Positions 1 through 57,010 are shown, numbered from the stretch's first letter. The stretch is DNA of 57,010 bases from an archaeon (GCA_043797265.1 JAZDPV010000002.1:1-57010); one strand, 5' to 3'. Notes: a model not told the origin generated them from the sequence alone. Numbers and translations: made by a program.

Positions 1-36
1 ATTCTTAATATCTACAACTAAATTAAAGAGGAAACA

Positions 37-465
37 ATGTATAACAATAAAGGATTATCTGCAATCGTTGCAACTGTCCTAATAATTCTATTGGTTATCG
101 CGGGTGTAACTTTAGTTTGGACTCCAGTTAGAAAATTAATATCAAACGCAGCTGAAGAATCAGAAGCAAACTGCCTATTAGCTAACCCACAAATTACAAA
201 GGCCTGCATGAATGGAGCTAACTTGGAAATAACAATCTCAAATGGCGCAGAAGGAATTATCGACGGCATCCAAGTTATCTATGGTAACACAGCGGATAAT
301 TTAAATAATACTAATTCCACCACCACCACTATTGGAATAAACGAAGTTAAAAAAATAACAATAGTCGCGGCCGGAACTCCAACAGCAACAAAAATTGCAG
401 CAATAATCAGCGGAGAAACCTGTGCAGCTGGCAGTATATCAACAGTAGCCACTACTTGCGCTTAA
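37..465 (+). CDS. Archaeal type IV pilin / archaellin-N-terminal domain protein
   Basis: Class III signal peptide MYNNKG|LSAIVATVLIILLVIAGV, then a small Thr-rich domain. Confidence 0.85.
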   Translation: MYNNKGLSAIVATVLIILLVIAGVTLVWTPVRKLISNAAEESEANCLLANPQITKACMNGANLEITISNGAEGIIDGIQVIYGNTADNLNNTNSTTTTIGINEVKKITIVAAGTPTATKIAAIISGETCAAGSISTVATTCA

Positions 466-558
466 ATTAAATTTTTATTTTTATTCTCTTTCTAAATTTT
501 TTAAATAGTCAGGGCTTTAATCAGAAACATATTTAAATCAAAATTCTCATTCCATTCC

Positions 559-957
559 ATGAAAATCGGAAGAAAAACAAGCGGGGGGAAATATAAAAGA
601 CCAAAAAAAAGAAAACTAACCGGCCGGCAAAACCAAGCAAGAATTGTAAAAATCGGCGACAGAAAAACAAAACTGCTAAAAACACGAGGTGGCTCAAAAA
701 AATTAACATCCTTCTTCAACAACATCGCAAACATAATAACAAAAAAAACACCGAACACCAAAACATCAACCAAACAACAAAGAACAAAAAAAGTAACAAT
801 AAAAAACGTAATAGAAACCCCATCAAACACTTTCCTCGCAAGACAAAACATACTAGTCAAAGGCGCAATCATAGAAACCGAACTCGGCAAAGCAAGAATC
901 ACAAACCGCCCCTCTCAAGAAGGAAACGTCCAGGCCGAACTCTTAACCCAAGATTAA
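559..957 (+). CDS. rps8e: 30S ribosomal protein S8e
   Basis: GRKTSGGKY N-terminus; KGAIIETELGKARITNRPSQEGNVQA C-terminus. Confidence 0.95.
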   Translation: MKIGRKTSGGKYKRPKKRKLTGRQNQARIVKIGDRKTKLLKTRGGSKKLTSFFNNIANIITKKTPNTKTSTKQQRTKKVTIKNVIETPSNTFLARQNILVKGAIIETELGKARITNRPSQEGNVQAELLTQD

Positions 958-1041
958 ATAATAATTCTCAAATTTAATAATTAATTTATCGTCGACAAAA
1001 ACCAAAAACCTTTTAAACCCAATCTTTTTATAAACCTTGCT

Positions 1042-1974
1042 ATGGCTAACCCCAAAAAATGCCCTGAGTGCAATAGTTCTAAATTAATATACGATGAAAC
1101 AAGAGGTGAAGTAATCTGCGGAGCATGCGGCTTGCTCGTCGAAGAAAATATGGTGGACACTTCCCACGAACTCCGCTCATTCGACAAATCAGAAAAAAAA
1201 TCCCGAGGTGGCGCGCCAATCTCTCTGCAAAAATTTGACAAAGGCCTCACCACAAACGTCGGCGAAATCTCAGACATCTACAAACTCGATTCAACCCAGC
1301 AAACTCGAAAATACCTGAGATTAAAAAAATGGCAGGAAAGAGTTTCAACATCAATCGAAAGAAACCTTCGGCTCGCAATGTCAGAACTCCGAAGAGTTGC
1401 ATCTTTCTTGGATTTGCCGTCGGTAGTTCGAGACGAATCCGCAAGAATTTACAACTTCGTTCTGCAAAGAGGATTAGTAAGAGGAAGAAGTATGGAATCT
1501 GTAATCGCATCCTGCATCTACGCCGCCTGCCGCTCCTACAACATCCCGCGAACCCTCGACGAAATTTCAAACGCATCCGAAGTCGAGCGAAAAGAAATCG
1601 GCCGAACATACAGATTCATCATTAGAAAAATCGGGCTAAAAGTAACCCCCTCCTCTCCAAAAGATTACATCTCAAGATTTTCTTCGACGCTCCATCTCTC
1701 GCCGCAGTCCCAAAACGAAGCCCTCAGAATTTTGAAAAAAGCCGAAATCTCCGAACTCACATCCGGACGAGGTCCAGCCGGAATCGCAGCCGCCGCACTC
1801 TACGTCGCCGCCCTAATCAACGACGAGAAAAAAACCCAAAGAGAAGTCGCCGACGTCGCGGGAATCACCGAAGTAACAATCCGAAACCGATACAAAGAAT
1901 TATTAGACCGTCTCAACCTCGAAGACAAACTCAAAATAAAAGAAAACGAAAAAAAGAAATCGATAGCCGCCTAA
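1042..1974 (+). CDS. tfb: Transcription initiation factor IIB
   Basis: N-terminal Zn ribbon CPEC...CGACG, ERNL motif, cyclin repeats (GRSMESV, GRGPAGIAAAALY, TEVTIRNRYKEL). Confidence 0.97.
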   Translation: MANPKKCPECNSSKLIYDETRGEVICGACGLLVEENMVDTSHELRSFDKSEKKSRGGAPISLQKFDKGLTTNVGEISDIYKLDSTQQTRKYLRLKKWQERVSTSIERNLRLAMSELRRVASFLDLPSVVRDESARIYNFVLQRGLVRGRSMESVIASCIYAACRSYNIPRTLDEISNASEVERKEIGRTYRFIIRKIGLKVTPSSPKDYISRFSSTLHLSPQSQNEALRILKKAEISELTSGRGPAGIAAAALYVAALINDEKKTQREVADVAGITEVTIRNRYKELLDRLNLEDKLKIKENEKKKSIAA

Positions 1975-1980
1975 TCTAAA

Positions 1981-2063
1981 TGAGGGAAGGAGGACTCGAA
2001 CCCCCGCAGGCATAAGCCACCTGGTCCTAAGCCAGGCCCGTTTGACCACTCCGGCATTCCCTC
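1981..2063 (-). tRNA. tRNA-Leu (anticodon TAG)
   Basis: Acceptor GAGGGAA/TTCCCTC-A, anticodon arm CCTGG-CTTAGGA-CCAGG, long variable arm, GGTTCGAGTC T arm; CCA not encoded. Confidence 0.93.
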
Positions 2064-2166
2064 ATTATATCTCGGTCAAACCGTTTGACTGAGCGATTCG
2101 CTTTTGCGAATTTATATTCTCTATCTTGAGCAAATGCAAATCGCGAACAGCGTAGGCATTCCCTCA
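2053..2166. repeat. tRNA-end duplication (GGCATTCCCTCA at 2053-2064 and 2155-2166) enclosing a hairpin cassette
   Basis: 12-bp direct repeat; internal segment 2091-2149 is similar to 17793-17849. Confidence 0.85.
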
Positions 2167-2203
2167 CAACCCTACAAACAAAATTAATATAAAAAACTAT
2201 GGT

Positions 2204-5200
2204 TTAAACCTTATTAGAAGAAACAACTCTTTCAAAAATAATCTCACCATCTGAACTCCTTGAAACCAAATAAATCTGTTCTTCTCCGTTCGCCATCAAA
2301 ATCATCATTTGCGTTTCCTCGCTATACTCCTTAACAGAATTAAAGCTTCCGTCCTTACTTAATTTCAAAAACCGCCCACCAGCTCTCACATCGCCATAAC
2401 CACCCTCAACCAAATCATCCCAACTAACTCTCTCCTCTGCACTCTCAACAACTTTCAATCTACACTCCCCTACATCACAATAAGCATTCTCGCCACCGCA
2501 ATCCTCATTAACCCTGCACATCACACACTCACCATTAACACAAAACCCAGCACCACAATCTTCATCAACTCTGCACTCAACATCAACATCACTCGCAACC
2601 GGCTCCGGCTTCATAACAGAACTCTTTCTCTTCTCGCCAACAATCATCCGATAAACACTCGCCTCCAACGCCAACGCCTCCGCCCTGTCCGCATTCGTCC
2701 CAGCCAAACCCTTCTCGTCAACGCCAGTAATACTCGCAAGTTCATTAAAAATATCATCAATCCCCGAACCAACATCAACCACCCCATACCCCGCCAACTC
2801 ACTCGCGCTCAAACCCTTAATCCTCTCGCTCACCGACGCCAAAACTTTCCTGACTTCCTCCAAACTCAACTTCTCGTTCTCAATCAATCCCTTGTTCTTG
2901 TCCAAGACCGCAATCGAACTTCCTTCGACCGTCGCAACTCTTTCCAAATTATTTTTCACACTATCCGAATCCAGCCAGCACCTCATCTTGCTATCCCCGC
3001 AATAACCAACATCCTGCCATCTCGTATCACTAACCCCGCTCCCCGGACTCTGTGTCGCGCAAACCCGAACAATCCCGCTCATCGCAATCTCGGGATTAGC
3101 AACATCCTCCGCCCCCGCCTGCAAATTCAAATTAACCATCGACAAAGCCGACGGACTCCCCGAAATGCACTCGCTCTCCGTCGTGATACTGCTCTTCTCC
3201 GCCTGCTCCTGCACATACTTGTCCTTCACAAAATCCAAACCGAAATCCGTCGTCACCGACTTAAACCCGCACTCTTCCCTCGCATCAATCACAACACACA
3301 ACTCCTTGTAGCCAGCCGGCGCCGTAAAATCAACCGTCTCATCTGCCGACGAACCCTTCGCAATATAACCCGAATCAACCCACACGCTCGGAGTCGAAGC
3401 ATAATAACTCGTCATCGGCGGATTCTTCAGATAAACCCGATACTGAACCCCTTTGTCATTCCCCGCATAAATATGATAATAAACCTTATACTGCGAAGTC
3501 GCTGGCACAGTCGCCTCGCTAAACAAGTTCTCCGAAAACTGCGCATAAAACTGCGTCGGACTTTCCGGCTCCAATAAACTATCCAGCAAATCCGCCGACG
3601 CCGGCACGCTCGTCCCGATAAACGCCCGACAAACCTCACTCCCGACCTCCTCGGTATTCTTCAACTGGAACGCCCTGAAAGCATTCTGCGCATAAACATC
3701 CCTGAAATAACTAATACTCTGTTGCATCGTATTCCACGACTGCTGAACCAACGCATACTCCCCGCCGCCGCGAACTCTCTGCCCCGGCGCAATAATCCCG
3801 GCGACAAAACTCGGCAGCAACTGGTCCAGCACCGGCGACAACTGCCTCCAGAAAAACTCGCACTTGTAAATCGCGGTAATCTCGTCGCAAATCCCGACAA
3901 ACTCCCCGTTCTCCAAATTCTTCTCAAGACAATCTCTCTCTGACTTCAAAATAGAAAGATAAGAATCCAGCCCCGCGTGAATCCCGCTCAGACAAATCGG
4001 AATATAAATTCCCTCAGCCGCATTCGGCAAACACAAAACCAAACTCCCGATAACCCCCGTCTGAATAACATCGCTCACCGGCATCTTCCCGCCAAAATCA
4101 CATCTCGACGGCGGACAAATCACCGGGTCACAAACATTAAACATCAACTTGCATTCGTCCGCGCTCATAAAATCCTGGCACTCAAACCCTCCAACCTGAC
4201 TCATCGGCTTACCTAAATCCATAGTTATATCACTATTCATACAAGCCCTAATTCTAACAACACTCTTACCATTCTGCTCAGACGCTTGTTGAATAGCCTG
4301 CCTCGCACAACTATACAACTTCTTAACATCAACACCCGAACACCCACCAAAACTATCAACACTCCCGACGCTATTTGCATCAAACGACTGGCACAAATCA
4401 TCACCCTGCCCGCTCTGCATCAACCTATCCGAACCAATATTGCAAATCTTAAAATACCTAACATCCCCCGACGCCGTATAACCTTGAGGCGAATCATCCA
4501 AAAAAGTCCCGCCCGAATTCGGAACCATCGCATACCATCCATTCTTCAAATCAAACGGCACAATCGCCGGCAACCCTTTATTCTTCCCGCTCTCATAATA
4601 ACTAACACTCGCCTTCCCCTGCGCCCATGGATTAGAGCAACTCCCAATCTGCACCATTTGAACACTCACTCCACTCACCCTCGGAAGAACCCCTTTATCA
4701 TCTCCAACACTCAACTGTTCAGTAATCCCATTAACTTTGTAAACTCCCAACTGCGCCCCCTTGCTATCAAATACATAAAGATAATTATCAGAATTCACAT
4801 GAACAATCTGTGCACCGACATTATCACTATCTTTAACGCCACCTAAATCTAAATTTTTGCCAACAATCGAAGACAACTTGCCCTTACTAATCCTCATCCC
4901 TCTGTCAGGAAACGCTTTCATCCCCTCAGACAAAACACTAACGGGAAACGACTCGCCCTGAAACACAAACTGCTTCTCTAAATCAAACTGTTCCTTCTTC
5001 CCCTCGACAAACATCGCCGTGTTCCTCAAACTCTGCTCCATCTCTGCCTTCGCCGCCTCGCCCGCAACTCCCTGCCCCTTCATCTCCTCATACAACATCA
5101 CCGCCCTCAACTCCGACACGCTATCAATCTCGCTCACCGACACATTCACAATCTTGCCCCCGCCGACGTCAACCGGAATAATCTTAGAACCAATCTGCCC

Positions 5201-7384
5201 CCTCAAACTCTCAACGTATTTCGTCTGATTAACAACATGCTCCCCGCCAAACAACCCGCCCGACGACTCGACATTCCCCGCCTGCGCCGCGTCCATCTTC
5301 CCATTAACGCTACTCAACGCCGTCGTCATCGCCGTAACATCTTTCTCAATATCATCCTTATAAAAATCATTATAACACTGCGTCCTCGAAATCTCACCAT
5401 GATTCGTATCGCACATCGCCTTGTATTTAGTCATAACTTTTTGCCTCGCAACCGACTCCCCGCTAAATCCAGTTACCGCATTCTTCAGCATCAAAACCGT
5501 CGACGTCGCAAAACACGCGCCCTTCATCCCGCTAATCACATTCCCCAACTTCGAAACAATCCCCTCCCATTTCTCAATCGTCGCATTCAAATTCTTCAGC
5601 ATCTCCTTCGTCTTCGCCGGCGACAACTCAATCCCTCTCTTCTCAATTCCAATCCTAAAACTAAAATCCGCCTCCGTCTTCGTATGCTTCACCTCCGGAA
5701 TCAAATCCACATACGCAACCTCGCTCACCTCAATATTCCTGACATAAACATCAACCCCATAAAAACTATACTGCTCATTATTATTAATCCAAACCACCTC
5801 TGACTTCTCCCCTTTCTTCGAACTCTTGAAACTAATCCTGACCTTTCCCGGAAGAATATCACTAATTGTCATATCCTTCCCATCTCCTATGTTAAAATTC
5901 TCGCCCTTGCTCAAACTCTTTACATCCTTCCCCGCAATTTTCAAATCAACTTTCCTCGCCCCCTCGTCAACTTTCTTGAAATCCACGACGCTAATCGAAT
6001 GAAATTTATTATTCACATAAACACTCACAAAAGAATTACTAAAATCCGTCCCATTAAGCATCTGTCTATTATACCTGACCTGCTCGACAATCTTCGACGA
6101 CGGATACTCCTCAATAAACTTATCCATCAACTCCGCCTGCGTCTTCAATTTCCCAATCTCCCCCGCCAAAACAATCTGCAAATACAACGCCTCCTCCCCA
6201 AACGCTTCCCCCGTTTCCTTCATCTCCGAACCATAAATCTCAACCAAATTATTAACGACCTCATTCGACTTATCAAAATACTTATCAACATCATTAGTCA
6301 AACTACCATCACTCAAAACACTTCCATTCCTCTCACTCAAACTCAACGGCTTCAAATTACTATTCCCCGAACACCTAATGCTAACATTCCCGACCCTATT
6401 CTTATCAACATTAATCTTACTAACCACGCACTTGTCATTCAAAAACTTAGAACCAGCCCTGACCCAAATCTGCTCGTCGTCGATATTCAACAAAGCCGAA
6501 TTCTCCGGCGCAACAATGCTATTCAACTTAATCTTCAACCCCGCTCGGCAATAATAACCCGGCAAATAAGTCAACCCGCTCGTCTCCCCGACTTTCAAAC
6601 TAAATGTTTGGACAACCCTGTCCTTGGAAATCAAAAGCTGAATCCTCGCCGTATCGCCATAAACACTCTCGACTCTCAAATAACCCCGCCCATTCCAAAA
6701 AGCATTTCTATTATAATCCGTCTCCCAATCCTCGTCACTCATCACCGGCAAATAATATTCCGACTGTCCCGTCCCATACGCCTCGTCCGCATCATACCGA
6801 ATCGTCGCCGTCAAATTCCCAGCAACCCACTCCGCCAAATCTCCTTCGACCCGATTCTGCTTCAAAATAATCACGACATACCCGATATTATTTATCAAAG
6901 GGTCTCCCAGCAAAGTATCATAAGATTTCACAGCCGCCCTCGCCGGATGAAACGCAATCCCCGAAACACCGTCGGGATAATTCCCCGTAAAAGAAATCGA
7001 CCTTATCGACGAAACCTTAATCAACGGGTTAACCTTTATTGCATACAACTCGCAAAAAACCGGCACGCTCTGGTCCGCCAGCAAATCACTCCTTACAACA
7101 CTCGGCGTGCACCCGCCCGGCGGAATCCCGATAATAAAATCACTCGTCGCATTGCACTGGTCATTCTTAATCCTGTTCAAAATCGGCCAATAAGTATCCA
7201 TCTGCCCCGCATACAAACGATTAAAATTCGGCTGATAATATTGCCAGCTCCCAATACCCCCGGAATAACTCGAACCAATAGTAGAACCACTAAAATCCAT
7301 CCCCGCACTCCCGCCAAACTGGTCAGCCGCCAACACCGTCGCTGCCATCAAAAACAAAACCCCAATCACAAAATATTTTTTCAC
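2204..7384 (-). CDS. Giant secreted Cys-rich hypothetical protein (~1726 aa)
   Basis: Long ORF; signal peptide KKYFVIGVLFLMAATVLA; probable GTG start overlapping the upstream stop (GTGA); two C-terminal Cys repeats (CRVxEDC...GEC). Confidence 0.9.
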   Translation of the reverse strand: MKKYFVIGVLFLMAATVLAADQFGGSAGMDFSGSTIGSSYSGGIGSWQYYQPNFNRLYAGQMDTYWPILNRIKNDQCNATSDFIIGIPPGGCTPSVVRSDLLADQSVPVFCELYAIKVNPLIKVSSIRSISFTGNYPDGVSGIAFHPARAAVKSYDTLLGDPLINNIGYVVIILKQNRVEGDLAEWVAGNLTATIRYDADEAYGTGQSEYYLPVMSDEDWETDYNRNAFWNGRGYLRVESVYGDTARIQLLISKDRVVQTFSLKVGETSGLTYLPGYYCRAGLKIKLNSIVAPENSALLNIDDEQIWVRAGSKFLNDKCVVSKINVDKNRVGNVSIRCSGNSNLKPLSLSERNGSVLSDGSLTNDVDKYFDKSNEVVNNLVEIYGSEMKETGEAFGEEALYLQIVLAGEIGKLKTQAELMDKFIEEYPSSKIVEQVRYNRQMLNGTDFSNSFVSVYVNNKFHSISVVDFKKVDEGARKVDLKIAGKDVKSLSKGENFNIGDGKDMTISDILPGKVRISFKSSKKGEKSEVVWINNNEQYSFYGVDVYVRNIEVSEVAYVDLIPEVKHTKTEADFSFRIGIEKRGIELSPAKTKEMLKNLNATIEKWEGIVSKLGNVISGMKGACFATSTVLMLKNAVTGFSGESVARQKVMTKYKAMCDTNHGEISRTQCYNDFYKDDIEKDVTAMTTALSSVNGKMDAAQAGNVESSGGLFGGEHVVNQTKYVESLRGQIGSKIIPVDVGGGKIVNVSVSEIDSVSELRAVMLYEEMKGQGVAGEAAKAEMEQSLRNTAMFVEGKKEQFDLEKQFVFQGESFPVSVLSEGMKAFPDRGMRISKGKLSSIVGKNLDLGGVKDSDNVGAQIVHVNSDNYLYVFDSKGAQLGVYKVNGITEQLSVGDDKGVLPRVSGVSVQMVQIGSCSNPWAQGKASVSYYESGKNKGLPAIVPFDLKNGWYAMVPNSGGTFLDDSPQGYTASGDVRYFKICNIGSDRLMQSGQGDDLCQSFDANSVGSVDSFGGCSGVDVKKLYSCARQAIQQASEQNGKSVVRIRACMNSDITMDLGKPMSQVGGFECQDFMSADECKLMFNVCDPVICPPSRCDFGGKMPVSDVIQTGVIGSLVLCLPNAAEGIYIPICLSGIHAGLDSYLSILKSERDCLEKNLENGEFVGICDEITAIYKCEFFWRQLSPVLDQLLPSFVAGIIAPGQRVRGGGEYALVQQSWNTMQQSISYFRDVYAQNAFRAFQLKNTEEVGSEVCRAFIGTSVPASADLLDSLLEPESPTQFYAQFSENLFSEATVPATSQYKVYYHIYAGNDKGVQYRVYLKNPPMTSYYASTPSVWVDSGYIAKGSSADETVDFTAPAGYKELCVVIDAREECGFKSVTTDFGLDFVKDKYVQEQAEKSSITTESECISGSPSALSMVNLNLQAGAEDVANPEIAMSGIVRVCATQSPGSGVSDTRWQDVGYCGDSKMRCWLDSDSVKNNLERVATVEGSSIAVLDKNKGLIENEKLSLEEVRKVLASVSERIKGLSASELAGYGVVDVGSGIDDIFNELASITGVDEKGLAGTNADRAEALALEASVYRMIVGEKRKSSVMKPEPVASDVDVECRVDEDCGAGFCVNGECVMCRVNEDCGGENAYCDVGECRLKVVESAEERVSWDDLVEGGYGDVRAGGRFLKLSKDGSFNSVKEYSEETQMMILMANGEEQIYLVSRSSDGEIIFERVVSSNKV

Positions 7385-7632
7385 CAAATTTCCAACCTCT
7401 CTTTAATTAAACCCATATCCTCTCTAATTTTTCTAAACCCATTCTCAGATTTCATCTCTAACTTAATCAACTTCTCATTCATGCCCCCCATCTTTACAAA
7501 CCCGACCACAATAAACGGAGCAACAACCTGCAAATCCGTAGGGCTATCACCAAAAATTCTCCACAACACCATTATAATTCCAACTATCAAAGAAACCCAA
7601 AATACCACATCCAAAACTTTTATTTTATTCAT
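7381..7632 (-). CDS. Small two-TM membrane protein with coiled-coil tail
   Basis: Two hydrophobic stretches; start and stop overlap both neighbouring genes. Confidence 0.75.
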   Translation of the reverse strand: MNKIKVLDVVFWVSLIVGIIMVLWRIFGDSPTDLQVVAPFIVVGFVKMGGMNEKLIKLEMKSENGFRKIREDMGLIKERLEIW

Positions 7633-9467
7633 TCAAACTCCAAATAAATCCTCTCGTCCTCTGCCCGAAGATAATTCGCCTGCAACCCATCCAAACTGCT
7701 CGGCAACCCGAACAAAGGCACCTTGATATTTAATTCAACCGCGCTCTCCAGCATCCCCGCAGTAATATATTCCATCATCTTCCCGCCGCCAACGACGGCA
7801 AAATCAACATCCATCTCCGGCACATTAATCTCATAACACTTCTCGCTCTGCGCCCCAAACAAACCAGCAAGCCCGCTCTCCGGCACATCAACACACTCAC
7901 TCCTGCTGCTCGCCGGAAACTTCAACGACGAATCATCATAAATAAAAACACTCACATTATAATAACCCTCGACCAACTCGACCGAATCCATCTCCGGGTA
8001 AAGCACCGTCGCCGAATAATCATCCGAAACAAAACTGACCAACGCTTTCTTAACATCGCCCAAATCCAAACCGACCTTATACTTCTTCGCCAAAACAATA
8101 TTCGCAATGTCCTCCTCGTTCGTCGAAATCTGATACTTCGCATCCGCATAACCATCCGCGCTCACTAAAATAAATCCATTAACACACTGCGGAAACTCGC
8201 CCCTCAAAATCGCCTCCCCGTTTTCATTCTTCGTCCCCCCAATCTCGCAAACATCATCCAGGCACCTGAACCGCACCCTCGCCTCGACCGGATTCAAATC
8301 AACATCATAACTATAAACATCAACATCCTGATTCCTAAACTCACAAACTCTCGATTCAATCGAAGCCCCAGTCGTCGTCGGCAACGCAGCCCTCGCCCGA
8401 TTCTTCGAAATCACAACCGCAACCGGGAACTGGAAAATTTCCTTCTCATCGTAAAACTGAACCAGCACCGGGAAATTAATATCATAAACAAAATGATAAG
8501 GCACATAACAAAAACCCATCATCCCCATCCCTTCCTGCAACCCAACCGGCTTCGCAACCATGTCCCCATAAATCTCAATCGACGTCGGCCAGCCCAGCGA
8601 ATAAACAAAATTAACATTCTCATCGATTCTTTCGCCAATATCCGTAACAAAATAACTCTCCTCCTCCGACGACAAATCATAATAACTCCCATCCAACTTC
8701 AGCATCGGGATATTCGCCCCAAGCCCACCAATAATATCTTTCTTAATATTCTCTTCGACAAAAATCTTCGGCGCGCAACCAATCTCCGTCCCCGTCACCG
8801 GCGCATACAGCCTCATCACATCCAGCGCATAATTCTCTAAAAACATCGAACTCTTCTCATAATCATAAACATCAATCGCCATCCCATAAAATTTCCCCAA
8901 CTTGCTTCCGACCGAAAACTTGTGCTCATCAACGACAACCGCACTCTCACCCTTGAAAATCGTAACCTTATTATTAACCTCCAAATCAACACTCAAACTA
9001 TTTATCCTCGATGAAACACTCCCCTCATCAACATAAACATCATAACCCGCCTTTTCAAAATCCGAAAAATCACAATCACCAACTCTCTCCGCAACATAAC
9101 TCGCCAACTCATTCTCCATTCCCGTCCTGCTCGGAACACTTTCCCTCAAAAAATTATTCCCCGAAACATACATCCAATACGGAACCGCCTGCCCCAAAAA
9201 ATTCAACTGCGACGAAAACGGCATATAAGCAGAACCCGACTCAAACTCAGGAATCTCAATCCGCCCCCCCTGCTCCCCCAAAAGATTAATTCCCTCGCGC
9301 GCACTCGCCTCCAAACACGAAATATAACAATCATAAACCGGCCTCAACTCCTCCGGCACACTCTCACCTAAATTATCCCTCAAAAGAAAATACATCGCAA
9401 CCCCGACGACAATCACAACTGCAACAATAATAAAAATCGTAACCTGTGCCCTTCTATCGCCTACCAT
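7629..9467 (-). CDS. Large class III signal-peptide (pilin-like) surface protein, 612 aa
   Basis: MVGDRRA|QVTIFIIVAVVIVVGV prepilin-type N-terminus; beta-rich Cys-containing body. Confidence 0.85.
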   Translation of the reverse strand: MVGDRRAQVTIFIIVAVVIVVGVAMYFLLRDNLGESVPEELRPVYDCYISCLEASAREGINLLGEQGGRIEIPEFESGSAYMPFSSQLNFLGQAVPYWMYVSGNNFLRESVPSRTGMENELASYVAERVGDCDFSDFEKAGYDVYVDEGSVSSRINSLSVDLEVNNKVTIFKGESAVVVDEHKFSVGSKLGKFYGMAIDVYDYEKSSMFLENYALDVMRLYAPVTGTEIGCAPKIFVEENIKKDIIGGLGANIPMLKLDGSYYDLSSEEESYFVTDIGERIDENVNFVYSLGWPTSIEIYGDMVAKPVGLQEGMGMMGFCYVPYHFVYDINFPVLVQFYDEKEIFQFPVAVVISKNRARAALPTTTGASIESRVCEFRNQDVDVYSYDVDLNPVEARVRFRCLDDVCEIGGTKNENGEAILRGEFPQCVNGFILVSADGYADAKYQISTNEEDIANIVLAKKYKVGLDLGDVKKALVSFVSDDYSATVLYPEMDSVELVEGYYNVSVFIYDDSSLKFPASSRSECVDVPESGLAGLFGAQSEKCYEINVPEMDVDFAVVGGGKMMEYITAGMLESAVELNIKVPLFGLPSSLDGLQANYLRAEDERIYLEFE

Positions 9468-9712
9468 TTATCCCCACCTCTCAAAACAAAATCCGTGTTA
9501 GTTAGCATGCCCCAACCCATTTGAACTATTAATTTGTGAGGGTACCGCGTTAGTCCGTGTGCTAATTTTTCCCCCATACAAAGTCGCCCCCATACACCTG
9601 CCCACGACGAAGTCGTAGCCCCAATCACGAAGCAATTATCCCCTCGACGCGAAGCGTCGTATCCCCATTTTTGCAAAGCAAAAATATCGCCAAACGAAAT
9701 CTCTGATTTCAT
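9461..9712 (-). other. Hairpin-array region that also reads as an 83-aa ORF (coding status doubtful)
   Basis: ORF overlaps both neighbours (ATGA at its start) but is built largely of palindromes and GxxExxY-type repeats. Confidence 0.35.
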
Positions 9713-9828
9713 TTTTTTACTTTCTCCTTAATTAATTCCATAATCTCGCTATTAATATCTTTCTCAATTTTCGCCTTAAACTTCTCCCACAACTCCTCAT
9801 CCTCGACCAACAACAAATACTTTTTCAT
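9709..9828 (-). CDS. 39-aa ribbon-helix-helix-like protein (not in ORF track)
   Basis: MKKYLLLVEDEELWEKFKAKIEKDINSEIMELIKEKVKK: strand plus two amphipathic helices; first gene of the 9828-2204 minus-strand run. Confidence 0.65.
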   Translation of the reverse strand: MKKYLLLVEDEELWEKFKAKIEKDINSEIMELIKEKVKK

Positions 9829-10025
9829 TTTTTATTCCCACAAAAATGAAACATGAAACATCTTCGATGTTACTTTTTCACCAAAACCCAAACAAACCCA
9901 AACTTATAAACTTTCCTAAATAAATTATTAACTAACTTACTTAGTAAGTTCATCCAACACTCTTAAATCCAATAACTTTTCAAACCCGCCCATAAAAACC
10001 CCAAAAATAAAAAGTGCCACCAAAA

Positions 10026-10487
10026 CTATTCCACAACTTTTCTTTTTAACCCCAAATACTCCATAACCCTCTCAGTATCTCTCATTAAAACTTTTGGTAC
10101 CATACAATGACTTTCTCTATATTCTCCATCCCAACCAACCGAAAAAGTTCTTTCCCTTAAATTTATTGTGCCTATCTTTTTTTGAACATACCCCCATTTC
10201 TTCCTATATCTCTCTGCCGGAGCATATTCAATATTTACATTTCCGGGTCCTTGCCTATTGTTGAATCTGGATAAGCCCACAATCCCGACAAGAGAATCCT
10301 TCCCGCCATAATTAACTTGCCCCCTCGGCCGCACCCTATAAAGCCATCGCACTACATTATTCAAAATATCTTCAAGATCATAAGAATCCTCAACATCTGC
10401 CATCATGCCCCCAAGTACTCTATTTAATCCATCTGTATCCACAAGTGCTCTATCCCCAACTTCTATATGCACAACCCTTTTCCCCAT
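10026..10487 (-). CDS. Hypothetical protein
   Basis: 153-aa ORF; TATA-like TTTAAATA about 25 nt upstream. Confidence 0.65.
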   Translation of the reverse strand: MGKRVVHIEVGDRALVDTDGLNRVLGGMMADVEDSYDLEDILNNVVRWLYRVRPRGQVNYGGKDSLVGIVGLSRFNNRQGPGNVNIEYAPAERYRKKWGYVQKKIGTINLRERTFSVGWDGEYRESHCMVPKVLMRDTERVMEYLGLKRKVVE

Positions 10488-10578
10488 ATACCCAAAATCA
10501 TTTACACTATATTTAAATATTATTGCAGTTGAATTAAGTAACCCATTCTATAACAAATAATCACTCAACTATCTAAAA

Positions 10579-10649
10579 TGATCCCGCCAAGAATCGAACT
10601 TGGACCTATACCAAGTCAAGGTATCGTTCTACCACTAGACTACGGGATC
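10579..10649 (-). tRNA. tRNA-Val (anticodon GAC)
   Basis: Acceptor GATCCCG/CGGGATC-A, anticodon arm ATACC-TTGACTT-GGTAT, GTTCGATTC T loop. Confidence 0.88.
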
Positions 10650-10756
10650 GCAGAGCCCGTAGGATTCATGATGCATCTTCGATGCAACTTTAGACTACGG
10701 GATCCTTCCCGTCGTCTCCATGAAACATCTCCGATGTTACTTTAGACTACGGGATC
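10636..10756. repeat. Three copies of the tRNA-Val 5' end (TAGACTACGGGATC on +) separated by hairpin cassettes
   Basis: 14-bp copies at 10636, 10691 and 10743; spacers contain TGCATC-TTC-GATGCA and AACATC-TCC-GATGTT. Confidence 0.9.
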
Positions 10757-10822
10757 TAATAAACATATAATTCAATCACTTTTAACTTTTCCGCTTCCAA
10801 ACATTTCATAACACCCAATCAG

Positions 10823-10859
10823 AATCCGTGTTAGTCCTGCGTTAGTCCGCGTGCTATTT
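10823..10859. repeat. Orphan copy of the GxxExxY-associated triple repeat
   Basis: AATCCGTG-TTAGTCCTGCG-TTAGTCCGCGTGCTATTT, nearly the same as 42857-42893. Confidence 0.85.
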
Positions 10860-10920
10860 CTCTTCTCTAAAACTAAAAGCTAATAACAAGTTTTAAAAAC
10901 CAAAATCCAAACTTAATACT

Positions 10921-11223
10921 ATGAAAATCCCAAAGACAACAAACAGATACTGCCCCTATTGTAAAAAGAAAACTCCACAAAAAATTAAAGAACCAAGCAA
11001 AGGAAAAGCAAGTTCAATGAAACGCGGAAGCAAAATTAGAATGAAACTCCGAGGACTCTGGCGAGGCATAGGCAACCAGGGAAAATATTCCCGTATGAAA
11101 AACCAAGCAAAACAAAAAAGAAAAACAACTAAGAAAACAAACCTCATGTACACCTGCTCCGTATGCGGAAAATCTAAATATCAAAAGAAAGGCAAACGAA
11201 CCTCAAAAGTTATAATTGAATAA
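10921..11223 (+). CDS. rpl44e: 50S ribosomal protein L44e (eL42)
   Basis: MKIPKTTNRYCPYCKK...CSVCGK Zn ribbon. Confidence 0.95.
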   Translation: MKIPKTTNRYCPYCKKKTPQKIKEPSKGKASSMKRGSKIRMKLRGLWRGIGNQGKYSRMKNQAKQKRKTTKKTNLMYTCSVCGKSKYQKKGKRTSKVIIE

Positions 11224-11852
11224 TGGCAGAAAGAAAAAAATACATCGAAGTTCAAATCCCAATTCTAAATTCCGCGACAAATGTTTTAGGAACCCCGGAA
11301 AATCTAAACAACAAAACAATAAAAATCGACCTGACACGACAACTCCGGGGCAAAGGACTAACAATCAAACTCAAAATAATAAACCAAAAAGGGACACTCA
11401 TCGCCATCCCAAATAGCATGGAACTCTCGATATCCTACATAAGAAGAATCATGCGAAAAAGAATAAGCTACGTCGAAGACTCCTTCAAGACAAAATGCGC
11501 CGACGTCCAAGTCACAATAAAACCATTCCTAATCACGCGAAAAAAAGTCTCAAGGGTAGTTCAAAAAAATCTAAGGAACACCACAAAAGAATTCCTGATA
11601 GAATATGTAAAAGAAAAAGACTACAACCAAATCTGCCACGAAATCCTCGACAGCACACTTCAAAAAACCATGCTCCCAAAACTAAAAAAAATATATCCCC
11701 TCTCCTTTTGCGAAATCAGAAAATTCGAAACAAAAGAACTGGGAAAAATAAACATAGAAAAAGCGTCCAAAATAATCGCCGACCAAGAAAACCAAATTGA
11801 AGAAACACTAAAAGAAGAAACCATCGAAAACAAAGAACCAGAAAAAGAATGA
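11223..11852 (+). CDS. rps3ae: 30S ribosomal protein S3Ae (eS1), short form
   Basis: SYIRRIMRKRISYVEDSF and LKKIYPL motifs; follows rpl44e. Confidence 0.85.
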   Translation: MAERKKYIEVQIPILNSATNVLGTPENLNNKTIKIDLTRQLRGKGLTIKLKIINQKGTLIAIPNSMELSISYIRRIMRKRISYVEDSFKTKCADVQVTIKPFLITRKKVSRVVQKNLRNTTKEFLIEYVKEKDYNQICHEILDSTLQKTMLPKLKKIYPLSFCEIRKFETKELGKINIEKASKIIADQENQIEETLKEETIENKEPEKE

Positions 11853-12568
11853 AAAAAATATTTTTAGGGGCACCAGGCTCGGGCAAAGGAACCGCCGCTT
11901 CAAAAATCGCGCCAAAACGCAACGTCCCGCACATTTCAACAGGCGACCTATTCAGGGAAAATATAAACAAAAAAACGCCCATCGGAGCAAAAGCAAAAGA
12001 ATACATAGAAAAAGGAGAACTTGCCCCGGACGAAATAGTAATTGAAATGTTAAAAAAAAGAATACAACAAGAAGATTGCCAAAACGGATTTATCCTCGAC
12101 GGATTCCCGCGAACAATTTCACAAGCAGAAAAATTATCAAAACTAACTAACATCGACCTCGTAATAAACATAAGCGTCCCAAAAGAAATAATCATCCAAA
12201 GATTATCCTCAAGAATCACCTGCAAAGAATGCGGAAAAATCTTTAACGCAATCTACCATAAACCAAAAAACGAAAGCAAATGCGATCAATGCCATGGGGA
12301 AATAATCAGAAGACCCGACGACAAACCAGAAATTATCCAAAACAGATTAAAAATCTACGAAGAACAAACCGCCCCACTCATCGAATTTTACAAAAGCAAA
12401 GGAATCCTGCAAAATATTTTATGCGACGACATCAACAAGCCAGCAGACGAAACAGCGCAATTAATTATAAACTCTATAAAAGAATTCTCAAACAAAATAA
12501 GTCAAATTATTCTACCTTCAAACCTTTCTTCTTTGGCCTCTTCTTCCTGCTCCTCGAAGTCCCACTAA
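11849..12568 (+). CDS. adk: Adenylate kinase (bacterial type, Zn lid)
   Basis: GAPGSGKGT P-loop, HISTGDLFR, GFILDGFPRT, CKEC...CDQC lid; last ~20 aa probably read-through. Confidence 0.95.
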   Translation: MKKIFLGAPGSGKGTAASKIAPKRNVPHISTGDLFRENINKKTPIGAKAKEYIEKGELAPDEIVIEMLKKRIQQEDCQNGFILDGFPRTISQAEKLSKLTNIDLVINISVPKEIIIQRLSSRITCKECGKIFNAIYHKPKNESKCDQCHGEIIRRPDDKPEIIQNRLKIYEEQTAPLIEFYKSKGILQNILCDDINKPADETAQLIINSIKEFSNKISQIILPSNLSSLASSSCSSKSH

Positions 12569-12653
12569 TTAACTCCCTCAATTTTTTCTTCCTCCGCGCA
12601 ACTCTCCAAGAACGATTCCTATCAAGTCGCTTCGGCTTATTTTTCCCCGGCAT
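12507..12653 (-). CDS. 48-aa Arg/Lys-rich protein (not in ORF track)
   Basis: MPGKNKPKRLDRNRSWRVARRKKKLRELISGTSRSRKKRPKKKGLKVE; TATA-like TTTAAAA about 25 nt upstream. Confidence 0.6.
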   Translation of the reverse strand: MPGKNKPKRLDRNRSWRVARRKKKLRELISGTSRSRKKRPKKKGLKVE

Positions 12654-12700
12654 AATAACTAATCAAAAAATCACATTTTAAATCTTTTGTTTGACTCACA

Positions 12701-12772
12701 AGCCTGCGAAGGGAGTCAAACCCTCGACCCTCTGTTTACAAGACAGATGCTCTATCACTGAGCTACGCAGGC
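12701..12772 (-). tRNA. tRNA-Thr (anticodon TGT)
   Basis: Acceptor GCCTGCG/CGCAGGC-T, anticodon arm TCTGT-CTTGTAA-ACAGA; non-canonical D-loop GA and T-loop TTTGA. Confidence 0.9.
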
Positions 12773-12811
12773 ACAATATACCATCAAGAAACCTTGTTTT
12801 AAACTTTTTGG

Positions 12812-12926
12812 ACTCACAATTAATTTTAATTTTCGGTAGGGAATTTCGCAGCGTAAAAATTTCTGCAGTGTATTCAAATACATAAAGAAATTTTTACCAA
12901 GAAATTACCAGCGAAAATTAAAATTA
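12812..12926. mobile_element. MITE-like ~110-bp palindromic element, copy 1
   Basis: 15-bp terminal inverted repeats TAATTTTAATTTTCG/CGAAAATTAAAATTA, internal stem; near-identical copy at 39677-39793. Confidence 0.75.
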
Positions 12927-13481
12927 ATCCTCATCAATGACTTCAACCCGCTTATCCTTTTCAAGAATATCCACAATTTCAAATTCTAAATTTGCAACCT
13001 CTCCCTTCCCAAACGGCCCAACATCCCTCCCGCTAATCCCTAAAAACTCCGGCACATCCTCGAGAAATCTAACCAACCGATGTTTCCTCTCATCCCTCGC
13101 CGAACCAAACATATCAACCGCCTGATTTTTTTCCGCCCTCTCCAGCGCCTTCACCAACTCCTCAAACAAATCCTTCTCGAACCCCAGCAAATTCTCAAAA
13201 TCCTTCTTCGAAATCCCAACCTGCGACGCCACAAACGCCAAATTTAAAATCTTCTTTTTCCGAATCCTCAGCAAATCCCTAAAACTCGAAACCGCATTAT
13301 CCAACTTCTTCTTGTTTTTAATCGCAACATCCGAAAACAAATCGTCCTCCTTCCCAAGAAACTCCTTCTTCTCCCGAAAATACTCCGACACCTCAATCAA
13401 AAACCTCTTCGGCAAAACCTGCAAATTCTCGCTATACTTCTCTTTCCTCATCGCTTCATAAATATCGCTAAACGTCAACAT
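12924..13481 (-). CDS. DNA replication GINS complex subunit (GINS15/51-like)
   Basis: Helical A domain (RKEK...LQVLPKRF...RKKKI...L.FEK.LF) plus C-terminal B domain (VRFLEDVPEFLG...GPF..GEVA). Confidence 0.85.
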   Translation of the reverse strand: MLTFSDIYEAMRKEKYSENLQVLPKRFLIEVSEYFREKKEFLGKEDDLFSDVAIKNKKKLDNAVSSFRDLLRIRKKKILNLAFVASQVGISKKDFENLLGFEKDLFEELVKALERAEKNQAVDMFGSARDERKHRLVRFLEDVPEFLGISGRDVGPFGKGEVANLEFEIVDILEKDKRVEVIDED

Positions 13482-13556
13482 CCCAACAAAAAATCTACCC
13501 CATTTAAAAGAATTGTTATACTAAACAAATTTAAACCAAAACCGCCTCGAAAAACC

Positions 13557-14606
13557 ATGTTCGACTCACTGAAATCAAAACTAAAAAACTGGCTAAACAA
13601 AAATAAAGATGCCCCAGATACCAGGGGATACGCCGAGCGGCGACCCATAGCCGAAACCCCAAAAAAAGAAAAGAAAAAAATCAAGACCAAAAAACCAAAA
13701 AACGAATTAGAATTATCTTTAAAAAAAACAATTGAAACACCAATTGAAAAAGAGAGCTTCTTCTCCAAATTCAAAAAACGACTGACTGAAGAAAAATTCG
13801 AAGAACTCTTCCAAGAACTCGAAATGATTCTCCTGCAAAACAACGTCGCATACGAGGCTGTCCAATCAATAAAAAACTCCCTCGCTGAAAAACTAATCGG
13901 CAAAATCCTAAACGAAGTCGACCTCTCAAAAGAACTCAAAGAATCAATCGAATCAATTCTAATCAACCCGCCAGACTTCCTAAAAGAAATCAAGAACTCG
14001 TTAGAAATAAAAAAACCATTCGTAATCCTCTTCGCCGGAATCAATGGCTCCGGCAAAACAACGACAATCGCGAAAGTCGCAAACTATCTCCAAAAAAATA
14101 AACTAACTGTCTGCCTCGCCGCTGCCGACACTTTCCGAGCCGCCGCAATCCAGCAACTCGAAGAACACGCAACCAAACTAAAAGTTCCATTAACAAAAAA
14201 AGATTATGGCTCAGACCCAGCATCCGTCGGATTCGAAGCAATCGCACGCGCAAAAAAAAATAAAATCGACGTCGTCCTAATCGACACCGCCGGCCGAATG
14301 CAAAACCGCGACTCGCTAATGAAAGAAATAGAAAAAATCTCACGAATCACAAAGCCAAACATGACAATCTTCATCGGCGAATCAATAACCGGCAACGACG
14401 CAACCGAACAAGCCAAAACATTCAACGACGCAATCAACATAACCGGAATAATCCTATCTAAAGCCGACGTCGACGAAAAAGGCGGCACCGCAATCTCCGT
14501 CTCCCACATCACAAAAAAACCAATCCTATTCCTCGGAACCGGCCAATCCTACAACGATTTAGAAATTTTCGACAAAAAAAAGATTATTGAAAAACTAGAA
14601 CTATGA
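13557..14606 (+). CDS. ftsY: Signal recognition particle receptor FtsY
   Basis: GINGSGKTTT, DTFRAAA, DTAGR, KADVDEKGG, GTGQSYNDL. Confidence 0.96.
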   Translation: MFDSLKSKLKNWLNKNKDAPDTRGYAERRPIAETPKKEKKKIKTKKPKNELELSLKKTIETPIEKESFFSKFKKRLTEEKFEELFQELEMILLQNNVAYEAVQSIKNSLAEKLIGKILNEVDLSKELKESIESILINPPDFLKEIKNSLEIKKPFVILFAGINGSGKTTTIAKVANYLQKNKLTVCLAAADTFRAAAIQQLEEHATKLKVPLTKKDYGSDPASVGFEAIARAKKNKIDVVLIDTAGRMQNRDSLMKEIEKISRITKPNMTIFIGESITGNDATEQAKTFNDAINITGIILSKADVDEKGGTAISVSHITKKPILFLGTGQSYNDLEIFDKKKIIEKLEL

Positions 14607-15202
14607 AATTAAACATCCCTTTTCGCAAATCAGAAATAGACACAGAATGCGCCCAAAGATGTCTCCAAATGGTTCTTGAATATTTCGAACAAAAACATTC
14701 AATCAAAGAACTCTCAAAACTAACCAAACAACTCCCATCTGGAATGACATGGACAGCAGGAATAGCAAGAGCTTCAAAAATTCTCGGGTTCGAAACAAAA
14801 ATAATTTCCAAAACAAATTTTTCCCACGACGAAAACGAAATAAAATATTACAAAGAACACGCAAAAGAAATGAAAACACTTTACAATTTAATCAAAAAAA
14901 ATAAAAAACTAAAAATCTCGACAGAAGAAGAAAATCTCTCAATCAATCAACTAATAAAACTCCTAACAAAAAATTCAATCCCGATAATTCTTATTAATTG
15001 GAATACATTAATCCAAAAAGAAAATTATCAAGGACATTTTGTAGTTCTTTCAGGATATGACAATAAAAATATATATATTCACAACCCTGGCATAGCAAAA
15101 GCCCAGCCATTTATGAAAATCAAAAAAGAATTATTCAAAAAAGCATGGGAATCAAAAGGCACCGACAAAGACATTGTATTAATTTCAAAACCCAAAATTT
15201 AA
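14603..15202 (+). CDS. Peptidase C39-like protein
   Basis: ECAQRCLQMVL catalytic Cys region, GHFVVLSGYD, HNP. Confidence 0.8.
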   Translation: MKLNIPFRKSEIDTECAQRCLQMVLEYFEQKHSIKELSKLTKQLPSGMTWTAGIARASKILGFETKIISKTNFSHDENEIKYYKEHAKEMKTLYNLIKKNKKLKISTEEENLSINQLIKLLTKNSIPIILINWNTLIQKENYQGHFVVLSGYDNKNIYIHNPGIAKAQPFMKIKKELFKKAWESKGTDKDIVLISKPKI

Positions 15203-15227
15203 TAACTCCAATTAAACCCCTATTTCT

Positions 15228-16586
15228 ATGGTACTAGACAAACTCGGCTCAGCGATAAAAGGCGGAATAAACAAAATATCAAACGCGATATTCGTCGACA
15301 AGAAACTCATAGATGGAATCGTCAAAGAAATCCAAAAAGCCCTAATCGAAGCCGACGTCAACGTCGAACTAGTTTTACAACTATCTCAAAAAATAAAAAA
15401 ACTCGCTTACGACGAAAACATAAAAAACATCGACAAAAAAGAACAACTAATAAAACTAATCCACGACGAAATTCTAAATCTATTAGGCGAAAAATCCGAA
15501 CTCAAACTCCAAAAACAAACCTCAATAATATTCCTCGGACTTTACGGCGCCGGAAAAACAACGACAATCGCGAAAGTTGGATTCTATTATGCAAAACGAG
15601 GACGAAAAGTTGCTTTACTTGGATTAGACACTCAGCGACCAGCCGCGATGGACCAGCTCGAACAAATGGCAAAAAAAGCCAAACTCTCAGTCTTCGTCGA
15701 CAAAAAAGAAAAAGACCCAATCAAAATAATTAACAATTTCGAAAAAGACCTCAAAAAATACGACCTCATCTTAATCGACACCGCCGGCCGCGACGGACTG
15801 AACAAAGAATTAACAAAAGAAATCGAGAAACTAAACAAGAAACTAAAACCAACCTACCGAATTTTAGTAATGCCCGCCGACATCGGGCAAGCCGCGAAAA
15901 CTCAAACTCAAGAATTCCAAAAAGCACTTTCCATCGACGGTGTAATAATCACGCGAATGGACGGAACTTCAAAAGCCGGAGGAGCCCTGACCGCTTGCGC
16001 CGAAACCAAAGCCCCAGTTTTCTTCATCGGAGTCGGCGAACAAATCCACGAAATCGAAACCTTCGACCCAGAATCTTTCATCTCAAGAATACTCGGGATG
16101 GGCGACCTCCAAGGCCTACTCGAACACGTCAAATCCGCGACATCCGAAAAACAAATAAAAAAAGCCGAAGCCAGATTAAAAGAAGGCAAATTCACTCTCC
16201 GCGATTTGCAAACTCAATTAGAACAAATGAACAAAATGGGAAGTATGGACAAACTAATCGGCATGATTCCTGGAATGTCGTCAGCAAAACTCCCAAAAGA
16301 CGTCCTCGCAAAACAAGAACAAAAAATGTCCCACTGGAAAAACGCAATCTCCTCAATGACCGAACTCGAAATTGAAACCCCCGAAATCCTCGAAAAACAA
16401 ACCTCCCGAATCCAGCGAATCGCAAAAGGTTCCGGCACAACCACAACCGAAATCCGCGAACTCCTAAAACAATACAAACTCCTCAAAGAAATGATGAGCA
16501 TGCAATCCGGACTCACCGACGGCAAAATCGACCAAAAGATGATGCAGAAAATGGCGAAAAAATTTAAAGGGAAAATTAAATTATGA
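15228..16586 (+). CDS. srp54: Signal recognition particle 54 kDa protein
   Basis: ALIEADVN, GLYGAGKTTT, DTAGR, RILGMGD, M domain SRIQRIAKGSGT. Confidence 0.97.
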   Translation: MVLDKLGSAIKGGINKISNAIFVDKKLIDGIVKEIQKALIEADVNVELVLQLSQKIKKLAYDENIKNIDKKEQLIKLIHDEILNLLGEKSELKLQKQTSIIFLGLYGAGKTTTIAKVGFYYAKRGRKVALLGLDTQRPAAMDQLEQMAKKAKLSVFVDKKEKDPIKIINNFEKDLKKYDLILIDTAGRDGLNKELTKEIEKLNKKLKPTYRILVMPADIGQAAKTQTQEFQKALSIDGVIITRMDGTSKAGGALTACAETKAPVFFIGVGEQIHEIETFDPESFISRILGMGDLQGLLEHVKSATSEKQIKKAEARLKEGKFTLRDLQTQLEQMNKMGSMDKLIGMIPGMSSAKLPKDVLAKQEQKMSHWKNAISSMTELEIETPEILEKQTSRIQRIAKGSGTTTTEIRELLKQYKLLKEMMSMQSGLTDGKIDQKMMQKMAKKFKGKIKL

Positions 16587-16886
16587 TTTTGTCCTGTACC
16601 CCGTTCCATATACCTCACAATAATATTCATCACAAGAATAAGCGCAATGTTCCTTTCGTAAAATTTTAAATCTTACTCCAAAAACACAAGAACATCCTTC
16701 CCTATCTGCCTTTCCTTTTAATAGTTCTATAGCCTTTCTAAACGCAGATTCTTTTCCACCATGATACTCCCCATTCCCTCGACACAAAAGCATTTCCCCC
16801 ATTTCTAACCCGGGAAACAACTCCAATCCACCCGCACCCCTAAAAGATTGATTAGTAACCAAAACCTGCTCCTTCCCTTTTGCCAT
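16581..16886 (-). CDS. Small protein, possibly YbjQ/UPF0145-like
   Basis: KAIELLKGKADREGCSCVFGVRF...VYGTG resembles the YbjQ core pattern. Confidence 0.55.
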   Translation of the reverse strand: MAKGKEQVLVTNQSFRGAGGLELFPGLEMGEMLLCRGNGEYHGGKESAFRKAIELLKGKADREGCSCVFGVRFKILRKEHCAYSCDEYYCEVYGTGYRTKS

Positions 16887-16939
16887 ACATAATTTACAAT
16901 CCTAATACTTATAAAAACAACTATACTCCAAAATATATA

Positions 16940-17581
16940 ATGAAACCACAATTAATATCCCAAGGCGCCGAAGCAAAAATATACCTAATTGAAAATCCGC
17001 GCTCATCCTGCGAGAATCCGCGTGCTAAATTATCGTCCAACAAACACACCCTCAAATCCAGAACCCCAAAATCCTACCGCCACCCGCAACTCGACAACCA
17101 AATCCGAACACGCCGAACAAAATCCGAAGCAAAAATCCTAACCAAAGCATTCTCCATCGGAGCCAACGTCCCAAAAGTTATAACTCAAAACAAATTCGAC
17201 CTCGAAATACAATTCATCGACGGAGACCGCCTCTCCGAAACCCTAAACTCTTATCCCGAAAAAAAACAATTCCAAATCATGCAGCAACTCGGAACCCAAG
17301 TCGCCCTCCTCCACGCAAACAACATAATCCACGGCGACCTCACAACTTCAAACACAATCCTCTCAAGTAACCAAGTTTACCTAATCGACTTCGGTTTAAG
17401 CTTCATCTCAACAAAAACCGAAAACAAGGCCGTCGACATCCACCTGCTCAAACAAGCCCTCGAAGCAAAACATTTCCAAAACCACGAATCTCTTTTTAAA
17501 AATTTCCTAAAAACCTACCGCAACAAAGAAATCATCGAACACCTAAAAACCGTCGAAAAACGCGGCCGCTACAAACATTAA
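16940..17581 (+). CDS. bud32: KEOPS complex kinase Bud32
   Basis: QGAEAKI, KSYRHPQLD, HGDLTTSN, IDFGL, KRGRY; start moved to ATG 16940, which has a TATA box at about 16908-16917. Confidence 0.93.
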   Translation: MKPQLISQGAEAKIYLIENPRSSCENPRAKLSSNKHTLKSRTPKSYRHPQLDNQIRTRRTKSEAKILTKAFSIGANVPKVITQNKFDLEIQFIDGDRLSETLNSYPEKKQFQIMQQLGTQVALLHANNIIHGDLTTSNTILSSNQVYLIDFGLSFISTKTENKAVDIHLLKQALEAKHFQNHESLFKNFLKTYRNKEIIEHLKTVEKRGRYKH

Positions 17582-17658
17582 CCTTTAATTAATCTTCGAT
17601 TAATTTATGCTCTTCTTATAGAAGAGCTTAAAAATTCCCAAACTCTATCTAAGCTACT

Positions 17659-17731
17659 AGCCTCGTAGTCTAGTGGTCAAGGATGCAGGGTTTTGGTCCC
17701 TGTGACCCAGGTTCGAATCCTGGCGAGGCTA
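17659..17731 (+). tRNA. tRNA-Gln (anticodon TTG)
   Basis: Acceptor AGCCTCG/CGAGGCT-A, anticodon arm CAGGG-TTTTGGT-CCCTG, GGTTCGAATCC. Confidence 0.93.
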
Positions 17732-17863
17732 TATGTTATTGAGCAAAGCGAAATAATATTATTCTATCCAGGATGAGAACCGATGGTTCGACGAGCAATT
17801 CGCTTTTACGAATTATTTCACTATCTTGAGTAAATGCAAATTGCGAGCACTGGCGAGGCTATA
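17720..17863. repeat. tRNA-Gln 3' end duplication (CTGGCGAGGCTATA) enclosing a hairpin cassette
   Basis: 14-bp direct repeat at 17720 and 17850; cassette shared with the tRNA-Leu locus. Confidence 0.88.
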
Positions 17864-17899
17864 CCTTAACTTTAAAAACCACTATTTATACAAACTATC

Positions 17900-18253
17900 A
17901 TGGAACAACTAACAAAACCCGCCTGGGTAAAAATGCAAGAACCCGAACTAAAAAAAATAATCTTAGAACTCTCAGAAAAAAACTCACCCTCCCAAATCGG
18001 CTTCATCCTCCGCGACCAATACGGAATACCGACGACAAAAATCTTCGGCAAAAAACTAAAAACCTATCTGGAAGAATTAAACATCAATAGAAACGAAGAC
18101 CTCGAAAACGCCGAAAAAAAAGTCGACACGCTAAAACAACATGTGGGAAAAAACCTCACAGACAAAAAAGCAAAACACAAACTTCAACACGCACAGTCCC
18201 GACTTAATATCACAAAAAAATATTTCAAAATTTCAACAAGAGACAAAAAATAA
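17900..18253 (+). CDS. rps15: 30S ribosomal protein S15 (uS15/S13e), short form
   Basis: KPAWV..., SPSQIGFILRDQYGIP. Confidence 0.92.
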   Translation: MEQLTKPAWVKMQEPELKKIILELSEKNSPSQIGFILRDQYGIPTTKIFGKKLKTYLEELNINRNEDLENAEKKVDTLKQHVGKNLTDKKAKHKLQHAQSRLNITKKYFKISTRDKK

Positions 18254-18290
18254 TCCAAATCTTTTTAAGCAGACACAAACTGATTATCTA

Positions 18291-19640
18291 ATGTTAAAAG
18301 AGGTCAAAAAATTTACAGAAGAATTTCTAAAACTATCAGAAAACAAACCAATCAGAATCATAAGCCACTACGACACCGACGGCATCACGTCCGCCGCAAT
18401 TCTCATAAAAACCCTCAAGCGCCTCGACAAAAAATTCACAATAAAAATAGTCAAAGGCCTCGAAGAAGAAACCATCAAGCAAGAACTTGCAAAACAGCCA
18501 GGGGAACTAATAATTTTCTCCGACCTCGCCTCCAGCAACCTTGACCATTTCCAAAACCTCAAAGAACCAATTTTTATAATCGACCACCACGAAATCAACG
18601 AAAAAAAACTAAACAACAAAATAAAAATCATAAATCCGCACCTCACAGAAAACCAGAAAGACAACGAATGCACCGGCGCCGGGCTATGTTACCTCTTCTC
18701 AAAAACTATTTCCCCAAACAATCAAGACCTTTCCAAACTCGCAATAATCGGGATGATAGGCGACCGCCACGAATCAAACCTTTCAAAAATAAACCAGCAA
18801 ATAATAAACGACACCCACGACCTAACCATCAAAAAAGGAATTGTTTTATACCCGGCAACAAGACCGCTACGACGAGCATTAGAATGGTCCACCTCTCCAT
18901 ACATCCCGGGAGTAACTGGCAACGGACCGGGCGCCATAGAACTACTGAGAGAAACCGGAATCTCGTACGAAAAAAGTCTCCTCGAACTCAGCGACAACGA
19001 AATGTCAAAACTAATAACAGCAGTAATGGTCCGACGAGCCCGCCACAACAAAATCAACGACATCCTCGGCAACCTCTACATCCTGAAATTCTTCAACACA
19101 AAAGAGGACGTCCGGGAAATATCCGTCCTAATCAACGCCTGCTCCCGGCTCGGATACAGCGACATCGCAATTTCATACTGCCTCGAAAACGAAAAGGCAA
19201 AATCCCGCGCGCTGGACATCTACACTGAATACAAACAAGAACTCGTCTCTGGATTAAGAGTCGCAGAAAAAATGGAAAAAATAAAAGGCAAAGGCTTCGT
19301 AATTCTAAACGCAAAAGACCAAATCAAAGACGCTATCGTCGGGACAATCTGTTCAATGCTATCTTCCTCCCCAGCATACACCGAAGGAACAATCCTCATC
19401 GGAATGGCATACAACGAAGATAAAATAAAAGTTTCTGCAAGAATAGTCGGGCGCGAAGGCCGAAATCTAAAAGAAGTCCTAGAAAAAACATTAGCAATAT
19501 TCAAAAATAAACATCCAAAATCAATCACAGAAGTCGGCGGCCATCACTTCGCCGCGGGCTGCCTAATCGAAAAAGACAAAGAAGATTACTTCATCGAAAC
19601 ACTAAAAAAAGAACTCGAAATCGAAATAGTAAAAATCTAA
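18291..19640 (+). CDS. RecJ/GAN-like DHH phosphoesterase
   Basis: HYDTDG, DHH, GD, SAR, GGHHFAAG; follows rps15, a common archaeal arrangement; start moved to ATG 18291. Confidence 0.9.
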   Translation: MLKEVKKFTEEFLKLSENKPIRIISHYDTDGITSAAILIKTLKRLDKKFTIKIVKGLEEETIKQELAKQPGELIIFSDLASSNLDHFQNLKEPIFIIDHHEINEKKLNNKIKIINPHLTENQKDNECTGAGLCYLFSKTISPNNQDLSKLAIIGMIGDRHESNLSKINQQIINDTHDLTIKKGIVLYPATRPLRRALEWSTSPYIPGVTGNGPGAIELLRETGISYEKSLLELSDNEMSKLITAVMVRRARHNKINDILGNLYILKFFNTKEDVREISVLINACSRLGYSDIAISYCLENEKAKSRALDIYTEYKQELVSGLRVAEKMEKIKGKGFVILNAKDQIKDAIVGTICSMLSSSPAYTEGTILIGMAYNEDKIKVSARIVGREGRNLKEVLEKTLAIFKNKHPKSITEVGGHHFAAGCLIEKDKEDYFIETLKKELEIEIVKI

Positions 19641-19677
19641 TCAAAAACCTTAAAAACCAAATTCCTCATCCAAACTC

Positions 19678-19848
19678 ATGAAAACAAAAGGAAAATTCAT
19701 TCGAGTAAATTGCTCCAAATGCAAAGCATCACAAATAATATTCGGAAAAGCGTCGACAAAAGTCAGATGCCTCGAATGCAACACAATTCTCGCACTCCCA
19801 TCCAGCGGCAAAGCAAAAATACGTTCAAGAGTAGAAGAAGTTCTATGA
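19678..19848 (+). CDS. rps27e: 30S ribosomal protein S27e (not in ORF track)
   Basis: MKTKGKFIRVNCSKCKASQIIFGKASTKVRCLECNTILALPSSGKAKIRSRVEEVL. Confidence 0.95.
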   Translation: MKTKGKFIRVNCSKCKASQIIFGKASTKVRCLECNTILALPSSGKAKIRSRVEEVL

Positions 19849-19918
19849 GCCCGCCCAAGCCAAACTTAATAAAATATGCGAGAGTGAAATTTAAATAAAC
19901 GAAATTACTAAAATCAAA

Positions 19919-20624
19919 ATGGAAGAAGGCGACTTGGTATTATGCAAGGTTGAACAAGTAACAAATACAATTACATCCGTGAAAACGCCAGACGGCCACG
20001 AAGGAACAATAATCTCGTCGGAAATCGCCCCCGGTCGAATCAAACTAATGCGCCAGTACGTCGTCCCGAATAAACAAATCGTCTGCAAAATTCTAAAAAT
20101 AGAAGGCAACCGAATCCACCTATCCCTAAGACGAGTAACCTCAAAAGAAAAAAAAGAAGTAATGCAAAAATACAAACAAGCCCAGGCAATCAACGTCGCA
20201 TTCAAACAAATCCTCGGCGAGAAAGAAGAACAGACAAAAGAAAAAATTCTCAAAGACTTCAAAGACCTCTCCGAATTCATCAACAAAATCAAAGAAGACG
20301 AAAAAATATTATCAAAATACATCCCAAAAGAAAAACAAGAAGCAATCAAAAAAGTTTCAGAAAAAAAAAAGAAAAAACATAGAATTAAAACAAAACATCA
20401 AAATCAAATGCCCAGAAGAAGATGGGGTAAAAAGAATAAAAAAAATCTTCGACCTCGACGACAAAAACATTTCAATCACTTACATCTCGGCCGGAAATTT
20501 CAAATTAAAATTAACAATCGAAGATTTTAAACAAGGCAAAAAAAAAATAACAGAAATTATAGAAGAATTAGAAAAACGCGCAAAAGAAAACAACTGCGAA
20601 TTTTTCGCCACCGAAGAAAAATGA
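19919..20624 (+). CDS. eif2a: Translation initiation factor aIF2 alpha, +1 frameshift at the A10 run 20361-20370
   Basis: S1 domain (EEGDLVLCKV...SEIAPGRI...LSLRRV); C-terminal domain (CPEEDGVKRIK...YISAGNF) continues in the +1 frame to TGA 20624; rps27e-aIF2a-nop10 synteny. Confidence 0.88.
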
Positions 20625-20767
20625 CCACGCTAAAAAAATGCCCCGCCTGCAACAAATATACATTAAAAGAAAAATGTCCGAACTGCAACAAAGAAACAAA
20701 ACAAGCAAGTTATAAATTTATAAAAATCAAAAACGCCCCGCCACGCTCAGTCCCATTTAAAAAATAA
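20621..20767 (+). CDS. nop10: Nop10-like Zn-ribbon protein (not in ORF track)
   Basis: MTTLKKCPACNKYTLKEKCPNCNKET...; ATGA overlap with aIF2a. Confidence 0.85.
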   Translation: MTTLKKCPACNKYTLKEKCPNCNKETKQASYKFIKIKNAPPRSVPFKK

Positions 20768-20786
20768 TCACACCTCACCGACGACA

Positions 20787-20980
20787 TTCTTCACAATCTC
20801 CATAAAATTCGCAGCGACCGAAGGGCGACCGAATTTTTCGCGTGGCTTTGCCACAAGACTAATTAAAAATTTCTTTCTTCATAATCTCCATAAAATTCGC
20901 AGCGACCGAAGGGCGACCGAATTTTTCGCGTGGCTTTGCCACAAAACTAATTAAAAATTTCTTTCTTCACAATCTCCATA
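20787..20980. repeat. 88-bp tandem repeat (2 units plus an 18-bp third copy) covering the UDG 3' end
   Basis: TTCTTCAYAATCTCCATA at 20787, 20875 and 20963; each unit carries hairpins such as GTGGC-TTT-GCCAC. Confidence 0.92.
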
Positions 20981-21543
20981 TCTTTCTCCCACGCACCAAT
21001 CAACGCCCTTTTGTAAATAATCGCCGCCGGATGAAACAGCGGAATTAACTTTACTTTCAATCCGTCAATCTCAATATCTCTAACCCCCCCATGAACCTGC
21101 GTAATCCCCAACTGCTCGTTCATCTTGTCAACATCGCCCCCAGCCAAAAAAAATTTCGTCGCATAATTCCCCAACGAACAAACAACCTTCGGCTTCATCT
21201 CCCGAATCTGCTTCAACAACCACGGCGTATGCGCCCTAATCTCATCTGGCAACGGGTCCCGATTCTCCGGCGGCCGACATTTCAAAATATTCGCAACATA
21301 AACATCATCCAAACTCAACCCAACATTCGCCAGCAACTTATCCAAATTTTTCCCCGCCGCCCCGCAAAAAGGAATCCCCTGCTCATCCTCGCTCCGCCCC
21401 GGCGCCTCACCCACAAACAAAATCTTCGCATTCAAATTCCCTTTCCCGACGACAATATTCGCGCAGTTCCGAAACGGCTCCGTCTTCTTCACCAGCGCCG
21501 CCTCATAGAAAAAAAACTCCGACGAATTCTTATTTGATTCCAT
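20947..21543 (-). CDS. udg: Uracil-DNA glycosylase family 4
   Basis: VGEAPG, PFCGAAG, KCRPPENRDP, LFHPAA. Confidence 0.93.
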   Translation of the reverse strand: MESNKNSSEFFFYEAALVKKTEPFRNCANIVVGKGNLNAKILFVGEAPGRSEDEQGIPFCGAAGKNLDKLLANVGLSLDDVYVANILKCRPPENRDPLPDEIRAHTPWLLKQIREMKPKVVCSLGNYATKFFLAGGDVDKMNEQLGITQVHGGVRDIEIDGLKVKLIPLFHPAAIIYKRALIGAWEKDMEIVKKEIFN

Positions 21544-21576
21544 AAAGAAAATAACTTAATATTATTAATAAATTTA

Positions 21577-21648
21577 CGCCCCCACGAAGAATTGAACTCC
21601 GATTACACCGACCGCAACGATGTGTTCTATCCGTTAAACTATGGGAGC
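21577..21648 (-). tRNA. tRNA-Arg (anticodon GCG)
   Basis: Acceptor GCTCCCA/TGGGGGC-G, anticodon arm CATCG-TTGCGGT-CGGTG, GTTCAATTC T loop. Confidence 0.88.
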
Positions 21649-21735
21649 TTAAATAACCCAACAAAGATAATTTATAAAAATATCTAATCAACTAATCATA
21701 TCACAAAAAACAAAACCGACACGTATCCTAACCGA

Positions 21736-22128
21736 CTATCTCTTCGCTCTAATTTCAATAAACTTATTTCTCTTGCCTTTCAAAACATACCACGCAATCC
21801 CACCAATAACACCGACGACAACAAGAACAACCGCAACAATATCCCAACCAAGCTTCTCAACCAGCTCCGTAATCTCTTCCGTCTCTTCGGAAACCGTCCC
21901 ACCGCCCAAACCTCCCCCGCCACCAGCACCTCCCACCTCTTCACTAATAGTAGTCTCATTAGCCGTCGCATTAACGGTTCCTCCACCTCCGCCACCGCCT
22001 CCACTATCAGTCGAAGCAGCAGCGGGTGGCGTCACCACCGCAGTAGGAACCACAACATTATATCCTGCCCCCGCAACTAAACCCATCATCAAAAATCCAA
22101 CCAACAAAATACACAATTTCATCTCCAT
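21736..22128 (-). CDS. Small secreted protein with Gly/Thr-rich stalk and C-terminal TM anchor
   Basis: Signal peptide, SGGGGGGGG linker, TM helix followed by a basic tail. Confidence 0.8.
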   Translation of the reverse strand: MEMKLCILLVGFLMMGLVAGAGYNVVVPTAVVTPPAAASTDSGGGGGGGGTVNATANETTISEEVGGAGGGGGLGGGTVSEETEEITELVEKLGWDIVAVVLVVVGVIGGIAWYVLKGKRNKFIEIRAKR

Positions 22129-22129
22129 C

Positions 22130-25100
22130 TTAAAATCCTAACGACACAGGAATTTTACATGCTGTCGCAGTAGTCCCTGTACAATTTACATAAGCACTAA
22201 CATTCTTGGCATTAGCCCCGGTATCATCCACAAAATTAAACGTATTAGCCGAAGAATAAGCAACCGGCATATTCATCTGAATATAATCCCCGGCACCGCC
22301 AAGATGCATATCATCAATCAAATTATTCCACTTCTTCAAACTCGAATTCATTCCCATCATATCCGTCGTCGCATTACAAATAAACGCACTACCCATATCA
22401 ATCTTCACCGGCTCATAAATATTAATCCCATAAAACCCAATACTTAAACCATCTCCACAATTACTATGCACCGTCATATTCATACTCTTTGTAACCGAAG
22501 TATTCGTCTTTATCCCAACATCAAATGCGGTAGGCACACCATTAATAGTAAATGTCTCACTAAAATTATAACCAGTCTTATTCAGGGCAGGAATATCGAC
22601 GGTATAACCATCCGGCAAATCAAGCTTAAAAATAAATGACTTCGGAACAATACTCGCCTTCGTTGTAAAATTAGCACAGGCAGAAACCCCGCAATTACCC
22701 GACGGGTCACAAGTTTTAATCTTGTAATAATAAGCCGTCCCATTACTCAACGCATATCCCAAACTCCCACTAACTAAATCAATGGAATGAAATGGCTTAA
22801 AATTCGCATACTGCTGATAGACCTCACTCCCTACATCCTCCATAGTAATATTCAAAACTTTACAAGTCGAATCACTCAGATAAAACAACACGCTCATATT
22901 CGAAGGTTCATTCGTATCGACCTTCATAAACGCCCCATCCCATAACGTATCAACCTTGCTAAACATTACCGTCGGCGCAACTTTATCAGTATTATTAGCC
23001 ACAAACGAAAATGCGGCCCCACTCGCACACTTAGGAGTAAATGCGCATATAGGATCCGCGCAATCCGCCAATCCATCCTCGTTATCATCAACTCCATTCA
23101 TGCACTCCTCAAAAACATTAAACCCAAACTTCTGTATATTCTTGCACTTCGGATCCTTCGTACTCGGATTAGAACAATCAACAAATCCAAAATCAATACT
23201 CCCGGGAGTATAATATCCGGGCCCGACATAATCCGAAGGACTAGTTCTACTATCGCTGGCATCGGCGCTCGCCATATAAATCCTCATATTCGCCGTCTTA
23301 ACATATTCCGAAAAAGATTCCAAATCCTGAAGCGCCACCGCCACCATCACTCCCCCAATCTCCCCACAACTCATCTTCTTACTTGTCGTGACTAAAGCAT
23401 TAGTCGCCGTCCATGTCCCATTACTACACCTCATCAACTGCTTAGTCTCAACAACTCCGGCAGTAGTATTCCTCGCCACATAACTAATCATGAAATCATA
23501 ACCCGAATAATTCGTATCGCCTATAGCATCGCAAGCACCACTATTAACTCCGTCGGTATCTAAATACCAATAAAAACTACCAGAAGCATTTCCGGTTCCA
23601 ACAATCCCCGAACTCACAGTCCCATTCATCTGCATCATTGCCATAACATTATAACCATTACAGACAATAGAACCACTAATATTAAAAATACCCGCACCAA
23701 AATTAAATCCCTCGGCACTAACTCTCATTCCAGTCCCCATAATATCCACCTCGCCCCCCACTCCGGCTTCTGCACTTGGACCAGACGGTCCAAAACTATT
23801 CCCAGAATCCATTACTAACTGAATAACATCCCCCTCCATCGCTCCAAAATGCTGGAACTCCGCCTTGTCCATACACCACCCACTCGGCTCCGTCGCTGAT
23901 AAATTATTATTAGAATAACTATCATTCTTATACTGACAAGTAACACTACTCAAAGCACATCCAGTTTCATTTCCATTATACTGCCAACATCCAGTCTTCC
24001 CGCCACTTCCCATCCCCATCATCATAAACGTCGACGGCTGACAAGTAGCACTCATATTCTTCCATTGACATAATCCGCCAAAAGTTTCATTTTCACAACC
24101 CGTTTGATTAAAATTTTGATTCATACAAGCAATATCGCACCACCCGCCAGTCATAGAAAAATTATCCGCTCTCCAAGTACAATTTAAATTAGCACCGCAA
24201 GAACTAGAATTTAATTCCATACAAGCAGACATCGGAGCATAATCACACCATCCACCAGAAGAAACTCCTCCCCAAGTATTATTCTTCCATGCACACCCGG
24301 ACAAACCAGCACAAGCACTCTCGTTTGAAACACTCCAGCAAGCAGCATCATTCATCTTCGTCATATTCATCTCGCACCAAGCATTCGAACCCATTGAACT
24401 TGACTCGTTCGTACACCCCGCAGTCGCGTTGCAAGTTACCAAATCATCATTAAACTTCCAACAATTAGAACCAGGCATATCGCACCACCCCGTCGGATTC
24501 CAAGTATCATTTATCCACGTACAATTTGAACTCCCAAAAGCAAGGGTAGAATTACAATCTCCCTCCGTCATCTGCGCAAAACAACCTCCCCCAAAAGAAC
24601 TCCCTCCACAAAAATTATCAAACCCACAATCAGGGTCAGAACAATCAACTAATAAATCCGAATCATCGTCGACACCATTAAAACAAACTTCCCCCGCGAA
24701 ACCATTAGGTTTGCATAAATTAAATGTCTGGTCCCATGTACAATCTAAAGTCGTAGTATTATCAATACACGAAGCAAAATCATAACACGAAAAACAATCA
24801 GTATTACAAACCTTCTTCGTCTTATCAACACAATAACCCGCACCAACTCCCGTAGCAGTATCATTCACCCACTGACATCCAACCCCAGCATTCGCGACGC
24901 TGCCAACACAAGCCGCATAAGGAGCATTCATAAAATCACAATCCTGGCACTTAGTATTGCAATCACCCGAACCCGAATATTCCATTTCCGTCGGATAATC
25001 ACACCATCCCAAGCCATTGAACGCAGAGCTCCCATTTATCCAACTGCAATATCCCAACGCCGAACCAACACAAGCTGCCTCCGCCTCGGTAACATTGGCC

Positions 25101-26800
25101 CACACACTTCCATTATATCTAAACTCACAAGCCCAACAAGAACTATCGCAATTTGCTTTATTCGCTTTCTGCCCTCCGTCATCAACATTAAAAAATCCCG
25201 TCATCTCGCACCACGAATCTTGTTTCAAAATAGCACCGTCGATATAATACTCCGTCTGCCAAGTCCCTCCCGAAGCAGTACACGCCGTATCACTACTAAC
25301 CGAACCAAAATCATTATCTCCTCCAAATCCAAACACCGCCCCCGAATTAAACGTGCAATTCTTCACAACCGCAGAACTATTGTCCCACTTGCACGGCATC
25401 ATATATTCTTCAATTAATTGCGTACACAAAGTATAATTATTCTTAGAATCGGGATGCTCGCAAAACCCAACAGGCGGCGCACTTTTAACTACAGAATTTT
25501 TTCCAGCCGCACAAAACGCGCCAGTTAAATTTACAGAAGAATTCCAAACACAATTCGGCAAAGGCCCATAATTACAAGCAGATTTAATTTGTATATCCAC
25601 GCAAGCCAAATTAGCAGAATTATCAGCATTAGTATAACTCCCTTTATCTAAAGCATCATGCCCCTCGCAATATCCCACAACCTTCCCATAACAAATATTA
25701 TCAGTAGCATTAGACACATCATTTGGAGCAGTAGCATTCCCACCAGTACAATAAGCACAACCAGTTATATTCCCACAAACTAACGGCTGATTATCCGCAA
25801 ACCAGCAATGCGCCTCTCCACCAAACATAAAACCTCCCCCGCCCATCCCGGAACCTCCACCCGACGGCATCACGCAACCACCAGTAGAATTATACCAACC
25901 CCCGACGCTGAAACACGAATCACTATCATTAAAAAACATAAATCCTCCTCCTTCCATCTCCCCGCAAACTCCCGAATCACTTTGATTAAAAACACAAGGC
26001 ATCATCATTTCCATCTTGAGAGTGTCGCAAAGAGTTTGATTATCACCCGCCTCAGAACAACTTTTCGTATAACAACACCCAACAGAATTTTGGCACCACG
26101 GGTCACTCGCTTTACTCACCCAAGTACACGCCCCCGCAAAACTTCCATTAACACACAATGTTTCATTTCCCTCATAACTCCAACAACCCTTTTGGTCACA
26201 GCAACCGATATCCGTCGTCGTCGCAAGAGAATTTTTATTCTGAGCGTCACCCAATGTTTTTATCCAGCACCACGGATTCTGATTCACATCATTCGCCTTC
26301 CACTCACAAGTTTGATAATCACTCAAACACTGTTGCTTGTTTCCATCATTGTTCCAACAGCCACTAGCCGGACCACCAAAATCGCCACTACTACTCCAAT
26401 CCATCATGCAAGTTCCATTCATCATATAAGAAGAACCATTCGGAAGATAATTCGTCATCGGGAAACCATTCCAAGTGCAATTCAAAGTTCCATCATTTGT
26501 CTCACAAATCGTTTCATCCGTCTCATCCCACTGCCAACATTGTTTTTCAAGACAACAATATTGCATCGACGAACCACACCAAGGATCAATTTCAACACTC
26601 CCATAGCCAACAACACTCCCCGTAAAAGAAGTCACAAGGCACCCGCTCGAATTACACAAAGATGGAGTCCCACCATTCATCGAACCATACTGCCAACAAT
26701 CAATCCACGCCACAACAATCCCCGAACTCAACAAGACGCCAACAACTAAAACCAAACAAAACAAAAAAATTCTCGACGATTTCACCACCATCTTTATCAT
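22130..26800 (-). CDS. Giant secreted Cys/Trp-rich repeat glycoprotein (1556 aa)
   Basis: Signal peptide; many CW...C...CxW...GWC modules; two CxNGVDDxxDxLxDCxDPxC motifs; FnIII-like segment (YYYKIKTCDPSGN); many NxS/T sequons. Confidence 0.9.
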   Translation of the reverse strand: MIKMVVKSSRIFLFCLVLVVGVLLSSGIVVAWIDCWQYGSMNGGTPSLCNSSGCLVTSFTGSVVGYGSVEIDPWCGSSMQYCCLEKQCWQWDETDETICETNDGTLNCTWNGFPMTNYLPNGSSYMMNGTCMMDWSSSGDFGGPASGCWNNDGNKQQCLSDYQTCEWKANDVNQNPWCWIKTLGDAQNKNSLATTTDIGCCDQKGCWSYEGNETLCVNGSFAGACTWVSKASDPWCQNSVGCCYTKSCSEAGDNQTLCDTLKMEMMMPCVFNQSDSGVCGEMEGGGFMFFNDSDSCFSVGGWYNSTGGCVMPSGGGSGMGGGGFMFGGEAHCWFADNQPLVCGNITGCAYCTGGNATAPNDVSNATDNICYGKVVGYCEGHDALDKGSYTNADNSANLACVDIQIKSACNYGPLPNCVWNSSVNLTGAFCAAGKNSVVKSAPPVGFCEHPDSKNNYTLCTQLIEEYMMPCKWDNSSAVVKNCTFNSGAVFGFGGDNDFGSVSSDTACTASGGTWQTEYYIDGAILKQDSWCEMTGFFNVDDGGQKANKANCDSSCWACEFRYNGSVWANVTEAEAACVGSALGYCSWINGSSAFNGLGWCDYPTEMEYSGSGDCNTKCQDCDFMNAPYAACVGSVANAGVGCQWVNDTATGVGAGYCVDKTKKVCNTDCFSCYDFASCIDNTTTLDCTWDQTFNLCKPNGFAGEVCFNGVDDDSDLLVDCSDPDCGFDNFCGGSSFGGGCFAQMTEGDCNSTLAFGSSNCTWINDTWNPTGWCDMPGSNCWKFNDDLVTCNATAGCTNESSSMGSNAWCEMNMTKMNDAACWSVSNESACAGLSGCAWKNNTWGGVSSGGWCDYAPMSACMELNSSSCGANLNCTWRADNFSMTGGWCDIACMNQNFNQTGCENETFGGLCQWKNMSATCQPSTFMMMGMGSGGKTGCWQYNGNETGCALSSVTCQYKNDSYSNNNLSATEPSGWCMDKAEFQHFGAMEGDVIQLVMDSGNSFGPSGPSAEAGVGGEVDIMGTGMRVSAEGFNFGAGIFNISGSIVCNGYNVMAMMQMNGTVSSGIVGTGNASGSFYWYLDTDGVNSGACDAIGDTNYSGYDFMISYVARNTTAGVVETKQLMRCSNGTWTATNALVTTSKKMSCGEIGGVMVAVALQDLESFSEYVKTANMRIYMASADASDSRTSPSDYVGPGYYTPGSIDFGFVDCSNPSTKDPKCKNIQKFGFNVFEECMNGVDDNEDGLADCADPICAFTPKCASGAAFSFVANNTDKVAPTVMFSKVDTLWDGAFMKVDTNEPSNMSVLFYLSDSTCKVLNITMEDVGSEVYQQYANFKPFHSIDLVSGSLGYALSNGTAYYYKIKTCDPSGNCGVSACANFTTKASIVPKSFIFKLDLPDGYTVDIPALNKTGYNFSETFTINGVPTAFDVGIKTNTSVTKSMNMTVHSNCGDGLSIGFYGINIYEPVKIDMGSAFICNATTDMMGMNSSLKKWNNLIDDMHLGGAGDYIQMNMPVAYSSANTFNFVDDTGANAKNVSAYVNCTGTTATACKIPVSLGF

Positions 26801-26900
26801 TAAGTTATAATAATTCCTTTAAATACTTTTCCAAAAAATAAACACCGTCGACTCTCGACGAAATTTTTCCCAATCCCAACCCCGCATTCCAGCCCCGCGA

Positions 26901-26962
26901 CCGCGCGGGGCGGCGAAGCCGCCGAAAATATGAGAGCGAAGCTCTCTAATTTCCCCCTCCCT
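26901..26962. repeat. Two-hairpin GAA-triloop element, copy 1
   Basis: GGCGGC-GAA-GCCGCC...GAGAGC-GAA-GCTCTC...AATTTCCCCCTCCCT; homologous to 53505-53565. Confidence 0.8.
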
Positions 26963-26994
26963 ATTCCCAATTTCCCCTCCCTATTCCCATCCCC

Positions 26995-27067
26995 GCAAAT
27001 TAAAATTTTAGCGCCAGGTTGTCCGTTGCTTCGCAACGGACGGGCGCGTTAAAAAATTTTAATTTGC
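26995..27067. repeat. 73-bp long palindrome (MITE-like)
   Basis: GCAAATTAAAATTTT...GTCCGTTGC-TTC-GCAACGGAC...AAAATTTTAATTTGC. Confidence 0.8.
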
Positions 27068-27125
27068 ATAAAATCGTGAACGAAGTTCACCCACCAGAAA
27101 AAGTTGGTAAGAAAACTTAGTGTTC

Positions 27126-28148
27126 TTACACCTCAACATCCTTCAACCCATCTGCCTCAATCATAAACGCCGTCGCATTATCCGGCAAATCCGGACTGTC
27201 AATCAACTTCGCAATCCTCGAATCCTTCTTCCCTCGTCGAAGATAAATTCTGTAAGTGCAAGCATGTCCGACGATATTCCCCCCAATCGCTTTCGTCGGG
27301 TCCCCAAACAACTGCGCCGGGTCCGACATAACTTGATTCGTCACATACACCGCCAAATTATTTTGCTCGGCAACCCTCATCAAATCATGCAAATATCTAT
27401 TCAGCCTCTGTTGCCTATCTGCCAACTGCCCCCGCCCAGTATACTCCGCCCGAAAATGCGCCGTCAACGAATCAACAATCACCAACCGAATCGGCTCTCC
27501 GTCCTTAATCATCTCCGCCACTTTCTCCAGCAACAACATCTGATGGTCCGAATTAAACGCCCTCGCAACCAAAATATTTTTCAGCACCTTGTCTGGATTC
27601 GCCCCAATTCCCGACGCAAACTGCCTGACTCTCTCCGGTCGAAATGTCCCCTCGGTATCAATGTAAACCGCCTTCCCATTTGCGCCCCCCTGCTCAATCG
27701 GCAACTGAACACTGACCGCCAACGACAAAGCAAGTTGAGTCTTCCCCGAACCAAAAGCCCCAAATGCCTCCGTTATCGCCTTCGTCTCAATCCCTTTCCC
27801 CCCAAGAAGCTCATCCAAATTCTTAGACCCCGTCGTAATATGAAACAACTCCTTCCTCTTCTGTTCATGCGCCAGCCCGTCGGAAAAACCCAAGTCCATC
27901 ATCTTCCTCGACGCCTGAATCGCCTTCCTCGCAACCGCCTCGCTCATCCCGGCCAACTCAGACAAACCCGCCGGAGTTAAAACCGCCAACCCCATCAAGT
28001 CATAAATCCCCGCCGCCTCCAACTTCGCAACCGCCCCCGGTCCGACCCCCGGCAAGTCAATCAACTTCGCCTCTCCCTTCTTCCCGCCCTTCACCTCTTC
28101 ATCCCCAGAAACAACATCCTCGACATCACTACCTATCTTTTTTGCCAT
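27126..28148 (-). CDS. radA: DNA repair and recombination protein RadA
   Basis: N-terminal HhH (DLPGVGP), [41 protein letters not shown]. Confidence 0.97.
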
Positions 28149-28317
28149 CTCTCATTCCCTCAATTTCTTTTTTCATATTATAAACAACACACTCTCTGAA
28201 ATTATTTGAACCACAAACCCCATTCGTCACTTTGCATTCAAAACTCTCACCCTCACTGCGCATACTGAAATAAGGAGGCACCCTATCTCCTATATACTCG
28301 CAACTTCCATCAGCCAT
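28129..28317 (-). CDS. Small four-Cys protein, paralog A
   Basis: CEY...C...[14 protein letters not shown]; same Cys pattern as the adjacent ORF. Confidence 0.65.
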
Positions 28318-28495
28318 CTACCACCCCCAACAACCCACGCGATTTCTTCTCCCACTCCTTAACCGCTAAATAAGTTTGACAACTCTCATAATCATCGGAA
28401 TCACAAACCCCATCTATCACAGCCCTACAATAATTCTTACAATCACCATTTCCCTCTCTTGCCATAAAAAAATACTCACATTCCTCATCCACCAT
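28310..28495 (-). CDS. Small four-Cys protein, paralog B
   Basis: CEY...C...GVCDSDDYESCQTY. Confidence 0.65.
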   Translation of the reverse strand: MVDEECEYFFMAREGNGDCKNYCRAVIDGVCDSDDYESCQTYLAVKEWEKKSRGLLGVVDG

Positions 28496-28516
28496 TCCAA
28501 CAAAAATCCCCTTCCC

Positions 28517-28975
28517 TTAATAAGCATTTATGTAATACAAAATAACTAATAAAATATCTCCCAACATCAACAAAACAAAAATCACATCCTCGACAATCCC
28601 ACCGCTTTTAACAAACCCCTTAACTTTCCATCTCAACGGCCAAAATAATTCAACCCCACTCCGCGTCCAGCAATCCAAAAACAAATGCGAAACATAACCA
28701 ACAAAAAATCCAAACCCAATCCAAAGATCAACACTACCTAATATAAGAGATAACAAACCCCCAAAAAATAAACTATGAAAAACCCCCCGATGTTTTACAA
28801 TCCACTGCAACGGCCGAAAATACCAACGGTTCCCAAACGAACTATTCTTCACATCAACATCGACAAACACCGTCGCCAACAAAACAAAAGCCAAAACATA
28901 CAAAGGCATCTCCAAAAAATAACTCAAAATAAACCAAACAAAAATCCCAAACACCACATGCGTCCTAAATAACAT
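28517..28975 (-). CDS. Membrane metal-dependent hydrolase (YdjM family)
   Basis: MLFRTH, DVD, HRGVFHS, SHLFLD..T..G...FWP. Confidence 0.88.
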   Translation of the reverse strand: MLFRTHVVFGIFVWFILSYFLEMPLYVLAFVLLATVFVDVDVKNSSFGNRWYFRPLQWIVKHRGVFHSLFFGGLLSLILGSVDLWIGFGFFVGYVSHLFLDCWTRSGVELFWPLRWKVKGFVKSGGIVEDVIFVLLMLGDILLVILYYINAY

Positions 28976-28999
28976 CCAAACAAAAACAAAAATGAATTC

Positions 29000-29944
29000 T
29001 TAACCCTTGCTATTTAAATCGGTAATCAGTTTCTCAACATCAACTCTCTCAACCCCAGAAGCAACAACTTCTAAATTATCAAACAACTTATTCCTCTGCA
29101 CCCGCCCCGACAAATAAATCTCACTCCCCATAAAATCATCCCTAAACGCCAACGCCTTCGCCTCATCCTTTAAATCACCCTCGGGAATCAACGCATTTAT
29201 CTGGTCGCTAAACATCACAACTCTCATGCTTTCCGTCCCATCGTCCAAGACAAAATTCAAAATCGCTCTCTCCTTCGGCGCAACCTTCCCATGCTCCCCG
29301 CACCTATATCCCCCACCCTCGCCAACAATTTTTTTATTACACTCCGGACAAACAAAATAAAATCTCGGCTGAAAAATCTGAACAACCGCCCCACGCACCC
29401 TGACATTTTGCCCCTGCTTCGCCTCGCTCAAATTCCCTTCCTTCACAATCACGCCGGTCTTCACGTCCCCCATAATGACCCCGCTCTTCTTCAACTCGCT
29501 AAAACCCCCCAAATGAATCTCCCCGTCCCTCGTCGAACCATTCTTAATTTCAACAACATCTCCCACCTTTATCTCCCCGTTCTCAATCAACTCAATATGA
29601 TTCACATCCCAAAGCACAACCCTCGTGCTCCCCGTCTCGTCTCCAAAAACAAAATTCACAACCTTCCCCTCTCTCCCATTCTTCGAAAACTCCCTCACTG
29701 GAAACAAATTCACAACTTTCCCCACGATATTAACCCGCCTCATTCCCGACATCAACTCCCCAACTTTTAAATCCTGATTCTCAAAACTAATCCCCAACTC
29801 CGCCGCGATAATCTGCGCCGCCCCCTCCTTCGAAATCAACCCCGACAACTTCGCCTTCTTCGCCTCAATTTTCCTTTCGACCTCATCCCGCTCAATCCCC
29901 GCCTCGCCGGCAATCCTGTCAACAAGCATCTCATAATTTTGCAT
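29000..29944 (-). CDS. Replication protein A / OB-fold ssDNA-binding protein
   Basis: DETGSTRVVLWD OB fold, Zn finger CPEC...CGEH, LDDGT second OB fold. Confidence 0.9.
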   Translation of the reverse strand: MQNYEMLVDRIAGEAGIERDEVERKIEAKKAKLSGLISKEGAAQIIAAELGISFENQDLKVGELMSGMRRVNIVGKVVNLFPVREFSKNGREGKVVNFVFGDETGSTRVVLWDVNHIELIENGEIKVGDVVEIKNGSTRDGEIHLGGFSELKKSGVIMGDVKTGVIVKEGNLSEAKQGQNVRVRGAVVQIFQPRFYFVCPECNKKIVGEGGGYRCGEHGKVAPKERAILNFVLDDGTESMRVVMFSDQINALIPEGDLKDEAKALAFRDDFMGSEIYLSGRVQRNKLFDNLEVVASGVERVDVEKLITDLNSKG

Positions 29945-30002
29945 TAGAAAAAATCACAAGATTCTTGACCGCAAGAACTTCGTCACTGCATAATCTAAAA
30001 CC

Positions 30003-30117
30003 ATCCGCCTCCGCAATTTTATTCACCATCCGAAAAAATCTTAGATTTTTGAGCAAGCTATCGCTTTAGCGCAAGCTTCACAATCTCTCAATCTACCTCC
30101 GCAATTTTATTCATCAT
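30003..30117. repeat. 27-bp imperfect direct repeat (period 88) enclosing hairpins
   Basis: ATCYRCCTCCGCAATTTTATTCAYCAT at 30003 and 30091; AAAAATC-TTA-GATTTTT between them. Confidence 0.8.
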
Positions 30118-30203
30118 AAACAAAATTCCCATCAAATCTATTTAAGTATTATTGTGATACACCCCATAACAAGTTTTATAAACCGAAACCAAGACAAATA
30201 AAT

Positions 30204-30356
30204 ATGGAAACAAAATGTATAAGCTGCGACAGAAAAACATCCAACAGCGTCAAGCTCCCCTGCCCAAAATGTTCAAAAGAAATCTTCAGATGCGACAAAT
30301 GCCGAAACCTTTCAATAGAATACAAATGTAAAAAATGTGGACACGAAGGCCCATGA
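30204..30356 (+). CDS. Zn-ribbon protein, DUF1610/HVO_2753-like (not in ORF track)
   Basis: METKCISC...CPKC...RCDKCR...YKCKKCGHEGP; directly upstream of aEF-1beta, the usual position. Confidence 0.9.
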   Translation: METKCISCDRKTSNSVKLPCPKCSKEIFRCDKCRNLSIEYKCKKCGHEGP

Positions 30357-30369
30357 AAAACCAACTAAA

Positions 30370-30402
30370 CTCTATTCTCTATTCTCTATTCTCTATTCTC
30401 TA
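30370..30402. repeat. Heptamer tandem repeat (CTCTATT)x4.7
   Basis: Seen directly, just upstream of the aEF-1beta ATG. Confidence 0.9.
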
Positions 30403-30404
30403 AA

Positions 30405-30680
30405 ATGGCAACCGCAGCAATCCAATTCAAAATAATGCCAGAAAATTTAGAAACTAATCTCAAAGACCTAAAAAATAAAATAAAATCAAAAATAGAATCC
30501 TTCAAATCCGGCGTCTTCAACGAAGCCAAAGAAGAACCAATCGCATTTGGACTCAAAGCACTAATCGTAACATTCGCTCTCTCCGAAGACGAAGAAGTCG
30601 ACTCTGTCGAAAACGCACTAAAAGAAATCGAGGGCGTCTCGTCCATCGAACTAACCGACTACCGAAGAGCAATCGGATAA
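30405..30680 (+). CDS. ef1b: Translation elongation factor aEF-1 beta
   Basis: KIMPE, EEPIAFGLKAL, IEGVSSIE. Confidence 0.95.
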   Translation: MATAAIQFKIMPENLETNLKDLKNKIKSKIESFKSGVFNEAKEEPIAFGLKALIVTFALSEDEEVDSVENALKEIEGVSSIELTDYRRAIG

Positions 30681-30788
30681 ACTTCCATAAATTTATAACC
30701 ATACTAATTCTATATCAATTATGAAACCAAATAAACCCCCACAAAACGAGCGCAACAAACATCTGTCAGCGAAGCGGTCTATTTAATC

Positions 30789-31415
30789 ATGCCAATCACA
30801 AAAGAAGAAGCAGACAAAATCAAAGAACATCTCCTCAAACAACTCGACAACTTTCCCGAAGATAGACGCGAACAAATCACAAACCAAATCAATTCTATGA
30901 CAAAAGAACAGGTCGAAAACTTCATCCAGCAAAACAAACTAACTCATCTCGGCGGACAATGCATCTTCTGCTCAATCGTCGCAAACAAAACCCCATCTTA
31001 CAAAATTGCCAAAAACGAAGACAACATCGCCATCCTCGAAATAAACCCACTAAGCAAAGGCCACTCCCTCGTCGTCCCAAAAGAACACCTTGAAGAACTC
31101 CCCCAATCAGCAAAAGACCTCGCCCAAGAAGTCGCCCAAAAACTTCAGGAAACTTTCTCCCCAAGCGAAATCCAAATCAAAGAACTAAAAATAATGAACC
31201 ACCCCTTAATTGAAGTCGTCCCAATTTACGGCAACGATACTCCAATGCGTCAAAATTCAGGATACACCGAACGACGCAAAAAACAACAAGCATCCGAAGA
31301 AGAATTAAAAGAACTCCAAAAAGAAATCACAAAACCAAAAAAAATCGAGATCAACAATCAACAATCAACAATCAGCGACGAAGTCATCCCAATCCTCCCG
31401 CCAAGAATACCCTAA
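30789..31415 (+). CDS. HIT-fold protein with N-terminal helical domain; histidine triad degenerate
   Basis: CIFCSIV, LEINPLSKGHSLVVPKEH; HxHxH replaced by NHPLIEVVP. Confidence 0.85.
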   Translation: MPITKEEADKIKEHLLKQLDNFPEDRREQITNQINSMTKEQVENFIQQNKLTHLGGQCIFCSIVANKTPSYKIAKNEDNIAILEINPLSKGHSLVVPKEHLEELPQSAKDLAQEVAQKLQETFSPSEIQIKELKIMNHPLIEVVPIYGNDTPMRQNSGYTERRKKQQASEEELKELQKEITKPKKIEINNQQSTISDEVIPILPPRIP

Positions 31416-32230
31416 CCAAAACCAATCAAACCAATAACCCAGCCCTTCAAAAAAGCATATTCCAAAAACGCAATCAAAAACGCCGGCACGAAAGGCAGCC
31501 CATCTCTAATTTTAATATTCCTCCGCCCCTTCAATAATTTAATATTCTCCAACGACAAACCATCCCAGTCCGCTTCGATAATTTTCTTTCCAACCTTAAT
31601 ATCTTCAATCAGCCAATCGCCCTCCCTCAAATCCCCCCCAGAAACAACTCTAATCATGACAACTTTTTCCAGCCCCTTCGCAAAAACATAAAGCCCAAGC
31701 CCCAACAAAACAAAAATCCCAAAAACGAAAAATATCCAATATAAAAATCCGAAAAATATTACCAGCACACCACATCCCGCTACCCACCATCTGCCATCCA
31801 CCATCTTTTTTATTTCCTCATTTACCTTCTCAAAATTCCTAACATACAAAACAGAAGAATAAGCCAAACCATAAATCGAACCAGCAACCATCAAGAACAA
31901 AACAAAAATCCCAACATTCATCAACGTCTCACTAAAATTCGCACCAACAAAAAAAACCGTCATCGCAAACAACAACTTCGCATCCCCACCCGCAAAAACC
32001 CGGCCATAATAAAAAACATTCATAATCCCGAACATCAAAACCAGGGCAAACCCCGCCTGAAAAATAATCGAGCCATCGCCCTCAAAAATCGCCCGATAAA
32101 AAATAAACGAAAAACTCACAACCAACAAAAACAAATTCAGCCAATTATCAACCTCGCGCCTTTTCAAATCCTGCAAAACAGCGACGACAATCCCGGCAAA
32201 AAACAACCAAAACAAAAATCCAAACTCCAT
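31412..32230 (-). CDS. Prepilin/preflagellin peptidase (A24 family)
   Basis: QDLKRREVDN, AGGDAKL aspartate motifs, PFVPAF; ATG 32230 overlaps the upstream TGA. Confidence 0.92.
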   Translation of the reverse strand: MEFGFLFWLFFAGIVVAVLQDLKRREVDNWLNLFLLVVSFSFIFYRAIFEGDGSIIFQAGFALVLMFGIMNVFYYGRVFAGGDAKLLFAMTVFFVGANFSETLMNVGIFVLFLMVAGSIYGLAYSSVLYVRNFEKVNEEIKKMVDGRWWVAGCGVLVIFFGFLYWIFFVFGIFVLLGLGLYVFAKGLEKVVMIRVVSGGDLREGDWLIEDIKVGKKIIEADWDGLSLENIKLLKGRRNIKIRDGLPFVPAFLIAFLEYAFLKGWVIGLIGFG

Positions 32231-32406
32231 CAATCCTCCAAAACAGAAACTATACTCGCAACCAATGATGAAAGCAGCCCAAATGCACTTATCAAAAGTC
32301 CTTGCATCCCAAGAATATTTAATTTTATCAAAGTTATGGCAAAATAAATAAAAATCGCAAAATTAATTATCTGTGAAAAAATTGTCAATCCACGACTAAC
32401 CCTCAT
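32230..32406 (-). CDS. 58-aa two-TM protein (not in ORF track)
   Basis: MRVSRGLTIFSQIINFAIFIYFAITLIKLNILGMQGLLISAFGLLSSLVASIVSVLED; coupled to the peptidase gene. Confidence 0.6.
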   Translation of the reverse strand: MRVSRGLTIFSQIINFAIFIYFAITLIKLNILGMQGLLISAFGLLSSLVASIVSVLED

Positions 32407-32407
32407 C

Positions 32408-32512
32408 CTAAATCAAAAGAGCTTTGATTATCCCAAAAACAAGCAGTCCCAAAGCAATAAATCCCATCACCCAAGCAACCACCTGCAAAATTTCCAACAC
32501 TCTTTTCTCCAT
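32408..32512 (-). CDS. 34-aa single-TM protein (not in ORF track)
   Basis: MEKRVLEILQVVAWVMGFIALGLLVFGIIKALLI; TATA-like box about 25 nt upstream. Confidence 0.55.
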   Translation of the reverse strand: MEKRVLEILQVVAWVMGFIALGLLVFGIIKALLI

Positions 32513-32536
32513 ACAGTAAAAACAACACTAATTTAT

Positions 32537-32677
32537 TTAAACCTTCCTCTTTCTTTTTCTCTCACCCTCTTCAACTTCCTGCACTCGAAACTTTCCCCCG
32601 CGCTTATACCCCCGCGCTAACCTCTTTCTCCTTAAATCCTTTTTCGTCCGACGCCGCTCACTCCCGCCATACTCCAT
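32537..32677 (-). CDS. 46-aa Arg/Lys-rich protein (not in ORF track)
   Basis: MEYGGSERRRTKKDLRRKRLARGYKRGGKFRVQEVEEGERKRKRKV; TGATG coupling to the upstream gene. Confidence 0.55.
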   Translation of the reverse strand: MEYGGSERRRTKKDLRRKRLARGYKRGGKFRVQEVEEGERKRKRKV

Positions 32678-33228
32678 CACTCGCCCCCCGCCTCGCTCTC
32701 GCTCACCACATACTCCCTCGCAAAATCATATTCAAACCAAACCGGAAAATTAATTCTGCCACTCTCCGGCGCCCTCAAAAAAATCTTCTTCCCCATCGTG
32801 TTCCTCCTGAAAATCAAATCTCCATTTCTACTAATCACCTCCGAATAAAGATTTTTGTCCAAAAACTCCCGCCCCTCTCTTCGCGCATCGTCCTCAAAAT
32901 CCCGCCCGCCAAAAACCAAATCCCTAAAAATAAAATCACTCATCTGCTCGTCGGCAATCACGTCGTCCAAAAATCTGTTTCTAAATTCCAAAATAAATTC
33001 ATCACTCCCAAATTTCCCCTCGACACTTTTAGCCGTAAATTCAACCAGCGCCTTTTCTCTCACCTCAAAAATCTCCAAATCATCCCTCATCTCCAAAACC
33101 GCCCTCGGCGACACAAGCGAACTATCCGCATTACTCTGCTCAACTCCATAAAGCACCCAAACCACCCCGCACATAAACAAAGTCACCAAAACCAAGACCG
33201 CCGCAAAAACCTGCCCCCGATTATTCAC
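32677..33228 (-). CDS. Class III signal-peptide (pilin-like) protein
   Basis: Probable GTG start: VNNRG|QVFAAVLVLVTLF. Confidence 0.8.
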   Translation of the reverse strand: MNNRGQVFAAVLVLVTLFMCGVVWVLYGVEQSNADSSLVSPRAVLEMRDDLEIFEVREKALVEFTAKSVEGKFGSDEFILEFRNRFLDDVIADEQMSDFIFRDLVFGGRDFEDDARREGREFLDKNLYSEVISRNGDLIFRRNTMGKKIFLRAPESGRINFPVWFEYDFAREYVVSESEAGGE

Positions 33229-33503
33229 CTTCCCATCTCCTTCGACAACCAACCTTTCCAATCCCCATTTTTTTCAACCACAATCCTCAACTGCGTCATA
33301 TTATTAAATTGCTTGTCCGCATAATCAAAAACGTCATCCACTCCAATATCAACCTCACCCTGGACGCCAAAACTATCTTCCCTCTGAACAATCTTCTTCA
33401 CAATCCCCGAAGCAACAATCATCACCACTAAAATTATAACAATAACTATCGTCGCCACAAACAACGAAACAAAACTTCCAATAATCCCCTTGCTACTCTT
33501 CAT
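33225..33503 (-). CDS. Class III signal-peptide (pilin-like) protein
   Basis: MKSSKG|IIGSFVSLFVATIVIVIIL. Confidence 0.78.
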   Translation of the reverse strand: MKSSKGIIGSFVSLFVATIVIVIILVVMIVASGIVKKIVQREDSFGVQGEVDIGVDDVFDYADKQFNNMTQLRIVVEKNGDWKGWLSKEMGR

Positions 33504-33987
33504 TCACCAAAACCTCCACTTCGATTTTCCCATAACTCTCAACAAAATCATCTAGGACAATAACATCATAAATCCTGCTTGAATAACCCGGCTCATATTT
33601 CAAAATGTCAACCGAGGCCATCTTCTCGTCAAAAATTCTCCTAACCCACAACGCACCCGAATCTCCCTGTGAAAATTCAGCAACGCCTCTCCCATCGCTA
33701 CTCACACTAACCTTGGCATAAAATCTCTCGACCTCATAGTCGCTAAACCCACAATAAGAAAAAATCTCTGCACCTTCGCCAAATAAATCCAAATCAACAA
33801 CTCCCAACGGCGCAACGCAATCCACAATATTCCTCGTCATCAAAACCGCCTCCGCGTCCCTCACATCAATATAATGCGCATAAAAAACCGACGACACTCC
33901 CAAAACAATAAACGCAACAAGAGTAACCAACGCCAAACGATACATCATCAAAATCCCCTCGCCCAGAACCCCCTTTTTATTCAGCAT
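33493..33987 (-). CDS. Class III signal-peptide (pilin-like) protein
   Basis: MLNKKG|VLGEGILMMYRLALVTLVAF. Confidence 0.8.
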   Translation of the reverse strand: MLNKKGVLGEGILMMYRLALVTLVAFIVLGVSSVFYAHYIDVRDAEAVLMTRNIVDCVAPLGVVDLDLFGEGAEIFSYCGFSDYEVERFYAKVSVSSDGRGVAEFSQGDSGALWVRRIFDEKMASVDILKYEPGYSSRIYDVIVLDDFVESYGKIEVEVLVNEE

Positions 33988-34000
33988 GCCAACCCCCTAA

Positions 34001-34033
34001 AAAATCCGTGTTGGTCCGTGTTGGTCCGTGTGC
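34001..34033. repeat. Orphan copy of the GxxExxY-associated triple repeat
   Basis: AAAATCCGTG-TTGGTCCGTG-TTGGTCCGTG-TGC. Confidence 0.85.
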
Positions 34034-34128
34034 CATTATTTTTAAAATTACAAAGTCGTCCATTAAAAATCGCAAAAAATCCGCCGAACCTAATCCTTCA
34101 ATGCAACCCACATCCTTAACACAAAAAT

Positions 34129-34479
34129 TCATCTCACACTCACCACAAATTTATCATCTTCCTCAGCAACCCGAACATCGTACTTGCTAAAATACGGATA
34201 CCCCTCAAACGCGCTCAACCCCGCAACCTCGACAAAAACTTTCCCATTTTCAATTCTAACATCCGAAACAAACCCGTCCAAATTATTTTTCTCAATCTCG
34301 AAACTCATCCCCGGCACCGCCGCGTCAACCAACAACGCAATCTCTTTTTCCAAAACCTGTTGCTTCACCCCCCGCGCATTTATCTTTCCCGCCGTCACGA
34401 ACAAAAACAACGCCAAAATAATCCCAATCAAAATAAGATGAATAATCACCTGATGCAATAAACTCCCTTTCTTTTTCAT
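34129..34479 (-). CDS. Class III signal-peptide (pilin-like) protein
   Basis: MKKKG|SLLHQVIIHLILIGIIL. Confidence 0.8.
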   Translation of the reverse strand: MKKKGSLLHQVIIHLILIGIILALFLFVTAGKINARGVKQQVLEKEIALLVDAAVPGMSFEIEKNNLDGFVSDVRIENGKVFVEVAGLSAFEGYPYFSKYDVRVAEEDDKFVVSVR

Positions 34480-35345
34480 TATGCCGGTATTGTCAAAAAT
34501 TTACATCCAAGAGATTCTATATCATTAGAATAAGCCATAACAATGGATCTCTCCAGTCCATAGGCTTCTATAAAATATTCCTTAGCAGACTCTTTCATCT
34601 CTTTATTGCGAGACAAGTAACCAGCAATAAAAGTAGACCAACTAGCAACATCAATCCACTGCTTAGATGCCCATCCCGCAATACCTTGCTTTTTCTTATG
34701 TATGGCATAAATAAGTATTTGGTCTTCTTTTTGTGGATACATCTTAACGCCCAAAGGAACAAAAGCAAACCCTGGGTTCTCCTCCAAAAACATCACTACT
34801 GGTAAATATTCATCATAAGTCAAAGACTCTTCGGCAATCTTTGTTTTTTTATAATAATCATAAAAACCCAAATTATATCTCCCTTTACTATCCTCTCCAT
34901 CTCTCGTCATTTCATTAAATTCATTTAAGGCATTGTCTGTATAATGAATTCTCGCAAAAGCCATACATACAATATTTTTTTCCCAAAAACTAGGCCCTAT
35001 AAAATTAAGCTTTCCCTCTCCAAACATATACCATCCCTCTGCAACAGCCTTAGATATTTTATCATAAACTTCATCTCGATTAGCACTATTAACATTCACA
35101 ACTTCAGTCTTACACTTCAATGGGAAAACACCACCCACATCAAGACCTATCTCTTCTAATTTTTCACTTGACAAACTCGCTCTCACCAAAATACTCTGCC
35201 TACAAACCTGCCAATCCAACTCGTCCTGATTAAAATATTCATTAAAAATCCAATACAAACCTATCACCAAAACCATCAACCCCAATATCAAAGATGTAAT
35301 AATATAAAACTTCTCCGACCCCTTTCTACTTATCATCGAAAACAA
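34479..35345 (-). CDS. Class III signal-peptide protein with CxxS motif
   Basis: SRKG|SEKFYIITSLILGLMVL...VCRQS...PLKCKT; start may be the ATG at 35336. Confidence 0.8.
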   Translation of the reverse strand: MFSMISRKGSEKFYIITSLILGLMVLVIGLYWIFNEYFNQDELDWQVCRQSILVRASLSSEKLEEIGLDVGGVFPLKCKTEVVNVNSANRDEVYDKISKAVAEGWYMFGEGKLNFIGPSFWEKNIVCMAFARIHYTDNALNEFNEMTRDGEDSKGRYNLGFYDYYKKTKIAEESLTYDEYLPVVMFLEENPGFAFVPLGVKMYPQKEDQILIYAIHKKKQGIAGWASKQWIDVASWSTFIAGYLSRNKEMKESAKEYFIEAYGLERSIVMAYSNDIESLGCKFLTIPA

Positions 35346-35366
35346 AACAAAACAAACTTAATAAAA

Positions 35367-35552
35367 CTAACTCCCCGCCTTAATAATAATCGCTCTCACC
35401 GCAAACCCCACAGCGACGACAATCGCCAAATACAAAATCCATTTTATGACCTCATCCGAAACAATATGCCCACGCTTTCCTGAAATCTGATACCTGAAAT
35501 CTGAAGCCTCACGAAGATGTCCTCTCTTAAATTTTATTAATCTCATAAACAT
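35367..35552 (-). CDS. Short Flp-like pilin with duplicated KRGH leader
   Basis: KRGH-LREASDFRYQISG-KRG|HIVSDEVIKWILYLAIVVAV. Confidence 0.7.
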   Translation of the reverse strand: MFMRLIKFKRGHLREASDFRYQISGKRGHIVSDEVIKWILYLAIVVAVGFAVRAIIIKAGS

Positions 35553-35994
35553 CTTCCTTTAATTTTATTTCAATCTTGTCAATCGGATTAAGAACCCACG
35601 ACGACGCCCCATCCATCAAAGCCGAACGCCCCAACTCTCCGCAACGCGAACACTCATACTTACCCTTCCGCCCGTAACAAATACAAAACTTATTCACATT
35701 ATTATCAAGACAAAAAAATCTACTTTCAACATTTTTCTTATCCCCAAAATAAACCAAATAAAAATCATTCTTCTCGCTAACTTGCCAAATTGAAAACTCC
35801 CCGACGCTACCAGAATCAGCGACGCCAACCTGCGCCAAAAAACTATCACGATAAGACTCCGCAGTTTTCTCACCGACGTCAAAACTCGGCGAAATCAACT
35901 TATACAACAAAAACGCCAAAACCAAAACCACAGCCGCCGCCAGCACAATTTCCAAAATTTCTCCCGTCGTCAAATCGCCTTTTTTATTCAACAT
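35527..35994 (-). CDS. Class III signal-peptide (pilin-like) protein
   Basis: MLNKKG|DLTTGEILEIVLAAAVVL. Confidence 0.8.
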   Translation of the reverse strand: MLNKKGDLTTGEILEIVLAAAVVLVLAFLLYKLISPSFDVGEKTAESYRDSFLAQVGVADSGSVGEFSIWQVSEKNDFYLVYFGDKKNVESRFFCLDNNVNKFCICYGRKGKYECSRCGELGRSALMDGASSWVLNPIDKIEIKLKEDVYEINKI

Positions 35995-37154
35995 TTGTCC
36001 TTTAAAAACTCATAAATTTTATTTAACCTAATCACATCATCAAGTTCCTTGTCAGACATTTTCTCCACTGCATAAAAAAAAGCATTACTCCCATCCGGAG
36101 CAACAACATCAACACCAACATCATTCAGATAACCCGACATCTTTATCTGAACAATAGCTCTCTTGTTCCCAACCTCATCATTAACAACAACTATCGGAGA
36201 ATTAACCACGCCGACAACATCAACCGAAAACTTGCCCCCCTGCAAATCGTAATCTAATAATTCCTTAAACTCCAAATTCAAACCATCCTCATATTTCTCA
36301 ATCTCTTTCTCTCTTACCTCTTGCATTAAAATCAGCGTCGGATTTTTCTCCCATATCAAATTGGTAAAATCTGTACTATACCAAAAATCATTCCCACTCC
36401 TCCACCCAACCATCAACTTATCAAAATAATTAAACTCTTCCCCATAATCCTCAACCGACTCCCAACCGTCGCCAACGCGGATATCCCACCTCCCCTTCTC
36501 GTCCGAAAAACAATACTCTTCAATATTTTTATCGCCAACCCTGGAACTACATACCTCCCAAGATGCCAAGTCCTCCATCCATCTATACAAATTAGCCCCA
36601 ATTCTAATATAAATCTTAAACTCGGACCTCAACTCTAAAGACATATCCACCCGACTTCTCTTGTGAATATTAAAATATTTTTCATAAGCCCCCTTATACG
36701 ATTTATACAATTGCCCCACAATATTAATTTTATCAACATCTAACCCAACAAAACTCTGATCAAAAGAATGCCATTTCCCATCATCCTTCACCCCACCATC
36801 ATTCATGACGCCACTATCAATATTATATTTAAAACGATTCGAATTCAAATCAGCAAATTTAAAATCATTATCCATCCTAATTTCACAATACCCCTTGCAA
36901 TAAATTATCTTACCATCCCCAACCCCCTCGATAAAAACATCACTCTCATCCAAGCATTCCACCCCATCTCCTCCATTATCACCGTCGCCAAACATCAACA
37001 ACACCTCATTCACCATCCCCTCAACTCTATCCTTCAACGGAATCAACCCACCACTCGAAACTCCATAAACAATCAACACCAACAAAATCACCAACAAGAC
37101 AATCGACATCAACTTCCCAACACTCCACTCAACCGCACCACCCTTCCCTCTCAT
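35988..37154 (-). CDS. Class III signal-peptide protein with large passenger domain
   Basis: MRGKGG|AVEWSVGKLMSIVLLVILL. Confidence 0.8.
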   Translation of the reverse strand: MRGKGGAVEWSVGKLMSIVLLVILLVLIVYGVSSGGLIPLKDRVEGMVNEVLLMFGDGDNGGDGVECLDESDVFIEGVGDGKIIYCKGYCEIRMDNDFKFADLNSNRFKYNIDSGVMNDGGVKDDGKWHSFDQSFVGLDVDKINIVGQLYKSYKGAYEKYFNIHKRSRVDMSLELRSEFKIYIRIGANLYRWMEDLASWEVCSSRVGDKNIEEYCFSDEKGRWDIRVGDGWESVEDYGEEFNYFDKLMVGWRSGNDFWYSTDFTNLIWEKNPTLILMQEVREKEIEKYEDGLNLEFKELLDYDLQGGKFSVDVVGVVNSPIVVVNDEVGNKRAIVQIKMSGYLNDVGVDVVAPDGSNAFFYAVEKMSDKELDDVIRLNKIYEFLKDKC

Positions 37155-37248
37155 CGCAAAAATAATATTCCAATCTTTATTAAACTTCCCAAAACATCTA
37201 CTCTAAAATCTAATCTCTAACATCTAACATCTCGCAATCGCAAAGCGA

Positions 37249-37392
37249 TTAGCGTCCAAACCTCAAAACATTTCTAACAGAATCCAAAATCTGCCCACCC
37301 TTCCCGCTCAACAAAACAATCACCGCCCCGACCATTATCACTAAAACAACAATCACAATAATTATCTTGACAATCTCACTCTCTCCTTCCAT
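37249..37392 (-). CDS. 47-aa pilin-like peptide (not in ORF track)
   Basis: MEGESEIVKIIIVIVVLVIMVGAVIVLLSGKGGQILDSVRNVLRFGR. Confidence 0.65.
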   Translation of the reverse strand: MEGESEIVKIIIVIVVLVIMVGAVIVLLSGKGGQILDSVRNVLRFGR

Positions 37393-37426
37393 AGAAATCA
37401 AATCAAATCAAATTATATAAAACTTC

Positions 37427-37804
37427 CTAACACTTAATCGAAGCACAACTCTCAAACCCCATCCCCTTTATCTGCCCAGCGGAAACCTTTCCATCAACAA
37501 CAAAACTATCGCTCGAAAAATTCACACACGTCCCGCTCACCTTCACAACTTTCCCAGCACTATCAAAAAATCTCAACTCTTTATTCTCAAAACAATAAGA
37601 CGTCCTCTCTCCCAACGAACAATCCGTCTCACAATCTTTTATTTTATCCTCGACATTCGAACCCGAAACCGAACCCGTCACCTTGCTCCATAAATTACTC
37701 CACCCCGTGCTAAACCCATAAATCAAAAATATAAGAACAACAATCCCGAGAACAATCGCAATAATCGTCGACAAAGTCATCTGCTGTCCCCTCTTATTTT
37801 CCAT
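37427..37804 (-). CDS. Class III signal-peptide (pilin-like) protein
   Basis: MENKRG|QQMTLSTIIAIVLGIVVL; Cys pattern C...C...YC...TC...C. Confidence 0.85.
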   Translation of the reverse strand: MENKRGQQMTLSTIIAIVLGIVVLIFLIYGFSTGWSNLWSKVTGSVSGSNVEDKIKDCETDCSLGERTSYCFENKELRFFDSAGKVVKVSGTCVNFSSDSFVVDGKVSAGQIKGMGFESCASIKC

Positions 37805-37948
37805 CTACGCAACTCCCGTCAGCAACAACATCGCAAGAAAAACTGAAATCGCGCCAGTCACCACCAATAATTTATACTTCCCAAACAAAATCGGCAACAA
37901 ATTTATAACAATAATCGCAATACCGATAATCAAACTTGCCTCTACCAT
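37805..37948 (-). CDS. 47-aa two-TM protein (not in ORF track)
   Basis: MVEASLIIGIAIIVINLLPILFGKYKLLVVTGAISVFLAMLLLTGVA; abuts both neighbours. Confidence 0.65.
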   Translation of the reverse strand: MVEASLIIGIAIIVINLLPILFGKYKLLVVTGAISVFLAMLLLTGVA

Positions 37949-38115
37949 ACCCCTTTCTCCACAATTAATTTAAATATTTCAAGCATCAATCCCACAGTTG
38001 CAACAAAACTCCCCAAATTAACCATCCCAAAAGAAATAGCAACCCCGCCACAAATAACAATAAGCCCACAAATAATATTCAACAAATCCAACTGCCCCTT
38101 CTTACCAACTCTCAT
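37942..38115 (-). CDS. 57-aa two-TM protein with class III-like leader (not in ORF track)
   Basis: MRVGKKG|QLDLLNIICGLIVICGGVAISFGMVNLGSFVATVGLMLEIFKLIVEKGVW. Confidence 0.7.
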   Translation of the reverse strand: MRVGKKGQLDLLNIICGLIVICGGVAISFGMVNLGSFVATVGLMLEIFKLIVEKGVW

Positions 38116-38149
38116 CTTATACTCACATCTCCTTTATTTATAAAACTTC

Positions 38150-38491
38150 CTAACAAACAATCCCGTCGCAACTCATCTCGTTTATTTTCCCCGACGACCA
38201 ACCCTCCACTCGCGCAGCGCCGCAAGTCAACTCCAATTTATCCTTCCCGTTAAGAACAACATCCCTCTCCTCGCAACAATAAGAATAAACCGACTCAGTC
38301 GCAACTAAATTATTACAAGCACTCACAACCACATCCACATTACTCTCACTCTCATAACCCCTGAACCACCTCGACAAAAATCCCGTCTGCGAATTCACAA
38401 AAATTATCAAAATCGTCAAAACCGCAATCGACAAAATTATCATAATCACCGTCGTCACCGCCATCTCCAAACCTCTTTTATTCATAATCAA
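38150..38491 (-). CDS. Class III signal-peptide (pilin-like) protein, probable paralog of 37427-37804
   Basis: MNKRG|LEMAVTTVIMIILSIAVL; shared SNV...C...SYC...TC...C pattern. Confidence 0.85.
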   Translation of the reverse strand: MIMNKRGLEMAVTTVIMIILSIAVLTILIIFVNSQTGFLSRWFRGYESESNVDVVVSACNNLVATESVYSYCCEERDVVLNGKDKLELTCGAARVEGWSSGKINEMSCDGIVC

Positions 38492-38519
38492 TTAATAAAA
38501 CTAAACTATTTAAATTTCC

Positions 38520-39659
38520 CTATTTCTTCTGCACCTCATAAATCGCGACCACTTCATCCCCGCCCAAAATCCTATCAAACAACATAATATTATCAATCGA
38601 GCCATCCATAAAACTACCACCACTCCAGGAACCAATTAACATACTCTCAATATTCGTAGTGTCCCCAAGAATCGCAAGAGTAGCCTCCCCAGCTTTAACA
38701 GAATCGACATAATAAACAAAAGCCCCGTTATTATAATCATATTCCAAAATTAAATGATGCCAATTAAAATCAGTTATAACATTAGCAGACGAAGAAGCAC
38801 TCACCGCAGCAGTCCCATCATTAAAATAACAATTAACTCTCTTAGTAGTATTATAAAAATAAAAATCAAAATTACTATCCCCGCTACAGCTACTAAAACA
38901 CCTCTTAACAACTATTCTCTGAGACACATCAAGGGTATCAAATTTAACCCACGCAGAAATAGTCAACTTATTATTAAAATCCAAACTCCCATCATCCCCC
39001 ACACTCACATAATCCCCCGCCCCATCCAAACTCAAAACCCCATCAACCAACTCATCCCCCTCACCATAAATAACCCCGTTATTATCTCCCCAACCATCAT
39101 CAGCATCCCCGCTAAAAGTCCAAATCGAAACCAGCCCGTCCGTCGGCACCTCGTAAAAATAATCCCCGCCCAAATCGTAAACGCTCCCCTGAACTTCGCT
39201 AATGCTTTTCGCCGGCAAATTCGCCGTCGACGTCACCGAGCCCTCTTTCTCCGCCCCATTCTTCCCGACAAAAATCGGCGAAGCAGCGACGCTGTCCGGC
39301 ACCCCGTAACTCGACAAGTCAAAAGCGTAAACTTTCGTCTGCCCCGAATTCGGCGCAACCACCGTCGACGAAACCGAATTCCCGTCGATAGAAAACGAAA
39401 TCTTAATCCGCTCCATCACGCCCTCGTCAACTTCCCTCTTCACCTGCACCGTCGCAACCTCCCGCATCGGATCATAAACCGTGTATCCCCCCGACGACAA
39501 AACGCTCACCCGCCCATCTAAATCCTGAAAATCAAAACTCTCCCGAACCATCGGCAAAATCCCGACCCAAATTATCGCAACCCCCGCGACCGTTATTAAA
39601 ATAATCAGAACAGTCGCGACAATCGCACTAATCCCCTTTTTCATAAAATCCATTACCAA
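38520..39659 (-). CDS. Type IV pilin N-terminus fused to a LamG/concanavalin A-like lectin domain
   Basis: KKG|ISAIVATVLIILIT; GLVSIWTF, TISAWVK, WHH, GSIDNIMLFDRIL. Confidence 0.88.
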   Translation of the reverse strand: MVMDFMKKGISAIVATVLIILITVAGVAIIWVGILPMVRESFDFQDLDGRVSVLSSGGYTVYDPMREVATVQVKREVDEGVMERIKISFSIDGNSVSSTVVAPNSGQTKVYAFDLSSYGVPDSVAASPIFVGKNGAEKEGSVTSTANLPAKSISEVQGSVYDLGGDYFYEVPTDGLVSIWTFSGDADDGWGDNNGVIYGEGDELVDGVLSLDGAGDYVSVGDDGSLDFNNKLTISAWVKFDTLDVSQRIVVKRCFSSCSGDSNFDFYFYNTTKRVNCYFNDGTAAVSASSSANVITDFNWHHLILEYDYNNGAFVYYVDSVKAGEATLAILGDTTNIESMLIGSWSGGSFMDGSIDNIMLFDRILGGDEVVAIYEVQKK

Positions 39660-39676
39660 TCAAACTATTTAAAATT

Positions 39677-39793
39677 ACTCACAAAACTAATTTTGATTTT
39701 CGATAGGAAATTTCGCCGTGTAAAAATTTCTGCAGTGTATTCAAATACATAAAGAAATTTTTACCAAGAAATTACCAGCGAAAATTGAAATTA
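39677..39793. mobile_element. MITE-like ~110-bp palindromic element, copy 2
   Basis: Near-identical to 12812-12926; ends on the TAA of the TadC-like gene. Confidence 0.75.
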
Positions 39794-41986
39794 GGTCAAA
39801 TTCGCCAACGCAACCGCCCCAATCACCGTCAACACAACAATCGAAACCACCGCAACAATCGTATACAAAACAATCGTCGTCCTCAAATTCCTCCCCGTCT
39901 GCGCCGTCGCCATCAACGGGTCCCGCCCCGCCTTAATCATCACCAGCGTCGAACTCAAAATAAAAACTATCTCGACCAAATAAATCCCGACGATAACCTG
40001 CAGCCAATAAGTCGGAATCATTTTCGTCACATCAAAAATAGAAAGTATCCCAACAATCCCCCCGCTCCCAATCTCAGCCGTATTTCCAAGTTCCCCGCCA
40101 GTCAACATCGCCGACAAGCTCCCAAGAATCGTCGTTATCATTCCCGCCAACCCGACAATAATTCCCGCCAGCAACGGCGCCAAAAAAGTCATGTTCGACT
40201 TCATGTCCGAAACAATCCCTGCCAGCAAATCATTCAACCTCTCGTTTATCTTCTTGATATTCTTCACGTAATCGCTAATCGACATCAAACTCCTCGCCGC
40301 AACCCTCAGCCCCTTCTTCACCGAATCAACCAGAATTCTCATCGAAGTCGCAATCAACTGCGACGGATAAAACACAACCGCACCACGCTTCGGGTCAAAC
40401 AACGCCCGCTCCAAACTCATCCCTAACTGCTGAATATTCTCGTTCACAATCTTGAAAAACCCCTCTGTCGCCGTCCCCCTCGTCGAATCAACCATCTTCG
40501 CAAACGCAATCTCCGCCGGCACCCCATCCCCTATCCTGTTCCCCAGCTGAAACAGCGACGACGTAAACTGACTCTCAACTTCCTTATACTTATTCCTCGT
40601 ATCCAAAATATCCCTCGTCTTCTCCCTGAACGCGACAATAAAAACAACCGCAATAGAAATAGGAATACACAAACTCATCAACAACGCCAACGAACCAAAC
40701 GGCCCGCTCACGACTCCAGCCTTATCCGTCATAATCCCAAACACTCCGCTCTTCCCCAAAAATCCAAGTCCCAACTCCGTCCAGCTATAATCCCTCGCCA
40801 TCCCCAACCAAATCGGCAAATTAGTATATCTCCACAAAATCGGAATCAACCCGACGACAAAAATCGGCAACGCAATAAAAAATCCTTTCCAATATCCAGC
40901 ATTGCTCTTATACCTCGGATACAACGGATTTTTCTCCAGCAAACTCGTCTCGCCATAACCCCCCGGCCTCTGCATCATGATATTATTCGTCAAATACAAA
41001 ACCAAAAACGGAATCATAATATTAAAAATCAAAAGCACATGCCACCACTTAATCGCCCCGCCAAGCATCGTCGACGCCAACGGCAAAATCGCTAAAGCCA
41101 GCGTCGGCAAAACAATCCCCAGCATATAAACATTTGTCAGCGGCGCGTTCACCTCGTGCGTATATTTCAACATCTTATCATAAACCCCGTCAAGAATAAC
41201 TTGCAACGACTTCTCCAAAACCCCAACCCTCCTCGCCTCGTCCGGCTCATATAAACTCGACTCAATCAAATGAAACGCCTCAATAAACTCCAAACTATAA
41301 TCCCTCCATCCCTCCAAATAATTATCAATGCTATCTTTTATCGTCGAGAACCGCCCAACCTCAACATCCCAAAAAATCTTGCTGAAATCCAAACTCAACG
41401 GCGCTTCCAAATGTTCCGCCGCAAACGCAACAGCCTTCTCAAAATTCGAAGTATGCTTCATGTAAATCACAATATACAAAATCGCCGGCACCATCTGCGA
41501 CGACGCCTTCAGCCGCCACTTCATCGCCAACCTGTCCGGCACCCTCGACGTATAATAAAACAAAAATATCTCAAACACAAAAATAAAAAACAACATCATC
41601 CAAGAAAACGGCCCACCCAGCAACCAAATCCCCAGAAGCAAAAACACGCCCGCAAACAAAGTCAAAAACAAAACCATCGTCGAAAAAACCACAACCTCCG
41701 ACGCTGTCAAACTCAAATGCGCAATCTCGACGTTTCTCTCAATCCTGACCCTGTCCCTCTCGCCAACCTTAATCCTAAAAACATTCCCCAGCGACTTGCA
41801 CCACCTCTCATATCGCGAAAACTCCGGCAACATCGACGACTTAAATTTTTCATAACTCTTCGAAAAACGCCCGTCGCCCGTCGCCCGTCGCCCGTCGCCC
41901 TGCTCAAACCCCCGCATTTGCTTTTCAATCCTCGCCCCATACTTCCTTAAAATATCATCAGTGCTAACCATCTCTCCATAATACAC
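39791..41986 (-). CDS. Type II/IV secretion membrane platform protein (TadC/ArlJ-like)
   Basis: Multi-TM protein with two T2SSF-like halves (LGNRIGDGVPAEIAF); same strand and cluster as the ATPase. Confidence 0.82.
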   Translation of the reverse strand: MYYGEMVSTDDILRKYGARIEKQMRGFEQGDGRRATGDGRFSKSYEKFKSSMLPEFSRYERWCKSLGNVFRIKVGERDRVRIERNVEIAHLSLTASEVVVFSTMVLFLTLFAGVFLLLGIWLLGGPFSWMMLFFIFVFEIFLFYYTSRVPDRLAMKWRLKASSQMVPAILYIVIYMKHTSNFEKAVAFAAEHLEAPLSLDFSKIFWDVEVGRFSTIKDSIDNYLEGWRDYSLEFIEAFHLIESSLYEPDEARRVGVLEKSLQVILDGVYDKMLKYTHEVNAPLTNVYMLGIVLPTLALAILPLASTMLGGAIKWWHVLLIFNIMIPFLVLYLTNNIMMQRPGGYGETSLLEKNPLYPRYKSNAGYWKGFFIALPIFVVGLIPILWRYTNLPIWLGMARDYSWTELGLGFLGKSGVFGIMTDKAGVVSGPFGSLALLMSLCIPISIAVVFIVAFREKTRDILDTRNKYKEVESQFTSSLFQLGNRIGDGVPAEIAFAKMVDSTRGTATEGFFKIVNENIQQLGMSLERALFDPKRGAVVFYPSQLIATSMRILVDSVKKGLRVAARSLMSISDYVKNIKKINERLNDLLAGIVSDMKSNMTFLAPLLAGIIVGLAGMITTILGSLSAMLTGGELGNTAEIGSGGIVGILSIFDVTKMIPTYWLQVIVGIYLVEIVFILSSTLVMIKAGRDPLMATAQTGRNLRTTIVLYTIVAVVSIVVLTVIGAVALANLT

Positions 41987-42042
41987 ACCAACAAGACTTT
42001 ATATTTTTAATTGAGGCCAATCTCGCCCACCCGCAAAAATTC

Positions 42043-42396
42043 CTACCTCTCCCAAGGATGCCACCCAGCTATCTCATTAGCAAAACTCATCTTCTTCACC
42101 AAGGCAACAGCATCACCACCCGAATACAAAGGCTTCCTCTCGTCAATATTAATCGGTTCGCGAGAACCCGCCCTTTCTCTTATTTCTTCCATGGGGAATT
42201 CATATATACGCAAAAACTCCCCGTCACTCGTAAGCACCTGAACGTCGCAGCCCGAATCTCCAGACTCTCTATATAAAACAACTGGGCTTTCAGACAAAAC
42301 CACCCCATTAAATCCGCATCCAGTCCCTCGAGAACCATGAAGGGGCACAAACCCCGCCCCAAAAATCTTCCCAATACTCAACCCATCCAAATCCAT
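42043..42396 (-). CDS. Hypothetical protein, tandem paralog A
   Basis: GFNG..LS...YR...DV.VL..DG...Y.F...PI...SG pattern shared with the next ORF. Confidence 0.7.
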   Translation of the reverse strand: MDLDGLSIGKIFGAGFVPLHGSRGTGCGFNGVVLSESPVVLYRESGDSGCDVQVLTSDGEFLRIYEFPMEEIRERAGSREPINIDERKPLYSGGDAVALVKKMSFANEIAGWHPWER

Positions 42397-42493
42397 ATAC
42401 GCAAAAAAAACACACCTTTATAAAAATTTATATCCCTAACTCCCCTATCTTAAACAACAACCCAAAACGACTTTATATTTTTATTGAACAGAA

Positions 42494-42809
42494 TTACCTT
42501 GTTAAAAAGTAATCCAAAGCTTCCATGCCAGAACACACAGGGCACTTCTTGCTAACGTCTATGGGCTTATGTTGCAACATTCTACTTTTCATCTCATCGC
42601 TTGAAAATCGATACATATACCAATCTTTGCCGTCGCCAACAAGCACCTCAACATCTTGACAAAACTTTGCATTAAATCTGTAAAAAATAAAAGGGAAATC
42701 ATCAGACAAAATCGACCCATTAAATCCATGTGTGGTCGCCGGCAAACTATTAATAGAGAAACGCCTCTGCCTCTCTCATTTTTTCAAAATCTAAATCATC
42801 CAAACTCAT
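42494..42809 (-). pseudogene. Hypothetical protein, tandem paralog B (one extra base near 42760-42770)
   Basis: MSLDDLDFEK at 42809 aligns with MDLDGLSIGK of paralog A; removing 1 nt gives identical spacing to GFNG. Confidence 0.6.
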
Positions 42810-42856
42810 ACTCGACTCAACAACTCCGACTTTTTAAAAATTTATATACTCAAATA

Positions 42857-42893
42857 AAAATCCGTGTTAGCCCGTGTTAGTCCGCGTGCTATT
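42857..42893. repeat. Triple ~10-bp repeat overlapping the GxxExxY stop
   Basis: AAAATCCGTG-TTAGCCCGTG-TTAGTCCGCG-TGCTATT; encodes the STRTNTG* tail. Confidence 0.88.
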
Positions 42894-43307
42894 CTTCTCA
42901 ATATAATAACCTTCCCTTTTAACATCCACATTCTTCTTCACAACAATATCATAAACCTTCCTTTTAACCTCGGGCTTTTGTCCAAAATTCAACAACAACC
43001 CAACCCCTTTATCAGTCGCTCTCAAATAATTCAAAAGCTGTTTCTCTTCAGCCCCGCCCAACTCCCTTATCGCCTTAATTTCAACAACAACTTTCCCTTC
43101 GACAATAAAGTCAGCACAATAATCCCCAACAACAACCTTCCTATAAACAATATTAATAGGAACTTGCCTCTCAAATCTTAAACCCAAACTACCAAACTCG
43201 ACAGCCAATGCCCTCTCATAAACCTTCTCTAAAAATCCATAACCAAGTTCATCATAAACCCGATAAAACGCCCCAATAATTTTCTCAGTCAATTCTTCAT
43301 ACTTCAT
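42867..43307 (-). CDS. GxxExxY protein (PD-(D/E)XK nuclease superfamily)
   Basis: LGYGFLEKVY, ADFIVEGKVVVEIKA, QLLNYL, GLLLNFG. Confidence 0.93.
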   Translation of the reverse strand: MKYEELTEKIIGAFYRVYDELGYGFLEKVYERALAVEFGSLGLRFERQVPINIVYRKVVVGDYCADFIVEGKVVVEIKAIRELGGAEEKQLLNYLRATDKGVGLLLNFGQKPEVKRKVYDIVVKKNVDVKREGYYIEKNSTRTNTG

Positions 43308-45589
43308 AATCCAACTCTTTTCGACTCCTTCTCAAGCCAAGATTTCCAAGAAGGGAAAACTCTCTCGCTAACCGGCAATCCAACCTCTTCACTAACCTCG
43401 TCGCTAATCTGATGAAAAACATTATTCGACTTCACGCTAAACTCCGCCTCTAATAATTCCGGCTTTTCAATCTTATCAGAAAAAGAAACAACCTCCTGCT
43501 TAATCTTCTGTCTCAAAACAACATTGTCCCAAACCGCATCCCAATCCCCCGCCCAACCCCGAACATTCGCCGCAATCGCTTTCATTATCTCCGAATCCCC
43601 ATTAATCAAATCCTCCGTCGGCTTCATCATGTCCGCCTTCACATCATACTTCATCAAATCAACAAAACCGCCCTCAACCAACGGGTCCTTCGTCCAATGT
43701 TTTCTAACTTCCGCAATTTCCAAAACCCGACGCCACGAATGTAAACCGTCCGCCGACTTAATCGGGTTAGCAACGACAATCAAGTCCGTCGCCTTGAACG
43801 AAGTAATCGGCACGCCCAAATCATTAACAACCCTGTCAAAAACCGCGTAAGGCGAAGCCCCGTGAATCGTCCCAGCAACGACATTCGCCAACGCCCCAAC
43901 TCTCATCGCTTCATACAGCGCCCTCGCCTCCCCCGACCGAATCTCGCCGACAATCAAACTCGAATCACCCAAACGCAACGACGCTCTAATCCCCTCCTCC
44001 GCCGCGACCTCCGTCGACTCGCCCGCCAAAGCCGACCGCACCTTCATCGACAAAATATCATAATCCAGTTTCCTCATCGCGCCAACCGGCAATTCCAAAG
44101 TATCCTCGACCGTGATAATCCTATGATTCGACATTATCTCCAGCAACAACGCCCCAAGCAAACTCGTCTTCCCCGATGACCTCGTCCCCGCAACCAACAT
44201 CGTCCTCGCCCCGTCAATCATAAAACTCAGTAACCCCGCCCCCAAACTATCAATCATTTTATTCTTGACAAACAACGGCAACGTCCACGGCTTGCTACGA
44301 TGCCTCCTCAAACTATAAGCCAGCCCACCCGCCGACAACGGCTCCTGAATAATCGCGACCCTCGCACTAATCCCGCTCAACTCCAAATTGGTATCCAAAA
44401 TCGGATTCGCCTCGTCCAACGCCCGCCCGGAAATCATCCTGAACTTCGCCGCCCAAGAATCCGCGTCCTCCATCGACGGAACCAAATTCGTAATGCACTC
44501 ATCAAAATCATTGTGCCTCACAAAAATCGGCGACAACGAAACCGGCGCGTTCACCATAATATCCTGCAGCGACTCATCCTCCAGCAAAACCTCAAGAACC
44601 CCGAACCCAATCGTGTGCCTCACTAAAATATTCGCCAGCTTCGTCAACTCCCCATGACTCAAGCCAACCTTCTTATTCCCCGCCAAATCACTCAGCAAAT
44701 CTCTCGCCACATTAAAAAAAACCTGACGCGTCCTCTCCGGGTCACTAAACTCCTCCGCCGTCGGCCGATGCTCAATCATAACATTCCTCGCCAGATTCAA
44801 CAACATATGATGGTCTTCGTCGAGCAAATACTCCGGCGGCGACAAATGATAAATCAACTTCGCCCTGTCCGGCATCCTGTAAATCGTAACCAAACTCTTA
44901 TCGTGCCCCTTCGCAATCGAATACTGCTTCACAATCTCGGCATCATCCGGTATCCGCGCAACCATCCTCGTGAAAGTAAAATTCGGCATGACATCCGCCC
45001 GAAAAACCTCCGAATAAATATTCCTGTCCCCGGCAGAATAAGAATCAAAAAAATCCCTCAACCTCTTGATAATTTCAAGCTCATCAAAAAGCCCAACAAC
45101 TCTCTCCAAAACCCTGACATACTCTCCAACCTCCGACTTCCGACCTCCGATTTCCGACTTCGCGCGAAGCGCGAAGAGCATCCCCTTCAACTCGCGATAA
45201 GCCTTCACCGGATCAGCCACAAAAATCTCATTAATAACCCGATTAAAAAAAGCATAAGCATCATAATAAAAAGTTCCCAGCGACGACAATTTCTCCGGCG
45301 AAACAATCTTCTCCTGCTTCGTCAAAAAATTATAAAGATTCCCAACCTCGACCAGCATCTTAACCTGCTTAAAATCATGCGAATAATTTCTCTGCTGCAC
45401 AAACACAATCCGCGCAACATTTGACTCCTCTCTTAGATTATCAACCGTCTTCCCCATCACCTCCGCCGAATCAACCAGCGACGGCACAAACTTCGCCCCA
45501 AGATAATTCACATACATCACATTCTCCCCGCTCTCCCGAACAATCTCATAAGAATACAACGGCGCATCCGCCTTAAACATCACAGACAA
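43304..45589 (-). CDS. Type II/IV secretion / pilus assembly ATPase (TadA/ArlI-like)
   Basis: Walker A GTRSSGKTS, VEDTLEL, LIVGEIRSGEA, GTIH; start may be ATG 45580. Confidence 0.93.
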   Translation of the reverse strand: MSVMFKADAPLYSYEIVRESGENVMYVNYLGAKFVPSLVDSAEVMGKTVDNLREESNVARIVFVQQRNYSHDFKQVKMLVEVGNLYNFLTKQEKIVSPEKLSSLGTFYYDAYAFFNRVINEIFVADPVKAYRELKGMLFALRAKSEIGGRKSEVGEYVRVLERVVGLFDELEIIKRLRDFFDSYSAGDRNIYSEVFRADVMPNFTFTRMVARIPDDAEIVKQYSIAKGHDKSLVTIYRMPDRAKLIYHLSPPEYLLDEDHHMLLNLARNVMIEHRPTAEEFSDPERTRQVFFNVARDLLSDLAGNKKVGLSHGELTKLANILVRHTIGFGVLEVLLEDESLQDIMVNAPVSLSPIFVRHNDFDECITNLVPSMEDADSWAAKFRMISGRALDEANPILDTNLELSGISARVAIIQEPLSAGGLAYSLRRHRSKPWTLPLFVKNKMIDSLGAGLLSFMIDGARTMLVAGTRSSGKTSLLGALLLEIMSNHRIITVEDTLELPVGAMRKLDYDILSMKVRSALAGESTEVAAEEGIRASLRLGDSSLIVGEIRSGEARALYEAMRVGALANVVAGTIHGASPYAVFDRVVNDLGVPITSFKATDLIVVANPIKSADGLHSWRRVLEIAEVRKHWTKDPLVEGGFVDLMKYDVKADMMKPTEDLINGDSEIMKAIAANVRGWAGDWDAVWDNVVLRQKIKQEVVSFSDKIEKPELLEAEFSVKSNNVFHQISDEVSEEVGLPVSERVFPSWKSWLEKESKRVGL

Positions 45590-45673
45590 TCACCTCCATC
45601 ATTAACCACTAAAACAAAAACACATATTAAAATATATGTATCCTAAATAATCACTTAACAAAATTCCAAAACC

Positions 45674-45710
45674 AAATCTGTGCGCATCTGTGTGTATCCG
45701 TGCGCAATTT
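45674..45710. repeat. Triple ~10-bp repeat downstream of the second GxxExxY gene
   Basis: AAATCTGTG-CGCATCTGTG-TGTATCCGTG-CGCAATTT. Confidence 0.75.
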
Positions 45711-45749
45711 TTCCAACAAACAAGTTACACCAACAAACAAGTTACGCCC

Positions 45750-46144
45750 TCACTCCCAAACCCTCTTCTTCAGCTCATTATCATAAACCCTCCGCTTTAC
45801 CTCTGGTCTCAAACCATAATTCAAAATCAACCCCACCTCCTTATCTGTGGACCTCAAATAATTCATCAATTGATTTTCATCTTGTCGAGACAACTCCCGA
45901 ATAGCTTTTATCTCCACAATAACTTTCCCCTCAATCAAAAAATCCACAACATAATCACCAACGATATTCCCCTTATAAAAACCTTAACGGGATACTGATT
46001 AACATACTTCAGCCCCGTCTTATCAAATTCCAGACACATCGCCTTCTCATAAACCTTCTCCAAAAAACCATACCCAAGAATATTATAAACCTCATAAAAT
46101 ATCTTAATAATTTCGCCAGTAATTTCATCACGCTCCATTTTCAT
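45750..46144 (-). pseudogene. Second GxxExxY protein, frameshifted (one T missing in the run at 45977-45981)
   Basis: LGYGFLEKVY half and DFLIEGKVIVEIKA...QLMNYL half lie in different frames; adding one T restores VFYKGNIVGDYVVDF. Confidence 0.85.
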
Positions 46145-46188
46145 TTATTATCCTCAACAATTATAAACCTACTCCCCCATAAATTATA

Positions 46189-46581
46189 ATGGAACAACAA
46201 GACACCAGCGGCCAAATCCAATTTCTTCTAACAGATTTCAACACGCGCCTCCGAGACATCGACGAAAGAAACCGCCTCATCAGAGAACGAGTTTTATTGC
46301 TCGGAAAAAACCTAATCTCCTCGCGCCAGGATATTGAAGAAGAACTCAAAGAAATAAAAAAAGAAAACCAGGAAATAAAAAAAGACCTCAACGAAATCAA
46401 AAAGACCTCGAACAGATTAATATCTGAATTCGGCAAATTTATTAAAAGAGAAGAAATAACCATAATCGAAAGAATGCTCAAAGATTTTCAGCCACTAGAA
46501 TTCATGAGAAAAAAGGACGTCGAAGAATTAATAGAAAACAAAACAAAGAAACAAATAAATACTACAAAACTCTCCTCCTAA
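46189..46581 (+). CDS. Coiled-coil hypothetical protein
   Basis: Heptad-rich 130-aa ORF; TATA at about 46161. Confidence 0.78.
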   Translation: MEQQDTSGQIQFLLTDFNTRLRDIDERNRLIRERVLLLGKNLISSRQDIEEELKEIKKENQEIKKDLNEIKKTSNRLISEFGKFIKREEITIIERMLKDFQPLEFMRKKDVEELIENKTKKQINTTKLSS

Positions 46582-46582
46582 C

Positions 46583-47305
46583 ATGGCAACACTAGATAGA
46601 GTTATAGAAATGCAAAAAATGGGAATCTCCGACGAGGAAATTTCCATACGATTGCAAAACGAAGGACTCCGCCCCGCTGAAATCAACGACTCCCTGAATC
46701 AAGCAAAAATTAAAAACGCAATCTCGCCCTCGGGACAACCAACTTCACCGGGAATGCAGGAATCAATTATGCCAAACCCCGCAGGACAAACCTTACTCGC
46801 AGAACAACAGGCCTCTCGCCGGCCACTAACCAAAGAAATACAAACACAACCAACCTACCCGCAAAATTATCAACAACCAGCCCCGGAAATTTACCCGCCA
46901 CAACAATTTCAAGAACAACCTCAATATGACTACTACCAGGAAACTCCCCAGCCATACCCCCAGCAAGAATACTACGCCCCGCAACAATCTCTCGACACCG
47001 AAACAATATCTGAAATCGCCGAGCAAGTAACAACAGAAAAACTAAACGAATTCAAAAAGCAAATCGGCGACGTCGCATCATTCAAAACAGCAATCCAAGA
47101 CAAAGTCAACGACATCGACGACAGATTAAAACGAATCGAAAGAACAATCGACAACCTCCAACAATCAATCATCAGCAAAATAAGCGAATTCGGCGAAAAC
47201 AACGCGATGATTCACAAAGACCTCGACAATCTCCACGGCACCGTCTCAAAACTCATGAACCCACTAATCGACAACATCAACGCCCTCAAAAAAATCGCAA
47301 AATAA
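46583..47305 (+). CDS. Hypothetical protein: helical N-terminal domain, Q/P/Y-rich linker, coiled coil
   Basis: ORF composition; starts directly after the previous gene. Confidence 0.8.
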   Translation: MATLDRVIEMQKMGISDEEISIRLQNEGLRPAEINDSLNQAKIKNAISPSGQPTSPGMQESIMPNPAGQTLLAEQQASRRPLTKEIQTQPTYPQNYQQPAPEIYPPQQFQEQPQYDYYQETPQPYPQQEYYAPQQSLDTETISEIAEQVTTEKLNEFKKQIGDVASFKTAIQDKVNDIDDRLKRIERTIDNLQQSIISKISEFGENNAMIHKDLDNLHGTVSKLMNPLIDNINALKKIAK

Positions 47306-47310
47306 TCTCC

Positions 47311-47790
47311 TCACTTCACAGTAATTCTCCAGCTAATAACGCCAGCAATAATCAAAAGCAAAATCATCCCAAACCAATCACTACCAAACCAATCCTTAAC
47401 CATCCCCCAATTCAAAGCCCAATTAAAAACATACGCCGACGACACGACAAAAACAACCAAAATCACGACGAGCAAAACCCACGCAAACCAATTCCCCTTC
47501 CCTAAAAACTCGCCAATCTTAATCCCTGGAATAAACGCCAAAATAACCAACACAAAAAACAAAACAAAAACCAAGACACTCATCCACGCCGAACTAAACT
47601 GCACAAACTCAATCAGATTCGCCTCAATAATAAAAAACGCCGACAATATAAACGAAACAAAAAGCATCACCGCCGAACTCCCACCCAAAATTTGCGTCTT
47701 AACCAGCAACGCATAAATCACAATAAACACAAGCAAAAAAGCAAATATCGGAACAAAATATCCAATCGCCGAAAGAGATGCAGTTGCCAT
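47311..47790 (-). CDS. Multi-TM membrane protein, paralog 1 of 3
   Basis: FLLVFIVIYALLVKTQILG motif. Confidence 0.8.
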   Translation of the reverse strand: MATASLSAIGYFVPIFAFLLVFIVIYALLVKTQILGGSSAVMLFVSFILSAFFIIEANLIEFVQFSSAWMSVLVFVLFFVLVILAFIPGIKIGEFLGKGNWFAWVLLVVILVVFVVSSAYVFNWALNWGMVKDWFGSDWFGMILLLIIAGVISWRITVK

Positions 47791-48321
47791 TTATCCCCCC
47801 GTCGTCGTCTTCCCCGACTTAGCTGCAAGAACAATAACCGCAATCAAAACCCCAAGTATAATCAACGCCCAAACATTTTGCACAAACCAACCGCCAAATC
47901 CAACCTGCCCACTCCACATGTCCCACGAACTCAACGCCCAAATAGCAACGCCAATTCCAATGACATATCCAATCCATCTACCAGGAATCTTTGTTGAACC
48001 TGCCGTCGGCGCCGGCCAAAAGAACCCAAGCAAAATAATCAACGCTAAAAAAACCGCAAGCCCGACGCCAAACCTCGGAAATATTACTGCAAAAAATTCC
48101 GAAACAAAATCAAACTGCAACGCAAGCAAACCAATCGCAACCGAAATAATCGCCAATATCCATCTATTCTCTTCCCCACTGGACGACAAAAGTTTCGTCT
48201 TGCTAAGTATCGCATACACGACCGCAAATATCAACAAAAACGGAATCACATAAGAAAAAACACCCATCTCGTTCCATATATTCAAGACCTCTGTAATCGT
48301 CATAACCATCTTAATCAACAA
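47791..48321 (-). CDS. Multi-TM membrane protein, paralog 2 of 3
   Basis: PFLLIFAVVYAILSKTKLL motif. Confidence 0.8.
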   Translation of the reverse strand: MLIKMVMTITEVLNIWNEMGVFSYVIPFLLIFAVVYAILSKTKLLSSSGEENRWILAIISVAIGLLALQFDFVSEFFAVIFPRFGVGLAVFLALIILLGFFWPAPTAGSTKIPGRWIGYVIGIGVAIWALSSWDMWSGQVGFGGWFVQNVWALIILGVLIAVIVLAAKSGKTTTGG

Positions 48322-48347
48322 AGAAAAAACTTATTTATATATCTTTC

Positions 48348-48854
48348 CTACTTCTCACCAGAACTATTCCCTCTCCTCTTCCCGCCAAAAACCGCAACCG
48401 CCATCGCTCCAATAATCAAGACGACCATCAACACATTCATCCAAATATCGCTACTCTCGCCGCCCGAAAACCATCCCTCGATAATTCCCCACAATCCCGT
48501 GATATACAAGACAACCCCAAGCGTAAACAACCCCGCCAAAATCCCAAAACTAATTTTCATCCAATTCGGCGCCTTCGACAAATCCCCCGCGACAAACCCA
48601 TACAAAATCATAAAAACCAAAATCACGGCGACGCCAACCGCCAGCCACGGCATTATCCCGACGACAATTTCCCTCGGCCCCGGCACCCCAATCAAAATCA
48701 AACCAATCACCAACGCGACCATCGCATCAATCTGCGCTTTTCCCTCGCCAAGTATCTTCGACTTCTGCAAAATCGCGAACACGACGACAAACACCAACAA
48801 GAACGGCAGCAACATCTCGGTAAAAAACGGACTATCAAATATCATATTAAACAC
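48348..48854 (-). CDS. Multi-TM membrane protein, paralog 3 of 3
   Basis: PFLLVFVVVFAILQKSKILG motif. Confidence 0.8.
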   Translation of the reverse strand: MFNMIFDSPFFTEMLLPFLLVFVVVFAILQKSKILGEGKAQIDAMVALVIGLILIGVPGPREIVVGIMPWLAVGVAVILVFMILYGFVAGDLSKAPNWMKISFGILAGLFTLGVVLYITGLWGIIEGWFSGGESSDIWMNVLMVVLIIGAMAVAVFGGKRRGNSSGEK

Positions 48855-48885
48855 AAATCAAAAACCTATTTAAACTTTCCCAAAA

Positions 48886-49179
48886 TCATTCCATCTCGTC
48901 CAAACTTAAATCCTCGTCTCTCGTCTGAACCGGCACCGCATTCTTGTCAATTATAAAAATGTCCCCAATCGCCTTGATAAACTGGTGCGGCACAATTATC
49001 CCTCGCGCCCCGCCAAGAATTTCAATCATCCCCGACTCCCGCGACACGACAATCCTCCACCCGTCAATCTTATTATCAACCAAATTAACTTCCTCAATAA
49101 TCCCAAACAAATCTCCCGCATCGGTATATACCCTCAACCCGACGACCTCGCTCATTCTTTTTATTTTTAGCATGCCCAA
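48886..49179 (-). CDS. PRC-barrel domain protein
   Basis: SEVVGLRVYTDAG..FG.IEEV...IVPHQFIKAIGDIFII. Confidence 0.88.
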   Translation of the reverse strand: MGMLKIKRMSEVVGLRVYTDAGDLFGIIEEVNLVDNKIDGWRIVVSRESGMIEILGGARGIIVPHQFIKAIGDIFIIDKNAVPVQTRDEDLSLDEME

Positions 49180-49377
49180 ATTAAAAGCCCCTCATTTAAA
49201 TACATTTCTATGATGCAACGCATACTAATAAAATAATTCAACCCCCGCCCCGCAATCTACAAACACCAACTTTATCGACGCGTCCTCAACACGGCCATTC
49301 TACCAAAGACAAAGCCTCTATCTACAAACAAAATGTTCTAAAAGATAACTTTATAAAAAATCCAAACATCTATTCCT

Positions 49378-50007
49378 ATGGACACAAAAGAAAACATAAA
49401 AGAAATATTAATAATAATCCTCGCATCAATCGTCCTCGCACTAACCGTCGCCTTCAAAAACACAAACATCTTCTACGCCGCCGCAATAAGTTTTCTAATC
49501 ATACTAACCATAAACGTCCTCGTAAAAAAATCCGTCGGCTATTACCTCGAAACAAAAGTCAGAACAAAATTCTGGTCCCTCTATCAATTCGGATTCAGAA
49601 AAGACACGCACTTCAAAAAACCCCTCCCGATGCTCTGGCTCCCCCTAATCCTAACGCTCTTCACAAAAGGATTTTTTTTCTGGCTCGGCGTTCTTGAATT
49701 CGACGTCGAAGCAAAAACCGAAAGGGTCTCACGACGCCACGGACTCTATCGATTTACAGAAGTCACCGAATGGCACATGGCATGGATAGCACTCTGGGCA
49801 CTAATCGCAAACCTCGCCGTCGCCGTCGCCGCATACATCGCCGGCTTTGAACTTTTCACGCGACTAAGCATCTACTTCATCGTGTGGTCAACCATCCCGC
49901 TCTCTAACCTCGACGGCTCAAAAATTTTCTTCTCAAGCAGAACCCTGTGGGCAGTCACATTCGCCGCCGCAATCCTCACATTCTTCTGGGCGCTGACGAT
50001 TATCTAA
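49378..50007 (+). CDS. Site-2 protease (M50)-like membrane protein lacking HExxH
   Basis: IPLSNLDGSKI C-terminal motif; HExxH position reads INVLVKK. Confidence 0.65.
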   Translation: MDTKENIKEILIIILASIVLALTVAFKNTNIFYAAAISFLIILTINVLVKKSVGYYLETKVRTKFWSLYQFGFRKDTHFKKPLPMLWLPLILTLFTKGFFFWLGVLEFDVEAKTERVSRRHGLYRFTEVTEWHMAWIALWALIANLAVAVAAYIAGFELFTRLSIYFIVWSTIPLSNLDGSKIFFSSRTLWAVTFAAAILTFFWALTII

Positions 50008-50041
50008 TCCAAACTTATAAACCCATCATCCTTAATAAGAA

Positions 50042-51572
50042 ATGGAAGAACTCAAAATCGAACCGCGAGAATATCAAAATAAAATATTCGAAACCTGCAA
50101 AGAAAAAGATTGTCTCGTCGTCCTTCCAACCGGAACCGGCAAAACTCTAATCGCCATAATGCTCACCATCGAACGCTTCAAAAAATTCCCCCTCGGAAAA
50201 ATCCTAATCCTCGCACCAACCCGCCCGCTAATCGAACAACATTTCGAATCCTTCAAAAAAAACCTCCCGGAAAACTGGGCAGACATGCAACTCTTCACCG
50301 GCAAAACCCCGTCGACAAAAAGAAAGGAAATATGGCGAACCGCCGAATTCATTTTCTCAACCCCGCAATGCATCGCAAACGACCTCAATAAAAAACTATA
50401 CAACCTCAACGAAGTCTCGCTCCTCATCGTCGACGAATGCCACCGATGCCTCAAAAATTACGCCTATAACCACGTCGCTCAAAAATACAAAGACCAAGCA
50501 ACAAACAAAAGAGTCTTAGCGCTGACAGCATCGCCCGGCTCCAACAAAGAAACAATCACACAAGTCTGCGAAAATCTCGGAGTCGAAGCCGTCGAAATCC
50601 GCACACGACAAAGCCCCGACGTGGAACCCTATCTCCAAGAACTCGAATTCGAAAAAATAGAAATCGATTTCCCGCCAGAATTCGTAGAAATAAAAGTTCT
50701 CCTCCAGGAAATTTACAACACAAAAGTAAACGAACTAAAAAATAGAAAAGTCATCTTCGGCAACGCATCAAAAACAATGCTCCTAAAAACTCAGGCAAAA
50801 CTAATGCAAGACCTCAGAAGAAAAAAAAAACATCAACAACATGCTCGCCGTCTCCGCCTGCGCCCAAGCAATAAAAATCTCCCACGCAATCGAACTCCTC
50901 GAAACCCAAACAATCTCATCCTTCATCATCTACCTCAAAGACCTCTTCAAACAAGCCGCCGAAAAAAAATCCAAAGGCGTCCAAAAATTAACATCAGACC
51001 CCCGATTCACAAAAGCATTCTCATTAGCGACGACGCTCGGACAAGAACATCCAAAACTCCAAGCCCTAAAAGAAATCACCCAAAACCAATTCCAAAAAAA
51101 TCCAAACTCGAGAATAATCGTCTTCGCCCAATTCCGCGAAACCGTCCGAACAATCTCGGAAGAACTAAACAAACTCCCGCAAATAAAAGCCGACAACTTC
51201 GTCGGACAAGCAATCAAAGAACACGGCAAAGGCGAAACAACCGGACTCAAACAAAAAGAACAAAAAGCAATGATAGAAAAATTCCGTAACGGAGAAATCA
51301 ACGTCCTCGTCGCAACCTCAATCGCCGAAGAAGGACTCGACATCCCCGAAGTCAGCGAAGTAATTTTCTACGAACCAATCCCGTCGGCAATTCGAAAAAT
51401 CCAGCGAACCGGCCGAACCGCGCGACTCTCAAAAGGAAAACTAAAAATCCTCGTAACAAAAAAAACCCTCGACGAAATCTACCATTACACCGCCTACAAC
51501 AAAGAAAAACGAATGCACTCCGCCATCGATCAAATCAAAAAAGATTTCGCGTCGAACGAAAAACAACAATGA
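50042..51572 (+). CDS. Hef/FANCM-like DEAD-box helicase, +1 frameshift at the A10 run 50821-50830
   Basis: LPTGTGKT, APTRPL, DECH, LTASPG; C-terminal half (HPKL, FVGQ, ATSIAEEGLDIP, QRTGRTAR) lies in the +1 frame. Confidence 0.9.
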
Positions 51573-52255
51573 AACACCAAATCGAAAACATCTTCTCAAA
51601 AACAAAACCCCAAAAAGAACCAACTTGCCCAAATCCAAAAATCCCAATCATCATCGACACCCGCGAAAAACAATCTCTAATTTCCGCGAACCTCGTCGAG
51701 AAAAAAGCAAACATCCAATTCGAAAAACTCGAAATCGGCGACTATCTCGTCGGAGAAACAATCATTGAACGAAAAACTTTCCAAGACCTCGTCGGCTCAA
51801 TGATAAACAAACGACTCTTCGACCAAATCCATGAAATAAAAAAATACCCAAAACACTTCCTAATCATCGAAAACTTCTATTACAACTACAACAAATTCAA
51901 CATCCACGAAAACGCAATTCGCGGGATGCTCCTCTCAATCGCAACCGATTTCCAAGTCCCAATAATCTTTACTGAAAACGAAGAAGACACCTCAAAATTT
52001 CTAATACTCCTCGCCAAACGATATGAAAAACCAAACATTCAAAACGCAATTCGTCAAACCAAAACCCAAAAAACAATAGAACAACAAAAAGAATTTATTC
52101 TCGAGGGCTTCCCGGAAATCGGTCCAACAGCCGCCAAAAAACTTTTAGAAAATTTTTCAAATCTTAAACAAATCTTCAACACAACAGAAAAAGAATTAAA
52201 ACAAATCGGACTAAGCGAAATACAAATCAAAAAATTTCTCCAACTCTTAAACTAA
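51569..52255 (+). CDS. ERCC4/XPF-type nuclease (stand-alone Hef nuclease domain)
   Basis: IIDTRE, GDY, ERKTFQDL, HhH GFPEIGPTAAKKLL. Confidence 0.92.
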   Translation: MKHQIENIFSKTKPQKEPTCPNPKIPIIIDTREKQSLISANLVEKKANIQFEKLEIGDYLVGETIIERKTFQDLVGSMINKRLFDQIHEIKKYPKHFLIIENFYYNYNKFNIHENAIRGMLLSIATDFQVPIIFTENEEDTSKFLILLAKRYEKPNIQNAIRQTKTQKTIEQQKEFILEGFPEIGPTAAKKLLENFSNLKQIFNTTEKELKQIGLSEIQIKKFLQLLN

Positions 52256-52258
52256 AAT

Positions 52259-53455
52259 TTAAGGACCAAGAGAAAACGAAGCAAACTCCGAAATCGCCGC
52301 CAACTTTTTAATGTCACCCAAACTCACCGCATTAATATTCTTCTCATAATTATAATAATTCTTCGCGTCGCCATCCAATTCCTCAACAATTAAATTAACC
52401 GCCGTCTCGCTCGAACCCTCTGACTCAACGCGCCGATTCCCAATGACCTGAACCTTCGCCTCCGCCAATTCCTCCTCGCCAATCTCCCCCATTTTCCTAA
52501 ACTCGTCCAAGCAAATATCAACAACCTTCTTCTCATTCGAAGAATCAGTCCCCGCCCAAATAACCATATACCCATAATTCTTCCCCAAATCCAACTCTGT
52601 CTTAATCCCATAAACCAACCCTCTCTTCTCCCGCACCTCGCTAAACAGCTTCGACGACATCCCCTCTCCCAAAATAGCAGAAAAAACTTCCGCCACACAT
52701 CTCTCTTTCGTCGACGAACACGGAAAATGAAAACCAATCGCAAGATTCACTTGCTGGACACCCTCTCTCTTCTCGGAATTTTTAATCACTCTCTTCTTAA
52801 CTTTCACATCACGACTTGCGACTTGCGACTTGCGACTTGCGACATCAAATTTCTCCGCGATTGAAACAATCTCATCAAAATTATTATTACCAACGACGCA
52901 AAGAATCGCATTCGACGGAACATAAACCTCACGATGACGATTAAACAATTGCTCCCGCGTCATCCTCCGGACATTTTCCTCCGTCCCCGCCCCGGACATC
53001 CCAGCCGCGCCCTCATACAAATTCGTTTTAATCCCTTCAAGAACGTGCGCATGAGGATTATCATGATACATCTTTATCTCCTCGCAAATCACCCCCGCCT
53101 CTTTCTCAACCTCCACTTCCGGAAACGACGCATTAAAAAAAACATCAAAGATGACATCCATCGCGACGCCCAAATGTTCCGACGGCAACTTCACATGATA
53201 AGCCGTAACCTCCTCGGAAGTAAACGCGTTCAAAACCCCGCCAACCTTCTCAACCTCCCCGGCAATTTGCTTGACACTCCGCCTCTCCGTCCCCTTAAAA
53301 CAAAGATGCTCAATAAAATGCGCAATCCCCTTCTCCTTAATCGTCTCATATATCGACCCATATCTCGCCGCCAACATCACCGTCGTCACCGGCACATCCC
53401 TCTTCTCGTGCAAAACCGTCAGCCCACTCTTCAAAACTTTCTTCTCAAATTTCAT
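52259..53455 (-). CDS. M16 family zinc peptidase
   Basis: GIAHFIEHLCFKGT (HxxEH), NAFT, SSKLFSEVREKRGLVY. Confidence 0.95.
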   Translation of the reverse strand: MKFEKKVLKSGLTVLHEKRDVPVTTVMLAARYGSIYETIKEKGIAHFIEHLCFKGTERRSVKQIAGEVEKVGGVLNAFTSEEVTAYHVKLPSEHLGVAMDVIFDVFFNASFPEVEVEKEAGVICEEIKMYHDNPHAHVLEGIKTNLYEGAAGMSGAGTEENVRRMTREQLFNRHREVYVPSNAILCVVGNNNFDEIVSIAEKFDVASRKSQVASRDVKVKKRVIKNSEKREGVQQVNLAIGFHFPCSSTKERCVAEVFSAILGEGMSSKLFSEVREKRGLVYGIKTELDLGKNYGYMVIWAGTDSSNEKKVVDICLDEFRKMGEIGEEELAEAKVQVIGNRRVESEGSSETAVNLIVEELDGDAKNYYNYEKNINAVSLGDIKKLAAISEFASFSLGP

Positions 53456-53504
53456 AGGACATTCTAATAATTACCCTATTTAATTATTTACATTTCAAAC
53501 TAAC

Positions 53505-53565
53505 CCGCGCGGAACAGCGAAGCCGCCAAAGATATGGCAACGAAGTTGCCCAATTCCCCCTCCCT
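53505..53565. repeat. Two-hairpin GAA-triloop element, copy 2
   Basis: CCGCGCGG..GCGAAGCCGCC..ATAT-GGCAAC-GAA-GTTGCC-CAATTCCCCCTCCCT. Confidence 0.78.
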
Positions 53566-53669
53566 CTCCTCTCCCAACCTCCCCCAACCTCTCCCACCCT
53601 CGCGAAACGCCGAAGCGAACTTATTTAAACACCTCCATCCTTAAAACCACAACTAAAAAGAGGTATAAT

Positions 53670-54011
53670 ATGGAATTAGACTTAATCGGAAAGTGGGCAT
53701 TCATTCTCGGTATAGTAGTCGCTATTCTCGCCGCATTTATCACAGCAATTTCCACAAAAACAATTCTGTTGATATTGTTCATATTGGGATTAATCGTCGG
53801 GCTACTTAATATCAAGAAAAAGAACACCACTGAATTTCTAATTGCTACAATTGCCCTGCTCGCAGTCGGAAGCCTCGGCGCTCTATCAATTGGACAACTC
53901 ATAACGCCGGTCAAATATTTAGAAACAATACTTGGCTACTTCATAGCGTTCGTCGCCGCCGCAGCATTGGTAGTATCTATCAAGACGGTAATCGTAACAA
54001 GCAAGAAATAA
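53670..54011 (+). CDS. Small four-TM membrane protein
   Basis: IGKWAFILG..., LGLIVGLLNI...EFLIA; AGAGGT SD-like motif upstream. Confidence 0.8.
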   Translation: MELDLIGKWAFILGIVVAILAAFITAISTKTILLILFILGLIVGLLNIKKKNTTEFLIATIALLAVGSLGALSIGQLITPVKYLETILGYFIAFVAAAALVVSIKTVIVTSKK

Positions 54012-54019
54012 ACAACATT

Positions 54020-54739
54020 TTATTTTTTATTTTTTAATATTATAATCTTCTCTCCCCCGCCCGCGAAATTTTTCTCAATCAAAAAATTTTCCTCCAAAAA
54101 TTTCAGCATCCACTTCCTTTGAACCACAAATTTTCTCCTCTTCCCCAAACTCTCCGTCGGCAAAGTCAAAACAATCCACTCGCACTCCTTCGCAACTTCC
54201 AAAATAAATTTCTTGGAAAAATCTCTCTCCAAACTCTCCAACGCATCAACCACTTGCAACATAAAAACAACCCTCGGCTTCTCGGCACCTTCCAAAATTT
54301 TCACCACCCGTCCAACATCAAACAAATCCAGACAAACAACTTTCCCATTATAATTATTTTCCTTAAAATAATCGTTCGTCAAATCCACCAACTGCCCCAC
54401 CGCCTCAACCCCAACATAAGAAACACCGTCGGGTAAATACCTATAACTAAATCCGTTAACACCGCAACCCAAATCAACCACGCCCCCAGCGTCGCCAATC
54501 ACAGAAAAAATCTCTCCATAAAAATTTTTATAATCTCTCTTCTTGGAAGACATATGCACCCCCAACAAATCCCCACTCCCTTTTAAAACCCGATTCGTCA
54601 AAAACACCCCAAAATATTTTCGCAACAAAGCCCGCGCCAACTTGACATCCCCTCCCGAATTTTTCAACGCCCTCTCAACAACCGAATCCGGCAACTCAGA
54701 AAACTCCCTTTTCCTTTTTACCTCTCCAACTAAACTCAT
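54020..54739 (-). CDS. SAM-dependent methyltransferase, FmrO/ArmA-like
   Basis: HMSSKKR, VVDLGCGVN, TLPTESLGKR match the layout of 16S rRNA m7G1405 methyltransferases. Confidence 0.65.
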   Translation of the reverse strand: MSLVGEVKRKREFSELPDSVVERALKNSGGDVKLARALLRKYFGVFLTNRVLKGSGDLLGVHMSSKKRDYKNFYGEIFSVIGDAGGVVDLGCGVNGFSYRYLPDGVSYVGVEAVGQLVDLTNDYFKENNYNGKVVCLDLFDVGRVVKILEGAEKPRVVFMLQVVDALESLERDFSKKFILEVAKECEWIVLTLPTESLGKRRKFVVQRKWMLKFLEENFLIEKNFAGGGEKIIILKNKK

Positions 54740-55410
54740 CTCACGACGACCTCCTTCATCAAATGCCGATACTCCCCCTCGCTCTCAACATCAAAACCAA
54801 TTTCTATCTTTTTCCCAAACCCGGGCATCCACAAAACAGCCGTCTCTGCCTCGCCCCCTTCAAAATCAATCCTGAATTTATACTTCTTCGCCAAACGCTT
54901 TAACTCCACAAAATTCTCGTCGCTGATGACTCGCCCAATCCACTCCTCGCCAATCCCCTCGCAAGAAATCCTCGTCATAACAACCTCAAACCCGCCACTC
55001 AACAAATCCCTCCAAACATCTTCTGGAGAAAACCCCCACAACGGAGCAATAAATTTCAACCCCAGCCCGCCACAAATTTTCCTAACCCTCTCCCCCTGAT
55101 AAGAACTCGCAATCCCTCCAACCACCACCCCATCAATCTTGCCCCTGACCCGCCCAATCAAATTTTTCAAATCCACCAACTCGTCCTCTTTCTTCCCCTC
55201 GCTGTCACCAACAACCAACTCAACCCCCAACTCCCTCGCCTGTCTCTCCAATAAATTAACAAACGACTTATGAAACATAAAACTATCATCTCCCCTCGGC
55301 AAAACATTCAGCAAATAAACAACCTCATGCCCCTCCTTCAAAATTTTATGCAAAGCAAGACACGAATCCTTCCCGCCCGAAAACAAAACAGCCAATTTCA
55401 TAAAAATCAC
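54736..55410 (-). CDS. dph6: Diphthine--ammonia ligase (PP-loop ATPase)
   Basis: LFSGGKDS, SFMFH, GGIASSYQ, PLW, EGGEAETAV. Confidence 0.9.
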   Translation of the reverse strand: MIFMKLAVLFSGGKDSCLALHKILKEGHEVVYLLNVLPRGDDSFMFHKSFVNLLERQARELGVELVVGDSEGKKEDELVDLKNLIGRVRGKIDGVVVGGIASSYQGERVRKICGGLGLKFIAPLWGFSPEDVWRDLLSGGFEVVMTRISCEGIGEEWIGRVISDENFVELKRLAKKYKFRIDFEGGEAETAVLWMPGFGKKIEIGFDVESEGEYRHLMKEVVVR

Positions 55411-55419
55411 AGCAAAAAT

Positions 55420-55734
55420 CTATTTAAGAGTTTTCCTCTCCCACCGATTCTTCGGCTTCCTCAAAAAGAAATACAAAAAAATCACGACAATCAAAACCCC
55501 AAAAGCCCCAACCCCCAAAGCAATGTAAAAATCCAAAGTATACCTGCCACGACCCTCCCCACCAGAACCCACCGCTTCAACATTTGCATCATTAGAACCA
55601 CCGACGTCAACATTCACCTCGACGGAAGAACCCCTCGAATCATTCCCGCTAAAACTATCCCACTCATCCCCCAACTCAGCACTACAAAAAACACCGACCG
55701 CCAAAATCACCAAAACCAAAACAACCAACTTCAT
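55420..55734 (-). CDS. Small secreted protein with C-terminal TM anchor
   Basis: Signal peptide, polar linker, TM helix followed by RKPKNRW. Confidence 0.7.
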   Translation of the reverse strand: MKLVVLVLVILAVGVFCSAELGDEWDSFSGNDSRGSSVEVNVDVGGSNDANVEAVGSGGEGRGRYTLDFYIALGVGAFGVLIVVIFLYFFLRKPKNRWERKTLK

Positions 55735-55767
55735 AACTTTCTTAAACTCAATCGCTTTATAACTTTT

Positions 55768-56682
55768 ATGGCGTCAACAAACCAATCCCCATTTTACCAG
55801 CGAGCCGAACAAGAATTTCACGAAGCAACAACCGACGAGCAAAAAATAATTTGCCTGGGAACAATGATTAAAGAATGCCCAAAACACAAGTCCTCGGAAA
55901 ACATGCTCCGCAACCTCACAACCAGATTAAAAAAACTCAAATCAAATTTGGCTCGGCAAAAAAAATCAGGAAAATCTTCACGTCAAGGAATTAAAAAAGC
56001 CGAGGTGCAATGCGTCCTCACCGGATTCACAAACACCGGCAAATCAACAATCTTCAAAACTCTCACAAACCTCGACGCTAAAATATCCCCCTACCCCTTC
56101 ACAACCACCGGACCGCAACTCGGCACATTCAAATTCGAAGACATCCCGCTCCAAATCATCGACACTCCCTCATTCCCCCGCCACGACAAATCACTGACAA
56201 ACTCAACCGACATAATCCTCCTCGCCATCGACAACCTCGACCAAATAAACAAATCAGAACAAGAACTGCACCAAACCAGGGCAAAAATAATTTTAATCTT
56301 CAACAAAGAAGACCTGCTGTCAGAAACGAAAAAACGGAAAATCGAGGCAACTCTAAAATCAAAATACAAAAAATACGACCATATCTTTTTCTCGCAAAAT
56401 CAAAATAAAACAAAACTCGACGAGCTCAAGCAAAAAATCTTCAACGCATCGCCAATCATACGCGTCTATACCAAAGAGCCAAAAAAATCACCAAGCGAAG
56501 AACCAATGCTCCTAAAACAAACCTCGACGCTAAAAGACGCCGCCGAAAAAATCCTGAAAGGAATGTCAAAAAAAATAAAACGCGCAAAAGTTTGGGGACC
56601 CTCTTCAAAATTCGGCGGACAAATCATCGGGCTCAACCACCAACTCAAAGACAAAGATATAATAGAATTCCAAACAATATGA
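55768..56682 (+). CDS. DRG/Obg-family GTPase with TGS domain
   Basis: PKHKSSE, GFTNTGKS, YPFTT, NKED, IIRVYTK, WGPSSKFGGQ...HQLKDKDI; start at ATG 55768. Confidence 0.9.
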   Translation: MASTNQSPFYQRAEQEFHEATTDEQKIICLGTMIKECPKHKSSENMLRNLTTRLKKLKSNLARQKKSGKSSRQGIKKAEVQCVLTGFTNTGKSTIFKTLTNLDAKISPYPFTTTGPQLGTFKFEDIPLQIIDTPSFPRHDKSLTNSTDIILLAIDNLDQINKSEQELHQTRAKIILIFNKEDLLSETKKRKIEATLKSKYKKYDHIFFSQNQNKTKLDELKQKIFNASPIIRVYTKEPKKSPSEEPMLLKQTSTLKDAAEKILKGMSKKIKRAKVWGPSSKFGGQIIGLNHQLKDKDIIEFQTI

Positions 56683-56963
56683 AACTCCAAAAAATAACAC
56701 TCGTCCTTTCTCTCCTCGGCATCCTCCTCCTAATCTTCCTCGCACAAACCACAAAACAAACCCGAACCGGGACAATCCAATCAATCCAATTATCCAACGA
56801 CAAAATAATAATCCAACTCGAAAACAACTCCGTCGAACTAATTCTCTTCGACATCTCACACATCAACCTATCAAAAGGCGACACAATAAAATTCCAAGGA
56901 AGACGCGACACCTACAAAAACAAAGAACAAATCATCGTCGACAAATTAATATGCTCAACCTAA
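56679..56963 (+). CDS. Membrane-anchored OB-fold-like protein
   Basis: N-terminal TM MKLQKITLVLSLLGILLL; GDTIKFQG...YKNKEQIIVDKL. Confidence 0.7.
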   Translation: MKLQKITLVLSLLGILLLIFLAQTTKQTRTGTIQSIQLSNDKIIIQLENNSVELILFDISHINLSKGDTIKFQGRRDTYKNKEQIIVDKLICST

Positions 56964-57010
56964 TCCTCCCTCTGCTCCTTGGTGTGCTTTCCGGAACCCT
57001 AACAGGCCTC

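Follow-up and report, generated by a model that had tools for sequence, protein, structure and literature searches.

The three repeat-bearing cassettes that accompany tRNA genes in the window, the whole 57,010-nt stretch of archaeal DNA analysed here, are best explained as local cases of a genus-wide set of small non-coding DNA modules that form hairpins. At tRNA genes, the module sits within a dead second copy of the gene, which ranges from a duplicate of the whole promoter and tRNA to only 12-18 nt of one tRNA end. The initial annotation of this DNA had proposed a tiny non-autonomous element that leaves its tRNA target intact. Such an element is indeed discernible, being discrete, multi-copy, present at filled and absent from empty sites and devoid of any gene, and a working tRNA gene is always found beside the cassette. 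The end repeats described at Leu (12-nt), Val (14-nt, twice) and Gln (14-nt) were all recovered, and so were the inverted tRNA pieces in the three cassettes.

Five tRNA genes lie in the window, ARAGORN and Rfam being in agreement. The intact tRNA-Leu(tag) gene occupies 1980..2064 on the minus strand (ARAGORN; Rfam 55.9 bits), and its 12-nt 5' end (positions 1-12, original at 2053-2064) is copied on the same strand at 2155..2166, with a period of 102. This repeat constitutes the outer end of a dead partial gene copy. At the junction, the palindrome GGTCAAAC/CGTTTGAC (2074..2090, unstranded; 8-nt arms, 7 matched, 1-nt loop) consists of an inverted copy (GGTCAAAC, 2074-2081) and a direct copy (2082-2089) of a piece of the Leu D-loop and marks the point where the intact gene gives way to the dead one. 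It is followed by a core hairpin module of subfamily 1 (2087..2150, minus strand; covariance model R1, 63.2 bits), whose T.G-paired form is on the minus, G+T-rich strand. Directly past the repeat at 2155-2166 stands the promoter-like TTTTTATATTAA. On the plus strand, the intact tRNA-Gln(ttg) gene (17658..17732; ARAGORN, Rfam) has the last 13-14 nt of its 3' end (original at 17720-17733) copied at 17850..17863, with a period of 130. Its inverted T-arm piece (17768..17791, plus strand) comprises an imperfect CCAGGATGAGAACC (17768-17781), a GAT loop and the direct piece GGTTCGA, the same inverted T-arm/loop/direct arrangement as in the Gln cassettes of G013, G064 and G036. The core module at Gln, also of subfamily 1 (17789..17850, minus strand; R1, 63.7 bits), likewise has its T.G form on the minus, G+T-rich strand, and the kinship claimed for the Leu and Gln cores was confirmed, with 87.5% identity over 56 nt between 2091-2146 and 17793-17846. 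The Gln end copy at 17850-17863 directly adjoins the promoter region of rpS15.

At the intact tRNA-Val(gac) gene (10579..10649, minus strand; ARAGORN, Rfam) two cassettes follow one another on the minus strand. Cassette 1, which adjoins the tRNA (10650..10704), is ordered as a CTCTGC spacer, then CCCGTAG (10656-10662), which is tRNA positions 3-9 in inverted form, then hairpin module E at 10665-10690 and, last, a copy of positions 1-14 (10691-10704); it is absent from G031 and G023. The outer cassette 2 (10705..10756), orthologous to the single cassette of G031, carries a degenerate inverted copy, TCCCGTCGTCT (10707-10717), module E (10717-10742) and positions 1-14 once more (10743-10756). Beyond it lies the promoter-like AAAAGTTAAAAG. 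No ORF is contained in the 40-120 bp inserts at Leu, Val and Gln. The duplications are not due to chance, since an exact repeat of 12-14 nt occurs within 130 nt and the pattern recurs at 17 of 33 tRNAs genome-wide.

The core is a two-helix hairpin element of about 60 nt whose outer helix, 9 bp long and with one T.G pair that is near-invariant, is followed by a 5x5 internal loop, then by the inner helix and by a loop rich in A/T; its ends read GCRATTTGC/GCGAATYGC. A second family in the window, the Val-type module, spans about 26 nt with the form AAGTAAC-stem-loop-stem-TTCATGRA. The core is not limited to the Leu and Gln loci, as the initial annotation had allowed it might be: a covariance model search of the 625-kb genome returned 23 matches at E<=0.1, 20 of them below 1e-7. 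Moreover, 31 of the 36 genomes compared from this genus contain it, against none of 24 from elsewhere in the order (8 other families). An assembly artefact is unlikely because the same architecture appears in 31 independently assembled genomes. In an alignment of 67 core copies (65 distinct) fitted to the covariance model, 94.7% of cells are paired, 15 of 17 pairs display compensatory changes and the T.G pair is retained in 63 of the 65. When folded as DNA, the form on the G+T strand is the more stable one in 18 of 20 core copies (-10.3 vs -8.9 kcal/mol). Of 62 distinct core copies, 31 have a near-perfect hairpin adjoining one end and 3 have one at the other end (mean of 3.5 with shuffled flanks), and comparison of the flanks of 62 copies yielded neither a constant flanking sequence nor a conserved target tetranucleotide. 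The proposed targeting of tRNA genes stands for 19 of the 21 placed core copies, which adjoin one, but cores are also found in the gene for 16S rRNA and within a different hairpin module. A search of the literature for such cassettes found no published description.

Partial self-copies accompany at least 17 of the 33 tRNA genes of the genome. The duplicated end is not a target-site duplication of fixed length made by the cassette; it is what is left of a second copy of the gene, be it partial or whole. This revised reading is founded on the whole or long module-bearing copies upstream of Trp, Pro, Arg(tcg), Phe, Cys and Ser(gga), the short forms being those of Leu, Gln, Met, Ile, Thr and Gly. 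The dead copy of Trp, for instance, retains positions 1-54, the core and positions 60-73, and its promoter has been duplicated as well. At the junction there is usually an inverted copy of the adjoining tRNA piece, which generates a direct-inverted-direct pattern. Individual tRNAs have from 0 to 4 cassettes, with arrays of mixed modules at Ile (three to four), Met (two) and, in G013, Gln (three). The units measure 52-130 bp and their repeats 10 to 18 nt or more, extending at some loci past the gene end or over the whole gene and its promoter. Across species, the tRNA-end copies follow the sequence of their own tRNA and the Gln cassettes keep a diverged inverted piece, while Leu cassettes share a boundary (position 12) and the linker TACGC across isoacceptors as well as species. 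Copy A of Pro carries a compensatory A1-U72 change, which hints at a past function of this module-bearing copy.

Comparison with relatives supplied the empty alleles that the initial annotation had asked to look for. Between Gln and rpS15, G031 and G023 have an empty site, the window genome and G013 a filled one; the empty alleles at Leu(tag) are those of G005 and G022, and the Val site forms a series of 0, 1 and 2 cassettes in G023, G031 and the window genome, respectively. The extra Val unit of the window genome lies beside the tRNA, and its inverted piece is the less decayed of the two. As judged from these sequences, Val cassette 1 is the newer and cassette 2 the older, with new units entering beside the working gene. 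The 16S rRNA gene of this genome contains a core insertion of about 61 nt in a tolerant loop region, clean and without duplication, which is absent in all 26 relatives in which both flanks were matched (3 of them checked base by base). Similarly, a paralogous hairpin module is empty in contig C17 and filled by a core in C14. Both the 16S and the C14 insertions are clean, with an overlap of 3 nt at most, demonstrating that the core can insert without a duplication of the tRNA type. Comparison of filled sites with empty ones, in relatives and in a paralogue, shows that the modules are discrete insertions.

The orientation of the modules by chromosome strand instead of transcription, the weakest suggestion of the initial annotation (n=3), has become its best-supported part. 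The two DNA strands are strongly skewed in composition. All 20 cores of this genome present the same form on the A+C-rich strand, and all 10 Val-type modules obey the rule. Among 45 copies in relatives, 23 agree and 3 disagree, which leaves 19 unscorable (23 of 26 scorable copies in agreement); the genome of the 3 that break the rule has only a weak skew, and the loci on which they were scored are short. With respect to the transcription of the tRNA, the modules are sense at some genes and antisense at others, which argues against a role in the pre-tRNA. The side on which the cassette lies is also biased, since at 17 of 21 loci of this genome it is the same chromosomal side, with Arg 3', Asn, copy A of Pro and Leu(aag) as exceptions; in relatives 14 copies agree, 3 do not and 28 are unscorable. 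G012, in which the Leu(tag) gene has been turned around, still has both of that gene's cassettes on the same chromosomal side. By analogy with bacteria and mitochondria, the G+T-rich strand would be the one exposed for longer, that is, the lagging-strand template.

A replication-coupled process acting on single-stranded DNA stands about an even chance of being what lies behind the cassettes and the dead copies. The events would take place during replication, when the exposed strand could fold and tRNA genes could adopt cloverleaves whose foot is the exact gene end. Modules would then be inserted, or copied by template switching of the polymerase, at hairpin loops and at such feet, and a switch back would produce the inverted piece and the second direct copy. 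The survivors would be those products that keep or rebuild an intact tRNA, because a tRNA cannot tolerate the insert. Later deletions might shorten the dead copy down to a repeat too short for recombinational loss. Several observations complicate this scheme. Neither a dedicated enzyme nor a direct mechanistic trace was found, the genes searched for including those of Y1 transposases, tyrosine recombinases and Cas1. Duplication and insertion may be two separate processes joined by survivorship alone, although partial copies free of modules should then be common and they are not. The shared Leu boundary and linker, together with the conserved diverged inverted piece of Gln, are better accounted for by descent or site-specificity than by repeated switching de novo, and end copies that track their own tRNA need fast turnover, gene conversion or function.

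Among the alternatives, transposition of single strands is unlikely but has the most to recommend it. Here the modules would be satellites akin to REPs or PATEs, moved in trans by a Y1 (HUH) transposase into the lagging-strand template in the manner of IS200/IS605 elements, and the tRNA duplications would be secondary. Their imperfect palindrome with a fixed mismatch, their orientation strictly bound to the DNA strand and the clean 16S and C14 insertions with no more than 3 nt of overlap are in agreement with this, and a Y1_Tnp gene exists in this genome (C18:86959-87294, 81.9 bits). IS608-type elements are reported to target the lagging-strand template (PMC5027513, PMC6006769). REP/BIME-RAYT systems and PATEs (IS200/IS605-derived palindrome-associated elements) act as single-stranded DNA with an orientation bound to replication (PMC5027513, PMC6006769), where the modules studied here are bound to strand skew. 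Both they and the modules are short, non-coding and multi-copy, forming imperfect palindromes whose stem asymmetry is fixed; for the modules, however, no matching Y1 distribution or matching ends were found, and they are confined to one genus and sit, along with an inverted copy of the target, within partial tRNAs. Indeed, Y1_Tnp was detected in 8 of 41 genomes of the genus against 31 of 36 for the core, and G026 and G012, with 22 and 14 core copies, gave no Y1 match. The ends of an IS200-like element in G029 are unlike the core, no conserved target tetranucleotide stands beside the module, and the Y1 copy of this genome has an open frame of only 112 aa, scores 36 bits against the REP-associated type (cut-off 80) and is flanked by other hairpins. 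A MITE was rejected, since inverted ends are present but neither a fixed target-site duplication nor a parent element was found. A tyrosine recombinase similar to Xer or integron integrases might alternatively join a small circle, made of a module and a tRNA-end copy, to the tRNA end, regenerating the site and building arrays. This is less probable still, even though each unit stands between direct repeats of the tRNA end, arrays mix modules, the newest unit adjoins the gene, two proteins exceed the NCBIfam XerA/integron-integrase cut-off (231 and 236 vs 220 bits) and a third tyrosine recombinase is encoded. With its pair of helices, its unpaired middle and its variable tip, the core may resemble folded attC sites in shape. 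Nevertheless, the units are cargo-free at 52-130 bp, the repeats vary from 10 to 18 nt or more and sometimes reach beyond the gene end or include gene and promoter, the core enters 16S and C14 without such repeats and, as both the direct and the inverted pieces correspond to the local tRNA, a separate lineage of elements would have to be assumed for every tRNA. The attC consensus comprises the R'/R'' boxes GTTRRRY / RYYYAAC; no GTTRRRY-type boxes are visible in the core, and an integron attC cassette was rejected by comparison of this consensus with the core ends, GCRATTTGC/GCGAATYGC, and for its want of ORFs. The integrase genes lie away from the cassettes, on C1, C12 and C18. Of the enzymes suggested at the outset, Y1_Tnp and tyrosine recombinases do occur. 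A repeated tRNA segment and an intact gene are shared with integrase att-site elements, which were discarded for an insert of 40-120 bp without ORF where an integrase or cargo would be expected. Partial tRNA gene copies at attL/attR similarly show an intact tRNA and a direct end repeat around inserted DNA, with gene-carrying inserts of 1.8-23 kb and repeats of about 44 bp (PMC9897764, PMC3293823). The present cassettes differ in being short and gene-free, in adding an inverted tRNA piece, in stacking in arrays and in using either tRNA end according to the chromosome strand. Casposons duplicate 14-15 bp of target at tRNA ends. Integration of the casposon or Cas1 type was dismissed, with no PF01867 match in this genome (83% complete) and repeats without fixed length. 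CRISPR spacer uptake and casposons also duplicate a short defined sequence at each insertion and grow at one fixed end of the array, whereas the repeats described here vary in length and the inserts carry inverted pieces derived from the target.

The intron and RNA-function readings fit poorly, as does that of an integrase scar. It is very improbable that the cassettes are functional parts of the pre-tRNA or small RNAs (processing signals, modification guides or regulators). Their helices are conserved with compensatory changes, end copies and inverted pieces follow the local tRNA across species, the Gln inverted piece being kept in diverged form, and an RNase P RNA is present, so that long leaders could be processed. 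Yet orientation obeys the DNA strand and is sense or antisense depending on the tRNA, close relatives have empty orthologous sites, the copy number at a single tRNA ranges from 0 to 4, Rfam gave no family match on 8 loci even at E up to 5, and no conserved promoter stands beside the module. Scarcely any credence can be given to a reading of the modules as archaeal bulge-helix-bulge introns, whether active or relic, that occupy non-canonical positions, with the module-bearing copies as real tRNA genes. Removal of the core from copy A of Trp does leave a canonical T-loop, TTCTAAT, the A1-U72 change of Pro copy A is compensatory, and a splicing endonuclease is found in 36 of 40 relatives. However, excision of the core with margins of -4 to +11 nt restored an ARAGORN tRNA in 0 of 37 copies of relatives, every module-bearing copy of this genome has an adjacent intact twin, most copies lack most of the gene, bases of the T-loop or D-loop are lost at the junction, and inspection by eye of the junctions at Trp, Pro and 16S revealed no bulge-helix-bulge. 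The endonuclease has short frames of 171-236 aa that occur singly, which we take to be the strict type. Fujishima et al. in 2010 reportedly described 'transposition' of tRNA introns in Thermoproteales, where various tRNAs are interrupted, each at its own position, by short sequences almost identical to one another; in the present case the interrupted copies are dead and lie beside an intact gene, the modules obey the DNA strand and a splice motif was not seen by eye.

For the replication-coupled process on single-stranded DNA, parallels exist in other systems. In organelles, small A/T-rich genomes whose strands are extremely asymmetric are invaded by selfish hairpin repeats, and the cloverleaves that tRNAs form in the displaced strand serve as sites of breakage or priming. 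The host considered here is an archaeal chromosome and the modules are unrelated in sequence to those organelle repeats and tandem duplications; to our knowledge, direct-inverted-direct junctions are not a described organelle feature. Rickettsia palindromic elements are small hairpin repeats that have entered the essential genes of a reduced genome, those for RNAs included, and the 16S core insertion is a parallel to them. We know of no report of strand polarity or of coupling to partial gene duplication for those elements, unlike for the modules. A more general proposal, advanced with considerable doubt, is that DPANN modules spread without a dedicated transposase, as the replicative polymerase would switch between hairpins of the exposed strand with the single-stranded tRNA cloverleaf as a landing pad. 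In a bolder variant, the modules might be kept as strand-specific priming hairpins on the exposed strand, in analogy to the light-strand origin beside mitochondrial tRNA genes, which is a priming hairpin.

The origin of interrupted, split and permuted tRNA genes in archaea is an old open question, for which kilobase-sized integrating elements or an 'intron transposition' of no known mechanism have been proposed. If modules do spread by polymerase switching, each event would leave a working gene and a dead module-bearing piece, constituting a steady natural source of such genes. The genus provides a dense and still active record, in which more than half of the tRNA genes have dead pieces of themselves holding a mobile hairpin. 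Empty, single and double states at one site, together with strand polarity, make a replication-coupled single-strand origin of tRNA disruption directly testable. For annotators, repeats of tRNA ends and insertions in 16S in DPANN bins can be real. Another tRNA gene of the window, tRNA-Thr(tgt), has a lone inverted copy of its T-arm, GAGTCAAAC (12689..12697, minus strand), 3 nt past the gene and without accompanying module or direct copy. Upstream of the same gene there is a nested perfect hairpin (12819..12928, unstranded) with arms of 17 nt and 12 nt, which belongs to another family of hairpin modules.

The window contains five tRNA genes, for which ARAGORN and Rfam make the same calls, and the duplications of tRNA ends that the initial annotation had described for three of them were recovered exactly as claimed. 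The first 12 nt of tRNA-Leu(tag) (1980-2064, minus strand) reappear at 2155-2166, the first 14 nt of tRNA-Val(gac) (10579-10649, minus strand) are found again at 10691-10704 and at 10743-10756, and the last 13-14 nt of tRNA-Gln(ttg) (17658-17732, plus strand) recur at 17850-17863. The inverted tRNA pieces reported within these cassettes were also found, and the core common to the Leu and Gln cassettes, a two-helix hairpin module of about 60 nt, displays 87.5% identity across 56 nt. At gathering scores Rfam detects tRNAs only in the whole window, and a search relaxed up to E 5 on eight cassette loci returned no credible family. None of the public sequencing runs contained the stretch (best share of sampled words, 0.07) and no RNA run was listed.

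The genome to which the window belongs, as contig C2, spans 625 kb in 18 contigs and is 83% complete. The core turned out not to be limited to the two loci at which it was first noticed, a restriction that, coupled with a lack of empty orthologous sites, would have refuted the original proposal: nhmmer detects 20 copies at E<1e-7 in this genome, and a covariance model built from 19 copies gives 23 matches at E<=0.1. Nineteen of the 21 copies that were placed lie beside a tRNA gene, one within the 16S rRNA gene and one within another hairpin module. When each tRNA was compared by BLAST with its own flanks, without using the core, direct partial copies were revealed at 17 of 33 tRNAs, and modules are present at Thr(ggt) and Lys(ctt) without a direct copy detectable in this way. 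The core family is confined to the genus, being found in 31 of 36 congeneric genomes (1-22 copies apiece) and in none of 24 genomes belonging to eight other families of the order.

When folded, the core has an outer helix of 9 bp, followed inwards by a 5x5 internal loop, an inner helix of 6-9 bp and a loop that is A/T-rich and variable. In an alignment of 67 copies (65 distinct) that was fitted to the model and hence favours structure, 94.7% of cells are paired, compensatory changes are seen in 15 of the 17 pairs and a T.G (U.G) pair is retained in 63 of the 65 distinct cores. In 31 of 62 distinct copies a near-perfect hairpin stands flush with one end of the core, as against 3 of 62 for the other end, the mean for shuffles being 3.5. 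A second Trp gene, for which the 38-bp promoter region is duplicated as well, is situated upstream of tRNA-Trp and carries a core in its T-loop (positions 1-54, core, positions 60-73). Long module-bearing copies like this one are also present at Pro, Arg(tcg), Phe, Cys and Ser(gga). In the window, the short cassettes are trimmed-down versions of these dead gene copies, and consequently the "duplicated end" is the outer end of the dead copy; their order is the outer tRNA end, the module, a short piece taken from across the D- or T-loop, its inverted copy, a spacer and the intact gene. The duplicated stretch extends beyond the mature tRNA end into flanking DNA at Leu(aag), Trp, Phe and Arg, and so the event took place at the DNA level. 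Across species, tRNA-end copies follow the sequence of their own tRNA; all Leu cassettes have a constant boundary and a TACGC linker, and the inverted piece of the Gln cassettes is conserved in diverged form.

The core is accompanied by other module families. The Val cassettes hold a second one of about 26 nt (AAGTAAC-stem-loop-stem-TTCATGRA), located between the direct and inverted copies of the tRNA start, and at Leu(aag) and Ser(gga) a slot of this kind is filled by a third family (TACCCCTTCGGGGCACGAG...). This third module, TACCCCTTCGGGGCACGAGGACCTGCGAGCAGG, stands three times in tandem within the 3' dead copy of Leu(aag) (contig C18, 81313-81460) and a single time in the dead Ser(gga) copy, at position 25/26 (C16, 40535-40580). 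In copy A, the upstream module-bearing copy of tRNA-Pro (C18, 8690-8830; locus L011), G1 is changed to A and C72 to T with respect to the intact gene; these changes are compensatory (A1-U72) and keep the first acceptor pair. On contig C7 (2318-3563), an RNase P RNA scoring 83.1 bits, slightly below the Rfam cut-off, lies upstream of two repeat units of about 225 nt, each of which contains tRNA-Phe pieces and core fragments.

Empty alleles, which the initial annotation had suggested seeking at orthologous loci, were found at Gln, Leu(tag) and Val. The Gln-rpS15 site is empty in the congeners G031 and G023, is filled in this genome and holds a three-fold filling in G013. At TFB-Leu(tag), the site has no cassette in G005 and G022, where the promoter is directly upstream, and is filled in G013. 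Val(gac) has no cassette in G023, one in G031 and two in this genome, whose extra unit adjoins the tRNA and contains the better-preserved inverted piece; it follows that new units are added at the working gene. A core of about 61 nt also resides in the 5' domain of the 16S rRNA gene of this genome, near model position 193 within a loop region (C14, 138-203; locus L008). It is absent from all 26 relatives with both flanks matched, three of them checked base by base, and no part of the 16S is duplicated at the insertion; in this gene the insert is either an expansion of recent date or an intervening sequence. In addition, the hairpin module downstream of tRNA-Cys on C17 has a paralogue on C14 with a core in an internal loop, CTC being all that is common at the junction.

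The strongest result of the analysis is the strand polarity of the modules. In each contig of this genome one strand is 0.60-0.69 A+C across nearly its full length, and the core is in the same form on this A+C-rich strand in 20 of 20 copies, so that the T.G-paired form is on the G+T-rich strand; the form on the latter has the more stable DNA fold in 18 of the 20. Val-type modules obey the same kind of rule (10 of 10), and among the copies in relatives there are 23 agreements and three disagreements, another 19 copies being unscorable on fetched loci that are short or weakly skewed. An orientation fixed relative to the tRNA was rejected, as the core occurs in both directions with respect to transcription. 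Orientation by chromosome strand rather than transcription, the most tentative point of the initial annotation, is therefore borne out. Read along the A+C-rich strand, moreover, the side of the intact gene on which the dead copy lies is constant at 17 of 21 loci in this genome (exceptions: Arg 3', Asn, Pro copy A and Leu(aag)), and relatives give 14 cases for this rule and three against. As a consequence, the cassette is at the 3' end of tRNAs with an A+C-rich sense strand and at the 5' end of the others. This side rule is supported by a natural experiment: the Leu(tag) gene is inverted with respect to this genome in G031, G023 and G012 (loci L103, L104 and L105), and in G012 two cassettes lie at the 3' end of the inverted gene, which is the chromosomal side of the 5' cassette of this genome. 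Downstream of the TFB gene, the promoter of the inverted Leu(tag) is inverted too and, judging by match strands, many other congeners are arranged likewise.

That the modules are discrete, polymorphic and fixed in strand points to a process acting on single-stranded DNA while the chromosome is replicated. Breakpoints fall at the gene ends, which form the cloverleaf foot, and, in the D and T arms, at the loop or the foot. Polymerase template switching at hairpins would yield direct-inverted-direct junctions, and may be how those of the cassettes arose. Because a tRNA cannot carry a 60-nt insert, only products keeping an intact copy would survive; the insertion in a tolerant 16S loop is clean. 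It is also possible that the modules are moved in trans by a Y1 enzyme or a Xer-like recombinase. This genome has one IS200-like HUH transposase (Y1) gene with a 112-aa open frame and three tyrosine recombinases, two of them above the XerA/integron-integrase cut-off, and IS608-type elements are reported to have a lagging-strand bias (PMC5027513, PMC6006769). Y1 is found in 8 of 41 genomes of the genus and a reverse transcriptase (RT) in 15 of 41, and neither distribution matches that of the core. The multi-copy IS200-like element of G029 was discarded as its source, since its ends are unlike the core. RNase P RNA is present in this genome; at 83% completeness, TnpB, Cas1 and the splicing endonuclease gave no match. 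Of 40 relatives, 36 have the endonuclease.

Introns, integrase scars, functional leaders and artefacts fit the cassettes poorly. Excision of the core from 37 copies of relatives restored the tRNA in none. C/D-box, H/ACA and K-turn motifs were sought in the modules by eye only, with no consistent boxes, and the same kind of inspection found no bulge-helix-bulge at the junctions; these readings were dropped. Retro-copying of mature tRNAs was rejected: it would leave CCA after the discriminator, and the 3'-end copies hold the genomic base instead; besides, promoters are co-duplicated at Trp, Phe and Arg, and the sole RT is group-II-like, below cut-off (137 bits) and limited to the 15 genomes mentioned. 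Regarding integrases, partial tRNA copies are left by integrating elements of 1.8-23 kb (PMC9897764, PMC3293823), whereas the mini-cassettes of this genome are gene-free; full-text literature searches, which also led to reviews of tRNA introns, turned up no account of gene-free mini-cassettes like these.

Several additional observations concern these subjects. Two tRNAs with a predicted or probable intron were noted: tRNA-Glu(ctc) on C1 (6090-6296), with a 134-nt intron at the canonical position (ARAGORN, intron option), and a 106-nt Rfam tRNA of 55.7 bits just upstream of the Leu(caa) cassette (C18, 72265-72370; locus L012, 16-121), missed by ARAGORN without the intron option and probably carrying an intron. 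The RT (344 aa; C3, 9894-11262; locus L114), which has several copies in some genomes, overlaps by 4 nt the start of a gene for a 113-aa tRNA-binding-domain protein (Trbp111/CsaA-like). The Y1 gene (C18, 86900-87350; locus L090, 1440-1870) is preceded by the hairpin CTACATC-CTTGAA-GATGTAG, which is similar to the Val-type module in both stem and loop. In the window, tRNA-Thr(tgt) is followed after 3 nt by an inverted copy, 9 nt long, of its T-arm (12689-12697), without module or direct copy, and upstream of this gene a 110-nt nested perfect hairpin with 17-nt and 12-nt arms (12819-12928) probably represents a further module family whose style is like that of the C17/C14 module. Finally, 25 nt at 9852-9876, with no tRNA near, are 96% identical to part of the Val cassette.
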